From the NCBI GenBank assembly GCA_036172245.1, contig JAYWIR010000012.1:868001-932000 (forward strand): a stretch of 64,000 nt of DNA, read 5' to 3'. How positions within the stretch are numbered: position 1 is the stretch's first letter; the number at the start of each line of letters is the position of its first letter. Below are positions 1-64,000 of the stretch, piece after piece. This stretch comes from Raillietiella orientalis (lineage: Eukaryota). The translations under genes and the position numbers were made by a program. The notes under the pieces are model-generated. The model made no database searches. It had not been told where the DNA came from and saw only the letters and a list, made by a program, of their open reading frames with translations.

Positions 1-129
1 CTGCAGGCACACTATGTCTTGCTGTCCGATGTTCCGCATAATCCTTTTTCTTTTTCCTTGGTCGACCACACCGTTTACATTCCAGGAGGCGATGTTCAGC
101 CTCCTGGCGGTCGATAGGGAAGAGGCCAT
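1..129 (-). CDS. ORF2 N-terminus (APE endonuclease), partial
   Basis: Manual translation: IASWNVNG and DIVCLQ motifs, starting 14 nt after the ORF1 stop. Confidence 0.8.
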   Translation of the reverse strand, partial: MASSLSTARRLNIASWNVNGVVDQGKRKRIMRNIGQQDIVCLQ

Positions 130-142
130 AAAAGGGGAAGAC

Positions 143-2051
143 CTATTTCTTGGCCTTCCTGAGCTTCTTCTGTCTGAGAGAGCGTGCTCTTCCAGACGAT
201 GAAGAAGCAGCGGGCTTCTCGCTGCCGGCGTCACTCTCTGTTCCGGTGAGGTCCGTTACTTCCACCTCCTCCGTCGAGTGTTCGGCTCGGGCGATCAATT
301 TGCGAGATAGCGCTTTTATCTCGAACTTGGCGCAGAAGTTCGCCTTTACGTCGAGAAGCTGTTCCTCTAGCTTGTCGCGCTCGGTGACCTCCACAACCTG
401 GTTGACCTTCTCCTGTGCATTGCAGAACTTCTGCAAGATTTTCTCTTGCTGGGGACCGCTCTGCACCTCCATAACTTCCTACGCTAGTGTTGCCAACTCC
501 TCCGAGGACTGCAGGGCCTCCTGCGACACCGGAGTGGCTTCGGCTATTTCTTCTTCCGCGCCTTCCTGCGCCTTCCTCCATCTTCTCGCCTTCTTGCTCT
601 TCACCTTCCAGGATAAGAGGGGTTTCTTGCTCCTTGACGAGCATCCTCCTCTTTCCTTTCTTCCCTACCTGTATGAAGCCGTCTTCCGATACCGGGACGG
701 CTTCTTTCACCTTCTTCGGCCTTCCTGCCTTCTGAGGCTGTTCCGCCTCCTTGGTGTTTCTCTCTCTCACGGGAGAGAGACCTCGAATCCTTCTGCAGTT
801 TGCAAACTCCGGACAGCTCCATTTGGCATGTCCGTGTTTCTTGCAGAAGGAGCACATTTCCGGCTGCGGGCAGTTCCGGACTTGATGTCCTACTTTGCCG
901 CAGCGGAAACAACGACACGTTGGGCAAGCGCCGGCCCTGTGGCCGAACTGCTTGCATCCGGTGCAGAATACCGGTTGTTGCCGGTAACGCACGTTCACTC
1001 CCTGGGATTGTTCGTCAAGAACGGCTTATCCAGGGATCACAGCTCCCTCTTTCAACTTCATTTTGGCGATCATGTCGTTAGAAAATATATTTCCAGAGAA
1101 GTTCTGGAATTCAAGGTCCAGAACTTCCCCATACTGTTCCAAAAAGTTCCACACCGTTAGTTGCAGTGTGAGGATGGAGATGCCGTTCAGAAACACGGTT
1201 GTGCATGGCATCTCATTAATACCACAAACCATCCTCCCTTGTATATTGATTCCCTTCTGGATCAATCGCTCTCTAATATTTTCACAGTCTGTGAAGACTG
1301 TGAAACCGTTGTTTGCTGGTATGATCGCCTGTATGCGATCAAAATTCATGTCCGTCTTATCGAGAGACAGATACACCTCCCTGATATTATTGAACTTGAT
1401 CAGCCCAGTCTTGAAAATGATGGGCTTCACATTCGGCCCTCACTCCACGATCGGCCGATCCACCTTTTGGACTTTACCGCATAGCGGCTTCCCCAATTTT
1501 CTTGGTGGGTGGACACTCGCTTGTCCAGCCGCCACCGACGCATACGAAAAGGGCTGCGCCGCCGCAGCCGAACAAGATGGCGTCTCGCCCTGCACCGCGT
1601 GGACGCCCGCGGGTCCTGCCTGGGACGCCGCCGCCGCGAGCGCAACCCTCGACGTCGCCACCGTTGCCGCCGCGGGCGGCACCCTCGGCATCGCCGCCGC
1701 AGGCGCGGCCTTCCCCGCCGCGGGCACGATCCTCGGCGTCGCCTCCGCGGGCACGACCTCCGCCGTCGTCGCCGCGGGCACGACCCTTGGCATCGCCGCC
1801 GTCGGCGCAGCAAAGCCCGCCGCGTGCGCGATCCTCGGCATGCCTACCACCGCCTCGCGGTTGCCGCACGTTACCTCCATGGCTTCCATGGGGGACGACG
1901 GTCTCTCCACTCCTCCTCCAGGTGTCTGCATCCTGGCAGCTGGTCTTGCTGCACGGGACGACTGCAGGTCTTCCGCCGTGATAACCTCGGCGCTTCTTTT
2001 GTTGTTTTGTCTGGAAACTTTCCCTCTCCGGGCACACACGAGCACAATCAA
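143..2051 (-). pseudogene. Tx1-type ORF1 (gag-like, triple zinc knuckle), frameshifted
   Basis: ORFs 1440-2051, 1026-1430, 231-998 and 143-472 join into one protein; CTGCKQFGHRAGAC, CFRCGKVGHQVRNC, CSFCKKHGHAKWSC. Confidence 0.85.
1630..1845 (-). repeat. Degenerate coding tandem repeat (AxxPRVVPAA-like units) in ORF1 N-terminus
   Basis: Repeated CCGCGGGCACGA(T/C)CCTCGGC units. Confidence 0.7.
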
Positions 2052-2164
2052 CTGATTAATCGTCGCCGACTTGGCAGTAGAGGAGCAATCAGTGGACTGC
2101 CAAGAAGGTGACTACATTGCCGCCTTTTAAAGGCGTAACGAAAGTAACCCTCTAGAGGCCTCAG

Positions 2165-3828
2165 GTGAAAATCCCGGAGGTTTCCGCGACAAAAGTCGCG
2201 GAAGCCTCAAAAAATCGTGACGGCGAATGGAAGGTTGTGAAGAGGAGGAAAGAAAAATCTCCAAAGAAAGCTTCGCAACCTCCATACCTGAGGTCTTCCA
2301 AAGCAAAAACCTGTCGCGCGAATACGAAAACACGCGCGGCTGGTGCTTCTGCCCAGGAAAAAGCCAGCGCCTTGAACGCGTGCAAGTCTGCCTCTGTGAC
2401 CGCCGACAAGACGATTCCGGTGCGATCAGGCGGAAGCAAACGAACGCCGAGAGCGCGAGCATCAGACTCCGTAAAGGAGTCCGCTACGCCGCTGAACGAC
2501 GCGTTATTCGCGCCGGAGCGGGCGTCCGCAGGGCTGAAGCCCTCAGGCGTGGCACAACTCGCCTCGGAACGGCGGTGGCTCACCCCGGAACCTACAAGTT
2601 GGATTGCCTGCCGCCACATGAACATTAATGCATGGCGGCAGGAATCTTTTTCATCGTGGGCCGCTTCCGAAGGAATTCGCGCGGAAGATCTTCGACGCCT
2701 GCGACTTCTCCTGAGTCATCCCTTGGACGAAGTCATGCAGGACAAGAAGAACTCGGATCGTCTGGCCGCCACACCGCTCGCCACAGCGCTGTCTGCCCTC
2801 AGGGCAAGCAACGACGGTTGCCTACCGGCGGAATGGGAGTTCTCCTTCACAATAGCGGGAGTGACGAAGCTCCTCGGCGGCTGGACGACAAAGGAGCTGG
2901 TGGAAGCCGCCACTCCTCGGAATCGGGCGAAGGGCCTGCTTCGGTGGAGTGAACATTTAAGTGTAACCCCCGAAGTGATAGTGGTCCCCCCCGTTTGTTT
3001 GGACAGCTCCTTGTTCCCCTTAAAGTGGAAACATGATGTGACGCTCTTTTTACACTGGGGATTCCACTGTAATCGGCTGCGAAGCATCGTTCCCGGGGGA
3101 GCTGCTTCGCCAAACTGTTTGAGGTGCGGAGAGATCGAGTCTTTTCCGCACCTCTTGCTGGACTGCGGTGACCTCCGTGAACTGTGACGAAGGCTGATTT
3201 CAGCCATCATGCCGCAGGTAGGCCCTGCCATTGATGTGCTGCGGCGCTTCTTCAGCAGGAATGGACTTTCGGTAGGCGTGATTGTCGCAACCATGTGTTG
3301 CATTCGCGCCATCGTGAAGGCCCGCTACGCCCTGGAGTAGTCAGCGCAGCGAAGGGAGGCTCACCTGCTTGCAGCCGTATCCATGGAGAAGGCTGCAAGG
3401 TGGCCTCATCTTCGTGACGAGGTGAAAGAGGACATCGCCGGCATCCATCGCCGGTTTACAGACTTTTGAGAACGGCGTGATCCGGTGACCACTGCGACCT
3501 GTAGCCCACCCATACCCCATCCCCGTTCGCTCTGCTGAATTCCCGGTGCCATTTCTTTTATCCCGGTGCCTACCAGAGTGATCCCAAAGACTCTTGTCCC
3601 GGCATCCCCATTAATTGTTTCTCTTTTGTTTTTGTTTGTTTTTGTTTCCCGTCCCCACACACCGTTCCCAAGACTGTTATTCTGGCCTGCGTGCCAGCAA
3701 TATTCTCCTGATCCTTGTTCAGTCGTCGGTTGGGAGCCTGGTTCCCAACCTGTTTATTTTATATAATTGTGATTTTTCTTCTTTATATTATATGAAATAA
3801 ACGCCCCTGCGTGACCGGGTGGAAAATC
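2165..3828 (+). mobile_element. Tx1-like element lacking RT: ORF1-tail-like basic region, then ORF2 C-terminus and 3' UTR
   Basis: FPLKWK..LHWGF...CLRCGEIESFPHLLLDC (zf-RVT-like); T-rich UTR; terminal motif AATAAACGCCCCTGCGTGACCGGGTGGAAAATC at 3796-3828. Confidence 0.8.
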
Positions 3829-4390
3829 TCCTGCAGCAGCGCAAGGTCGAAGGATCCGAGCAGGGCGGCCATGTCTCGTCTCCTGCCGGCGTCTGTCATG
3901 CCGTTGACGTTCCAAACGGCGATGCGCAGACGGCGGCGGGAGGAGATTCCCGGCATTACTGCTGGGAAGTTGTCGGTGTGGGGGAAACCGCCTCTTCCGA
4001 GGCGGATGAGATGGCCATCAGAGTTTCGGCCTCCTCAAGCATATGAGGCACCTGTTCGACCTCCACCCCCTCCATCCCCTCCGTGTCCGAGCGTGGGAGT
4101 CTCTTGGTAGACGAGTCCCGCGATTCTCCCACACCCATGGCACCCTCGCTGCCGGAAGCCATCTCTTCCCCTTCGACGGGGGAATGATCTGCCGGGGATT
4201 CTTGGACTTACGTCCAGTCTTCCCCGGAGGATGCCGCGGCGACGGAAGGTGCTTTCCCTACTTTTCGTTCAGACTCCCGAGATCTCGGACCCCTTTTCGG
4301 AAGGCGGACGGCTTATGGCCTTTTTGGTGGCCTTGGAAGGTCGCTGCAGCGAGGCAGCGAGCTCCTCGGCCGCTCGCTCGAAAGTGACGT
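3829..4390 (-). mobile_element. Tx1-like fragment: ORF1 end plus APE start
   Basis: Minus strand reads MPGISSRRRLRIAVWNVNGMTD...FDLALLQE, cut at the LQE codons by the neighbouring element. Confidence 0.75.
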
Positions 4391-5568
4391 CATCGGTCGC
4401 GGGCGCGATGACGGACTCCGCCCCCTCGGTCCCCTCCTTTTTGATTGGTTGGCTGTTGACGCGCGCGCGATTCGGTCGTGTCTGACAAACGCTCCGCTCG
4501 GGAAATCTTTTTTCTCTTTCCAAGTGAATCATTTCTCGGCCGTGGCGAGTTACTCGCTACTGCACGGTTTTCGTACATTTTGTACCGTTGTTGGTGTTGG
4601 TGTTCTTTTTTTCTCTTTTTTCGTTTGAATAATAATATTGAATAAATAAACAAGTGTAATAATAGGAATCCAAAGTGTTTGTGTCTTTGCATCATCGTTG
4701 CTACATAAGGTAAGATCGTTGCAGTTGGAGTTTTCAACTGTACAAATACTTTGCGAATTTTTTTTGTGATCCCTTTTTAGTTGATTTTGACGTTACGAAA
4801 GCGAATCCCTTTTTTTTTTAGCCTGTAAAATTTATGTGAAAATTTGTTTGCATCTTGTAATTTTAAAGTTTGAGGTAATGCTGCCGAGGAACGCGAATTT
4901 TTATGCAATTTATTCTCTTAATTTGCTCTTGGTTTGTTTGTTTGTTTGTCTGTTTTTATAAAAACGATATAAAAGAAAAGAAAAGAAAGTAATGAATGAA
5001 TAATTGAAATAATATTAAAAATAAAATTGGATAAAGGTTGAATCAGCTGTTGCAGTAAGTATTAAGTATCGACCCGATTCAGTCCCAGCTGACTGTGACG
5101 TCATCGATCGACAGCTGAGCGATCTTGAAAGTTTATTGAATGTACTTTTAACGCATATTCCCTTTTTAAGCACATCATTTGTACGCGCTTTGGTGGAAAA
5201 ACTACGGACACTCACCTGAAAAGTTTGAATTAATTGATACGACTATTGATCAAGGAGTTTGTGGGAAATTTGATGGCAGTTTTTACCTGGATTTGAGATC
5301 TTCACTACAGTCTTCAGCCATTTTCTCGTTTTCGTTGTTGTTTTTTTGTTTTCTCCATTTTTTTTTATTTAGGTCTAGTTTTCACATGAAATGGCTCACT
5401 GTTTCTGTGAGGTGTTTGTTTGTTTGCTGCTTTCTTTGCTCCCTCACTTGGTCATTTTCTGGTGATTGTGTCATCTCACAAAGTTCCAAATTTAAGGTCG
5501 TTCCGTGTCCTGATGATTCTCTCCGTTCATATCCAACCTGTTTTTAATGAATATATGCACTTTCGAAA

Positions 5569-8500
5569 ATGACCACCAGTAATGTAAGGAGCATATCTTG
5601 TTTTTTGGATGGAAATAGGGATTTATATTTTCCCTTTGCTCTCCCTAGTCCGTGTCCCTGTCCCGTAGTAGGATGTAAATTTGCCTCCGCTGCAGAAGAT
5701 AAGCATAATAGATGGAGAAACTTAAAACAACATTTGAGCAGAACACATGGAGTGTTTCCATCAGAATGCTTTTATTTTTGTCCAACATGCTATTTCACCG
5801 TTAAAATGTCTTTCGTCCCTACTCCTGCTCACTGCTGCACAGGAATAAAAAAATTCCACACCCCTGCCTGTCCCACTACCACACTTCAGTTATAAATGCA
5901 ACCTTCGATCACAAACATCTCCGTAAAAAATCATAAATTGACCGTGCACGGCAAAAAGTCCAAGATGACGAATTGTTCCGAGCTATTTGAGGGATGCATC
6001 TCGGAGTTTAGTGACCCTTATCATCAACGATTGATGGCAGGTGGTGATGCCTCTCCTCAACTGGTTTCTCAATCTTCCTCTTATGATCAACCTTCACAGT
6101 CAATAAGTGGTGACTGTAAAATCAAAGCTTCCCATGAACTCATCGTAGCAATTAGGATTTTTCAAACCCATAAAGAGGCCTTTGAACCATTACCAAACGA
6201 AAGATCCTTTCTCATTCCTGAAGAAACCTCCTTAGAATTCTCAATGTGTAGTAATCATACAAGCCTTGCTCATACGCCTACTGCAACGAGATCGTACGCA
6301 GATGTTCTAAAAAAAACAGTCCTGTGGTTCGAATTCCACGTGTAACGGAAGAAATTAGATCCCATAATTCTCTCTCTAACTCACGTTTACAGATTCCCAT
6401 TCTGAAAGCACAGTCTATTTCTCATCCTTTATCTCCAAGAACAGTTACTCTCTACACACCTTCACCCTTTGGTAGTCCAATTCTCAAGGATAATCTAGAT
6501 TCTGTAAACCCGTGTGATGATGCCGATCATTCCGAAACTTTGAATTGATCAGCACTTCTACCTTCGCAAAGTCTCTAAAGGAAATCACGTCTTAGCATTT
6601 TCCCATCGGTTCCCATCCAAACATTATCACACATCGCTCTTCTCTCTTCTTCAAAGAGAGTGAATGACAACGAGATTCTCAGTCCCCTCATAGTTCAGTC
6701 ACCTGATTTCAAAATTCGGAGGCTTCCCGTAGTGACGAACCTTTGCCCCCTTTTACACCTTTCTTCTGAGCAAATTTTAACAGCCTCTGAGAATGTTATC
6801 TAAAAACCCACTGGGTATCCTGCTTCGGTAAATATACCCGAATCTTCGAGCTCGAAAGCAACAACGTTTAGTCACTTGTCTGATACTAATTCCAAGGAAA
6901 TTCTTCGTACAAAAATTTCCCCTTCGTTTAAAAAGGAGGTTACAATAGTCAGTCCTCCCCCTCAGCGAAACATTAGGCAATCCACAATGTCGCCGTCAGA
7001 AGGGACTTCTACCTCCATTTCTGGACACTCAGCAATTCAACCAAGTCGACCTGTGACTCCACCACTGAATTCTCTTTCTCTACCACCATTCCATAATAGT
7101 GAAGTAGCCTCAACTTCGAATAATCATTTACTTGTCCGATGCCCTGTGTCTCCCTTACTAAATTGTATCATTGCTACGTGTCCATGGTGTACTCAAACGC
7201 TGGTTGCCAAACGTACCGTTGCGTCTTTGAATAGGCACTTCAGAAGTGCATGCAATCTCCCGTTCTATGAACATTTATTAGTGTGCCGGCGGTGCAATGA
7301 AATCATTCAACTTCCCATCCGGCATCATCCCTGGCTCAAAATGCGCAGTACCCGAGCGTCCAAACTGGTCCAGCTACGACACAAATGTACTGTTGCAAAT
7401 TGTTCCGCTTCTTTCCCCTCTGAAATCAGCCCGAATAACCATTCAAGGTGGCATGAGAGGATCCGAAACAAAAACAAATTGGGAGAGCCTTCGCAGTTGT
7501 TCAAATCTATAAGGACTTCCTCAGATCGATTTGAAAGGTTATCTAATCTTGAAGCGGAAACGGAAGATTCTACTATGGAATGTCAAACAAAAGTCCCTTT
7601 TCGAGAAAGCATCCCGCCCCGTGACCATCGAACCCCCACTATGAGATTGGAATAGCCATTTACTAGGGATAACATTCCTGCAAATCAAAGCTTGCCTATT
7701 GATCAGAATACCTCATCGCCCTCTGCAAATCCGGTAACAGTGCAATTTTCAAGATTTCCTACCTCTTCAAGCCTGTTATCCAACTTCTCCTATACTTTCG
7801 AACACTGGGCAGCATCCACCCCAAACTGCGACTCGTGGCAATGTGTACTGAACTCATTTCATTCAATGATGGTGGCCATGAAAATAAAATTCAAGATTCA
7901 TTCTTCCCTCTCTTCTACTCCCTCAAAAAATTAAAAAGCGTTTTAGCCTGCGTTATCCAAACATTGATTGCAATCCCTGTATAAACGTAACAGGAAACGG
8001 GCAGTTCGAGCGATACTCAATCCAAATCCACTGACATTTGAAGGCTCCAGAGCACTTCTCGGAGAAGTGCTCCGTGAAAAATTTTCTGAGAAGTTTACGG
8101 CAAGTAAAATAGTTGATTATGTTGAAGATGTAACTGCCCATAATGATGTGGACTATATCTTCCCAACAAGTCAACATTGCACTGAATTCATGTATCGATA
8201 GCGCCCCTGGAAGTGACGGAATTGTATACTCCGTACTTCGTCGTGCAGATCCAGACGGTTCCTTTCTTGCTTCTCTATTCTCTGCTCGTTTACACCATCA
8301 CAGAATTCCAGATGATTGGAAATCCTCAAGAACAGTGTTCAACCCAAAATCAGGATCATCGGACTCCCTAAGCACCTTCCAATTCCGACCCATTTCCATT
8401 TCCAATACGATAGGTGAACTTTTTTCAAAAATCCTGGCTCGTCGATTGCCATCGTGGATTATCAGAAATGGCATATTAGGTCCCCACCAAAAAGGTTTCC

Positions 8501-10683
8501 TCCCATTCGACGGTGTGCTCGGACAGAAATTTGTCCTCGCTTCTTCCATCGAGGAATCACAAGTTCATCATAAAGATTTGGCAACTGCATGGATTGACAT
8601 AAAAGATGCGTTCACATCTTTTCCGCATAGCTTAATTCTAAATTCTTTATCGACATTTGGAGCTGGAGACCATTTCTGTTCCATGATAGCCGATCTTTTT
8701 TCGAATTCCTTTACCTTCATAAGGAAGGTCCCACCAATTCCATTCCAATTTGTGCAGGTGTTCGCCAACGATGTCCTCTGAGTGAACTAATTTTCAATAT
8801 CTCTATTGAAACAGTTCTAAGAATGTTACTCGTGGAATGCCCTAATGTTGCTCCCTTTGCATATGACATCGCATTAATGTCGGACTCACTTGACTCCATT
8901 CAAATAGCTGTAAACCTTCTAGCTGACCATATGAAACGAGTAAGGCTGGAAATCAATCCGAAAAACTTCGTTGCTTCTTCACCTTCTTCTTCACCTCTTC
9001 TTCACCTTTATACGTATATGGCACGCAAATTCCTTCTCTTGCCCACCCAGAGACTTATCTTGGTAAACCCATAGGATTCGACCCTCTGTTTTATGATGGT
9101 GCTGTGGAATCATTCATTCGTTCATTCAAAATTTTAACTGACTCCCTTCTCGCACCATGGCAAAAACTGGATGCCATTAAATCTTTCTTCCTCCCTTTCC
9201 TTGTTCATGACCTTCGCCTGTCCAAAAAAGCTTTGAGCTCGTGAGTTAGGCTCGACAAAATCATTTAGGATGTCCTGAAGCAGTCTATCCTTTCCCTCAC
9301 AAAAGGATCATCGAACAAATATCTCTATGGAAAACCAAGAGATGACTGCCTTGTCCCGATGATTCTTATCGAGGAAGCACGCTCAATGACGGTAGATTCC
9401 GCCTTCAAAGTGCTTACTTGCCGATACAGCAGAGTCGTCGACCTTGAAATGATGACGTTGTCAGACACTGTGAAGCAGAAGACCCATATCCCTCCCGACC
9501 TTACCCTCATTATCCGGTTTCTCAATGGGTGTTGTGTGGAACCCCTGAATCGCATGAGTGGTGACTCACGCACATTTTCCTCCGCGGTTAGGGAAGCATC
9601 CAAACATCTACCTATCAAATGGGGTTTTGAGGAGAACTGCATTACCATTTCCGTTCACTCTCCCACTACTGAAAACCCCAAAATTGTGTCTGCTTCACAT
9701 AGGAGGCAAATAGCAAGAAACATTCGCTCTTTTCTAAGAGACAAAAGGTGCAAATCTCTCTTTGCGAAGCCTGATCAGGGAAGAATAGGGGAATGCGTTA
9801 GCCTCCATCCCGCGTCCATGTCCTTCCTATCGAAGACTGATGGTATAAGATTTTCTCATTGGCGATTTATCCACAGAGCACGATTAAATTAGTTAGTGTT
9901 GAACGGAAGTCGAAAAGTGCCGTTTCTGCGGATATGAAAAAGAAACATTAGCGCATGTATTGTGCCACCGTCCCCGCCATTTGAGCTCCTCCATTACCAA
10001 AAGGCACGACTACGTAGCGGATTACATTTTTTCGTTACTGTCTCCAACGTGGCCAATTTCGTCTCATGACAAGAGAATCGAGACAGTAGAATCTTTCCTA
10101 CGTCCCGACATCTTCTTGCGTGGTGGAACTACAGAGATTATCGTAGATATCATTGTTCCCTTTGAGGATCGTCCCATTGCATTCAAAGGAACCAGAGAGA
10201 ATAAGATCACTACAAAATTCCTTACGTAACCAGGGCTTGAACGTGATCAATGACGCTATTGTCTTTGGTGCTCTAGGAAGCTGGGACCCCATTAATGACA
10301 ATCTACTGAAATCCCTAGGAGTAAACAATCATACTCTAAGAGATGTGGCAGCCCATTTATGCTACGCCACCATTTAGTTTTTCAGAGATATTTACTGTCA
10401 CCACGTCTCCACAATGGAAACAGCTCCAAACCTTACTGAAACTTCGATCTCCTCCCACATCCATGATGTCCACGGACCGACTTCTCTAATCCTGCATGAT
10501 GAAAATCCCAATGATTTTAATACCCCACTTGGACAAGGCGTAGCCATCCTTACTTCTCTTTGGGTTCCCTTTTCGTGGATAAACACTTTCCCTTTGACTA
10601 CAACAGTGCCAGTGTTTCTCACTTTCAACAAAATATGCCAGCTAGAACTTAATGACAACGGACTGTTTATGCAAAAAAAAAAA
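5569..10683 (+). mobile_element. Near full-length degraded RLE-type non-LTR retrotransposon (Utopia/NeSL-like)
   Basis: N-terminal C2H2-like fingers; RT motifs SAPGSDGI, FRPISISN, HQKGF, AWIDIKDAF; PWQKLDA; RFIHRARLN; CRFC..ETLAHVLCH; RPDI..IIVDIIVPFE; GALGSWDP; A-run at about 10673-10683; many stops and frameshifts. Confidence 0.9.
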
Positions 10684-10849
10684 TAGTCTAAAATAATCAA
10701 ATACTTATCTAAGGACATCTTAATACAAATGTTCCAAACTTTTACATTGTTACCCAATATTGCTCTATACGAGAGAAAACATGTATCTTAAATGCCGAAA
10801 TGAAAATATGTCAACAAACACAAAATATATCAACGGAGGGTTGCTCGTT

Positions 10850-12413
10850 GGCACCAGCCAATGTGCCGCACTGGTCGATGGGCTGCAAAGCTTTCCTGCC
10901 AACCTGGCTCTTGGCCGTCGTCCTCAGCCTTCTAGGAGTTTTCCGCCGGGGTCTCGGAGCTGGCCTTCGCCTTGGTCATCCAAATTTTTCCAATTCGTTC
11001 CGGACGGACTCCTTGGTCATCCGCCCTTTCGGGCAAAGGGAGCCCCCGAGTTCCTTTGATGGACGTGTGCGCTCCGCGTCGGGACGGCGGTCTTGGCCTC
11101 CTGACTCTGGGGTGGTTAGAAATTCAGCTGCAATGGCGTACCATGGCCATCGCAGCAATGTTTTGGAGCACCCCTTGGTGCGTACTGTCCCGCCTTCCCG
11201 CCGCTGTGTCTCCGGAACAAATGGAGTCGCGTCTTATCTTCTGTGCCTCAGCAAGAAGAAAAGAAGATGAGGTCTTTTCCTCGGACGCATGGTTACCCTG
11301 GCTAAAGAGAACGGCTGGATAGTCTGCTGCCCCCAACTCCACCGCATGTCTGGAAGAAACTGTTGGCACGTGGCGGTAGTAAATTAGAGCCAAGAAACGT
11401 GGAATCGCCTGCGATGCGGCCCCTGTGCCCGCTGCACTCTGCGGAAAATACTGGAGTATCCCTCTAGGAACACGTGGGCAGACACGACCTGCCTAGAACA
11501 GGGCTGCCCTTCCTACGCAGGGCTCTTGTCAGCAGCCGTACGCCGAGGTTGCAAGTCTCCTGGCATATCGCAGGCAGGGAGAAGTTGATGAGCGTTTGAA
11601 CCATAAGACAGCTGGAGGACGCCACGAAGCCGAGCGTCCTTCCGCGAGGGCTGAAGAAATGGGGCGAACTGCTCGGCATCCCGATGGATGACCTGATGTG
11701 CTTCCCAGTATTGAGAGATGCATCCTCCTTTCCTCTCAAGTGGCAGGATTCGGCGCTTCTGTTGTTGCACTGGAGCCTCCTCTGCATCGCGCGACGCCAC
11801 CACTGGACTCTGGGGAGGCTTAAACAGAACTGTGCAGTGTGTAGGGGAAAGGAATCCCTTTCGCACCTGCTAGTAGACTGTGTTGCCCTCCGGTCCTTAT
11901 GGGAACGGTTTGCTGAGACCCTCCGGATGCCGGTTGGCAGCATTCCTAGGGACGTCATGCGCCTCCTCTTCGTGAGGGATGGCCTGCAGATAGCAGCAGC
12001 CTTGGCAGCACTTTGCTGCATCCGCGGGATTGTAGCTGCTTGGAGCGGCTGCGACTCAGGAGGAAGCAACGAAAGGGACGTCATCGAATATGCAGTTCGC
12101 TTCTTGAGAAGAGCCATCCGATGGCCAACCTCAGGAGAATTCGGAAGGACCTTGCCGAGATCCTGTGAAGGATGCGTCCCGCCTCCAGCAGGCCGTGATC
12201 CCTTCCCTTCCCTTCCAGAGTGTTTTTTGTATCCGTTTTTATTTTATTTTTGTTTTTGTTCTCTCCCTATCCCACCCCGCTGCCGAGGAGAGTCCCGTCA
12301 ATCTGCGTATCAACTACCCGGCAGGTCCACTGTCTGATTGGTCGTACTGGGGCTTTGTACCAGGTTGTACCAGTTGTAATTTTTAAATGAACGCTTGACC
12401 AGGTGACAACATC
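10850..12413 (+). mobile_element. Tx1-like 3' fragment
   Basis: APRRDGGLGL, FPLKWQDSALLLLHW, CAVC..ESLSHLLVDC; terminal motif variant AATGAACGCTTGACCAGGTGACAACATC. Confidence 0.85.
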
Positions 12414-14150
12414 GAAACGGACGCTCCGCACCGCCCCCGTCACCCTGCCTCGGACCAGGAATGCTACTCCGCAAGTATTTTGGGAACCTTGCCACCAATG
12501 GAACGTCTTGCCTTCGCGACCTTCGAGATCGGCCACTTGCTGTTCGGAGATGTCGTGAATCCCCTGTAGCAGGACAGATCGAAGTCGCGCAAGACGTTAG
12601 CTACCAAACGCCTCTTCTCGGTGTCCTGCAGCCGGTTGACGTTCCAACAGGCCACGCGGACGCGTCGAGAAGATCCGAGCCCGCGCATCACTACTCCGGA
12701 CATGGCGTCGGATTTCTCGCCCGTCCGACGATGCATCAGCCGGGAGCGCGTCAGATTGGGGAGAGGAACCTCACCCGTTCTCCGCCGCGCCGCACTCGGC
12801 TTGCTCTGTGGAGTCGAGGAGCATTGCCTCGGGCTTCGAGGAGCTTCGGGAACCGTTTCCGGCATCAGGCTCGCGCCTGGAAACCTTTGGCTTGCGCCCA
12901 GCTTCAGGTTGCCCCGGGGCTTCGCACACTTTCGCGCTGCCGTCGTACTCCACCCTGGAGTCGGAATGCCACGCGCAAGACAGGTGTTTGGCCTGCTTTT
13001 TTCCTTGCTGGCAGCTCGATGCTCTTCCAGCGTTCGCAGAGGGGTGCGATAGGAGCTGTTGCGTGTTTCAATACCTCTGCGTTAGCTGCTCCGCTCTCGC
13101 TGAGGGCGGAAGCGATGGGACACGCAGCCGCGACTTTAGCTGCTTTTTGACCGCACCTACCTTGAGGATGGGGAAATGGGAAGGATCCCTTTTGTTTTTC
13201 TCCTTCCTCTGTTTTCCCTTCACAAGGGTTCATCCAGCATTGACATCCTTGGTTGGGCCGGCGCTGAACACGAGATCCTTTAAGATCCTTGGCCCTCTCT
13301 CAAGAGGCTCCTTCTTGGCGTTCGCGGATAGGAGCGGTTTCGCCCCAGTTGCCTTTTGCTCCTTCTTACCGAATGATGCAGGCAAAGTGGCGGAATTGTC
13401 CGGGGTCACGCGATGCTTTGTAGCCCTTTTCGCGGCTTAGCTCGCCGTGGACGGATTGCCTTTAGCGTACGAAGGGGCGCGCGATCCCTTATTGGCGGCT
13501 CTGTTTGACTTACCGCGCGTACCATCGTCATTTCGCTCCGGAGCGGGAACGGACGGGAACGGTTGCGCAGCCTTTGTCCGGATGTTTTCGGCAGGTTGCA
13601 TCGCGCGGGGCTTGCTGTTAGCAGCGTGAAGTGGCCGAGCATCTTGCAGTAGCAGCAACTGCAGGTGGTGCACTTCTACGGACGGTGGCCCTTCTTGCCG
13701 CAGTTGTTGCATACCGGTTTCTGTCCGGCAAACCTTAAAAACACGACCGCATCCAGCTTTCTGTTCTCCATGGTGACGCACGCCGTGGCCAGTCCTCGAT
13801 GAAGGCAGGGAACCTTGTTTACCAGGTTCGCGCCCCTCCAGAACGCCTCCGGTGTGGGTGTAACTGTTGAGGCACACGCTGCACGCATCCGAGGTTCTAC
13901 CTTACATCACCTCCATAAGTAAGATACTGTTATTGTGGTGGGGATGCGAGAGCACAGTTCTTGGTTCAGGTCTCCATCTGATGGAGAATTTATGCTCACA
14001 GGATAAAGCAAAGAAAAGATTTGCCTCGAATCTCTCATTCTTGATGCCTTTTCGGGAGACAGGTGTTATATTCAAAAGCTTCAAAGGTCATGCTAATCCT
14101 TGCGTGTGGAGCACGACAATCCAAGAAACAAAAAGATTTCTTCTCTAAAG
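12414..14150 (-). mobile_element. Tx1-like 5' fragment (ORF1 plus APE start)
   Basis: FLRFAGQKPVCNNCGKKGH knuckle; RVACWNVNRL..FDL; GVAFLV. Confidence 0.8.
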
Positions 14151-15139
14151 TGATTTCATCCGCAGAAAGGACGTTGCGAGAAGAGAAACGAACATTCGCG
14201 TATCCTTTGCTTACTAGGGCTTCTATGACACTGGAAGATGGGTTGTGGGGATACTTGAAAGTATTGAAAAGTAGAATTTTGGTGGAGGAAGATGAGGATC
14301 CGTGGAGGCAAGGGGTAGGTGGACGGTTCCAAACAAATGAATAAAGGTAAGCGTAATGAATAGGAAATCAGCATTTGGTGCGTGAGTTCGCTGTTCACTG
14401 AAGATGCTATGTAGGGAACGCTGATAAGAACGCTTCTTAGGTGAACAAGGCAGAAAACGATGGAATACCATGATGGCATAAAAAAATGAGTGAAGCAGAT
14501 GTGAGTAGTCAGGCAATGGTGCGTTCGAATGGTATGCTTCAAAGGTAAGTATGAAAAGGTTGTGATTGTGTATGCTTAATTTCAGCTTCAGCTGACCTGG
14601 TTGAGATGCTGTTTTGGAAGTAGAGATGGTGCAAATGATGAGAGGAATGGAAACAATGGTTGTAAAGATTCGCATTAGCATCGGGCATAATCAAGACACT
14701 TTCTAGAAGCTTCAAATAATGGTCATGGAAATGCTAGGATGTTCTTCTCTCTGTGGAGCCGTCCGTTACTGCTAATAATTCTGTGAGAATGTTGGCAGTG
14801 TTTAAAGTAGATGAGAGGGTATTGAGTGGTCGATCTTGATTCGAGGTTGTTGTCTAGAGGAAATGAGATTTTTTCTTTGCGTCAGAAAGACTCGCTTCAT
14901 TCTTCGCACCACTTTCTTGTGCAGTGCGAAGTGCAGCTCTACCCAAGGTAGTCACTTCACTTGTGCAGACAGATCTGTGAGTCCCCAGGAGAAGTAGGGA
15001 ATCTTGCTGGGAAACCGAGACGCTGCGAGACGACGTAGCTCTCGTACTAAGAGGAACCTGCGAGGAGAACTTTCTGCCATGAACACGGGCATATTATTCT
15101 CTCTGGCTCTGCCTGCTCTTCCTGCTTTTTCTTCTTGAT

Positions 15140-17500
15140 TTATTAACTGTTATTTAGTTCACTGGAGATTAACTGCAGGACTGCCCTGCTCTCATGATGT
15201 AGTCATTGGGGTCGCTTGCATCGTCGGGTGAATGCCCCAGTCCGTGTGTCCAGTAGATGTCCCTGCTGGCCCTTATGCAGCAGGATACGGCCAGTTTCCT
15301 CAGTTTTTTGGTGCTCTTTTCCTTGGTTGCCAATAATCTTAGCGAAACATCATTTTGGGGATCCCATGATCCTATTGTCCCCACGATGAGGCATGCATGA
15401 TAGCTGTGCGACCGGTCTGGTTCATCACGTGGATCGAGTTTTCGTATTTTTCTTCTTTTTTCTGATGTGCTTCAGAGAGGTTTTCCTTGCCCTGAGATAG
15501 GCAGTTAACGTATACGATGATTGACATTTCGTATTTTTTGAAAATTAAATTCCGTTTTAGCAGAAAGTCCACTCCAGGAAGCATTTGGCCCGCTGATATG
15601 AGCTTGCATCCTCCTACCTTCGTGGCAACTCCTTGCAGTCTCAGCACGATTGCATTATGTCTGGCGATGTACATGGGGAGATGCATCACGCAATGGTTTA
15701 ATATGTGTGGCAGTGTTTCATCCCGGCAGTTACATCTTCGGCACAGACAATCGGCTGGCAGTCTTCTTTCTGCTCCTCTAATTGGTGGGCATTGGATGGA
15801 TGTATTGGATGAAGGCATGGATGGAGTAGAGACTTCTATCTGCAAGAGGGACACCTGTGAGAATCGGGTGATTCGTTCTTCTCCATAGCGCGAGCCGTTT
15901 CGTGTGAAGTGGTCCACGTCCAGACCACGGAAGCAGAAGAGACAGATCAAAAAAAAGTTTCTCTCGCCCCTCATGCGAAAGAAGCAAGCAAGTTCCGTGC
16001 AGGATTTTTCCAGCAAGTCTCACATTTTCTGATGGCTGCCTCGTGCGCGATACCCTCTCTATGAAAAAAATAGAGGTAGTAAAATGCTAATTGCAGTCAT
16101 TTGGTGACTTCACATTTTGAGCTTTGAAATTTGAAGAGCGAGTTAGGTGAGTAGCCAATAAACGACGAGACAAAGCGAGCGCATGAAGCAACGAATAAAT
16201 GGCAATTCGGACCATGTGACGGTCCTCTTTATGATTTTTGATGAAATACCTCTTCCGCTTGAAGAGAATGAGAAGTTCCTATTAAATGAACATGGATGCA
16301 CAACCAGAGCACAGTTCTGGATGTGATTTGTGCACAATTTTCGTGGTTCAGTGCTCCCTGAATGCGAAGAGGAGTCCAAGTATTATTGGTGAGGGACCCA
16401 AGAGGAAGTTTCAGATAGCAATAAACGCGCCTCCGCAAGCGTCTTCGGTTACGATGTTGCCCGTGCACAAAGCATATTCGCCCAAGATGCAGTAGGGATG
16501 CCAATAAGCCTAAGTAACTTAACGACGATGCGACGGTTGCCTTAGACTCTGGAGCGCTGTTCAAGTGATATGCTTTCTCGCTCCCGCATTCACGTGATAA
16601 CTTCTGGAAGCTCTGCACTGCGTGCGGACTGCTGCGAGCATGGATGGCAATCTCAACTAGTTTGTTATGCGATCTCAAAACCTTCATTTTTAGGATCGAG
16701 CAAAGTGCATCTTCGAAGAAGAATCAGAGCAGTATCTCTTTGAGGGTGGCAACCCCATAGGAGTCTTGGTATCTCGGGTAGCTGTGGCAACTGTGTAGGT
16801 TGGTGCGTTTGAGGAACACGAGAGCACTGTCTTCTCACGTTACAAAGCTGCGGTTGCACAGCGCACCAGGTCCCCAGTTCAAGATGCGCGTGAAGCACGA
16901 CGAGGAAAACCAAGGTGTCGTTCATAGGAAAGGCAGTGAAAGCCAGTGCTCGTAGGGATTTTAAGAATCCTGCCCAACAGTGCAGGATTCTCATGTGATC
17001 ATTCGGATTCACATTCTTCTTCATCCAGGCTGCCTTCCACCTGCTATGGAACTTTTAGATCTTGACATTCCTAAAGAGAAACACCCTCCGGGCTAGTTGA
17101 TAGCAGTGTTTGCTACTTATACTCAGTGTTGAAGATGAAAACGGAAGTAACAAACATGCAGTAGGCTGCACATTCCGAGGGAAATGAACGATATGTGCGT
17201 GTCACTCCGCAACAGCTCGGTCGCACGCGACAGCAAGTGCTTTCTCCCAGTCGCTGCCACGCTCATCGGTAGGCATCGCTGCTGTCACGGGAAAGTCACA
17301 GGAAGCTTGCACGCGCGCCTGAAGAACACGTGTGCTCCTTTGATGTTCTCTTCACCCGTTGATTGCAGCCGTGGCACTGGCTGCATGAGGAACATTGAAA
17401 TTCCAGGAGGGCAGCCTGCATCTTGGAATCCATAGCTGTATGTTCTCACAGAAAATCTTGTCTGCTGCCGGCGGCTTGCAGGAAGTTGTGATGAGAGCGT
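15140..17500 (-). mobile_element. Degraded RLE-type (Utopia/NeSL-like) element, 3' part
   Basis: CRRCNCRDETLPHILNHC..RHNAIV; GTIGSWDPQND; SRDIYWTH; upstream limit approximate. Confidence 0.75.
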
Positions 17501-18736
17501 CTGCATTGGTAAGCTAAGGTTTGTATTGCATCTCGGATATGGAGAGTTCTGAAGCGCACTCTCGGCACGTCACTTTGTGGACCGGAACACCGGTTTGCAG
17601 CCTCACTCCCCGTATCGGCGGCGTCTTCAAGAGAATTCGTTGCCGATGTGAATATCGCGGGAGATTTGGTACGAATGCGGACAGATCAGTTGTATTTTGC
17701 AGGGTCTCCGCACGTCCGCAGGGAGTTTCGTTTTCGAATTCTTCACCTGGAAGACACCACGGTGCCCCACGAATTCTCCACCGCCGACAGTGCATTTCTC
17801 CTGTGCGCGAAGGGAGATGTCCGTTCGTTTCGTGTGCTGTGCAGTGCGCTCCTTTGCGGGAAAATGTCCGCTTCCGACTCGATGTCAGCCGAGCTTCAAG
17901 AATGAGGAAACGTGGGAGCGGTTATTGGAATTCGCTGAAGCTATCGGGAATTCACCCCATTAGGCACGAGATTGTCGTACAGCGCTGTGTTCGCTGTCTC
18001 CCTTTGGGAATTTGTTTTGAACCACGTGAACGAATGCAAGAAAATCATTCTTCTCGGTGAATTCCAGACTTCTCAGGTGTCACAGGAAAAAAGCAAAGGA
18101 ATTTGGAGAATACGACAACCCCAAGGAGAGCTTGATATCTCTGATAACTGTGACCACTTCTCAGGGAGTCATTCGATGATCGAACAATCAGCGCTGCGGA
18201 CCGGTGGTTGAGTGCACTCTTAAAGTTCAAGCATCATTCCCATCAGTTCAGAGATCCTCCAGACCACATGAAAAAATTGTCCTAGCTATAGAACGGATCA
18301 CAACAATCTATGGATAGTTGACCAGTGCTCAGCCATCCTCTAATCGACAGCCCAGACGTATACGACTTCAAATAACGTACAAACAAAATCGACCAGCTTA
18401 CTGCCTTCATGCTACCACCCAATCACATCCCTACTATTGGTTTGTAATTCATCGTAGTCAGTGAATCACTAAATTGCTAATCATCACTTCATAACAGTTC
18501 ACACCTTAATGTTTACGCACTGAAGCTCTCCTTCACAGAGTTTGTTGTCATTTCCATTAGCTCCAGCATCAGGATTTCAAAACGGTTCTCTAGGCGCGGA
18601 GCGCAGAAGTCCTTCTCGAGGACTCGGACCCTCCAAGAGTCCCGCGATTCGATCGTACGATTCGAGAGTTCGTACGTTTTCCCTTTACCGCGACTTGGGG
18701 AGAAATGAGGGGCTGGAACAAAATGCAGGCACGCAT

Positions 18737-19283
18737 GGATTTTCATCGGGGTTCGCTGGTGCCGGTGCGTTTATTTGTTAAAAATATTCATTACAAAGGT
18801 TGTAGGGCCATTGGCCCTATAACGTTATGATTTATGAAGCTTGCTGAGAATTCGGTGCGCGGACCGGCGACGGTGTCCTGGACGTCAGGGGGAAAGGAGA
18901 AAACAAAAGAAACAAGAATAAAAATATAATTGAAATGAATTCCCGGCGGTCGGAGCAATGAGTTACAGCCTGCCAGGGACCGTCCTTTGCATCCTCTGGA
19001 GGGTGCCAGTGAGTTTCTGCGGCACGTTTCCAACGCCTGTGGCACCACCTCGTCGCTCTTTGCAAAAAGCGTAGGGCCAAGCGTAGGGCAAGCTCTTGGC
19101 ATGGTCTCCTCCCCTGGAGCCGCTCTAGGGCGCCACAGCGAAGGGGTGATAGGGATGCGGCCGGTGGCAACGCATCAGCGCGTAGAGGCGTTCCCTGCTT
19201 CTCTAGGATTGCCACGTGACATACGGAAGGTCTTTTCTGAGGAAGGTTTCCGCAAGGATCGCAGGGCAATGCAGCTCACGATC
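18737..19283 (-). mobile_element. Tx1-like 3' end fragment
   Basis: Degraded ORF2 C-terminus, T-rich UTR, terminal motif AATAAACGCACCGG...CCCCGATGAAAATCC. Confidence 0.7.
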
Positions 19284-19520
19284 ATTTCCACCTGGTCACC
19301 CCCGGGAGCGTTAATTGAATGAAAATGAATAAACTAGTCGGCTCCCAGCCGAAAGCAAAAGTTCAAAGGGTGGACTCACCGGCACGCAGGTCGGCACATC
19401 TCAAAATAGGGCACAGAAGAAAGAGAACAATAAATAAATGGAAGGTGTTCACCGATTTCGTCCGTTCCTGCTTTTGAGAAGCATCTATCTGCTGGTCCGC
19501 AGTCCGCCCACCCAGAGCCC
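19284..19520 (-). mobile_element. Tx1-like 3' end fragment
   Basis: Terminal motif AATTAACGCTCCCGGGGGTGACCAGGTGGAAAT preceded by T-rich UTR. Confidence 0.6.
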
Positions 19521-19622
19521 TCTACGTTGAGGCAGTCTTACAAAGGAGTTTCCATTTAAAGACGCATGGGGCCACGGCGAGGGAAGTTCTTTCCGCCCAC
19601 GTACGTTTGGTAGGATGCAAAT

Positions 19623-20000
19623 GGATTATCATCCGGGTGCGTTAGGGCGTTTATTCCATATAAAACCAAACATTTATAATCTCTGTGGCTTGACCATGGT
19701 CCAATCACTTGCTCCACGAACAGACCTGCCGCTTTACCAGTCACAGGCTGGTGTGATCCACTACGGCAGCAGAGGGAAGGGAGCAAACAAAAAAGAAAAA
19801 GAAAAAGAAGTAAACTTTGGGGGGGGGAGGGGGAGGGAAGGGACCACGTTCTGCTGGGGACAATTTTTTACATCATTTGGAGGGTGCCGGAAAATCTTGC
19901 AGGATGCTGTTTCCCAGGTGGGGCCATCTTATCGCCATCATCATGAAACTGGCGGCGAAGTGGATATGGCAGCCCTGTCGCTCGCTCTTCCTCTTGCATA
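19623..20000 (-). mobile_element. Tx1-like 3' end fragment
   Basis: Terminal motif AATAAACGCCCTAACGCACCCGGATGATAATCC; C-rich then T-rich UTR as in other copies. Confidence 0.7.
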
Positions 20001-23000
20001 GCTTCAAGCAGCTACGATTCTCGTAGTCAGCAGAAAGTTGCTAGAGAGACTTCGGCCAAAGGGAGTCGCGTAGGAAGAGGGACTGTAAAGCGTCGCTGGT
20101 GTCGCCGTCGGGAATTCATAGGATAGGGATGCACTTGGAGGTGAATTGAGGGAAATCGGCGGTGGCGATTGACCAGAGGCATGGGTTTCTTTGGTCGTGT
20201 TTATTGGCTCTTCTCTGAAGCACCTGCGAGCGCCCGTGGGTGCACTGGTCGTACGAATCGCGCGAATACAGAAAGTAGGGCGGCTCCTTTGGCTGGCGTT
20301 CACTGGAGTGAGAGTGGCCACGATTCGCGTTGATTTCCTTTTCCTTCCTCTCTTGTTCTCTTGCTCTCTCACTCACGAAATCCAGCACGGCGCTGGCAGC
20401 GTCCTTCGGGAACAGCGTGGATCGTCGGATCTTGCCTGAGGCTGAAAAGTCTTTCCCTCCACAACACGCGACCGGGTGCGCTCTCCCTGTACCGGATGAA
20501 ACCAACGCCGCCTGGCACCAACGGGTAGCGGCTGGCACTGGTGATAGACCACGTAAGCGTGCTAGGGCACTGATGACAGACCATGGTGGTGTGCGCTGGC
20601 TGCGGCCCATACGAGGGCCGCCGAAGTTGAGGAAGTCGGTCCTCCGTCGAGTGCAGGTACCTGGCGCCCTGGCAACTCTCGGAGTGTTTCCCCTGTACCG
20701 GTTCGCCGACCCTTCTGTGAGCCCCGATTGACCCTTCGTTAGAAGGGCAAAGAACAGAGTCCGAAGACAGAATGCAGTGGATATGTATTTGCGCCTCACA
20801 TGCACCCCTTCGGAGATCGTGTGATTCGTCCAACATGTGGAGGGTGCCTAGTTTGGCGCCTCACTTAGAAACGGTTGCAGCTGGGCACGACTTTCCTGCT
20901 ACCCATCGCAGCCAAGACTGCCTCTCGTGAAAACGACAGCGCTGCACTCTGATGAAGAACAGGGCTCGGCCGAAATCCCTTTGTCGCCCTCCTTCCTGTC
21001 AGCTTTTCTTTCCTTTCCTTCTCCTCACTCTTTTTGCTTTTTGGAGCTCTTGTCCGAGAGATTTTTGAGGAACTTCCAGACTGAACACTCGAGGTCCGGA
21101 ATCCTCTTAGAAGACTTTGCGGCGAATTGAGCTGAATCGGAACTGAAGTTCAGAACTGGCGCAGTGGCCAAATTGTGAAATGGCAGCTGGTGTGCGCCTT
21201 GGCTCTCTGTTCCCTACATGCGGTCGACTGCAGACGATGTGTTTCGCTCCCCAAGAGAAAGATCAAGAGGATGGAAGTGCTCAGCTGCTTGAAGTTCGTG
21301 TCATACTGCCGGAGAAGCGTGATTAAATCTTTCTCTGCATAGATTCCAACGAGCAGTTAGAAGGTAAACTGCAGCGACTGGCTGTAAGAGGCGACTGATA
21401 CTTCGGCGAGTCCCAAGGAATGGTGGTCTGAGGAGATTGGTTCTTTGACTTCCCTCAGAATGGTGCAGGAGACTAAAACGACAAGAACGGCCGAACCACC
21501 AGATCGGGATCAGATGTGTTGCAGAATTATGTAGTGGGACGACACGCTTGCGCACGTAATAAACCACCACCCTCGACCTTCTGATCGCTCCGTGCAATGC
21601 CACGGTACTATCGTCGTCAACCTCACCAAAAATGCCATGGATGGAAGATGGGAAATTTCTCGAGAAAGGACGACGAAGACACTGACTGGCTTCAGTCACA
21701 GGACATCCTGAAGAGGTTGGAATACGATTCGTGACCTGGTGTGTCCCTTCGACAGCATTCTAGGAGAACTCGGACCGGCACTGGACAGCACCGAATGCAA
21801 GAGTCAAGGTGTTGCTCTCCACATTTCCTCCAGGAACATCACTGTGCGTGATTATTGTGATGCCCGTGGGATCTTGATGCCAGCCGACAATCATATGACG
21901 AGATGTCTAGAAATCTTAGATCAATGCCGCGAGGAAGTTTCAGGCACAGCTAACCAAAATACCACTCCGTCATACCGTCGACCTTTTGCTTTTGATGAAC
22001 CGACTGGCACCTTGCAAGAGCAAGATGCAAGAGCGGAAGGATCCAATATGCATGAGGATATCAGCTTCAAGCTTCAAGCTTCCAACGAGCATTTTCCTGG
22101 GATCTCCCTGAGAAAGCACACCGCAAGCAGAGTAGCAGACTGCAGAGTCGAAGACGAGGACCCTATGCAGCTCTTTGAACGAGGCTCTTGCATTCATCAG
22201 ACTCTGCGGCCCATCCATCCAGCGTCGGAGGCCAGGAATCAAAGCCAAACCGCGACAATAGCCCCTTGTCCTACTGATTACGCTGCTTGCGAGCTGAAAC
22301 GCGTAATGTTTCGGGAGGTGGTGTGGAACGGGATGACAAGGCGGGATATCGGCAGACTGCCTCGCTAGGCAAAACCGAGGATGGAATCTCGGTCGATGGG
22401 AAGGCAGCGACGCCTTCGCCTTTTTCTTCTCATGGCCTATCAATCCATTCCGATGAAATGACCGGAGACATACTGGGAAGGAACGGTTACGGCTGAAGGG
22501 AGAAGGCGGCGTGGACAATCTCGCAAAAGGCGGAACTACTCCGGAGTGAGCTGTCTCCAAATGGTTGCTATGGAAAATGACTGAAATATCACTGCTGCGT
22601 CATGGAAGAAGTTTCAGTTATCAACCGGATGCATACGGTGAAGAAATCAGGTGATGATCTTTTGTGATTGAGAATTGAAGATCTGCTCGAGCTGGTGGTC
22701 TTCCTAATACAATGTGCGCACCATCGCAGCCGAGATCGCCTCTCGTGAAGACAACGGCGCCGCACTCTGATGAAGAACGCCTGTTGTACCCATTCCGAAT
22801 CTGAGAATTCGCCACTCAAAGGTTTCCATTTTTCTTAGTGTGTCGCTGCTTCACCACCTAGGGACATCAATACTTCCGGACGATGCTGCCACTTTCGAGG
22901 TCACCAGCCTCTTGCCGCCCCATTCCTTCCAGAGAGTGCGTTCGACGTAGTGAGGAAAAGGATCTCTGTATTTGGACTCAGGACGGACCAGAAGCATGGA

Positions 23001-23425
23001 GTGCGCTTCCTTTTGACTTGATTTGTAACAAATTGTTGCCCTATGTCTCCGAAGGACTCTCAGTCCAGGTTGGAAGACCACGGAGCCGTCCGTTCTCCAA
23101 TGAGTCATCCCTGAGTGTCTCACCCGGATCCTGAACCAAGCAGTGTCGTACCGCTTGGGAAAACTCGAAGCCCCGATGCAGTCACAGAGGACGTGTCTGT
23201 CCAGTCCTCCTTGCTGATTCCAGTCTTGTTCCTCGATCGGGTGGAGGTGCCCACAAGATTCCGTGGCGCGCTGATGAAACGATTCAAAAGTCGCAGTCGG
23301 CGCGGCAGCCATCGGTTCGCGTTCTAGCTCATTCTGTTGCTGAAACTGTTGCTATGGTTCCTTCCTTTCAGTCCGCGAACGGAGGGAGGGAGGAGGGTGA
23401 AAACGGATGCGCGGAATGCGCGAGT

Positions 23426-24019
23426 TTATTCAACTAACGGCTTTTGGTAGGCAGGGGGGAGTGGGTTCCCAGCTCCGGGTTCTTCGTTGTCAAATCCATA
23501 GGGTTCGAAATTTCGAAGTCCGGGCCTTTTGTATGATAAAATCTTCCAGTAGAGCAGCGCCATTGCAACAAGCGACATGGCTTCCGGGAATTCGGGACCT
23601 TCGATTCCTAGAAGCCTGTGGAAATGCTGCAAAAGCCGGATGCTATCGAATTGCATCCTGTCAAACGCTCTGTACAAATCTAGAATTCGCAGGAACCCGT
23701 GCCTTTGGAACGCAGCTCGCATCTCTGAATTCATTCCCGGGATGGCTCCGATGTCATCCCAAAGATTCCCTGAGCTGGAGAAATTCCAAAACGCTTGGGA
23801 AGTGAAGATGGAATGGCTTCTGGCATCCTCCAGCACGCATTCGTATAACATCTGCATCTCAGACAAGTCCCTCTGCAAATCTTCAGTGGTCACTCCCGGA
23901 TCTTCAAAACGGGTGGTCATTGCTGAAGAAGAACGTGGAGGGTCCCCCTTTTCAAAGAGCTTCTTCAGAAAGATCTGCGACGTCTCTCTTGAAGAAAAAT
24001 CCAAGAAGAATAAAAGCAT
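23426..24019 (-). CDS. Intronless 197 aa ORF containing a divergent BAF (barrier-to-autointegration factor)-like segment
   Basis: TSQAFWNF...IGAIPGM...RHGF...AF...D...LG aligns without gaps to BAF TSQKHRDF...VGSLAGI...ERGF...QF...D...CG (BAF sequence recalled from memory); ORF is intact. Confidence 0.55.
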   Translation of the reverse strand: MLLFFLDFSSRETSQIFLKKLFEKGDPPRSSSAMTTRFEDPGVTTEDLQRDLSEMQMLYECVLEDARSHSIFTSQAFWNFSSSGNLWDDIGAIPGMNSEMRAAFQRHGFLRILDLYRAFDRMQFDSIRLLQHFHRLLGIEGPEFPEAMSLVAMALLYWKILSYKRPGLRNFEPYGFDNEEPGAGNPLPPAYQKPLVE

Positions 24020-24088
24020 GAAGCCTTCAAGCTAACAAGTGAGTGGAAGCTGTTGTCTAGGAAATGGTTTTTATATGTTTGTTTTGGC

Positions 24089-24102
24089 TTTTTATATAAA
24101 AA
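24089..24102 (-). promoter_or_regulatory. Candidate TATA box of the BAF-like ORF
   Basis: TTTTTATATAAAAA about 70 nt upstream of ATG 24019. Confidence 0.35.
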
Positions 24103-25002
24103 ACTGCCTCTGAGGTAACTTCTCATACGCTTCAAATGCTTGGAGACCTCATCGATTCTTTCAGTTCAGCATGAGGTCAAATCTGCAATTTTCTTTTTCG
24201 AAAGTGCACTCGCCAAGATACGTTTTCAGCGCTTACTCTTTTCGGATCGGAACATTCGTGAATAAGTCGTGGTGCTCACAGACTGCTCGAAGACAAAAAC
24301 ACTTTTGCAAAAGGTCAAAGAGCAAGTGGTCTTCTATCTCCGAGGGATATCACACAACCTTCGCTGTACCACCACGATGTGCCACCTCTTGTCGGAGGAC
24401 TTGGTCTGCTGGAATGTAGGCTGCTGAATGTAGGTGCACCTCGATTTCGCTTCCTACTCCTCAGGAACTGCGCGTACACACAGCCACGGCCAATCGATCG
24501 TCGTCTAGGGAATGTGTTTCCTCACAGTGACCGGTGGATGAGTGTGGGGTCCATTCCAAACTCACTACAGATCAGCAGTTAACTCAGACAAACGCTTGAG
24601 AGGCGTGTCCACAGTGCAGCAGCGCAGCACCGAACTGCCTGCTCGGCCCTTTCCAAGTTTCCGCGTGCATGGCCTGGTGCGGAACAGTGGTTCTCACTAT
24701 TTCTTGGGCTGTCCTTGAAATGGAATTTTGGTCCAGAACCTGTTGTACCCATCCCGAAATGGACAAGCCCTGTCGTGACGTGAGTGGCTGCCACGCAGCC
24801 TCCTTTTTCCGTCTTCGGCCTCGACGATTGAAATACTGCTGTAGGATTGGGCCATCGTCCTGGCAGTTGTGCGCATACACAGAGCAGTACCTTCCCCCTA
24901 CGACAACCCACTGGATACTATGGTTCCATTTCTTTCCATCAGATGCTCCATCAGAGCACTGCAAGATGCTTCATCAGAAGGCATCTGTGAAAGGACCACA
25001 TA

Positions 25003-25237
25003 ATTGGTAGCCGTGTGGCTGCGTTGGCATCAAGTGTTGTGGGTTCCAATCCCACCCTGGAAAGGACCGGCGTGACAACGGAAGATGAGTCGTAGGTTTC
25101 CAGTCCCTCCCCGCAGTATGATGGTGGTTGGACCGTAGGTACTGATGGAAACCGGATGCCCTTTTTGACTGGCTGGTATCCGAGGTCTTCCCAGGAATCA
25201 TGGATTCCCAGGGCTCCCCTCCTGTTGTAAAATAACA
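25003..25237 (+). repeat. Putative tRNA-derived SINE, copy 1
   Basis: TAGCCGTGTGG (A-box-like), GGTTCCAATCC (B-box-like), tail CCAGGAATCATGG...GGCTCCCCTCCTGTTGT shared with copies at 45 kb. Confidence 0.55.
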
Positions 25238-26007
25238 AAATATTGCGCGGAGCAGTCAGTCGCTATCTGGTCGCACGAAGACGACCTCCTTGAGGCGCTC
25301 TTGGGTGACGCCGACACGCCCCCAGAGACTGGGCTGCCACGTTGAAGTTCGCCAAAGCTAAGAAGGCTGAGACGAGGGAGAGAGGAAGTGGATGATTCAC
25401 TGAATGGATGGTCTTCCACTCAACGCCCAGGCGATGAGTGTCGCTTTTCTTGGCACGGTACGGTACACCAGCCTGCTGGCTGGTGCGCCTCCTCCACGCG
25501 CTGCACACGGCAATGCAAAGCAGCGGCGAGCGTGAGATGAGGCTCCACTCAATTTTGGTATCGTCCTCCGGCCGTCTCTCCCTCACGTGAGTGCGCGCTA
25601 CTCCCACGCGTAAGCAGATACGCGAACAAACCCACGCAGGGACTGCTGTGTACCCACATTCCGATGAGAAGCCGATAGCCCATTCGAGCAGGATTCCTTC
25701 CCTCGTCATGCCAGGGCAACCGGGCGGCCTTCTGAAATAGCGAAGGGTCATCCACAGCTCTCTGATGGAGGGAGTAGCCCCTGGAACTCTGGAGGCAAGT
25801 CCAAAAATCCAGGGAGGCCCATTCTACCTCTCTGTGAGAGGGATGAACCAGCAGCCGAGAGGGAAGTCGACAGTGTAGGAACGGTAGATGAGAATCTCAT
25901 ATTCCCCGAAGCTGAGGAAGCAGCCCCCATGGAGCTGGGATTAGGTGACACCCCTGCTTTAGTCTCACCCGAATAGTTGCTGGAGCTGAAGCTCCAAATT
26001 CCCAGGA

Positions 26008-27760
26008 GTGACACTTGGGCTCGCCTCCTGCATCCGAATCCTCGTGGGCTCTTACAACGTCAATGGGCTTTGTGACGACGGCAGAACATGCAATTTTGAA
26101 CTGGCGCTTCTGCAGGATATCCACATGATCTCCGCAGAGGATGCCCAGGAGATCGATAGGATCGCTGGGGGGCGGCGGCTGCGGCGTTACGGTTTTCGCA
26201 ACACCTTCAGGGTCGCGTTTTTTTCGAAGCCAACCATCGAGGATGCCGTGAGGGGCGTGCGCCTTGACGGAGACGGTCGAGTCGGCCAGCTGATTGTCAG
26301 GTAAATCGACTCGATCGACCGCGTCGTGACCAACTTGTACGCTCCCAGTAGGAAATGCAAGTTCGCAAGTAGAACTCCGTTCTTCAGTGAGCTGAAGTCC
26401 TAGTGGTTCAAGTGTGCAAAGAGCGCACTAGATAGATGGGAGTTTCAACTTCTGCCTGTTGTCAGGTGCAAAGAAGGACGTCTCTGCTGCCCTGGCTGTC
26501 GCGTCGTATCTTCTGTGCCATGGCCGGAAGATCAAAAGATGTGGCCTTCCCCTGAGACGCATGGCTACCCTGGCTAAGGAGAACGGCTGGATGGTATGCA
26601 GCCCGCCAACTCCTCCGCATGGCTGGACGAATCTGTTGGAACGTGGGCAAAGTTAAATGCCCAGGGAGCAGACAACTGCAACTGCCTGCGATTCTGCACC
26701 CGCGCACGCTGCACCCTGCGGACTATTCTGGATTGTCCCGCATGGAGCACGTTGTCGGAGACCACCCCAATGACCACGGCGATGCCCTACCTGAGGAGGG
26801 CGCTCGGCAGCAGCCGGACGCCGAGGTGGAAAGTCTCCGGCCGTATCGCAGGCAGGGAGAAGCAGATGAGCGGCTGGACCGTGAGCGAACTGGCTGACGC
26901 GACGACCCCAAGCGTTCTCCCGCGCGGTATACGGAGATGGGGCGAGCTGCTGGGCATCCCGCTGGATGACCCAAAGTGGCCCCCGTTATTTAGAGACGCA
27001 TCCATCCTCCCCCTCAAGTGGCAGGAAGCGGCGCTGCTGTTGTTGCACTGGGGTCTTCCCTGCAACGCTCACTGCCAACACTGGACGTTGGGGAACGTGG
27101 GACAGCACTGTGCAGTGTGCGGGGAGAAGGAATCCCTCCCCCACCTGTTAGTGGACTGCGATGCCCTCCGGCCCTTGTGGGAACGTTATGCTACGACCCT
27201 CCCTATGCCGGTCAGCAGTACCCCCAGAGACGTTCTGAGACTCCTCTTCGTGCGAAACGCCCTGCCACCAGCCTCAACCCTGGCAGCGCTCTGCTGCCTC
27301 CGAGAGATTGTGGCTGCGTGGAGTTCAGCCAACAGAGGAAGCAGCGATATGGACCCCATCGTACACGCGGGTCGCTACCTGCAAATCGCGATCGGCTGGT
27401 CCCATCTGGGAGCTATGACGAGAAACCTCGAGGGCATCCTGGAAAGGATGGTCTCTTCCTCCAGCGGGCTGTGATCCCTTCCCGGCCCTCCAAATAGTTT
27501 CTTTTTGGGTTGTTTTGAGTTCTGGATGTCCTCAGGATGACGAATGAGGACTTTGGCAATGGTAAGGGAATGAGGGCTGATTTGTTTCATTTATTTTTCT
27601 TTTTGTTTTACCCCTATCCCCTCCGCTGCCGAGGATAGTCAAGCCGATCTGAGAGCCGGCTTACTGACAGGTCCCATGAACTATTGACCATAGCGCGGCC
27701 TAGTACCGCAAATGTAAAGTGTTTATTAATAAACGACCCGGCGTGACCTGGTGAGAACTC
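26008..27760 (+). mobile_element. Tx1-like element: APE start followed directly by ORF2 C-terminus (RT missing)
   Basis: GSYNVNGL..LALLQDIH..NLYAP, then LPLKWQEAALLLLHWGLPCN..CAVCGEKESLPHLLVDC; terminal motif at 27728-27760. Confidence 0.85.
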
Positions 27761-28060
27761 CCCCGCGTCCAGTGGAAGCGGCGCGCGTTGCAGGGTAACC
27801 CCCAATGCAACAGCAGCAGCGCCGATTCTTGCCACTTCAGGGGGAGAGGGGTCGGCGTGAGGACGTCGCGCGGGAAGAGTCGCTTCGAAACGTCTCTGGG
27901 ATTGCTCTCGGGAATCCGCAGGGGCACAGAAAAGCGTTCCTACAGGGGGAGGAAGGCAACACAATCCAGGAACAGACACGAGAGGGACTCTTTTTCGCCG
28001 CAGAAGTTCGGGCTTAAGACTTTCTCGGGTCCAATGATGACGATGATGCGTTGATGATGC
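27761..28060 (-). mobile_element. Rearranged Tx1-like C-terminal fragment
   Basis: CGEKESLSCLFLDC and LPLKWQESALLLLHWGLPCN in swapped order. Confidence 0.7.
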
Positions 28061-28627
28061 GTTGCAGGGGAGAGGCTCCAATCCTGCTGTTGCATGCAAC
28101 ACCATGATCGCGGACTCCTGTCACTTACTGGGAGGATAGCGTTGTTGGCTGCTGGGGGCCACTTCACCTCTTTCCCTCCTGTGGCAGCTCTCTCCAGAGT
28201 AGCAGTTCGTTGGGTGGGCCTCTCTGGCCAACGATGACCTTTTCAAAGCCTTTGAAGGGACTATGCTTGGCCCAGAGTGCGTGGACGGTACCGTACATAT
28301 TGAGCTCTGTCTGAACGCCGTCTTTCACCAATCGGACCGTTATGCCTGTTAAGTGGACGAGCTAAGAGCGGACCACCGTTACAGGGAGGAGCTTGCGGCC
28401 CCCATTGTAATGGGGTTTCTAACATTTGCTGAGATAGACTCGTGCTTTTGCAGGTCACTTCCACGAGCTGTCATCCACTTCCAATGCAATGCCCCTAAAG
28501 ATCCTCTTTTCGTACTCTGAGCCGCGCAGCTCCTTCGCAAAGGAGTGAGAGGTCCCCGGAAAATAGAGCTTGCCTAGGTTGCATAGGAGAGTGAGGTAAT
28601 ATACTGTCCACTAGATAGGTGGCGTAT

Positions 28628-29508
28628 AGATGACAGCTGCGAACCGGCGAGATGGGAGGTCGCCTGCACCATCTCAGGAACAACACGACCTATTGGCGGC
28701 TGGAGGACTTGCGAGCTGGCAGACGCCGCCACGCCTCGCCACATCCCGAAGGGACTACTTCGGTGGAGTGAACATTTGAGTGTGCCCCCCGAAGAACTTG
28801 TGGTCCCTCCCTCCTGTTTGAACACTTCGGTGTTCCCCCTTTCGTGGAAGCAGGACGTCATCATGCTGGTGCATTGGGGTTTTCACTTCAACCAGCGGAC
28901 GAACCGTGTTTCCGGGGGAGTTGTCTCCCCAAGCTGTAAGCGGTGCGGGGAAGTGGAAACGCTCCCGCACCTGCTCCTGGACTGCGGTGCCCTCCTAGGA
29001 CTTTGGCGGAGGCTGGCCTCAGCTCTCCTGCACCAGGGGGACACCGCGAGAGACTTTATGCGCCGCTTCTTCACGCCAGGCAGCCTGTCTTTCGGTGCTG
29101 TCGTTGCAACCGTGTGTTGCACGCGTGCCATCGACAAGGCCCACCGAGAGTTGGAGAAGCTGGCCATCCTTCGTCAGCCCACCGGACTAGCCAGCGCAAA
29201 CATGTCGTCGGCTGCCGAGTGGGACCACCTACCAGAGAGCGTGAGGAGAGAGATCGCCGGCATCCATCGCCGGTTCTGAAAGGAAGGAACGGCCGAACCA
29301 AAGACCCCTGTCCCCTGCCCTCCATATTTTTCTTTTTATTTTTTTATAGTAGTGTATTTGTGGTCCCCTCCCTCCCTTTCCGCACTTTCGGCATACCGAC
29401 CTGCGTGTCGGGGATCCCACCCCCTTCGTCTCTTGTTTTTCCCTTTGTCCAGGAACTCTGTTCCCGGATAGTTTTTAACAAACGCCCCGGCGCACCCGGG
29501 TGATAACC
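28628..29508 (+). mobile_element. 5'-truncated Tx1-like element inserted antisense into U2, with 15 bp TSD
   Basis: AGATAGGTGGCGTAT at 28613-28627 and 29509-29523; intact ORF2 C-terminus (CKRCGEVETLPHLLLDC); terminal motif at 29477-29508. Confidence 0.9.
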
Positions 29509-29548
29509 AGATAGGTGGCGTATCAGATATTAAGCTGATAAGAACAGA

Positions 29549-30362
29549 TTTTTATTTATGAAAAAGTTACAAATTTGTGTATGTATGAGCAGCTGTGGCT
29601 CTTCCTAATCTACCAATCCCTTTCTATAGCGATGAACAGCTTTGGACATAATTGTTTACTATAATTCCACATCTAGGAACTCCAGCGAGTCACAAGCATC
29701 GTCTGGTGCACGATCTAGGCGATGTGTCCAGTAGATATCCCTGCTGCATCGAATTACAGTTGATACGATCAGCTTTCTCATCTTAGCTGCATATCTTCTA
29801 TGGATGCCTAAGCGCTTAAGGACTACGTCATTCTTAGGATCCCATTATTCTAAGGCTCCAACAATAATAGCATGAACCTCAGCCTGCATTCCTCCTCGGG
29901 ACAATGATGTAGCGATCTGCTGATATCTGTTCTGCTTCTCCTGCCTGGTAGTAAGAAATGCCTCCTCCCCATTTTCAAAGGGGCAGGAAACATCCAAAAC
30001 CACCATTCTTTGATCCTTTTCGAGGATGAGATTCGGACGCAGTAACGAGTCCACGCCTGGAACTTTTTCGTTCTCAGAAATCAACCTCCAATCAACTGTA
30101 GCAATAGAGGCTTTTCTCAATCTCTCCACTACTGCATTATGCCTAACTTGATACATGGGGGAGTACCTCAGGCAATGGTTAATTATTAGAGGCAGTGTCC
30201 CATCCCATGTACCACATCGACGGCACAGCCGATCCTGTTCTGGTCTCCTCGATATTCCTCGGATCGGCACTAGGTTTAAACGTGCTGAGTGAATGAAACG
30301 GAAATCTGAGAATCGTAGGTATTCACCGTTGTTGAGAAAGTAGCTGGAGATTTGATGGAGTC
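29549..30362 (-). mobile_element. 5'-truncated Utopia (U2-targeting RLE retrotransposon)
   Basis: RFSDFRFIHSARLN, CRRCG..LIINHC, RPNLIL..VLDVSCPFE, IIVGALE; 3' end AAATAAAAA abuts U2 TCTGTTCTTATCAG; 5' end abuts U2 ...AAGTGTAG. Confidence 0.9.
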
Positions 30363-30799
30363 CTACACTTTGATCTTAGACAAAAGGCCAAGGAGAGGAG
30401 AGTGGGGTCTCTGAGGGTGATCTCTCTGAACATACCGCAATCCCGTCATTCCCTTTGCTGAGAGAACACTCACTTTTGCAACGTCCAAGGCAGGAGTCTC
30501 GCGACATTCATCCTCCGTTTCGGTTCGACGCTGATCCTCTTTGTTTTCCTCTCAGTCCAGATCCCTCCCATTTGAGCATGGTTTCAAGTGACTGAGCAAA
30601 TTTGTGATTCAGCACAGGCTCTCACTCCAACCATCCCCAGCTTTTCGTTCTTTTCGGATGAAAGGGCATCAAAATTTTGAGCCAAAGGTCTCTTGAGAAC
30701 TGTCCTGGCAACGTGTGATGTCTTTTTTCTCTTATTTTTTAAATTTTAGAAAAGGCCAGTAGTGACCTCATGCCGAGATCGCCACAATTGACCTAAGAT

Positions 30800-31260
30800 G
30801 ATTATCACCTGGTTGTGCGGGGACATTTCTTACATAAGGTGATGAAAATACATTGGTGTGATGGAACCCTTGGTTCTACCACGTGCGATGAACATGCCGA
30901 AGAGCGATGCGCAGACCTCGAGGTGCGCTTCGGCAGCGTGGGAGAAGGGAAAACAAAAACAAAATAAAATAAACGCATAAAACAGGAGAGGGGAAAGTTT
31001 TGCAAGGAAAGGTTCACAGTGCGTTTCCAGGCGTCCTCTGCATTCTGTTCAGAATGCTGGCAAATTCCGTCCTTGTTCCACCCAGGTGGGCCATCTCGAG
31101 GCGGTTTTCAGGAAAATCCGCATCCAGTGGATGGCGTCCCTGTCATTCTGGCCTCTTCTTCTGGGTCGCCATGATCCTGAGAATACAGCTGAGAACTGCG
31201 AGGGACGCGGCTGGAGGCAGTGTGGCACGCACGAAGAGGCGTCTAAAAATGGAAATCCTT
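30800..31260 (-). mobile_element. Tx1-like 3' end fragment
   Basis: Terminal motif AAATGTCCCCGCACAACCAGGTGATAATC, T-rich UTR, degraded C-terminus. Confidence 0.65.
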
Positions 31261-31899
31261 TTGGTTTCTTTTCTGCCTTCGCTTCTTCCCTTTTAGCTTT
31301 TTTTTCGGGTTCTTCTGTTTGGGTTCGCTAAGTGCCTCAAGAAGAGTTGCGTGCCTGGGGCTTACGCAACTCTCTAGCATGCCATCTGAGGGTTCGCGTT
31401 AAAGAGCTACTCCATTGTTTCTTATCCGAGGGGAACCTGGAATGGATCCAATTCTTGTTACTCCTCTGAAGATAACCTCGATGGGACACTTCCAAATATT
31501 CCCAGAAGGGTGTTACTAAGGGAAACAGGACTCTTCTTGCACTCTTGAGAGGTGTCATCAATAAGTCTGAACCATGGTACGAGACGGAGGGTCTTTCTCG
31601 AAGCGAAGTGATGCTTCCTTTGCACAACTGGAAGGGAACCCCGCAGGAAAAAGGACTCTTTGATTCGGTTTCCTGGAAGGATCCCGGATAGTCAACTCCG
31701 AATCCTAGTCACTTATCGGAGGCATCGGGTTTTATCACTTACCAGTGCCATGCCCGAATAGAGGCCAGCCAGCGTCATCTTGCAGGAGGAACTCGAACTC
31801 ACGACGCAGCCATTTCTCTGGGGTCGGTTCTTTCCGAGTATTCCAACCCGCGGTGCTTGGTGCCGCGCGCAACCACATGGCATCTTCGGATTGTTTCAG

Positions 31900-33200
31900 A
31901 AGCCCTCTTCTTTCAGTTTTCCTCATGCTTCAGAGCTCACAGGAAACCAGAATTCCCACAAATCAAAAGGAATTTTGCACTCTTGCTTGCCTAAGACAAT
32001 GTTGGAGTTTTTTAAGAGCAGTCTTTGGCACAGGAAGTGCCTCTGTGCAGTAGTCATCCCAAACCGAATCCGATTGAAAGACTAACATTGGTTAAAATGT
32101 CTTCCAACCATGTGAGGGTTGCATCAGGAAAGCATGGCAATTCTCAAAAGGATGCAGAGCTTTTCGGATGCAGAGCTTTTCTGATGCAGGCTAAACTCCG
32201 TCCAGCAGAGCTAAACGCCCAGATCTCCGATGGTGATCCAAAATGGCCGCATCTGCATCAAGTGAAAGCGATGCACGGTGGTGGAATTCCATGAAGAATT
32301 TTTGCATCTATCCATCTGTGGAATTCAGTCCTGCTGGCGATCGAGGACCTCTTCCAGACCATTTCTTCGTTGGAAGAAACGAGCCATCGTAAATGAGCAA
32401 AACGACCTTCAAGTGCATCAACGTGCATACCAAAGTCTTCACGCATTGCAAGGGGCACCATGCAACACACCACGCTGCAAACCTATCAGACAGACGGAAA
32501 CATGATGACTCTTATCTTTGAACCCAGAAGATCAACTGCCTCATGTCCTCTTATCAAAAGGCTCCTTTTTCACTCGAGTGCGATTCAGAAATGCTTTATG
32601 AGCACAATCCTGAAAAACACATTACTGTCCACAATGACCGCATAGAGTGCAGCACGGTATATGGAATGATAAGAATCTCCACCCCCAAAGTTCGATATTT
32701 GCACTAGATCGAGCTTTTGGTCCATCGTCACTAGCTGTTCTGCCTGAAAGAAGCAATGCAGTTTTCTTCGACAAAAGACCGGAACGCGCATGAGCAGCAT
32801 CAGGAAAGCTCGCAGAAATTCATCGTCCACCCTGCGGTTTTTCAATTTGCAAACCCGACTTTCGAGTCCACAGCAAAGAGGAAGAAACAATGGAGAACTC
32901 CTGCTGCTGCAATAACCGGGAGCTGCGCCCCAGATGGCGTCATCGATCGGCACTGAAATTGAAATCCGTTTGCTGGCTACGACGAAAGCACCGCATTTCA
33001 AATATGACAGAAAGACTTGGTGGCACTGCCCCAGGATGCTGGCGTTGGTATCTTGACCGTACAGAAGATCCGACTGCAGGGGCAGTTACTACTTTCGACA
33101 CTCTGTGCCAGGATATGGACTTGTCAATGATGTTCTCCAGCACGTCACATCCTCCAGGAATGCGCTAGAAGCGCAAGATGTCTTTCGTTGCTAAAGCGTT
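31900..33200 (-). mobile_element. Highly decayed LINE RT remnant
   Basis: LYAVIVDSNVFF (like LY..FVD..KAFD), downstream CPL-like and DADAAI (YADD-like) remnants in the expected order. Confidence 0.35.
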
Positions 33201-33479
33201 GCCGACACAGGGTGTGAGGATTCGGCTATCCCCTGGGGCAACTGCCCTCATTGTTGGAATCCCTGCCTTCAATCTCCTGCCACTCCCAAAACTAGAACAC
33301 CTGGAGGCAGGAGACTCTGGAGTCCTGGATTGCGAATCTGGAACTGCGCTCAGAGGAAGTTCGTTCCACTGAGGAATCTTCTGTGCAGACCGCTAGAAAA
33401 AAACCTGCAGACTGGACGCAGGGACCCCGGATGGCCGTTTAGCCCCTTGCTGCTGCACTGTCTTCCCTCAAGACAAATG

Positions 33480-33760
33480 ACAACAGCTGACAGGCAGACT
33501 GCCGCTCCTCGTTTCCAGGCGAAGGGGATCCTTCAGTGTACTCTCGAAGAACTTGCGGTCCCTTCCCTGCATATGGACACTTCTTTGTTCCCGCTCCGAT
33601 GGAAATGGGATGTCTTGCTGTTTCTGCACTGGAGACTCCTGGGAAGCCAGGGCAGGTGCCTGGTTTGGGGGAGTTGTCTCGCCGATCTGTTTCCGGTGCG
33701 GGGTGATGGATTTGTTCCCACACCTGTTGGACTGCGGTGTCCTGGAGGATGGCATTTGGA
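33480..33760 (+). mobile_element. Tx1-like C-terminal fragment
   Basis: TSLFPLRWKWDVLLFLHW; SPICFRCG..FPHLLDCG. Confidence 0.7.
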
Positions 33761-34199
33761 GGAGACCATCCTCAGCGCTTTACGTGGTTTTCTTTGTGCA
33801 GAAGAACCCCTGGATCTTCGTCCTCACCGCTAAGTGGACGGCCTGGCTGCAAGAGTCAGTGTTTGCATGGGGAAAAATCAATGGCGCGGACAAGGCAGAG
33901 TACATCTGCCTACGGAACAACAGATACGCTCTCCAGCCGCTGAAGAAGATCCTGCGGAACACCAGGAATCTGCTGTGGGTCTCCTTCACCCTCCTTGCCT
34001 TAGTGCTGCCTTCCCTAAGGGGAGCAATGGACAGCCAGCTGCTGGAGAGGTGGGAAGTGATCTGAGTGATAGGGAGCAAGAAACATCTGGATACACGTAC
34101 AGCTCGGGAACTGGAAGACTCCGTGACCCCGAGTGTCCAACCAAAAGGTCTGCTGCGCTGGGAAGGGCAGCTACAAATTACTTCGGAGGAGACACACTG

Positions 34200-34926
34200 A
34201 CACCAGCGTGAAACCAGCTTCTTCTAAAGTGACAGGAGCCTACGCCGACCCTGTTGTTGCACTGGGACCTCCCGTGCAGCAGCAGGGAGTGCCGATACTA
34301 TTGAACTCGGGGGAGTTTTTAAGTCCGATTTGCGGCAGGTGCGGCGAAAGACAGTCCCTCCCGCACCTGCTCATGGAGTGTGTTGCCCTCCACCCCACCC
34401 CATATGGGAACGCTTCGCTGTGTCTCTCCTCCGGATAGCGGATCCCCTGGAGCAACCTGAAGACGTTTTGAAGCGCCTATTCTCGCACGACGTCCTCACG
34501 CCGGCCGCATCCCTAGAGCACTTAGCTACCTGCATGGAGCAGCAAAGCCAAAGGAGGCCAGAACAATATGGATGCCATCTTCTTTGCCGTTCACTTCATG
34601 TGGATGGAGTCAAGATGGCTCCATCTGAGAGCCTCATAACAGGAACTTGTCAGCATCCTTGTAAGGATGCAGAGGACACCCTCCATCACAAATGATCCCT
34701 TTTCTGAGTCCCCACCCTAATTTTTTGTATTTTTTCTTGTCTGTTTTTCTTTTTGTTTCTTTCCCCTTCCTCTGTGCTGCCATAGTAAACCCCTCCGGCC
34801 AGCTCACCGGTTTTCGGCAGGTTCTTTCTGTACATTTCGTAACGTGGCAGGATCACGCATCTTGCCACTGACGTCTAAGTTTTATTTTTAATAAATAAAC
34901 GTCCCATCGTGACCTAGTGTCAATCC
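34200..34926 (+). mobile_element. Tx1-like 3' fragment
   Basis: SPICGRCGERQSLPHLLMEC; terminal motif AATAAACGTCCCATCGTGACCTAGTGTCAATCC. Confidence 0.75.
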
Positions 34927-35779
34927 TCGACACTCTATTATCCGTAGACTTCATGGAGTGCCGCTTCGGACTTCATGGAGCCTTGTTCGCAGCAATGGAA
35001 GTTCACCAGCATGGCAGCCGCCTCGATAAGATTAACCTGTCTGTAAGATTTACCTTACCTGTCCGATGAAGTCTTCCGGGAGATCGCCATCACCCACAGC
35101 TGCTTTTGAAAGAAAAGAAGCGATTGAACAAAAGAACCTTGTCTCCACCCTCACCCCTTTTTTTACTTTCTTTATCGTCCCTCGTTTCCGAACTTCAGCA
35201 GAAAGGAATGCAAAGGAAGTTCCTTTGAAGCTGACCACAAAAAAACTTCGTTTGCCAAATTTTCGTACTTAGGGGACGCTATTCCCCTCTGATCTGTAGT
35301 TCTTTTTCTAAATAAACACCCCTTTGTGACCAGGTGCAAAACTAAAGCACCTCGTTTACTTCAGTGGGAGGCATAGAGGCATTATTGAAGTTGAAAGAAT
35401 AGTGGATGCTCGAAATTCGTTGGACAGATGAGCACGCCTATGTGACAAGTTCCAAGAACTTAAGAAGGATCGAAAAAGTGGGTGGCCGCACATTATGACA
35501 TGGAACATTTTAGCCATATTTTCGCACCCTCCTGCGACCGAATCCAACACAAATGAAAGGCATCCCCCTGCATTTGAAAGCTCCTTCAGTGAATGACACT
35601 TCAGTTGTATTTTCTCATCACTAAAGCGTGCTACGTGCAAAGCGCAGACGTGCTTCGATCCGCTCTGCAGCAAAGGCAAGAATCCATGCATCAGGACTTT
35701 CAAGGAGGCTGCAGACGGAGAAAGCCATGGAAAATGGAGGAAGAAAAAGCTTAAACAAGCAATGAGGCTCTGTTCATCC

Positions 35780-36060
35780 CCGAATCTCGCGTATGACGGA
35801 CGAAATTCGCCTCCCAGAAAAACAGGTGGGAGAAAAACAGGATCTCCCGAATTCCGAGGCTTCCAAAACAGCAGGGGGGAACCGGAGACGGCTTGGGAAC
35901 CCATCGACCGCCTAGGGAAGCACCGGCAGAGTGTTGAGGGGAACGAGCCAGTGGGTCGAATAGACGACAGCGGGACTACAAGAACCTTCCTCCCTCCTCT
36001 TACCGAGATCAGCGCCAATCCGACCTGAGCGGGCGTAAATCCTTTCGCGCGCTCTCCTAC
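35780..36060 (+). repeat. Dispersed repeat, homologous to 63420-63690 (minus strand)
   Basis: IDDSGTTRTFLPPLTEISANPT versus IDGSGTGRTFLPPLTAVSANPT, with nucleotide similarity. Confidence 0.7.
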
Positions 36061-39000
36061 GTCATTCTATGGGAAGCAATTTCACGCTGGAAACGGGTGC
36101 AGTTCCCTATCATCAGCCTCCCACAGCCGCATCATTTCTGTCGTATCTTCACCGACGGACCAACACCGACGGACCTCTAGCAGAAACGTTCCATCACCTC
36201 CAATCGCAACAGGGAAGCCCGACCTCCAATCGACCTTATCTCGATCACGTCACCACTTATGACCTGCGTGGATCGACTGTATCTCATCCACGCAGGTCAC
36301 AAATGGTGACCTGACTGATTGCCGCTTGAGGGAATACCTCTTCTGTGCAAAGAGCGGAAGTTCTTTGAGAGGAGGCTTCCCGGTCCAGTCCGGCTGCTGC
36401 CATCTTGCATTTTCTCGCATGTGCTTCCTTCACCGACAGCTGCGGTCGACAAACCCTGCGGACTCTGCTAGAACCAGAGCAGGAAGCTGGAGCAAGAAGA
36501 ACGGTTCCATCAATGTGGATGGCGCCTGCGCCCGAAGCACTACCCGCTGAGAACCCGCTACGCCCCTGTCCACGCCAGAATCGGCGCAGCACAGGAAGCT
36601 GGCAACCCCAGCGCGTTGCACTTGGCGCGGATAAAAGCAGCCTCCTTAGAAGCCACCTCGATGCGCGTTTCCAGTTGCCAAGGAGGGAGTCACCAACGTG
36701 CACATCCACGCCAGAGACAGCTCCACGGACACACTCTCTCGTGATGGTCTATCGTCGTAGTGACCTCTCCAGATCGCTGCAAAGGAAAGACAGTTGGACG
36801 AATCACCGTCGCTGGAATCCGAACGAACGTTAGTCTTCCGCTTTCCCTTTTCTTCAGGAACGCGCTCGAACGTCATCGCCTGCAGGCACGTCTCTACACT
36901 GCTTTCCACCAAATATGCACTGGCACTTGATCCAGTAGCGCAGCATCCCATCCTGAGAACTAGGCTTCCCCGAGTAACCCGCGCTGAGGGTTTTCGCGAT
37001 CAACCCAGCCTCGGTGGGTCCAGCAGAAATCCAGCCTCCTGCTCTTTACCAGGAACTGGGACACCGGCGAGGAAGGCGCGAACGGCTCTCGCGGCGAAGA
37101 GAACGAGCTTCGGATTTACGACCACCAAGGCACCGTCGTCGTACAGAATACGTCCACTTGCGAACCGCGACGTGGCCTCGCGCGCCCGCCTGCAAGCGTA
37201 CCGGTACCCTCCTTAGGTCTCCCCAAGCCATCCCTCCCTTTCACAAGATGCGGTTCCTCCCCTGCAACCAAAGCGAAAATGCTCGGCCTCTGAACGCTTC
37301 CGGAAACCGGGCATCGCTGACCTGTCACGAGCCCGCGCTCGGCAGCGCAAACCCAACTGCACTTCCACGGACCACGACAAGCAGAAGAACAGAGCCTTCC
37401 AGCGGACACTCTGGAAGCTCAGCGCGCCTGCCGGGCAGCCGCTCCTTCGAAAGTGGGCGCACTTTCACCCACTTCTGCGATTTCTCCAGCGGAGTGCCCG
37501 AGGCGCGCAGGCAGGTAAGTTCGCCACTGTACGCCAGAAACGCCCTGACGTGCAACACTCGCAATGAGAAACCACAGCGTCTTTCGGATGTGCGGACGCA
37601 CCGTCAGTGACCAGGGTTGAAAATCCACCTTGCCGATGGAACAAACACCCTCTCTTCATCATGTGAGCACGAACACTGCGATGCAGGAACTCGTTTTCGA
37701 GAGTGTTCGCCTCCTTTCCAAGCTCTCAGGCAAGAGTTACCCTCCGATGTTCTGCAGACTCCTGTTTCCCATCTGCTTGCAAGATAAACATCGTTACCAG
37801 ACCAGGCTCACTCATTTGTGAGCTACCCGATCGTGTGCCGGGACGTACCCCATCGACACGTGCGTCGGCCTTGGTCCTTCAGAATGCAGGCGACCAAAAG
37901 GAGTCCCACGGCTTGTTTTCCGGACGATACCAGCGTTGTGAATGTTGCAGTGGGCAGGATGCCCTAGGGTAGCCCAGCGCACGATTACCTCCAGTACATT
38001 CAAGACATCATTTTCACCACGAGTTCAACTTTCCAAGTCTTCCATGGATCCGCACGCGAGTCAGCTTCCGCCCTCTGCACATGACACTCTTCGTGGCAAG
38101 CGAGTTGACGGAGGTCCCGAACGCTTCCGCGGCGCGACACGCTGCGACGTGTCCGAACAGATTTCTTCCCGTCCAGCTGTTTCCTTAGTGCGCTTCATCC
38201 GTTCCTGAAGAAGAGAGATGCTGGGCTCCTGACAACCACTGGGAGGCTGCAGGAAACCGCTAATCGATGACGCTTTCTCAACGGAGTGTCGAAAGCGCTC
38301 TTCGACTTCCGCGAACGCGGTCCTCGCGCGTGCATGCACAACCCGTTCAGGTGGACCAGAAGTAGATGCTCGTGCATTGGCTTCTGGTCTCGCAGCGGCC
38401 CCCATGGTCCCGTGGCCTTGAGTTCGAGGAGGGAATCGACTGTTAGCATCGATGAACGAAGGACCTTTGTGCGGGAAAGCCAGCGAGAAACGCACTGACA
38501 CCCAAGCGGGCTGTTTCGTAGAGTTGGTCCGCGCATGTTGCGTCCGCTGAATCGTCGGTGCATCTCCGTGGGGCTTCCTGGGGTACAGCGGAGCTTCCTC
38601 AATGAGCACATGCGGCGCCATGCGTTCCCCGCTCACGTGAATCCCGGAGCTATCACCTATCTGGGGCAACTCCTCGGTTCCCAGTCGCTCACCCCTTTGC
38701 TCTCTCTCCTTTCGCTTCTGCCGGGTGGCACCCGTCGACTGGCAAAAAATTCGCAGCTGTCGCGATTCAACTCTGCAAGCGATACGGACACCGGTCGACC
38801 GTGCGGCCATGAAGGTTGCGTCAGGCTGACTGGGAAAATTTCATCGTGAAGGCAACTGAAACACATTGCGGCAGTCTTCCTCCTCCTCCCGCCCTAGCCA
38901 AAATACTCACCTAAATGTGATGATTTGGAGCCATCAGCAACCGCACGTCATATTCCGCAGGCGCAAGACGTCTGCTCAGCTTGGGCTGCTCGCCTTTTCC

Positions 39001-39599
39001 TGCACCTTCACAAGACCAGCAGCGGACGGAGGATCCACTACCGCCTTTTCCGCTACCATGCGCTCATCCTCTGGGGATGCTGAGACCACACGCTGGCGAT
39101 ACTGCCGGAAGGAACTGGCCGTTCAGGAAAGGAGCGCACCCGACTGCAGGCGGCTCTCCTCTTCTTCATCGCCTGTTCCGCGCTCGCTGTCTTTCTTCTT
39201 GACCGTCACGGTCCAGGGCGACGCGGCCGTTTCTCGAAGGCAGGAAAAATGCCCCCATCGTTTGGCGTCTTCGTTTTCCGTAGCCAGGCAGTGCAATAAG
39301 ACCAGCAGCAATTCAGGAGACAGCCACTCTCCTTACTCCGCCCTGTGGCTGCCTGGCCACTAACGTCGCCGGCTCCGAAATTCTCGACGGATTGTGGACG
39401 TTCCTCCTTTGCACATCATGAGGGCGCTCCGACACGTTTCCGGAGGACTGGTGTCCGTTGGCACCCCGCTGGATTTAGCAGCGCAGGAAGGCAACAGCGC
39501 TGCTTGACACCGTCGAGAGGTCAGCACGAATTCGGACCTCACCCAAGGCGAATGTCTGGACGATCTCCTGCCGCCATGCGCGACGGGATGCCGCTTCGT

Positions 39600-40420
39600 T
39601 CCTTGGAGAGGACCAGCCGCTTACGTGGATGTGTCTTCTGTCGGATGCCCACACCAGCCTCCGCCTGGCTCGAGCCGCGGGACTTGCAGGACTCGCCTGC
39701 GGGGAAAGGCGCGCTCTCTCGGAACGGAGGCCCGCACCTGGCTGTGAACGGCGACCGCCGCTGCAGCAGCCGTGGTCCTGGCAGTACAGCTCTACTTCCC
39801 TCGGAGAGCCTTCGTACCTGAGGGCGGTGCCAATGCTTCCTGAGCTTCGCCAGACCCGCCTGCTGCGCAAGAAGCAATCCAGCATCAGCACTGGCGGCGT
39901 TCCCGTCTTCCGGAAGACCCCTTTTTCTCCCGAAATTTCCAGCGTGCCACAAGAAAACGGGAAGGAATGCACGGACATGTATTTTCATGCACGCGTCTTC
40001 CTGGGAGCTGCACTTCTCGGGGACCGCGTGCGGCGTAGCTCAGTCCTCAGGGCGCGCCCTCCTCCGGACGCTGAAAGCGAGAGGGTCCGAGGCGTGGAGG
40101 AGAGCGGAGGCGTACGTGCGTCCACTTGGGCTGCATCAACGCTAAGGGGCTGCGAGACGGCGGACAGTGGCGGCGCTTTGTCGCTACGCGGGACCCTCAA
40201 TCAGCAGCCAGGAGTGCTCCTGCGGCTCCTCCGGGACGTCTTCCGTCTTCTCCTCGACGTCGCTACAAAGAAAACACATCCTCCGCTTCCACGCGTTGCT
40301 TTGCAGCTCCTGCTCGGTTCCGTCGGCGCCAAACTGCGGCAAGCATTTTGTCGGGAACATCCGGGAAGGACTCTCCCGCCGCCCGTGCCCCAGTGGCGAA
40401 CTGGCGCCTGGCTGGTGAAG
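39600..40420 (+). mobile_element. Very degraded Tx1-like ORF1 end / APE start
   Basis: LGCINAKGLRD...TH pattern; knuckle-like Cys remnants upstream. Confidence 0.35.
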
Positions 40421-42157
40421 GGGGTCCCTCTTGCGAGAAGCCGCCGCAGGGCCCTCCGAGATGCCGACTGGCAGAATTCCATTCGGGTGGTTCGCAGATG
40501 CCCGCTCCCCGAAAATACACTGGCGGGTGCGTTTGCTCCGACACGCCCGCCTATACGCCCGCACGCCTGTCGCGTCTTTGGCGTGGGGGTGTTCGGCCGA
40601 CTCGCCCGGACGGCTGCGCGGCACACGGGGAATTCAGGATCGGGGAAGCACGCCCCGAGGCAGGGCAGTCTCGCGCCGGAAGCCGTATTTTGCGTTTCCG
40701 TCTCTCTTTCCCCGCCCCTTCTTTTCGTGGCACCCGCAGAGCCCTTCGGAGGAAAGAGGAAACAACCAGCGTGCGTGAGAATGAAGTGCAGTCTCTTCGG
40801 GAAGGGGCGATGCCCTTAGGGGTGGCCCACCGGCATTTACACGATTTTTGAACGCCAGGTTACCCGAAGAACCCGCGTATTGCCTTCTGGAGAAAGGGCG
40901 TCCTTTCGGAGCTCTTGCATCCCTTCCTTTCGCGCCTACCTCGGCTTGCCAGCAGCCGGAGGGAGCCGCGCTAGAGGCATGAAAGCCTCTAGCGCCAACA
41001 AACGAACCCAGGTGCGTCGCACCTGGGTTCGTTTGTTGGATCGGGCACACGCTAGGCAAACTACGCTCCTTTCTTGCAACTTCAGCCGCTATTGGAGTAT
41101 CCAGTAAGGACAGCATCCCTGAGATGGACCCAAAATGAGCCGGCAGTGCGTTGCTTTCAGGTGGCAACCGGAACGGCGATTTGCATGTCTTTCCTGGAGG
41201 ACCACGAGAGACCCGTCCTTCTGACTGAACGGGAGCGTTGACGAAAGAGCCGTGCGTAAAGGCGCGCGCGTGAAGCGCGTTGACGCACGTGTTTGGGGCT
41301 AGAAGATCCCGTGCCCCCTCGATGGGGCTCCGCGCCTACAACTGCTTGGATTGGGTCGCTGCGGCTGCTCCCTCGCGCGCGATGAGAAGGGGGCAAGGTG
41401 GGATCACCAGCGAAGGAGGGAGCCCTCTATTCTCAAAGGGCTGGACGCGATATAACCCTCTGCGGGTATCGCGCCCTCGAAGTTGCGTCTTCAAGATGGA
41501 GCGGGCGCGGAAAAGATCAGTGCGAAGGGAGACGTGCCTGGTTCGCCGAGGTGACTCCGTACAGGGAAGCACGTATGCTTTGGGCGCCGACTGAGGGCTT
41601 AATTGGAAACAGTGGGGCAGTGGATTTCTGTAGCCGGCATTCCGCCTTTGGGCTTCGAAGGGAGCGGGTGCCTGGTCAGGAGCTCTGGCTGGGTCCGCTT
41701 TTGCTCGTTCGTAGCGTGGAAGCGCCCCGTGGAAACGAGCGAGCGGAGAAGAGTCGGGAAGGGGTGCAGGCGTGCAGCCTCCGTGCCATGCGGTGGTCTT
41801 CCAGCCGCGCCTGATCTGAGAAACCGCTTTCTTCGTCCCTTCCTCCGCTTGCCTCATGTCGTCTCGCTGCGCTGTGACCTCACAACATCTTCCCACAACA
41901 AGGGATCTGAGGGTCACCTGCGATCGACGCTACAGACGGCGGGAGGGAGCGGTCCTGCCCGTGACTGCACTGGAGGCGTCCTGGCGATGGCCTCAGGGCC
42001 GACCGATCGTTTTCAAAGGGGAAGGGAGAGTCGCGCGCGCATCTGGACGTCCCCCTCGCCGATCAGGATGGTAACGAGGGGACTGCGGGCTTCCTGCGAG
42101 CTCTCCCGGCCTTCCGCCTCTTCTGTGAACCCCGAGGGAGAAAGTCCGTCCTCTTCC

Positions 42158-44523
42158 CTAGACCCGAACCGAGCGGTACCCACGGAACCGGGCTGACCTG
42201 GCCTGGAAATCCCCGGTGGGTGTGGTGGTATCGGCTTCGAGGGACTTCGTGCATTCCTTCTCTTCCTCCTCCCCGTCTTCCTCGTCACTGACCAGAACCT
42301 TGTCCACAACGAAGAGATTGCCCAGGTTGTACACATACAGGTCGCTGAGCAGCACAGTAGCTCCGTTCACGGTGATGGCTCCTGAGCAGGCGAAAGGAGA
42401 ACATTCGGGTTCAGAAATAAGCAAATTCGGGTTTCTTCCCTTTCCTTCCCTTCTCCCTCTTTGCTGTTGCTGGACTGCAGGGAGCCCCCCGTGACAAGGA
42501 GCACCCGAAATGGTAAAGGGGACGCTCGCGGGGTCAAGTGAGTTTCGCCCGCAAGGTCAGGAAGGCGAGAGGGGGCAATCCCTCTCCCTTTCCCTCAGCC
42601 GGAGGGGAAGACGTGGTTGCAGACGCTGCTCTCCTGCGCTCCCTGCACTCATTCCGAACTCTCGGAATGGGTGCGGCCCGGACGTCCCATTCCAAGAGAG
42701 CGGACGGAAATACAGAAAGAGAGGGACTTGCCATTCTTCGTTGTGACCCGGATGGGTTTGCCTCCGAGAGACTTCAGAGCTGTGGAAGCTTCCCCGGAAG
42801 CGCCAGTAAAGTTCGAGGAGTACCAGTATCCCGGGAGGGTGTGGTCCAGGAGCAGCTGGCAAACCTTGTCGAAGTCGAACTGGTCCGTACGGATGTCGCT
42901 CCAGGGCAGCTCCCGGAGCGCCGAGTCGGTAGGCGCGAAGACGGTGAACTTGTAGTACTTGCCTGCAGGGGAACAGGAGGAAGAGGGGGGCGTGGCTCCG
43001 CTTCCCAGCACGCAGGGGCGGCGCACCTGAGTCGTAGTGACGGAAGCGCAGCGCTGCCCCGTGAGCGGTCTCGATGAACCACCGGAAGCGAGTCATGTCC
43101 TCCAGCTCCCCCAGCTTGTAGAAGAGGTTGCTCAGAAACTGGGACTCGATATGGGGGTACGTGAGCAGGGGAGCCGTCTCCTTGTCCCCATGGCGCTTCC
43201 TGAGCTCCTGGACGACATTCACGTCCAGGAAGAGGACCTGGTCGATGAAGAACGCGTTCCCTCCGGACAGGCGCGTCTCCTTGTTGACGATGACATCCGC
43301 CCCGTTGACGGTATAGCAGCCTGGTAGCTTCCGGAACACTGCAGGAAGACACGGGGAGGAACGTGAGTCCTTCCTCAGCTTCTCCCCTCTCCTGGGTGCT
43401 CACCCTTCGTCACGTGGCAGTCGTCACTCGAAGTGGGGCCGATCTGCAGCTTCTCCCCTCCTAGAGTCTCTCTGGTGACGTTCCTCTCGGCGAAGTTCTC
43501 GAAGGACATGCGCCCGAGGACGAAGTGGTTCAGGATGACCTTGTCCCGGAACTCATCCACCGAGAACGGGTTAAACCCGTAGTCCACTGGGCTCCAGCTC
43601 CAGAAAGCCGCGTCACTGGGGACGAAGACCGTGTACTCCCTTCCTGGAAGAAGAGGCGGAGCATTCCAGAGGCGCTGGATCAACGCGCTACCACGGTTAC
43701 CCCTCCCCCTCCCCGCCGCTTTCCTTCCCGGAAGCGCTTGTTCTTTCCTGCCCATTCGGGACCACCTTCTCTGGACTGTGTGGAGACGGGGCCACCCTCC
43801 AGCACGCGGTCTCCCGGCAGCCTGCGAAGCGGTCGCGAATGCATCCCTGGCTAGCGAGAAGGACCGTCTGTTCTGACCGCCCCCCTTCCCACCCCGCAGG
43901 AAGGAGATTCAAGGTCCTCCGACCGTAAACTGTCGGTTGCTTCGAGAATGCACCCAGCGGCTCAACATCGGGAACCACACGCGAACCGAAGAGTCCCCTG
44001 AGGGAAGGATGAAACTAGGAAGGCCGAGGGAAAGGAAACGACATCGTCTTGTCCCTTCCGACGACGACGCGCGCATCCTAAGCGTCGTCAGGTGGACCGG
44101 GGAGGACCGCCTCATAGAATCGCGTCTCTTTGACTCCTTTATCAACCCTTCCCAGAGCATCGCCCTCTCCTCCCTCCCGCCCATCACCACCACCAGGATC
44201 CGCTCGATGTTGCGGAAGTCCACGAGGCACTCACCGGAGAGGAAGTGGCGGTGGATGCTGCTGGCCAGGCCGAGCTGCCTGATGAACTCCCTGCAGAGGG
44301 CGTGGTTCTGCAAGTGGCGGATCAGGGATGCAGCGAAGTTCCCCTCGAGCTCCGCTGCTCCTTCGGAACCCGCGTGGACGGTGGTCTCCTCCTCCGAGCT
44401 CGCTGCGGCGGCGCGCGCCCCGACGCCAAAACGCAGCACGCAGATGCAGCAGCACACGAATAGCGCGGCCCCTGCCGCGCTGCAGCAACCCCTGCACCGA
44501 CCCACAGCGGACGATCGCGCCAT
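42158..44523 (-). CDS. Secreted fasciclin (FAS1) domain protein, about 431 aa; exons 44235-44523, 43404-43643, 43027-43338, 42732-42962, 42158-42381
   Basis: Hydrophobic leader; two FAS1 H1 motifs (YTVFVPSDAAF, FTVFAPTDSAL), TLGG/SLGG, TVNGA, H2 motifs (FIDQVL, VVDKVL); all four introns phase 1 and frame-consistent; last exon end less certain. Confidence 0.88.
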
Positions 44524-45348
44524 GCTCTCCGGGAAATACGCCGCCTCGCCGGGCCCTCCGCGCTTAAGAGCGCGCGGCACCGGAGTGCGTCATCGCCCGA
44601 GGGCACGCCGACGCTTCCAAGTCGCAGTCAAGGTCCCCCCTCCGCTCGGCTCTGATTCCCGATTCCGGCGAACGCGTCCCGCCGATCTCTGGTGCAGGGG
44701 TGCTTCGTTCCTCTCTCCTCCCCTCCCCCTCAGCGGTTTCCCTTGAGACGCCTCCGCGAAGGCAGAGGACCTCCGGAGCGGCCGATCGTGCCACAAGAAG
44801 TGGCGTGAGGTTGCGCAACGGTCGCACGGGCGAGAAAGATTCATCACTCCTGTCGTTTCGTGTTTTTTTTTTGTTTTTTTTGTGTTGCGCACGAGCCGTT
44901 GGTCCACATCTCTGCTGGGTGCGGATCTTATCGCGGCCCGCCTCCGCTCGTCTCATTTTCCTTCCCCCCTCCCCATCAAGGTTCGGCTCATGGAGTCATG
45001 GAGTTTTTTATCTCCGGGTCGCATCTCTGCGCCGCGAGTCGCGTTACGGGGGACCGATGAAGCTGCAACCAACCCGCTTGTCCCCTTTCCGGAGCTTCTT
45101 CGCGCAGCCACAGCCGTACGGGCGTGCTCCCGTCGTGCGGTCGGAAGGGGATGATTTCCCAGTGTCGTAGCTGCCCCACCATGTCCCTGGAAGGGACTGG
45201 AAACCCAGCCGGCGCTCGGTGGAGGGAAAACCCTCATTCACTGAAGCTCCTGAAGGACTGTTAGGAATTGGGCACGGGAAGGCTCCCTGAGCTCCGAACC
45301 CAAAGAACCTCCTCTTTCTCCCTCCAGCATGCATTGCAGGTCTGCGAG

Positions 45349-45600
45349 TTGGCCCGCGTCGGGTGGCTGTGTGGCTGCCTCCGCTCGTGACGTCGCGGTT
45401 TCGAATCCCGTCCGACTCCAGAGAAATGAGGGGTGCGTCATAGGTTTGAAGTCTCTCCGCAAGATGACGCTGGTTGGCCTATTCGGGTGCGGCGACGCTG
45501 GCGGAAGTCGGAAACCCCCGCTGACTAGCCACGATTGGAAATGGGGGGTGCTTCCAGGAATCAAGGAGCCCTTCGGGGTTCCTTCTGGCTGTGATAACGG
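45349..45600 (+). repeat. Putative tRNA-derived SINE, copy 2
   Basis: TGGCTGTGTGG, GGTTTCGAATCC, GCTGGTTGGCCT core, TTCCAGGAATCAAGGAGCCC tail. Confidence 0.55.
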
Positions 45601-45884
45601 AGCCGTCCTTCCTTTCTCTGGGGGGCACCCTCCACCGCGCTCCATGTGGCTGGTTGACACCCTCCCCCTCCCGAGGGTTGCCCCTCTCCAGAATGCTGGA
45701 AGGTGCTGCTGCCTTCGGAGTTCTCTTCATAGGAAGAAACAGGTAGCAGTTCCCTTGAAAATTTCCTCCGGAGAAGAAATGAGAAGAGTCCTCCCCCTTG
45801 GGATCCCTCCAGAGAGAATAAGGAAGAGGCTCCCTTTATGGCTCCTCTCTGGTTGTTACGATAAAGAGGAGGGTCAGATACCCG

Positions 45885-46135
45885 CGTCAGCGGCCGCGTG
45901 GTTGCGGTCTGGGAGCGCAGAACCGGGCGTCGCGGGTATGAATCCCTCCTTGGAAAGGATCGACTCCGAGAACGGGAAATGCATCGTGCGTTTCGAGTTC
46001 CCCTGTAGGATGCCGCTGGTTGGCCTCTTCGAGAGCGGCACTGGCCGTTGACTGGTCGGGATTGGAAGTCGACCCTCCGGGGTCCTTCCAGGACATCAAG
46101 GAGCCCCAGGGTTCCCCTCCGGTTGTGCAAATGGA
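45885..46135 (+). repeat. Putative tRNA-derived SINE, copy 3
   Basis: CGGCCGCGTGG, GGTATGAATCC, GCTGGTTGGCCT, TTCCAGGACATCAAGGAGCCCCAGGGTTCCCCTCCGGTTGT. Confidence 0.55.
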
Positions 46136-49100
46136 GCACGTCAAATCTGAAGCTCCAAGGACTCTCGTCACGGAAACGGGATGAGCGCTTTCCTTGACGT
46201 CATCCCGACGAGGGATCGCAGCTCCACCGATGCGGATTCGGCCGCAGCGTTCTTCCGACTGCTGACCGGAACCTGTGCTTACACGAATGTGCAAGCACAG
46301 GTTCCGGTGAGATGAAAGTGCGAACGTCGGCGACAGCGAGCTGAACGTCCCAGCCCTCAGAAACGAAGAGCAAAAAATCAGAAAAGACAAACCGAAAGTC
46401 CGCGAGAAGAAGGGGGGGAAAGGGCGGATGCTCTTTGCGTTTCTCCACAGATGGTCGCGGGCCGATACAACGAGGTCAAGTGGGACCCCCTCGCGCTTTC
46501 GAAGTCCCGTTGAGCCACCTTTCGCTCCCGGCGTCGAACCGCGCCAAGAGCGCCACCTTTCGATGGCTGACTTTCGGGTGCTCCGAACCCGGTCGGACCG
46601 CTACTCCGGCGAGAGGTGGCCACGACCGAGCTCTCGAGGAACGCTAGGAGCCACCGTGGCTAGAGGACCATCCCACTGACTGGGCGCAACCTGGACCTTC
46701 TCTCAAGTGCTGCAGATGGAGGGTGCCTTCCGACGCAGGCCTTTTGGGGGACCGGTACGCCCTCGCAGAGGCCTGGGAAGGCAGCAGAGAAAGAGGGCAG
46801 CAGCTTCGCGTCCACGGGAAGAAGGACTTCCGCATCTCCATGGCGCGGACCTCGCAGGTTCGCTCATCTCTTGGATTCTGGAAACTCCTCGGATTGGGAC
46901 GCGCTATCCGCAGACCCTCCAGGCAACCTCCCGTCCAGCACCGTCGTCAGGACTTCCACAACCACCACGGAAGCGACCACCTACTTCTGCGAAGGCACCA
47001 TTCTTGCGCCGCCGCTGCCCTCAACACTGAGAAATGGGACCGCGGGACTGCTTTGGGCACTCCCTTCTGTTCCGATCTACTCCAGCCCTGGAGAAGTGCC
47101 TTTTCCAGATTGGGTTCCTCTTGTAGTCGGGAGGCAAGCAGCCTACAGAGAGATCCAAGCGTTGCGAAGGGAGACTGGCGAACGAGTGGCTCTTCCTCAA
47201 TGAAAGAAAAGTCCGATCTCGTGAGCTCGTCGATGGGCGCACGTTCCTACTCCCTACTCGGTGCTTCGTGGAAAGTCCTCTCCCAAGCAGGGAGCTGGTG
47301 GGAAACGCTTCCTCAGTTGCTTCTCTCTCCGTTCGAACCTCACGTCTCCCCACGGGCGCGGTCTCACTTCGGTCAGTCGCACGTGAACAGGGACGGAGAT
47401 GGAAATCTCGGCCGGCCTACTCTTCAGCCCACTTCAAATAACACAAATCTGACTCTTCCCGTCGGATCATCCGGCAGTCGATCGGGGAGTATGATGTGGA
47501 GGAAGATGAAAAATGACGTTCAGAATGCAGAATGGAGTTCGAGCGTGCGATAGAGCTGAAAGCGCATGAGAGTTTCGGCGGCGGGTTGAGGGGGGAAAAA
47601 AGGTTTTTGTTTTCTACCTGGAGAAACTCCGGCGAGGTTGGTCGATGTCGCAGTCAGGGGCGGGGGAAAAAAAACAGCGCAGATGTCAAGAAAGCATTGC
47701 TTGTTTCTACGAAGTAAATACCATTGCTCGCTCTCATGGCAACCTCTTCTCCTCCGAAGACAACAGAAAGATGGCCTTCTCTTTCACTTTGAGGAGCTTT
47801 TGTTTTTTTTGTTTTTTTTCCCATCCCCTTGTCGTCTTCAAGAAAAACAAAACGCACATAACGGAGCGAGTCATCGCGGAAAACAGCTTCACTTTTCCGA
47901 AAGATCATCTCAAAGATGTATCCTCTCCACTCCCGCAGCTTCACTCGCCGTCATGTTCGCTGTTGGCATCTCGAGGAATGGAAAACTTCAGGTGAGACTG
48001 GCGCTCATTCTACCTCCCACACAGTAAAAGAAGAGCGCTAATTTCGTGCTGTACCGAGGATTCGAAATTGCTGAAACCGTCCTGAGTGAAGGGGGCACTG
48101 AAGAGACCATCCTCTGCCAATATTGTAATCGTTCCATCATCAACGCCGAAAAGAATCCCTGTTATTTACAACAGACTGTTCATGGTAATGTAATGTAGAT
48201 GTGCTTCAAGAGTCCATGCGTGACCATTTAAATTTATCCTTAAGAATCCTGTTTACAAATGCTGTTTGAAGTGGCCCAGTGTATCGAGTGTTTCTTGTTC
48301 AGAATTTGGAGCCATGCAGCTTTGTCACTTCAAGTACGTGGGACGTTCGGACTGCTCATCATTCCTCAATGGTAATTCCCGTTTGCAACGCTTCAATGCG
48401 TCCAGCCTCTTGCTTATAATAATTCAGGGCTGCCAATGATCAGCACACTTCGTTCTTGCTTTATCGAGGATCCACACGACACTCAATTGCTGAACTACCT
48501 CCGGCCAAACAAAAACGTTGCATTAGGAGGGAAGTTGCTCGTTTTTCTCACATGCTTAATTCCGTCAAATAAGAAACTTGTATGAATCCCTCTGGATTTC
48601 CTTTTATTTTCTTCCATATCGGTAAAATCGGGCATTTTTTTCATTTCCATCCATCAGCTTGCATATTTTAATACCCTATTTTTGTATTCCTTCGTATTGA
48701 CATTCATGTTTCACATTCTCTTCCTTTTTTGCTTTTCACGTTTATGTTTTCTTCTCCTCTGTAAAGTTTGCATGGGAAAGTAGGAAAAGCATTCGGCGAA
48801 AATGAATAAGGGATGACGACAAAAGAACCGTAAAACTCCTTTACTGCTCTTGGAACAAAAGTTCAATAGGTATGAATTAAGAATGGTGAGTGATGGTGAG
48901 TTACGTCAAATTTGGTTAGATGAAAAAACATTAGCTATTCATTATGCATTTATTCACATGTGTACACAAGAACGTCACGTTTGCCAATTACCCATTCCCA
49001 CCTATAGTAGGAACGAACACTTCTTGAGTACCATTTTCGATTCAAATGAGTACTGAATGGTGTTACCTACGCGACCCACATTACATGCAATTCAATGCAA

Positions 49101-50494
49101 TGAGGAACCTGTAATACCAGACTGAATGTACCTTGCTTTGGAATCATGGTCGTAATTGAATCTCATGTCTATCGCACTTGCAGAATGTCGGTTTCAGAAT
49201 GTGGTACACGAAAATCATGTAGAAAAAGTGGGACGAAATTTTGAGCACGCATGGTGGTGCGTGACAAGTCTTAAAACGGCGACGGATTCTGCAAATGTGG
49301 GACGGCTGGTCACCTTAACTTACCGACATCTTCGGCGGATGCTGTGTGACTGCACCGACCGTGGCCACAGCAGCACGGCATGTGGGGGAAGCCTGACTGA
49401 CGTGTACGGTTAAAAAAAGCAGTCTTCCCCCTATCGGTCCATGCTGTCATCGGGAAACGGAATCGTTGAGTTCTACTCTTCGGCGAAGAGCAAAACTGCA
49501 TTTCATTCGAGATCTAGCATGCTAGGTGATGCTTTTTCTATGTGTGATCAAATTTTTTCCATAACGCGAATAACAACAGTATAGGTAAAAAAAAAAAAAG
49601 TCAGCAGGTCTTGTCCCCCTATTTTTTGCATTTGTCAAGGTGCAGTGTGTGCGTCGCGGTGTGCCTCCAATTGATTCTCTCGGGAAGCATCAGTCTGTTT
49701 CCCAGGAATTCAAATTCGAGGCTTCATTTCTTAATGCCCGTTTTTATATACGTACGCCACGTGTATTTACCGAGTTCTTAATCAAAATGCAAAAGAATTG
49801 GCGGGTAGAAAAGTAATTGAAAAGTTGTGGTTTATCGATCTCTCTGCGTAGTCTTCAGATTTCTTCATTCTCCGACTCCCATTGTGAGATTTCATGATTC
49901 CATGTATTGATATTGTAAAGAGGATGTGGCATCAGTTTCGATTATGGTGGATGTCAAGTGGTGAATGTTCATACCATCCCAGGATCAGATTTTCAGTTGG
50001 TGCAGCAATCATCCAAAGTTATGAAAAATGATTTCAAGCATTTATAGAGTGCACCTCGAATGTTTTCTATTGCAGTTATTGGCTGTAAAGGTATATATTT
50101 CGGCATCAGTTGATATCCCCAGTATCCCTAATTCATAAACATTTTCAAGTTTATTTTATCACATGTTTTGGCTCGAATGCCCAATTTTTATCAAGTGTTC
50201 CGTGGAAATTTCTTGTATTTCCATTCATTAAGAGTTCTTCATGAAAGGTAGTACATTACTGTTGCTTTGGACTGTATTAGGTTTCAGACTGTGATTCTTA
50301 ACACCATTCAAGGAAGTGTAGACAATGCATGGGTGGATTTGTAGTCAGGAATTAAAGACACTTGAACCAGATCGGCAAGTTATCCATGAATTACTCTCAT
50401 TTTAAAAGTAGGCGCTGTTTCTTCTTCAAAAAAGGGGTAGTCAAACAATTTGCAAATTCCATTTTGGAAAGTGTTTTCCATGGCATGCTGTGGT

Positions 50495-51604
50495 TCAGTT
50501 CTGGATAGAATTTGACAAAGTTTTTGTCTGGTAAACACCATTCATTAGATCATAAACTTGTCTGATCAGATCATCCAAACTGTCTTTCATCAGTCCTTTT
50601 GTTGAGATAGGAGGAAGAACTGTGACATGCACATCCCCTTGATAAAAGAGTGACAAACAGTAGCTTCATAGATACTTTACCTGAAGCGAAAATTTTTTTT
50701 TGAAAATCAAGAAATGAGGCAAATGAAGAATACACAACTGGAATTATAGGTATTTGGCAGTTAATAGCTAGATGGAATGCTCCTTTTTTGAAAGGCAACA
50801 AACATTCTTGACTGTAATTGCGTGTTCCTTCTGGATAGATCCATATCTTGAGCTAAAAATTACATTGCATGTGAGAACAAAGTATTTTCTATTTTCATTT
50901 GTAAATTTGTTTACTTTATCATTAATTATCCTTTCTTCTGTTTTGCTGAGCTCAAGTTTTGCATTTGCACTTTTTTGTCTGTCCAAAAATATACAACCAG
51001 CACTCCACATTACAAGTCCTAGAGGCCCTGTAGTATATAATAATTCTTTTTTGGAAACAATTCTGCAGTTATTAACGTATTTCCATGCTTCTGCAATTCC
51101 TGTAACCACAGTGTTGTTAGAAATATGGATGCAACCATAAGAACTTCAAACATGCTTTTGTAGAGCTATAGAAAACATGCTTCTAATACTGTTAGGACTC
51201 CATATCAAAAAGGAGGAAAATATCTAATAGTACATGAAAAAACTCTAGTTAGTTGTCAACGTTAGAAACCAAAATATGAAATAACATTAACCTAATATGT
51301 CTAGAGAGCTTTGATGGTTTACTAAGATTATCGCAGGCCCCTCTGTTGCCAAATGTTCTGTTCCTTTAAAGTGCCACTTAATATTAAATATCTTGCATAA
51401 ATTCTTCAAAATTAATGCACCTAACCTGCGATTATCACATAAATTTCCTTTAAAAATTAACAAAAAGAAAAAAAGTAACCTGGTGTTGTCAAAATTTCTT
51501 GGTCTGGTTATGAATACTGGTAAAGCAATAGAGGCTGCTATTATAATGAAAAAGTGATAAACAGCGAGTTTTATGTAGAACAAAATTTGTGCCGTCACTG
51601 CCAT
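50495..51604 (-). CDS. 1-acyl-sn-glycerol-3-phosphate acyltransferase (LPAAT, AGPAT1/2-like), 252 aa; exons 51480-51604, 51292-51425, 50915-51099, 50681-50852, 50495-50637
   Basis: [35 protein letters not shown] motifs; GT-AG introns of 54, 192, 62 and 43 nt keep the frame. Confidence 0.93.
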
Positions 51605-54600
51605 TTACAGTGCACTGTTTTTAAATGTTTTGCTTAGCCGAATCTAAAAGCAAGATTTGTTTTACTTTTAGAAAGCAGTAAAAATAAAAAACTTTCATCA
51701 CCTCACCAACAGATGCCTGCTCAGGCGACAGATATTCGTGTTTTTTTTGTACACTTGATTTTAATGAGTAACTGCCTCGTGTATAACTCATTCCACATTG
51801 AAAAAATTCAAAAACTAGCAAGTGGCCTTGCCTGCTGTGGTTGATTACCTTGACCTAATAACTAAGGTCATCACCATGCAGCCTAGATGACCATGCGAGT
51901 TGTCTGTTGGGGATATGCACTTCAGCGTAAATTAATCTGTGGATTTAAGAAACCGCTGTTTGGTAATTTTTTTTTCTGAGGTTGATTGCTTTTGGGTCCA
52001 GGCAGGATGATTTTCGGAAGGAATCGCAGCCGTGCCCTCAAAGGGAGAATCTCGTCTCCAGAGTTTCTTTCGGGACAGAAGAGAATTGCGAGCGAGTCTG
52101 GGAATTCCTGGCAGGGAATGCACACTTTTCGACGATTTTGCGTGCGTGTTGGCTTGGTTTTCACATTCCACAAGCAAATGGAAGCGGACTCTCTCTCCCG
52201 TGCTCGTGTGCTCATCTCTCACGAGCAACGGTTCGTCATCCGAACGAGCGACGAGACGATCCCGGATCGCCCCCGCTTCTCTTGAAACATCCGATCTGGA
52301 CCAGGACCCCACGTCGGCACCCCGCAGAGCAGCAGCTGTTTCTTGGCCAGGCTGGTTGGCCTCGTAAAATGATCTCGTCAAACGCCCGAAGCAGCTGCTC
52401 TCGCAATCACGTGAATAAAGGGAGGAATGGCGACTTCGGGTGAAATCTCCGGAAGTACCTTTTTTGTTTCATTTCTGGAACTTTTTCATCGAGGTGAATG
52501 TTTTTCTGCTACTCTTGGGACTTCCATGGCTTTCGTATGAAGGATTTGTAAGTGCGCTGGAGACCGAATACCTATGCATCTGCGTGGCAACGATCTTGGA
52601 TCTGCGGGACTATTAATAGTGATGAATGCATTTTTCAGGGAAGAAAAGCTGCCAGGGTCATAATTCCATGCCGTTTTTATCGTTTTGAAACTGGAAAACG
52701 TTCGTTCACAGGGCGTGTTGGTTGTTTCCGCCGTTTCTCCTGTATTCTGTGCAGGCTGCGAATGTTCTTGCCCTTTCCGTATTGGTTGAGCGTTCGCAAA
52801 CGGTTACTGCGGGAACGCATTTCGGCGAACGATGCAGCAAAGGCACCATCCAAAAGACATTCGTTCAAGACGAGAAAGCAGTTACGTCCATGCCTCGTTA
52901 CGTGGAAGAACAGCAGCACATCGGCAATGAGGACGAGAAGAGAAAAAAAACAGAAAAAACAATATAACGGGGATGAAAGAAGAGAATCCGCAAAGGAAAC
53001 TCTCGTTTCACAGGAAACAAAGGCACTAAAGCAATCTGCATTTGCAGCGACCAAGGCATAAGCATGGAATAGCACTCGGAGAGCCATAAAACAATAAAGA
53101 ATTTGAGGATGAAATAACACGAGAAAACATCGTAAACTCGAAAACAATGGAGCTGGAAGGAACAGGAGAGAAAAGGATGCAAGAAAGCTGAAAATTCCAA
53201 GATGAGTAAGAAGCGACAGTTTCAAAGCAATTTTGGAAACAGTTGCGTGAGATCAAAGACTCGAGTTCGGTGCCTGTCAGCGATTCCGTGGATGTCGAGC
53301 CGCCACAGAAAGAGAAAATGCCACCAGCATGATGTAATCGTGCGCCTCTCTTGTGTCCTGCATATTTCGTAATGGTTGGAAATCCTCCGGTGTTTCAAGT
53401 ACCAGCTCCGTTGGTTAACTGTGGCATCCCGTCAGAAAGTTCAGTAAACCTCCTTCGATGTTGTGTCGCACTCAGCTCTTGTGCTCAGTGGGAGAGTCAG
53501 ATTTGACCTGCCTGCATACGTGGTTCCCTTTTGCAGGAAGTGAGTGGAAAGAAAGAATCCGGACGAGCAGCCGATCAAGAGCCGAAGCAATTTCGTTAAC
53601 AGCGTAACGGTACATTGGAACGGCTGAACCGCTCCGCAGGATGCACGAATTCACGCGAAAAATGTGTTCTCGTAAGTTTCCATGGTCGCGTTTCCTCGTA
53701 TTGGTTCGACGCACGCCAAGTGAACTTTCAGCAAATTCGCATCCCCTTGGCGCACGAGTTCCCGAGAACGCGCCAACTGGAGGTATCCAAAAGTGCAAGT
53801 TGAATTCATGTTTTAAGTAAACGTGACTGCAGGCGCTCATCTCCGAGCCCTGCACGCGAGTACGGAGGCTGCAGTACACGCACGGTGGGGTGAGATGATT
53901 CTTGCAAGCCTCTCCAACCACAACGAATGGTGCAGCTCTACATCTGCTCCTGAAGAAACTCCTTTTCGTGCCTTTATTGTCGACGTCGCTGCATCCCTCG
54001 ATTTCTTTCTTTTGTTCAGGAAGTGCTGCCTGGATGATGCTCCACAAAAATAGTTCCACCTCCTTTGCGGAAGGAAGTGAGAAGGCATCTGCTTCCACGA
54101 GCCGTAGACCGGATACTTCCCTGCCATCCTCACCAGATAAATTAAGTTGCGGTCGCGACGTGGCAGGTTTTTCGTCTTCAGCGGCAGTTGGAAATTGCGG
54201 ACGGAAGCTAGTTTGCTTCACATTGGAGCTCTTCTCTCGAGCAGCTCCGCTCGCATCGTGACTCCAGCAACGGCTCGACATTTGTTTCTAATTAATGAGT
54301 AATCCAAACACGTAGAACTCTTTGGGACGGTAAGTAAGAACTGATGACGTTCTGTCCACCCACCTATGCATCGTGATATACATTATACCGAATGAGAGCC
54401 TTTGCGCGAGACCAGGTCATCCGACTGTATGTTTACTTTACGATCCTTCTAGAAGATCGCGATCCTAACTCGAAAATGAGGGATCAGGCGCGGCGCAGCA
54501 TTGGCATCGAAGGTCAACTGAAGGACTCGGAGTATGATTTCCCAGGATTCCCTTTATTGCCTTTTTGCTTGCGATTTTTCCGTGTTCTTTCGGGTGCCCT

Positions 54601-55545
54601 CAGGTGCCTTTCATGATCCAGTTTGCTTCCATAAAGTTGCACGCTACAGTGCACCTGCAGCGCCTGTATGGTGCATTTTCATTTCATGAGATCTTGTATT
54701 TCCCGATATTGGTCCTTATATTCATTATAAGTGTTCAATGTTAATATATTCATAATTATTTGTTTATTGTCTATTCATTATGAAGTTTCAAATGTTTTCA
54801 GAATTTCAGCTTCATTATGTGTTGTTCATTGCATTGTATTAGATTACAGTGTAATGACCCTTTCAGAATGGATCTTTGCAAAACGCATGCCCTTCTTCGC
54901 CCTTCATTTGCATGAAACAATTCAATTGCTTGGACAGGTGGCAATCCATACAATAGATGTTCCCTCCTATACAGGGTAATCGTGTAAGTCTGTAAGGAGG
55001 GAAATCGTCGCTGGTAGTTTCAGTCCCAGTCAAGTCCTGCCACAGGTTGTCCCAAGGAATGCATTCTTACAAAGTCTCTCTGCCCTAAGCATGCCTTCTA
55101 AGCTTTGATGACGATGAAAACCCGCGTATTTTGACAGCGCCTCCTGATGCAGCTTCACAAAGGCAATCATCAGCTGCCGCATCTCTCTGACGTAGATGAA
55201 AGTGCTGCCGCCGTAGGTCGCACGATTGCCTCTTTATATCAGTGGACTGCCTGCGTGCGATGAACGAAACTTCGACCTATAAAGTTCAAAAAAAGTGTCA
55301 TCCTGATTGGGATCCTTAGAAGATATGGCACTTGCAGCTGCAAGTTATCGCCATCATGTTGCTACAAGAATTGCTGTTGATAGTGTTGCGTCTTCACAGA
55401 ACTCCATCGCCCGGTGACGCCAAGGCGTTTCTTCAAAACAACAAACCAATCGGGAGCACAGTTCCAAACAAATAGAAAATTCAACAGGTACCACCTACAC
55501 ACACGTCGTCCACTCTAAACGTTCGGAACGGGTGGGTCTTTGGTA

Positions 55546-57020
55546 TCAGCCCGGGTCTTTGACATCGCCCGCTCCTTCTTCAAAAACCGGGAAAATTCCT
55601 GAGTCGGTGGAATGGGACAATAAATAAATAAATAAAAAGGTGGGAGGAGACAGGATCTTTGGCCTCGACCGTTCCTTTCTTCTAGAACCGGCGTTGGATG
55701 TCGGTGATCTCTGTTCGTACCTGTGTAACCAGGTGAGGCTACCTAGCAACCGTCCTCGTGTAGGTGACTGCCTTGCTGGTGACCCCCATTCGCTGCGCTT
55801 GCGTCTGAAAGACATGGCCGTGGCAATGACGCCGATGATCACTGCACCTGCTGAGAGTTCGCAGCGCGAGAAGAATCGCTGTAACAGGTCTCGTATGCGG
55901 TGTTCAGCTGGCACAAGAGCTCTGAATCCACCACGGTTCCTGGAGGCGCACCGCATTCCACAAGAAGACATGGGGTGGATTCCACCGACCCGCAACTGGG
56001 ACGGTTCGGCTAAAGAACTCCCCCTGAAACAAGCTTCAGGGACTGGTTGCACTGGACATCCCAGTAAGGGAACAGCAGCAGCCTGTTTCCTACTTATTGG
56101 GAACACTGAAGTGTTTAGGCACAAGAGAGGGACCACTTGGTCATGGGGGAGGGGGGACACCCCTAATAGTTCGTACCACCCACGTACTCCCATTGCTTGG
56201 GAGCGAGAAGTGGCGGCGTCCACCAGCCCACTCGTTGTCTAGTCGCCCAGTAGTTGGGTCGCTCCTGCAATGGTTCAGAACTCCCGCCCCAGAACTCCTG
56301 CAATGGTCCTGAGGGTGAGCCACTGTCGTCGCTCACCCTCAGGACGGACAGTTCTGCGGCAAGGACTGTAGCGTCGAGCTCTGCATCACTTCATCCGAGA
56401 GATTTCTCAGGAAGTGACGCAGACAACGGAGTTCCTCTGGTTGCATTCCTTAGTTTGCAATCCAGGACACAACCAGCTCCTGTTGCCGGGCATTCACTGA
56501 GCGGCAGGAGATCCATGGCTGGGCTTCCGTAAGCGAGGCGCGTTGCCTCAGCGGGATGCTGACACCCGCATCCTGTAGCGGCAGCAACGGTTCCTTCGCT
56601 GCCGGCGCATCGTTGAAGGATGAGGCGCGTAGGCTCACACCACGGGAAGTCCACAGTTCGTCGCAGAGTGCAAAACTGAGTTTGCAACCCGACTTTCTCC
56701 AGAGTCAGGATACCTAAATCAGCATCCCGACGCGCAGCATCCAATTCTTTGTGGTCCGCTCCAACAAGGCGAACTTTCCATCGTGGAACGGGCTGAGAAA
56801 CGAGGACGGACTTGAAGGCGAACGCCGAGGTGTTTGAAGTACCTGCCCGTGGGTATCTCTAGGCGGATCCAGTTAGACTGCCCCTCCCACGCCACGCCGA
56901 CCGGGACGAGCGTGGACTTCGTCCTGTTGTAGCGCACGCCCGCTCCCCTATGGAAGAGCACGGAATCCTGGAACCTGGCTGCTGGCTTCATGCAACTTGG
57001 CACCTGGCTTTGCATGTACC
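55546..57020 (-). mobile_element. Degraded Tx1-like 3' portion including the end of RT
   Basis: YNRTKS..FKHLGV (KYLG-like), DLGILTL, LNTSVFPIS, ending similar to the 28628-29508 copy. Confidence 0.7.
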
Positions 57021-58739
57021 GCATCCCAATTCCGGAAAAAGGGAAGTAATAGTGTGGTTAGCAGCATGAAGAACTCTCATAATAACTGGAGTCAGAGGTG
57101 AGATATCATTAATAAAGAAAAACAAGAAGGTAAATTATGACAAGTTTACTACAATTAAAAGGAGGAACTTGGGTCAGATAGGAAGTTCAGACATCTTCCT
57201 GGGCACCCGAGATACCGTTATCGGATGGTACCATTGCTAAAGTGCGAGGCTCTTTTCATGAGTAATGGCCGATAGAATATAAAGAACAAAGTAGAGAAAC
57301 AAAAATGTATTAGTCGTTTTAAACACATGCATCCCCATGTCATCTTTTTACGTGGTCACTATTTTTTTCCAAACGCTTTTGATACCTTAATATGTAATTT
57401 CGGGATGGAAAGGATACTGCTCTCATTCCACTGGTTCCATGGTACCATAAAATACAGTTTATCTCTTCGTTTTGTTTTATTCTTTTTCGAGCACTTTAAA
57501 CCACCTTTACCATTGCACTATCGAGGTGCGTGGCTCCGCTGTCAGTTCAGAGACTCTTTCTCGTAGTGCCTCTGCTTGCTTTGGTCATTGACCAGATCAA
57601 TCTGAAACGAATGGAAATTACTTTAGTGCAATAACCTTCCTTTTACGGTCTTCTTCTGCTTGGACGAATAAGTCGAAGCCTTTGCGTCGTTTCCTAAAGC
57701 GCTGATGACTGTAGGCGTTCGTTCATTCATTTTATGGACAGTTTTTGGACTTCCTTCATGAAAGGAATAATCAAGCATCAGGAGCACCGTTTAGAGTTCC
57801 AGAAAAAATTCTTGTAGAAGTGGTAATACTCCAGATTTGACAGTCCAATCATGCTGCAGCAGCACTCAGCAGATACGAGAAGAATATCTTGAAACTTACG
57901 CACAAGTGCCATTCGGACGAATCTGATTTTCGGCAACATGGTACGTGAAGAGATCTAAGATTGAGGAGCAACAAACAAAGAAAAGGGTTGTTTTTTTCCA
58001 GTCACATTCATTGATTAAGTTGATGAAGTAAAAAATTGCAACTCTAAATGAAACCAGCATCTTTCCTGAGACCAACAGATCTAGTAAGTTCGCAGTTATT
58101 TTCTGATAGAAACATCTGTTTCCATGAAACTTTAAAAGAAAATCAGAGGTGCATAGAAGAAGAACACGAAAAAAAACGAGTGCTGTTCATCATAACAACG
58201 TTAGACATCATGCAACCTCACTTTCCATATGCATGTACCAAACCAGTCCTGTCTTCTCTTGAGAAATGGCTTGTTAAATGCATTGCTCTCGTGATGATTT
58301 GTGGCTGAGTGGACGCGCCTTCGTTTCTTGCCTCCACGTTGCCGAAGGATCGTCAAGGGGATTCACGGTAGGGAAGTGAATGGCTGGGTTTCAGGGGCTG
58401 CGTCCGCAAGGCCGATCCTCCGGTCTGCAGCTCTCGGCAGCTGCTGCCGAGGAATGTGACGACAAACGCGTCCGCGCGGCTGTCGATTCAGCAGAGTGCC
58501 TGCTGCACGCACAGTGACCTTGGTACAGGAGACGAGAGCACAGATGATGACGGAAGGAATTCGAGAGATGCGCTTCCAGGGAGCACGCTACCTTAGAGAC
58601 CGCCTCCTGCTCGAATGCCTGCAGGGAAAGAGCATAAATTCAAAATCTCTTTACAGCCTTCCCTCCGAATTGCTTCCTTCATCGCTTTCCTCTGTCTGCG
58701 TGCGCGGAGGTGGTGCAGGGACGATCCTCTGTGTGGGCA

Positions 58740-59820
58740 TGCCCTGGCACTTCCCAGCATGCTCGGAAGCACAGACTCAGGCAGTCCGTCCATCGAAATG
58801 TCTTGAAGATGAGCAGGCAGCGTTCTTTTTGAGCTTCGCGCGGACTTGCTCTCGAAAGCAGCGGCGCAATGGTCACTGCACCCTTCGCGTGGAACAGAAG
58901 ATAACGAACAAGAGCGCGAGCGAACGGGCGCCGCTGAAATCACCGACCAGTTTGCCCCGCGCAGTTCATCGTCCGCAAGTCCATCGACCGGAGGTTTGTG
59001 GAGGTGGGAGCTGAGACGAGGCGTAATTTCGCTCCAAGCCGAAGCAGCATTCCAAACCGGAACCGGAATGGACCTCGGAGAGGTGGGCTACTACCTCGAT
59101 CTGGAGTGTTCTAGTCACACAGCAGGCCGACTCCTAGGAGGATTTCTGCCGAGCACTTCACAGCGGGAACGCACGCAGCTGTCCAAACACGACGCCCTCT
59201 GTCGGCGCCGCCCAAGTCACCTGTGCTTTTCAAATGGAACCTCTGGTGATGGCAACACCTTCCAGCTCTTCGTGTGCCTCTCCCTCCTCGCAGCAACGGA
59301 TACTGCGATGGTTCTTTCGACCAGGGCTGCGGCCAGGAGGAAACAAGCGGATCGCACATGTCGGAGCTGCCAGGTGCAGGACGAGACGTTGCCCCGAATC
59401 TTAAATCACTGCATGAAGCACTTTCTCCTGCTCACTGCGCATCACAAGGCAATCCAGGAAATGATCAGGATCAGGCAGCAGATAGAGCGAAGCGGGCGCT
59501 GGTGTCAATCAACCAGGATGCTTCAGGAGAAGAGACTCCCCCTTTCGACCAGACCTGATACTACAGAAGGGGAATCGCATAATAATGCTGGACGTCTGCT
59601 GCCCGTTCGGGGATGGAAGAGGGGAGTTCGCTACAGCTAGGAGAAACAAGATGGAGAAGTACAAAGTGGTCCTCCAGCTAAGCAAGGAAGGGAAGCAATG
59701 CAAGGCGCATGCTGTCATAGTCGTTTTATTAGGAGCCTGAGAACCAGAAGATGAAGAGGTGATGTACGATCTTGGAGTTCCTAGGAAACACTCTAGGAGG
59801 ATGAGGCACCGCATGATGCA
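58740..59820 (+). mobile_element. RLE-type (Utopia/NeSL-like) 3' fragment
   Basis: CRSCQVQDETLPRILNHC; RPDLIL..IMLDVCCPF; LLGA*EP. Confidence 0.8.
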
Positions 59821-59829
59821 GCTCCCACC

Positions 59830-60260
59830 TTCGCGAGTCGCCGGACGATCGAACTTGTGGACGGTGAACAGCACGAGGCAAAGTGGTCGGTGACTTCAGC
59901 AGCGCCCGTTCGCTCGCGCTCTTGTTCGTTATCTTCCCTTCCACGCTAAAGATGCAGTGACCATCGCGCCGCTGCTTTCGAAGGCAAGCCCGTGAGAAGC
60001 TCAAGAACACTGCCTGCACGCCAGAGGTCACTGGTCTTTACTTTTTCTGCTTCCGCTTGCTGCCGTCCCGAAAGCCACGACTGGGGCACCATTAGCTCAG
60101 ATGGAGGGCTTGCTCCATCCCTTCGCTTCTAAGTGCTCCAGCAGCTGAATCATCCTCATTGCCCTTCCACTGCGAGCTCCCCTGTTCCCTGCGCTCGCCT
60201 TCAAAACATCTCGACGGACGGACTGCCTGCGTTTGTACTGGAAGTCTGTCCCTGTGCATC
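59830..60260 (-). mobile_element. Inverted second fragment of the same family
   Basis: 59835-60016 is a reverse-complement match to 58817-58995; 60190-60240 matches about 58760-58815. Confidence 0.75.
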
Positions 60261-60839
60261 CAATACTCCAGGGACATCTACGTGATACGCACATCACAGG
60301 AAGAACAACAAAGGAGATGGAAACCTTCTTGCAGCCGGAAGAACCTAGCGATCAGCTCTTGCGAGACGGAGTACACGATGCTGAAAACCCAGCAGAATGA
60401 GGGTCAACAAGCGCCTCAGGTAGACAGCTGAGGAAGCTCGACTGTGGTGCTCCCGAGCTGTGGCGCATGCGTGCTCGAGAGGGACCGCCTCTGACCCTGC
60501 TCGCGGGAAAGCCGCTGCATATACCAAGGCTCCATGAGGCTGCCTCTAAATGCTTGATGGCAGCTCGAAGATGCCTGCGCAGTCCATTACAGGAGAGGAA
60601 GATCGCGAGGAAAGAATCCAAGATTGAGGAGGATTGAAGCGAGGAAGACTGAGAGGAAGATTGGGGAGCTGCGTTCGCTACTTTTGATGTGAACTCAGGT
60701 CCCCGACCCCGTATGGAGGTCTCCCGTCTTTCTCTGCTGCCCCGTTCTTCAGGTCTCCCAGCATCATAGGAGGGCACAAGGGCATAGACCGCTTACCCGC
60801 AGCAAGGAATGGAGCAGCAACCCTACCACACGATCAGGG

Positions 60840-61280
60840 ATGTCTGATGTCTTCCCACAGCTTGCGGTCAGCTCGAAGTCAAAAACTGGAATCCCTAAGG
60901 GAACCTTGGCCCTGATTGTCTCCGAAGGGAACCCCGAAGGGAAGAACACTTCATTGTTCTCACCAGAGGGACGCTCCTCATTTTTATTCCGGAGAGGTCT
61001 CAAGAAGGATTCGCTACTGGAATTTCTTTTCCGGAAGGAACCCGCAAGAGAGCCGCTCTTCGTTTCTTCCTCTGGAGAGAGCCCCGAAGGGACGCTTCCG
61101 AATTTCTCTGGAGGGCGCTCCCCGAAGGGAGCAGTGCCCTTCTTGCACTCTGCAGAAACAACCCCAGAGGATACCAACCACTTCTGCGGTACGCGATGGA
61201 GGGTCTCCCACAAGGGAGAGACGCCTCCATTTTCGTAATCGAAGGGGAACCCCGAAGGACTCCTTGCTTCCTGGAAGACT
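60840..61280. repeat. Degenerate minisatellite-like array
   Basis: Recurring CCCCGAAGGGA / CCCCAGAGGA / CCCACAAGGGA cores, roughly every 30-40 nt. Confidence 0.5.
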
Positions 61281-61299
61281 CTAGAGGATCAATTTCCGA

Positions 61300-62230
61300 T
61301 CCTGGCCAGTCAATGGGGCATCCAATTTCCAGCTTCCACCCTGGTTGCATCCTGGTAGTGCCTGGTTGCAGGAAACCGTTCGCACGTGGGCGAGAATCCA
61401 GGAGCCAAACGCGGAACAGGTGCGATGCTTCTTGCACGCGTGCAACAACAGCTGCACGCTCCGGGAGATCCTGGAAGATCCCGCGAAGAGCGCATGGGCA
61501 AGCAGAACCTCCCTCGCCGCCGCGCTGTGCTCCCTTAGGGAACACACAGACAGCATCCTTACTGCTAGATGGGACGTTGCTTTGAAAATCTTCAAAAGGG
61601 AGAGAAGGACTGAGCGAGTGGACGACGGGCCAGATCACCGATGCTGCGATCCTGGGTGCTCGACCCATGGACTTTTGAGCTGGGGAGTGCTACTGGGTAT
61701 TTCAGAGGAAGACCTGCAGTGGCTCCCAGTGCTCATGGACACCCGCACCCTCCCCTTAAAGTGGCAGGAGTCGGCATTGATGCTGCTGCACTGGGGTCTT
61801 CCTCGTAACGCCCGTCGTCATCATTGAACGCGGGTGTGTGTGGATCCAAACTGTGCAGGTGCGTGGAATGGGAATCTCTCCCACACCTCCTAGTGGACTG
61901 TGTTGCCCCTTTGAGGACACCTTTTTGCGACCCTTGGAACCCCTGGCTGCAACTCCAGAGACGTTTTAAAGCGCCTCTTTCTGCGAGCAGGAATAGGCGT
62001 GCCGCCGCGGTTCTACCACTTCCTTCCATTCCTTGTACCCATTGCCGCCGTAGCCACGGAGGCAATGGGTACAAGGAATGGAAGGAAGGGTATGTTCCCA
62101 GAACGTGTCTTTCACAGAGGGCTCGTGTCGAGAACTGACACGGCTGTAGAAACTCTTGAGGATTTCCCAGTAGCCTGGACCTCATTTCTACTTGACAAAA
62201 TGCTGGAGGCTCTACAGTGGCCACTGTAGA
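61300..62230 (+). mobile_element. Degraded Tx1-like 3' fragment
   Basis: LPLKWQESALMLLHWGLPRN; ESLPHLLVDCVA. Confidence 0.75.
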
Positions 62231-63419
62231 ATCCAGGCGCAACCCTTGCTTCACTCAGAAGGGCGAAAGGCGGACTTCCATTGTCTCCGTAGACAAAGCG
62301 TTTGCTCAACAGCTTGATCTTTCCACCGCACTTCCTGAGCCCAAGGATGATAACGGCTGACACTTTCTGTCAGTTTTTTTTCTTTTCTTCTTTCTCCCTA
62401 GATGGCACTCTGGAGAGTGCTGTCTGCAAGACATCAGCTGTGAGGTTTGATGTTCGGTCCAGTCTTCGAGGATGGAAACTCGAGTAAACCAGGTCTGTGT
62501 TCGAAGCTTCGTTGGTCAGACCTCGCAGTCCTTCTCCTTCGCTAAGGCTGAAGCCCTCTCTAGAGTAGCTGATATCTCAGCATCGCTCGTTATGAGCGAT
62601 GGTCACAAGGTCATCCGAGACCTCCTTTCGAGGTCGAACTGCGCAAATCTTGCTTCTTGAGCAGCTCGTCGAAAACGGTGCAGCAGGTCACTAATTGCAG
62701 AAATGCAAGCCACTGACCAGCGACGACCTGACCTGATGATAGCAGCCCGCTAAAATCCATACCCCAACCAAGGTGAACCGTATTTTCGAAGAGAAGAGAG
62801 ATTCCGTGCCGCCGCTGAGGAGGGGCCAGGTGCCGACATCTGTGGATGGGCACCGAAGCGTACTTGGTTGATGTTCACGAAGCAGCCGTCAAAAGGCTGC
62901 ATCCTCAGGACAAGAAGGGGAAACTCCATGTCCTCCAGGCAGATGGTACTCTACTCCCTCTGAAACGCGCCACGTCAGGGATGCCGAATCAAACGCAGAG
63001 CAGCAGCGTCTATCCATCTGCAGCTGCAGACGGAGAGAAACTGCTCCAGAATCCTGGCGGGAGATCCTCCTCCACAGCCCCTTCCTGGTGTGACGGAGGG
63101 ATGAGGAAGAGTCATGCCGTGCCCTCTGCCTGCAGGTGGATTTCTTCCGAGAGCTGGCGCCCCGTTGCTGGGCAGCGGCTGAGATAGGACCGCCGTGGCC
63201 CTGAGAGACCACTGCGAGAGCACCAACGAGTCACAGCGAGCTCCTGGAAAGAGTCGGTGCGTGTCCAAAGCAGCAGCCTGTGCCTTCCAGTCCTCAGCAA
63301 TGGATCTCTTCTTTCCTCCGGTGAGGCCGAGACCTCCAGCTGCTGCTTTGCCGCACCGGCTAGAAAGACGAGTCTCCTGCTGCTGCCTTTGTCGAGCGAA
63401 CTGCTGAGGAATGACGTAG

Positions 63420-63690
63420 AAGAGCTCACAGAAGGATCGACGCCCGCCCGAGTCGGGTTGGCGCTGACCGCGGTAAGAGGAGGGAGGAAAGTTCTCCCAG
63501 TCCCACTGCCGTCTATCCAGTCTGCTGATTCGGTCCCCTCTGGACTCCTGCAATGCTGACCCGGGAGGCCGACGGGTCCCGGAGCCGTCTCCAGTTCCTC
63601 CCTGCTGTTTTGCAAGCCTCGGAATTCGGAAAATCCCGTTTTCCTCCCACCTGCTACCCTGAGAACCGGATTCCGTCCGTCGCCCCCTTG
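63420..63690 (-). repeat. Dispersed repeat, homologous to 35780-36060
   Basis: Shared ACT/CCTTCCTCCCTCCTCTTACCG..GTCAGCGCCAA.CCGAC core. Confidence 0.7.
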
Positions 63691-64000
63691 AGCTCTTCCT
63701 GCCTCCGCTTCCGGTCTCTCTCTTCGTCCACAGCCTCCCTGAAAGGGAAAGGAAGCTCCCTCTTATAATCTCCCTACTCATCGCCCCCCTGTGCCCTTCT
63801 CTGTAGCTCTCTCCCTCAGCTCCAGTGCGGGACGAAGAGCGCCTGCGACCACTCACGGAGAGAGATCCCAGGTCTTCTCTCCATGCGGTCTTCTTTGTTA
63901 AGATGCCGCAGGGCGAGAGAGCGGTAGCCCCGCTTCGCAAACCGCTCGCATCGCCTTCGACGTGATGGCGGACTCGGCAAAGGCTCTTCTGCCCTCAAGC

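Follow-up and report, generated by a model that had tools for sequence, protein, structure and literature searches.

Priming that depends on poly(A) is classically exemplified by the L1 clade. The window examined here (the whole 64,000-nucleotide stretch of DNA) raises the question of how a LINE family with an L1-like protein layout ends its insertions when its copies carry no A tail. The initial annotation had proposed that a box of approximately 32 nt closes LINE copies at ten sites in this 64-kb window, and this motif was taken up for further analysis. The box was found at all ten sites, although two of these are degenerate (Table 1). A sequence-only covariance model, built from the ten sites and run on the window, recovered all of its training sites as well as an eleventh, previously unlisted box, while the next match after the 11 sites reached an E value of 0.21. 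The full 32-nt pattern with up to three mismatches gave 4 matches in the window, compared with 0 in each of 100 shuffles. The 12-nt head of the box alone is weak evidence (20 matches versus 12.7 expected, with up to two mismatches). Pattern searches with the motif returned 0 matches in metagenome contigs and 0 in genome contigs. Rfam gave 0 matches at the gathering score across the whole window and no family matching any box copy at E values up to 5. The model search of the window also revealed no SINE or other short partner sharing the same tail.

Table 1. Coordinates of the terminal boxes and associated features in the window.
Feature	Position	Strand	Remarks
Terminal box, copy 1, best match to the covariance model	3796..3828	+	36.1 bits; last base adjoins interrupted minus-strand APE fragment
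Terminal box, degenerate	12386..12413	+	18.7 bits; ~5 nt of C-rich part missing; adjoins interrupted minus-strand APE fragment ending 12411
Terminal box	27728..27760	+	motif and model match; adjoins inverted family fragment starting 27759
Terminal box of copy 28628-29508 (TSD copy)	29477..29508	+	model match and TSD
Terminal box	34894..34925	+	motif and model match
Terminal box	35311..35342	+	motif and model match
Terminal box, degenerate, 6-nt insertion	18738..18775	-	motif and model match
Terminal box	19280..19316	-	motif and model match
Terminal box	19624..19655	-	motif and model match
Terminal box	30800..30831	-	motif and model match
Eleventh terminal box, degenerate, absent from the initial list	55409..55441	-	E 2e-4, site outside the model; downstream of minus-strand C-terminal copy 56647-55620
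C-terminal ORF2 domain (CX2CX7HX4C, weak zf-RVT) of copy ending 27760	26468..27471	+	alignment, profile
C-terminal ORF2 domain of copy ending 3828	2600..3460	+	alignment
C-terminal ORF2 domain of copy ending 12413	11196..12334	+	alignment
C-terminal ORF2 domain of TSD copy	28629..29276	+	alignment
Target-site duplication, 5' copy, 15 bp	28613..28627		identical to 29509..29523
Target-site duplication, 3' copy, 15 bp	29509..29523		begins at the base after the box; inside U2 snRNA-like match
Upstream hairpin, 10-bp stem, -16.6 kcal/mol, 45 nt before box	3728..3750	+	p 0.007
Upstream hairpin, 6 nt before box	29446..29470	+	p 0.15
Upstream hairpin, 25 nt before box	34844..34868	+	p 0.007
Upstream hairpin	35271..35288	+	p 0.04
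Upstream hairpin	18799..18823	-	p 0.007
Upstream hairpin	30858..30882	-	p 0.04

A single APE-type LINE family, whose copies have diverged to 33-60% amino-acid identity, has this box at the end of its 3' UTR. Judging from its sequences, this family is an old LINE with several subfamilies and an L1-like layout, with a CCHC knuckle in ORF1, an APE endonuclease at the N-terminus, and a CX2CX7HX4C/zf-RVT domain at the C-terminus. The CX2CX7HX4C pattern is present in the aligned copies, and zf-RVT is weakly matched (E 1.4e-3). Profile searching retrieves proteins with zf-RVT, three of which combine APE, RVT_1, and zf-RVT, and Atlas look-alikes carry zf-RVT. Recognizable ORF-end homology lies upstream of the box in 9 of 11 copies, five of them with C-terminal domains and the other four with matches at E values of 3e-11 at 31250-31017, 0.002 at 19959-19909, 0.013 at 55780-55688, and 0.21 at 19034-18966. 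The match of the tenth copy at 35020-35106 (E 0.88) is within chance, and the eleventh was placed in the family by eye alone, from its UTR. The APE fragments at 26014-26394(+), 3977-3825(-), and 12596-12411(-) can be aligned to one another and to the APE region of P0007 (E 1e-5 to 6e-5), a protein with the Pfam domains Exo_endo_phos, RVT_1, and zf-RVT. The nearest protein relative is P0003, with 87 aa and 57% identity to the family ORF end. A protein homology search gave no homologs of greater length for the C-terminal ORF, a PDB profile search gave 0 matches, and an alignment-based search of viral contigs gave nothing.

The window yielded no reverse transcriptase (RT) of the boxed family. Its single RVT_1 match and all its tblastn RT matches lie at 8134-9071 and belong to another LINE family, which ends in an A run. 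Since the copies of the boxed family here are 3' fragments, 5' fragments, or internally deleted, the RT is absent from the window and not from the family. The 11 copies have a fixed 3' end and different lengths owing to variable 5' truncation, as in APE-type LINEs, and one of them retains a target-site duplication (TSD).

This duplication locates the end of the element. As the initial annotation had stated, it starts right after the motif: the 15 bases are identical on both sides of copy 28628-29508, and zero bases separate the box from the duplication. Three more ends (3828, 12413, and 27760) adjoin interrupted recognizable sequence within 0-2 nt. An A run follows the box in 0 of 11 copies, ten of which have 1-4 A in the first 15 nt. 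The poly(A) tail characteristic of the L1 group is consequently absent from every copy, and the claim that the motif is the true, tail-less element end holds on the strength of the TSD, the adjoining ends, and the missing A runs. Insertions end at the last base of the box, without an A tail and without a terminal microsatellite. A tails do survive in this window, since the other LINE family has kept a run of 11 A (10673-10683) and an A-rich end. The solid TSD belongs to a single copy, and all copies examined are old, the closest pair being 74% identical in DNA, so young copies may carry tails. A second TSD candidate (10 bp at 33095 and 34927) was rejected as chance because homology to a minus-strand copy near 56.7 kb crosses the supposed 5' boundary. 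The copies are clustered, and the three plus-strand ends that adjoin interrupted sequence adjoin the family's own sequence.

The clustering and the self-adjoining ends, together with one copy that lies inside a U2 snRNA-like sequence, would fit a motif that was in the genome beforehand, as a target or as a piece of another repeat, with the element inserting beside it and not carrying it. This explanation has next to no probability left, as it is already contradicted by the window data. The TSD lies outside the box, and no box precedes its 5' copy. The downstream flanks of the ten copies contain no common target sequence, their identity of 0.45 being equal to that of shuffled sequence, and the single specific insertion target typical of Tx1-type elements is likewise not seen in them. 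All 11 above-noise model matches lie in a 3'-UTR-like context downstream of family sequence, 9 of them with ORF-end homology, and the model search of the window found no stand-alone motif. The copy within U2 snRNA-like sequence is antisense and away from the Keno site. The element inserted at the known Keno/Utopia site of a U2 snRNA gene (U2 nt 38|39) belongs to the other LINE family. A cmscan search gave no continuation of U2 beyond the family-A insertion.

The box stands out from its surroundings. Across ten copies (45 pairs), its mean pairwise identity is 0.68, versus 0.465 for a shuffled partner, whereas the flanks, divided into four upstream bins of 40 nt and two downstream bins of 33 nt, show identities of 0.43-0.50, equal to the shuffled baseline. 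Because the flanking bins are at chance, the 3' UTRs have truly diverged, as had been claimed, and similarity ends at the last base of the motif. The box was thus held constant while the remaining 3' UTR drifted to chance similarity. In the consensus, the poly(A) hexamer lies 25-26 nt before the element end and is preceded by a T-rich run, and the 25 nt that follow the hexamer show the same degree of conservation as the hexamer itself. A poly(A) signal is usually located 25-26 nt from the cleavage site.

The conservation of the box could serve 3'-end formation alone and not RT binding. In a rival account, the box is a polyadenylation region only (signal, spacer, and cleavage site) of a relaxed, L1-style LINE whose tails were very short or have been lost. 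The canonical hexamer and the T-rich element upstream of it lie at the right distance from the end, and the order of pyrimidine tract, T-rich stretch, and hexamer resembles that of vertebrate L1 UTRs as described in PMC5381506. Nevertheless, such an account is unlikely: a spacer would not need to be as conserved as the hexamer, none of the 11 copies has an A-rich remnant, no base separates the box from the duplication in the TSD copy, and the other LINE family in the window retains its A run.

The initial annotation also placed a stem-loop within the motif, with a C-rich arm (CRCCC) pairing with a GGTG arm, and considered this structure to define priming or processing. A 5-bp helix can be formed in 78% of 50 cells, and sliding the 3' arm by 1-3 columns reduces the formable cells to 26-42%, a biased control, given that the consensus was the source of the helix. 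The G-to-A change said to turn a G-T pair into A-T in the 35311 copy does exist (G-U to A-U in the RNA), but at position 35318 and not 35317. Against these points, pairing is just as good in 388 of 500 column shuffles, and 346 of 500 attain the same covariation score; the innermost pair is disrupted in 6 of the 10 copies, and RNAalifold yields no consensus pair. The covariation check that had been asked for, performed on the ten copies, identified 1 cell changed on both sides. Missing covariation had been named in advance as grounds for refutation, so the "structure-defined" part of the proposal fails as written, and a stem inside the box is distinctly improbable.

Conservation of the box as primary sequence rather than structure also suits another end-specific function, such as de novo initiation from a tRNA-like or CCA-type end, or the binding of a host factor. 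CCA can be read across the junction in 3 of 10 copies. Such a function is nonetheless very doubtful, as the other 7 copies have no CCA there, no Rfam family matches any copy, and no further pointer favors it.

Statistical enrichment of a different hairpin was instead observed just upstream of the box. The best folding energy in the 68 nt before the box was compared with dinucleotide shuffles and Fisher-combined over the 11 copies. A hairpin is enriched in this region (p 6.5e-5; 5 of 11 copies at p <= 0.04), while the same test at four control offsets gives p 0.25-0.27. Against random 70-nt pieces of the window instead of composition-matched shuffles, the enrichment reaches only about p 0.05. 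Three of the 11 copies (12386, 27728, and 55441; p 0.60-0.90) have no upstream hairpin. The distance from hairpin to box is 6-45 nt, the stem sequence varies, and the hairpins do not align column by column. A possible pairing between the hexamer region and the T-rich stretch upstream was rejected as well (Fisher p 0.99).

Considering these sequences, the box is probably a conserved 3'-terminal cis element ("tail") of an old LINE family of the stringent type, combining AAUAAA-directed formation of the RNA end with an RT start site. At the head of the box, the U-rich stretch and AAUAAA would direct transcript cleavage some 25 nt farther downstream, at the final base of the element, and the other 25 nt of the box would mark the RNA for the element's own RT. 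The hairpin of variable stem located 6-45 nt upstream probably joins the box in RNA recognition. The RT would then begin target-primed reverse transcription precisely where the box ends, leaving any poly(A) uncopied. Recognition of this kind would correspond to the stringent 3'-end type of L2/CR1, R2, and SART1-type LINEs. In a bolder form, put forward tentatively, an L1-like LINE would use host AAUAAA cleavage and polyadenylation while its RT ignores the poly(A), with cDNA starting at the last templated base through the 25-nt box and a hairpin of free stem sequence. If this were true, precise initiation resembling that of R2 and SART1 would occur inside a poly(A)-priming clade, with signal and start site fused in 32 nt.

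The initial annotation had assigned poly(A) ends to L1/Tx1 elements and stem-loops to L2/CR1-type LINEs. This background is incomplete, since conserved poly(A)-less or hairpin-bearing ends have been described in the L1 clade (PMC3472496). The same study reports an L1-clade lineage with a conserved 45-nt end and a variable-stem hairpin, as well as the lack of a 3' repeat in 5 of 15 green-algal and 9 of 233 flowering-plant L1 families. The monocot LINE1-1_ZM lineage and the green-algal L1 elements without poly(A) (Ohshima 2012, PMC3472496) share the L1-like protein layout seen here. In the LINEs of PMC3472496, a short 3' segment is conserved far above the rest (0.144 versus 0.570 divergence), which parallels the 0.68 identity versus chance observed here. 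In both cases, a hairpin of varying stem stands beside conserved flanking bases, and some of those families, like the present one, have no terminal repeat at all. However, the monocot elements still end in poly(A), whereas the family described here has neither tail nor repeat; its box, unlike theirs, opens with a poly(A) hexamer, and its hairpin lies upstream at a variable distance (PMC3472496).

The L2/CR1-type elements eel UnaL2 and zebrafish ZfL2 offer a further likeness, as their RT, according to PMC4176376 and papers cited in PMC3472496, recognizes its own 3' tail, a stem-loop is located near the end, and poly(A) is lacking. They terminate in short tandem repeats, however, and come from other clades with different types of ORF1; the family described here has no terminal repeat. 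The 3' UTRs of vertebrate L1 share the pyrimidine tract, T-rich stretches, and canonical AATAAA near the end; in all species examined in PMC5381506, poly(A) follows the hexamer, whereas here a conserved 25-nt box follows and nothing more. The Tx1 clade (Tx1L, Keno; PMC4494074 and PMC4640811), to which the initial annotation had likened the family, resembles it in being APE-type LINEs with a C-terminal zinc finger, and in the one copy found in U2 snRNA-like sequence. Insertion into a specific target is a trait of many Tx1 members and not of all. The 11 insertions of the present family differ in having no common target, and its U2 insertion is antisense and off the Keno site.

The family looks like an ordinary "specific-tail" LINE and not like a new mechanism. 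As publications already describe L1-clade families that lack poly(A) and have conserved ends (PMC3472496), the novelty is modest, and the finding is of the kind that a transposon specialist would expect. For annotation, the box is useful as a precise marker of the family's 3' ends within a nested repeat cluster. The family is a clear addition to the few L1-like LINEs that use a specific 3' end instead of poly(A), and it bears on the question raised in PMC3472496 of whether stringent recognition is ancestral in the L1 group. With a canonical poly(A) signal fused to tail-less, precise insertion, a simple and testable question arises, namely whether the RT starts inside a polyadenylated RNA.

In a single LINE family (family A), elements end in a conserved 3'-terminal segment of about 32 nt with an AATAAA hexamer at its head, referred to here as the box. 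LINE fragments are nested across the first 36 kb of the window, and the box is present at all ten sites named by the initial annotation, in degenerate form at 12386 (about 5 nt deleted) and 18738 (a 6-nt insertion). The 12-nt head alone barely exceeds chance (20 matches, 12.7 expected); the 32-nt pattern with up to three mismatches gives four matches and none in 100 shuffles. A sequence-only covariance model built from the ten copies recovers all ten and, outside its training set, an eleventh (55409-55441, minus strand, E 2e-4), while the next match has E 0.21. Mean pairwise identity in the box is 0.68 (45 pairs). Over the same number of pairs the flanks reach 0.43-0.50, equal to shuffled partners, in the six bins compared (four of 40 nt on the upstream side, two of 33 nt on the downstream side), which bears out the description of diverged UTRs around a conserved box. 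No common target was found among the flanks of the 11 family-A insertions when flank identity was computed over 45 pairs, and the reading of the box as a pre-existing target is scarcely credible.

The box had also been proposed as the true element end with no poly(A) behind it, and both points are confirmed. Copy 28628-29508 is flanked by a target site duplication (TSD) of 15 identical bases (28613-28627 and 29509-29523), the second repeat of which begins at the base right after the box, as had been claimed. Three plus-strand ends (3828, 12413 and 27760) are fixed independently, because recognisable pieces of interrupted minus-strand family-A copies begin within 0-2 nt of them. A second TSD candidate (33095/34927) was rejected as chance, since homology to another copy continues through the supposed boundary. 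An A run follows none of the 11 copies. Family B, the second LINE family in the window, keeps its tails (11 A at 10673-10683 and an A-rich end at about 29550); consequently, the lack of an A run in family A is not due to general decay. That the box is a pure poly(A) region whose tails were lost is considered unlikely.

The minus-strand 5' parts of family A at 3825-3977 and 12411-12730 (ORF1 and APE start), the latter accompanied by ORF1-like sequence at 13073-13744(-), stop exactly at the plus-strand ends 3828 and 12413, at different points within APE. The 3' halves that they lack did not turn up beyond the inserted plus-strand copies. Nested insertion that removed a large part of the target could account for this arrangement, as could another rearrangement. 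Short 3' fragments of family A also occur in series in the same orientation, three in 18738-19655(-) and two in 34894-35342(+), which could be due to chance in a dense cluster or to template jumping of the reverse transcriptase (RT) between RNAs. For the family-A copy at 61357-62007 no terminal box was found; where it should continue lies a near-perfect 79-nt palindrome (62014-62092, 92% over 80 aligned positions), matching plant miRNA precursor models far under their gathering scores (55.5 bits vs 100).

Upstream of the boxes, family-A copies have in common a C-terminal domain, some 300 aa long, with 33-60% protein identity between copies; besides its CX2CX7HX4C motif, this domain matches zf-RVT weakly (E 1.4e-3). 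DNA identity is 65-74%, and only where the copies can be aligned at all. A five-copy profile searched against 1.84 billion representative proteins gave only 14 matches, three of which are full-length and combine APE, RVT_1 and zf-RVT domains. Recognisable ORF-end homology precedes nine of the 11 boxes; for the tenth the match is within chance (E 0.88), and the eleventh is tied to family A by eye only, from its UTR. In copy 26014-27760(+), no more than about 80 nt separate APE residues ~1-128 (26014-26394) from the C-terminal domain (from 26468) and the RT is missing, so that this copy looks like an internally deleted, perhaps non-autonomous derivative. Tandem-like internal repeats at 1460-1900 (e.g., 1760-1839 vs 1658-1737, 80% identical), upstream of the minus-strand ORF1 (1025-234), possibly represent monomers from the family-A 5' UTR.

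Coordinates of family-A coding segments and of the U2-like sequence split by family B
Feature	Position	Strand	Evidence
Family-A ORF1	1025-234	-	zf-CCHC knuckle
Family-A APE N-terminus	26014-26394	+	homology
Family-A APE N-terminus	3977-3825	-	homology
Family-A APE N-terminus	12596-12411	-	homology
Family-A APE N-terminus	159-1	-	homology
U2 model positions 1-37	30399-30363	-	17.6 bits, E 0.066 in 121-nt search
U2 model positions 38-84	29549-29503	-	31.9 bits, under gathering score of 46

The window is eukaryotic DNA. Two of its host genes, both split, encode a fasciclin-domain protein and an acyltransferase, and its composition is strongly heterogeneous: the acyltransferase gene (50574-51604, minus strand) lies within low-GC 48000-52000 (35-42%), beside a fasciclin region of about 60% GC. 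Other repeats include an inverted pair (35785-36066 vs 63691-63410) with 62% protein identity and no Pfam match, an inverted DNA repeat (58813-59013 vs 60017-59819, 84% identical) and a 45-nt palindrome (40995-41039, 98%).

Whereas the terminus and the missing tail proposed initially stand, the stem-loop proposed inside the box does not. Its helix can form in 78% of cells, but 388 of 500 column shuffles equal this; only one cell is changed on both sides, the innermost pair is broken in six of ten copies, and RNAalifold predicts no consensus pair for the box. The internal stem is therefore left without covariation support, and as an explanation of the box it is quite improbable. A separate hairpin, with stem letters varying by copy, emerged within the 68 nt preceding the box when each copy was folded, and it stops 6-45 nt short of the box. 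Its best energy is enriched over dinucleotide shuffles of the same segments (Fisher p 6.5e-5), with p <= 0.04 in five of 11 copies and no hairpin by this test in three (12386, 27728 and 55441). Control tests at four other offsets gave p 0.25-0.27; when random 70-nt pieces taken from the window serve as the reference, the enrichment reaches only p ~0.05. Pairing of the hexamer with the T-rich stretch upstream was tested and rejected.

Family A had initially been labelled Tx1-like, which is at most a putative assignment. The sole RT in the window (8134-9071, in a 43% GC stretch) is part of family B, whose post-RT region at 9791-10404(+) is homologous to 30372-29722(-). The plus-strand copy ends at its A run, and family-A homology begins (11196) some 500 nt further on. 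The 5'-truncated minus-strand copy (30360-29550) splits a U2 snRNA-like sequence at model position 37/38. According to PMC4640811, the U2 sequence downstream of Utopia insertions begins at nucleotide 39, and Keno uses the same site. Keno/Utopia-like behaviour is accordingly assigned to family B, which sits at this site, and not to the family carrying the box; family A is inserted in the same U2-like sequence too, but elsewhere and antisense. A full-length U4 snRNA model match in the repeat cluster (16357-16474, minus strand; E 1.5e-6; 43.7 bits, narrowly missing the gathering score of 46) could be a gene or a retro-pseudogene.

PMC4176376 describes stringent tails as the norm in most LINEs. 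Within the L1 clade, a monocot lineage combines a 45-nt conserved end with a hairpin of varying stem (PMC3472496), and families without a 3' repeat number 5 of 15 in green algae and 9 of 233 in flowering plants (PMC3472496, table). Vertebrate L1 elements, as reported in PMC5381506, have pyrimidine- and T-rich 3' UTRs followed by AATAAA and poly(A) at the end. A literature search by topic yielded no published description of this particular box, and family A may already be catalogued in Repbase or Dfam.

The box is best explained as a stringent-type LINE 3' tail. A T-rich run and an AAUAAA hexamer lie ahead of the element end, the hexamer by 25-26 nt, as is usual at a cleavage and polyadenylation site. 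This spacing suggests that the family-A transcript probably ends at the last base of the element. The 25 nt after the hexamer are conserved as strongly as the hexamer itself, and this remainder of the box is the likely mark recognised by the element's own RT. That the box serves some other end function is very unlikely. In this stringent mode, cDNA synthesis would start at the box end and not within a tail.

Follow-up and report, generated by a model that had tools for sequence, protein, structure and literature searches.

Among the retrotransposons known to target small nuclear RNA genes, Keno and Utopia use U2, and Dada uses U1 and U6 (PMC4640811). Keno and Utopia have identical 3′ flanking U2 sequence and their specificity evolved for the same site (Kojima and Jurka, 2015; PMC4640811). 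Downstream of Utopia, U2 begins at nucleotide 39 (PMC4640811), and for the arthropod Utopia families the same source states that no TSD is made (PMC4640811). Full-text literature searches returned no U2-targeting retrotransposon besides Keno and Utopia, and none at stem-loop IIb. The first-pass annotation of the DNA studied here described one U2 copy hit by two retrotransposons of different classes, and its core observation holds: splicing restores one U2 hit, and two retroelements from different classes, with 40 nt between them, interrupt the same U2 copy. The same annotation placed Keno further downstream in U2 than Utopia; this premise is wrong, given the identical 3′ flanks and shared site of the two (PMC4640811).

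The window, that is, the whole 64-kb stretch of DNA that was analyzed, carries the interrupted U2 copy on its minus strand. The segment that separates the two inserts (29548-29509, one TSD copy included) opens with TCTGTTCTT and then covers stem-loop IIa and the beginning of stem-loop IIb. Insert 2 is bracketed by a perfect direct repeat of 15 bp, 28613-28627 being identical to 29509-29523. Removal of 28628-29508, 29549-30362 and one TSD copy had been proposed to rebuild a continuous U2 5′ region, and our analysis confirms that it does so, with base-exact borders and over ~95 nt.

Features of the interrupted U2 copy and 3′-end motif copies of the insert 2 superfamily. Minus-strand order: 30399-30363, insert 1, 29548-29509, insert 2, 28627-28597, with the TSD copies inside the U2 pieces.
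Feature	Position	Strand	Description
U2 piece 1	30363..30399	-	~model positions 1-36, 3′ end = GTGTAG
Insert 1	29549..30362	-	814 bp, Utopia-type RLE non-LTR retrotransposon, 5′-truncated
U2 piece 2	29524..29548	-	model positions 39-63: TCTGTTCTT + stem-loop IIa
TSD copy beside insert 2 3′ end	29509..29523	.	U2 model positions 64-78
Insert 2	28628..29508	+	881 bp, LINE-like, 5′-truncated, antisense to U2
TSD copy beside insert 2 5′ end	28613..28627	.	15/15 repeat
U2 piece 3	28597..28612	-	stem-loop IIb 3′ arm + conserved run, to ~profile position 95
Possible decayed U2 3′ half	28440..28596	-	short motifs, by eye only
22-nt 3′ motif copies	3800, 19630 (minus), 27732, 29481, 55408 (minus)		

With its natural flanks kept, the spliced sequence matched profile positions 6-95 in a single nhmmer hit (58.9 bits); searched with the same U2 profile, the native sequence gave two separate hits of 32.5 and 12.9 bits, the former falling on U2 piece 2. 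This DNA profile is home-made and sequence-only, being built from six U2 sequences taken from retrieved loci, and is not the Rfam covariance model. The Rfam model itself, in a search of 2.6 kb, aligned 29549-29503 to U2 model positions 38-84 (31.9 bits, E 5e-4), and it placed 30399-30364 at model positions 1-36 with high posterior, within a weak 19.8-bit global hit. For U2 piece 1, nhmmer reported a match to profile positions 5-39. The TSD was assigned its U2 model positions by reading them from the gap-free Rfam alignment. The 5′ half of U2 is thus present in order, comprising the stem I region, the branch-point region and stem-loops IIa and IIb, and both of these stem-loops form in the fold of the spliced sequence. 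Locus L006 carries a full U2 with which piece 1 also aligns. An extra A in GATCAAAGTGTAG is common to both, and its presence in the complete U2 of L006 indicates a lineage variant rather than damage.

Only the first ~95 nt of the locus are demonstrably U2. The intact window contains no match to U2 (RF00004) at the gathering score of 46 bits, the best piece reaching 31.9 bits, and no second U2 was found within the 64 kb. For the U2 3′ half, with its Sm site and stem-loops III and IV, Rfam returned no match in 28400-28645 at E<=10. Likewise, nhmmer returned no U2 match in the sequence 3′ of 28597, the profile hit ending at position 95. We read the locus as a U2 gene copy on the minus strand that is now dead and decayed, but what we call a gene copy could instead be a 3′-truncated U2 pseudogene. 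Inspected by eye, 28440-28596 holds an Sm-like run, GGAGCTGCG and GCATTGCATTG in the right order; GCATTGCATTG is common to this possible 3′ half and the U2 of locus L003.

Insert 1 lies in the same orientation as U2 and comprises only the last 814 bp of an element, without an RT. Its frame runs for 233 codons (30360-29662), is broken by one in-frame stop at 29845-29847, and is followed by a 3′ UTR of ~113 nt with an A-rich end. When compared with solved structures (PDB), the ORF aligned with three R2 proteins over their CCHC zinc-knuckle and RLE region (E 7.6e-7 to 5.3e-6). The RPD motif reads RPN, the conserved Asp being replaced by Asn. The last base of the A-rich tail is 29549, and the next base, 29548, opens TCTGTTCTT at U2 nucleotide 39. 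At the upstream junction, U2 halts after GTGTAG; no TSD is present and nucleotides 37-38 are lost or ambiguous. The R2-like ORF with CCHC and RLE and the junction at nucleotide 39 together bear out the first-pass assignment of an RLE-type Utopia element to the U2 site just before TCTGTTCTT.

Searches with the insert 1 ORF yielded 52 longer homologues at E<=1e-3, the best at E 5e-48, with 45-48% identity. Those with named hosts come from ticks, crayfish, aphids, spiders and the dragonfly Ladona, host groups that overlap the Utopia host list of PMC4640811. The homologue alignment comprises N-terminal C2H2 fingers, RT, CCHC and RLE. We scanned this alignment against metagenome contigs and obtained 52 loci encoding relatives of insert 1, 34 of which offered at least 300 nt beyond the projected ORF end. 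At 13 of the 52, the 14-mer that begins at U2 nucleotide 39 (allowing <=2 mismatches) was found 146-837 nt past the projected ORF end, and at these 13 it directly adjoins an A-rich tail. Two further loci were kept outside this count, L012 with its junction within the match range and L034 with its junction on the other strand. Fifteen motif-bearing loci were scanned with Rfam, and in 12 of these U2 reached the gathering score or exceeded it.

Judging from the nucleotide-39 junction that relatives share at 13 of 52 loci, the protein family of insert 1 is the lineage associated with U2 nucleotide 39, and insert 1 itself is best regarded as a new, dead member of the known Utopia group. The locus is thereby a further case of Utopia occupying the canonical U2 position, with the junction shared by 13 of 52 metagenomic contigs carrying protein relatives as a small by-product. 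The window also contains other RLE elements, namely a near-full one and a second fragment. Past the near-full element, the sequence starting at ~10685 is not U2. The second fragment is followed at 14420-14431 by an 11-nt string resembling U2, which was rejected as being at chance level (E 4). The sole RT found in the window, at 8134-9071, is R2-like, with R2 as the best solved-structure match of its part at 8134-8778. A dinoflagellate origin of the DNA was also considered, but a search for a spliced-leader motif gave 0 matches.

Insert 2 carries a plus-strand ORF of 216 codons without a stop (28629-29276), which is closed by a stop codon at 29277-29279. Its 3′ UTR of ~230 nt ends in a conserved 22-nt motif (29481-29502) followed by ATAACC, without poly(A). 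This GC-rich 3′-terminal motif occurs five times in the 64-kb window, against 0.02 occurrences expected. The frame is 56% identical in amino-acid sequence to a copy at 2810-3457 over all 216 codons, and further relatives lie at ~11552, 26608, 33272/33811, 55685-56647 (minus) and 61357. In total, the superfamily has at least eight fragments in 64 kb, all <=1.3 kb long and with differing 5′ ends. At the remaining four LINE 3′ ends a search for TSDs found none; an 11-mer considered as the TSD of the copy at 27753 was discarded, as it falls inside the element.

Insert 2 contains neither endonuclease nor RT, and no APE or L1-type RT is present among the window ORFs of at least 150 aa. Against zf-RVT (PF13966) in Pfam, insert 2 scored 16.2 bits (E 0.018) and its sister copy at 26578-27471 scored 19.7 bits (E 0.0014), both below the cut-off of 27.5. 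Over 46 aa spanning the CxxC...H...C motif, insert 2 is 43% identical to a zf-RVT protein, and Atlas features matched zf-RVT clusters with scores of 0.97 and 0.96, which we take as a lead only. Comparison of insert 2 with solved structures gave no relevant match, and a profile of eight window and related sequences gave none at all. No longer homologues were found among 5452 candidates by single sequence or among 7999 candidates by alignment. HMMER, run against 1.84 billion representatives, returned three matches to the insert 2 family, of which only P0002 is real; P0001 and P0003 were dismissed as repeat-protein artefacts. The perfect TSD, the superfamily fragments with differing 5′ ends, the conserved 3′ terminus and the zf-RVT signals mark insert 2 as a LINE-like fragment with a putative zf-RVT C-terminus, its class being otherwise unassigned; the first-pass label Tx1 finds no support in it.

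The first-pass annotation had further raised the idea that the family of insert 2 prefers U2, and for this we found no support: U2 adjoins only one of the five recognizable 3′ ends in the window, and summed depth in run X1 collapses where the element meets U2. The other four 3′ ends have unrelated, non-U2 flanks, but they belong to subfamilies that are ~65-78% identical to insert 2 in DNA sequence and, coming from other subfamilies, are weak evidence on its own subfamily's preference. A threshold for target specificity has been given as the same target in >20% of flanks (PMC4494074). With a 0.06 share of words, X1, from a related organism, was the sole sequencing run retrieved; it contains look-alike LINE copies only and gave nothing usable for the U2 flanks. 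No X1 contig was reported to join across either insert, which carries no weight because the contigs come from another or unknown organism. It supplied 64 contigs resembling insert 2, one at >=99% identity, six at 95-99%, 17 at 90-95% and 40 at <90%. Their summed depth is 10-42 across insert 2; the last bin of the element still has 16.5, but the bin with the U2 piece has 0.75, and close copies mostly cease to match at the junction. Logan contigs break at repeats, and the loose ends examined were 6 of 57. Given that a shared U2 flank would carry contigs on into U2, this ~20-fold drop argues against specificity. The residual depth of 0.75 could correspond to one contig continuing into U2, for which the other loose ends also leave room. 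Based on the flanks and the depth, the insert 2 family appears to lack site specificity.

How surprising the coincidence is can be estimated from the number of insertions in the window. Eight insertions per 64 kb and a target of 95-190 bp give 0.012-0.024 per U2 copy, and the a priori chance of two non-LTR insertions falling <=40 nt apart in one 190-nt gene would likewise be, as a rough figure, ~1-2%. The value of 0.012-0.024 is small, yet it would be unremarkable for a scan that seeks coincidences. We consider it highly probable that insert 2 reached U2 as a chance nested insertion.

The main competing explanation holds that the insert 2 subfamily truly prefers U2, inserting antisense into stem-loop IIb as a third U2-targeting lineage. 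The target belongs to the best-conserved stretch of a multicopy RNA gene and sits 40 nt away from a site-specific element; the insert itself shows a clean TSD of 15 bp, and its ORF is undamaged. Moreover, related clades switch targets among snRNA genes and repeats (PMC4494074), and the residual X1 depth of 0.75 in the U2 bin is unexplained. These points are set against the single U2 flank among five window 3′ ends, the ~20-fold loss of X1 depth past the junction, and the abundance of the superfamily, U2-specific families being described as low-copy (PMC4640811). Insert 2 is also antisense and lies 25-40 nt downstream of the Utopia/Keno site, and thus not at the Keno site; this position and orientation match no described U2-targeting element, and the fragment has no endonuclease or RT that would link it to Tx1 or Keno. 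Taken together, we regard a true U2 preference as improbable. If the family were U2-directed after all, it would add a new site and a new orientation to a very short list of snRNA-targeting elements, and two unrelated endonuclease types would be using neighboring sites in the same multicopy gene of one genome.

Even less probable, in our view, is that the pieces never were a U2 gene and instead represent chance U2-like strings or a U2-derived repeat such as a SINE. This would account for the failure of the native window to reach the U2 gathering score and for the undetectable 3′ half, and SINEs headed by U2 do exist, although they are reported from crocodilians only (PMC4494074). However, model positions 1-36 and 38-84 occur in order on one strand, the joints between the pieces coincide exactly with the ends of two inserts defined on independent grounds, and once spliced the pieces form one 58.9-bit hit in which stems IIa and IIb form. 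The window holds no further copy of the U2 pieces, so that nothing points to a repeat family. An assembly chimera joining repeats that lie apart in the genome is the least likely of these explanations. The region is indeed very repeat-rich, and the sole run found offers look-alike LINE copies only, but neither the perfect TSD of insert 2 nor the canonical nucleotide-39 junction of insert 1 is expected from a misjoin.

The comparisons above establish how the locus is built, to which class each insert belongs and that insert 1 occupies the Utopia site. The full account, in which a dead U2 copy received a site-specific Utopia insertion and then a chance nested LINE insertion, is one that we hold to be quite likely. 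According to this account, an element of the Utopia lineage would have integrated in sense orientation at the canonical U2 site without making a TSD, and the copy, 5′-truncated to its last 814 bp, would then have decayed. A LINE-like copy, also 5′-truncated, may subsequently have entered stem-loop IIb in antisense orientation via target-primed reverse transcription, landing in a U2 copy that Utopia had already split, within repeat-rich DNA. Staggered nicks 15 bp apart, at U2 model positions 63/64 and 78/79, could have yielded the TSD of insert 2. The LINE insertion is probably the later of the two, because its 216-codon ORF is intact and its TSD is perfect, while the Utopia copy has acquired a stop and lost a catalytic Asp. 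We consider the two insertions to be independent, the first being site-specific and the second most likely not representing a second U2-targeting strategy.

Among described systems, Utopia corresponds most closely to insert 1, both having a C-terminal CCHC and RLE, sense orientation, U2 resuming at nucleotide 39 and no TSD. Insert 1 differs from it in carrying a stop codon, in reading RPN for RPD, and in lacking RT, as only the last 814 bp are present. R2, the RLE element specific to 28S rDNA, provides the best solved-structure match for the endonuclease end of insert 1, but its target is 28S rather than U2, and the identity is at the level of the RLE superfamily only. Like insert 2, Keno, a U2-specific, APE-encoding member of the Tx1 clade, is a non-LTR element inside a U2 gene. 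By contrast, the 3′ flank of Keno starts at nucleotide 39 in sense orientation (PMC4640811), whereas insert 2 lies antisense, with its TSD at model positions 64-78; Keno is U2-specific, whereas the other window copies of the insert 2 superfamily are not in U2. A dispersed L1-like LINE resembles insert 2 in its 5′ truncation, its ~15-bp TSD, its many truncated copies with unrelated flanks and its zf-RVT-type C-terminus, the last being sub-threshold in insert 2. Unlike such LINEs, insert 2 lacks poly(A), ending instead in the 22-nt GC-rich 3′ motif found in five copies, and is almost without protein relatives in public collections. These comparisons point away from a U2-directed second element and suggest that the locus probably records a known kind of event, the insertion of Utopia at its U2 site, together with a nested chance insertion.

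The LINE-like superfamily, which comprises insert 2, the 5′-truncated LINE-like fragment lying antisense to the decayed U2 copy, and related truncated fragments in the window, has a conserved 22-nt GC-rich motif at its 3′ end. The motif is followed by a few A/T-rich bases, with poly(A) absent, and a small hairpin is predicted at it, with no covariation. This suggests that the RT recognises a specific 3′ end. The C-terminal protein of insert 2 (28629-29276, +) had only one real match (E 9e-5) among 1.84 billion representative proteins. Given this near absence of protein relatives, either the source lineage or the element family of insert 2 is poorly sampled.

Features in the window and in two metagenome loci
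Feature	Location	Strand	Basis or remark
22-nt 3′ motif	3800-3821	+	LINE-like superfamily
22-nt 3′ motif	19630-19651	-	LINE-like superfamily
22-nt 3′ motif	27732-27753	+	LINE-like superfamily
22-nt 3′ motif	29481-29502	+	LINE-like superfamily; insert 2's own end
22-nt 3′ motif	55408-55429	-	LINE-like superfamily
Near-full-length RLE-class element, frame-broken	~6800-10690	+	R2-like RT and RLE C-terminus
Decayed RLE C-terminal fragment	15196-15785	-	Similarity to insert 1's protein
Decayed RLE C-terminal fragment	59311-59806	+	Similarity to insert 1's protein
U4 snRNA-like sequence	16357-16474	-	Rfam, 43.7 bits (gathering score 46), full model covered
Palindromic hairpin	62016-62091	both	Rfam MIR4239, MIR6426
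ORF with Fasciclin domain	43378-43908	-	Pfam, 26.5 bits (cut-off 22)
U2 on both sides of Utopia relative	L006 837-1013 and 5768-5902		Rfam
U2 on both sides of Utopia relative	L008 1-104 and 5157-5284		Rfam

The near-full-length RLE-class element carries an RT at 8134-9071, whose nearest structures are R2 (E 4.8e-18), an RLE C-terminus at 9803-10431 and an A-run at about 10672-10684; its 3′ flank contained no U2. The two decayed RLE fragments share 38-51% identity per aligned segment with the protein of insert 1, the Utopia-type element in the U2 copy, and recognisable U2 was absent beside both. The U4-like match, slightly short of its gathering score, is uninterrupted by any insert; it lies 13 kb from the U2 copy on the same strand.

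On each strand, the palindromic hairpin resembles two plant miRNA precursor families, with scores roughly half of what their gathering thresholds require, and is probably a mobile-element inverted repeat rather than a miRNA gene. Fasciclin was the sole non-transposon Pfam match among the 52 window ORFs submitted, and its surroundings (36-48 kb, 58-62% GC) hold many long ORFs on either strand.

In the metagenome contigs of L006 and L008, which encode relatives of insert 1's protein, the Utopia relative has U2 both upstream and downstream. This layout is the one that PMC4640811 describes for Phytophthora, namely U2 arrays carrying inserted Utopia copies.
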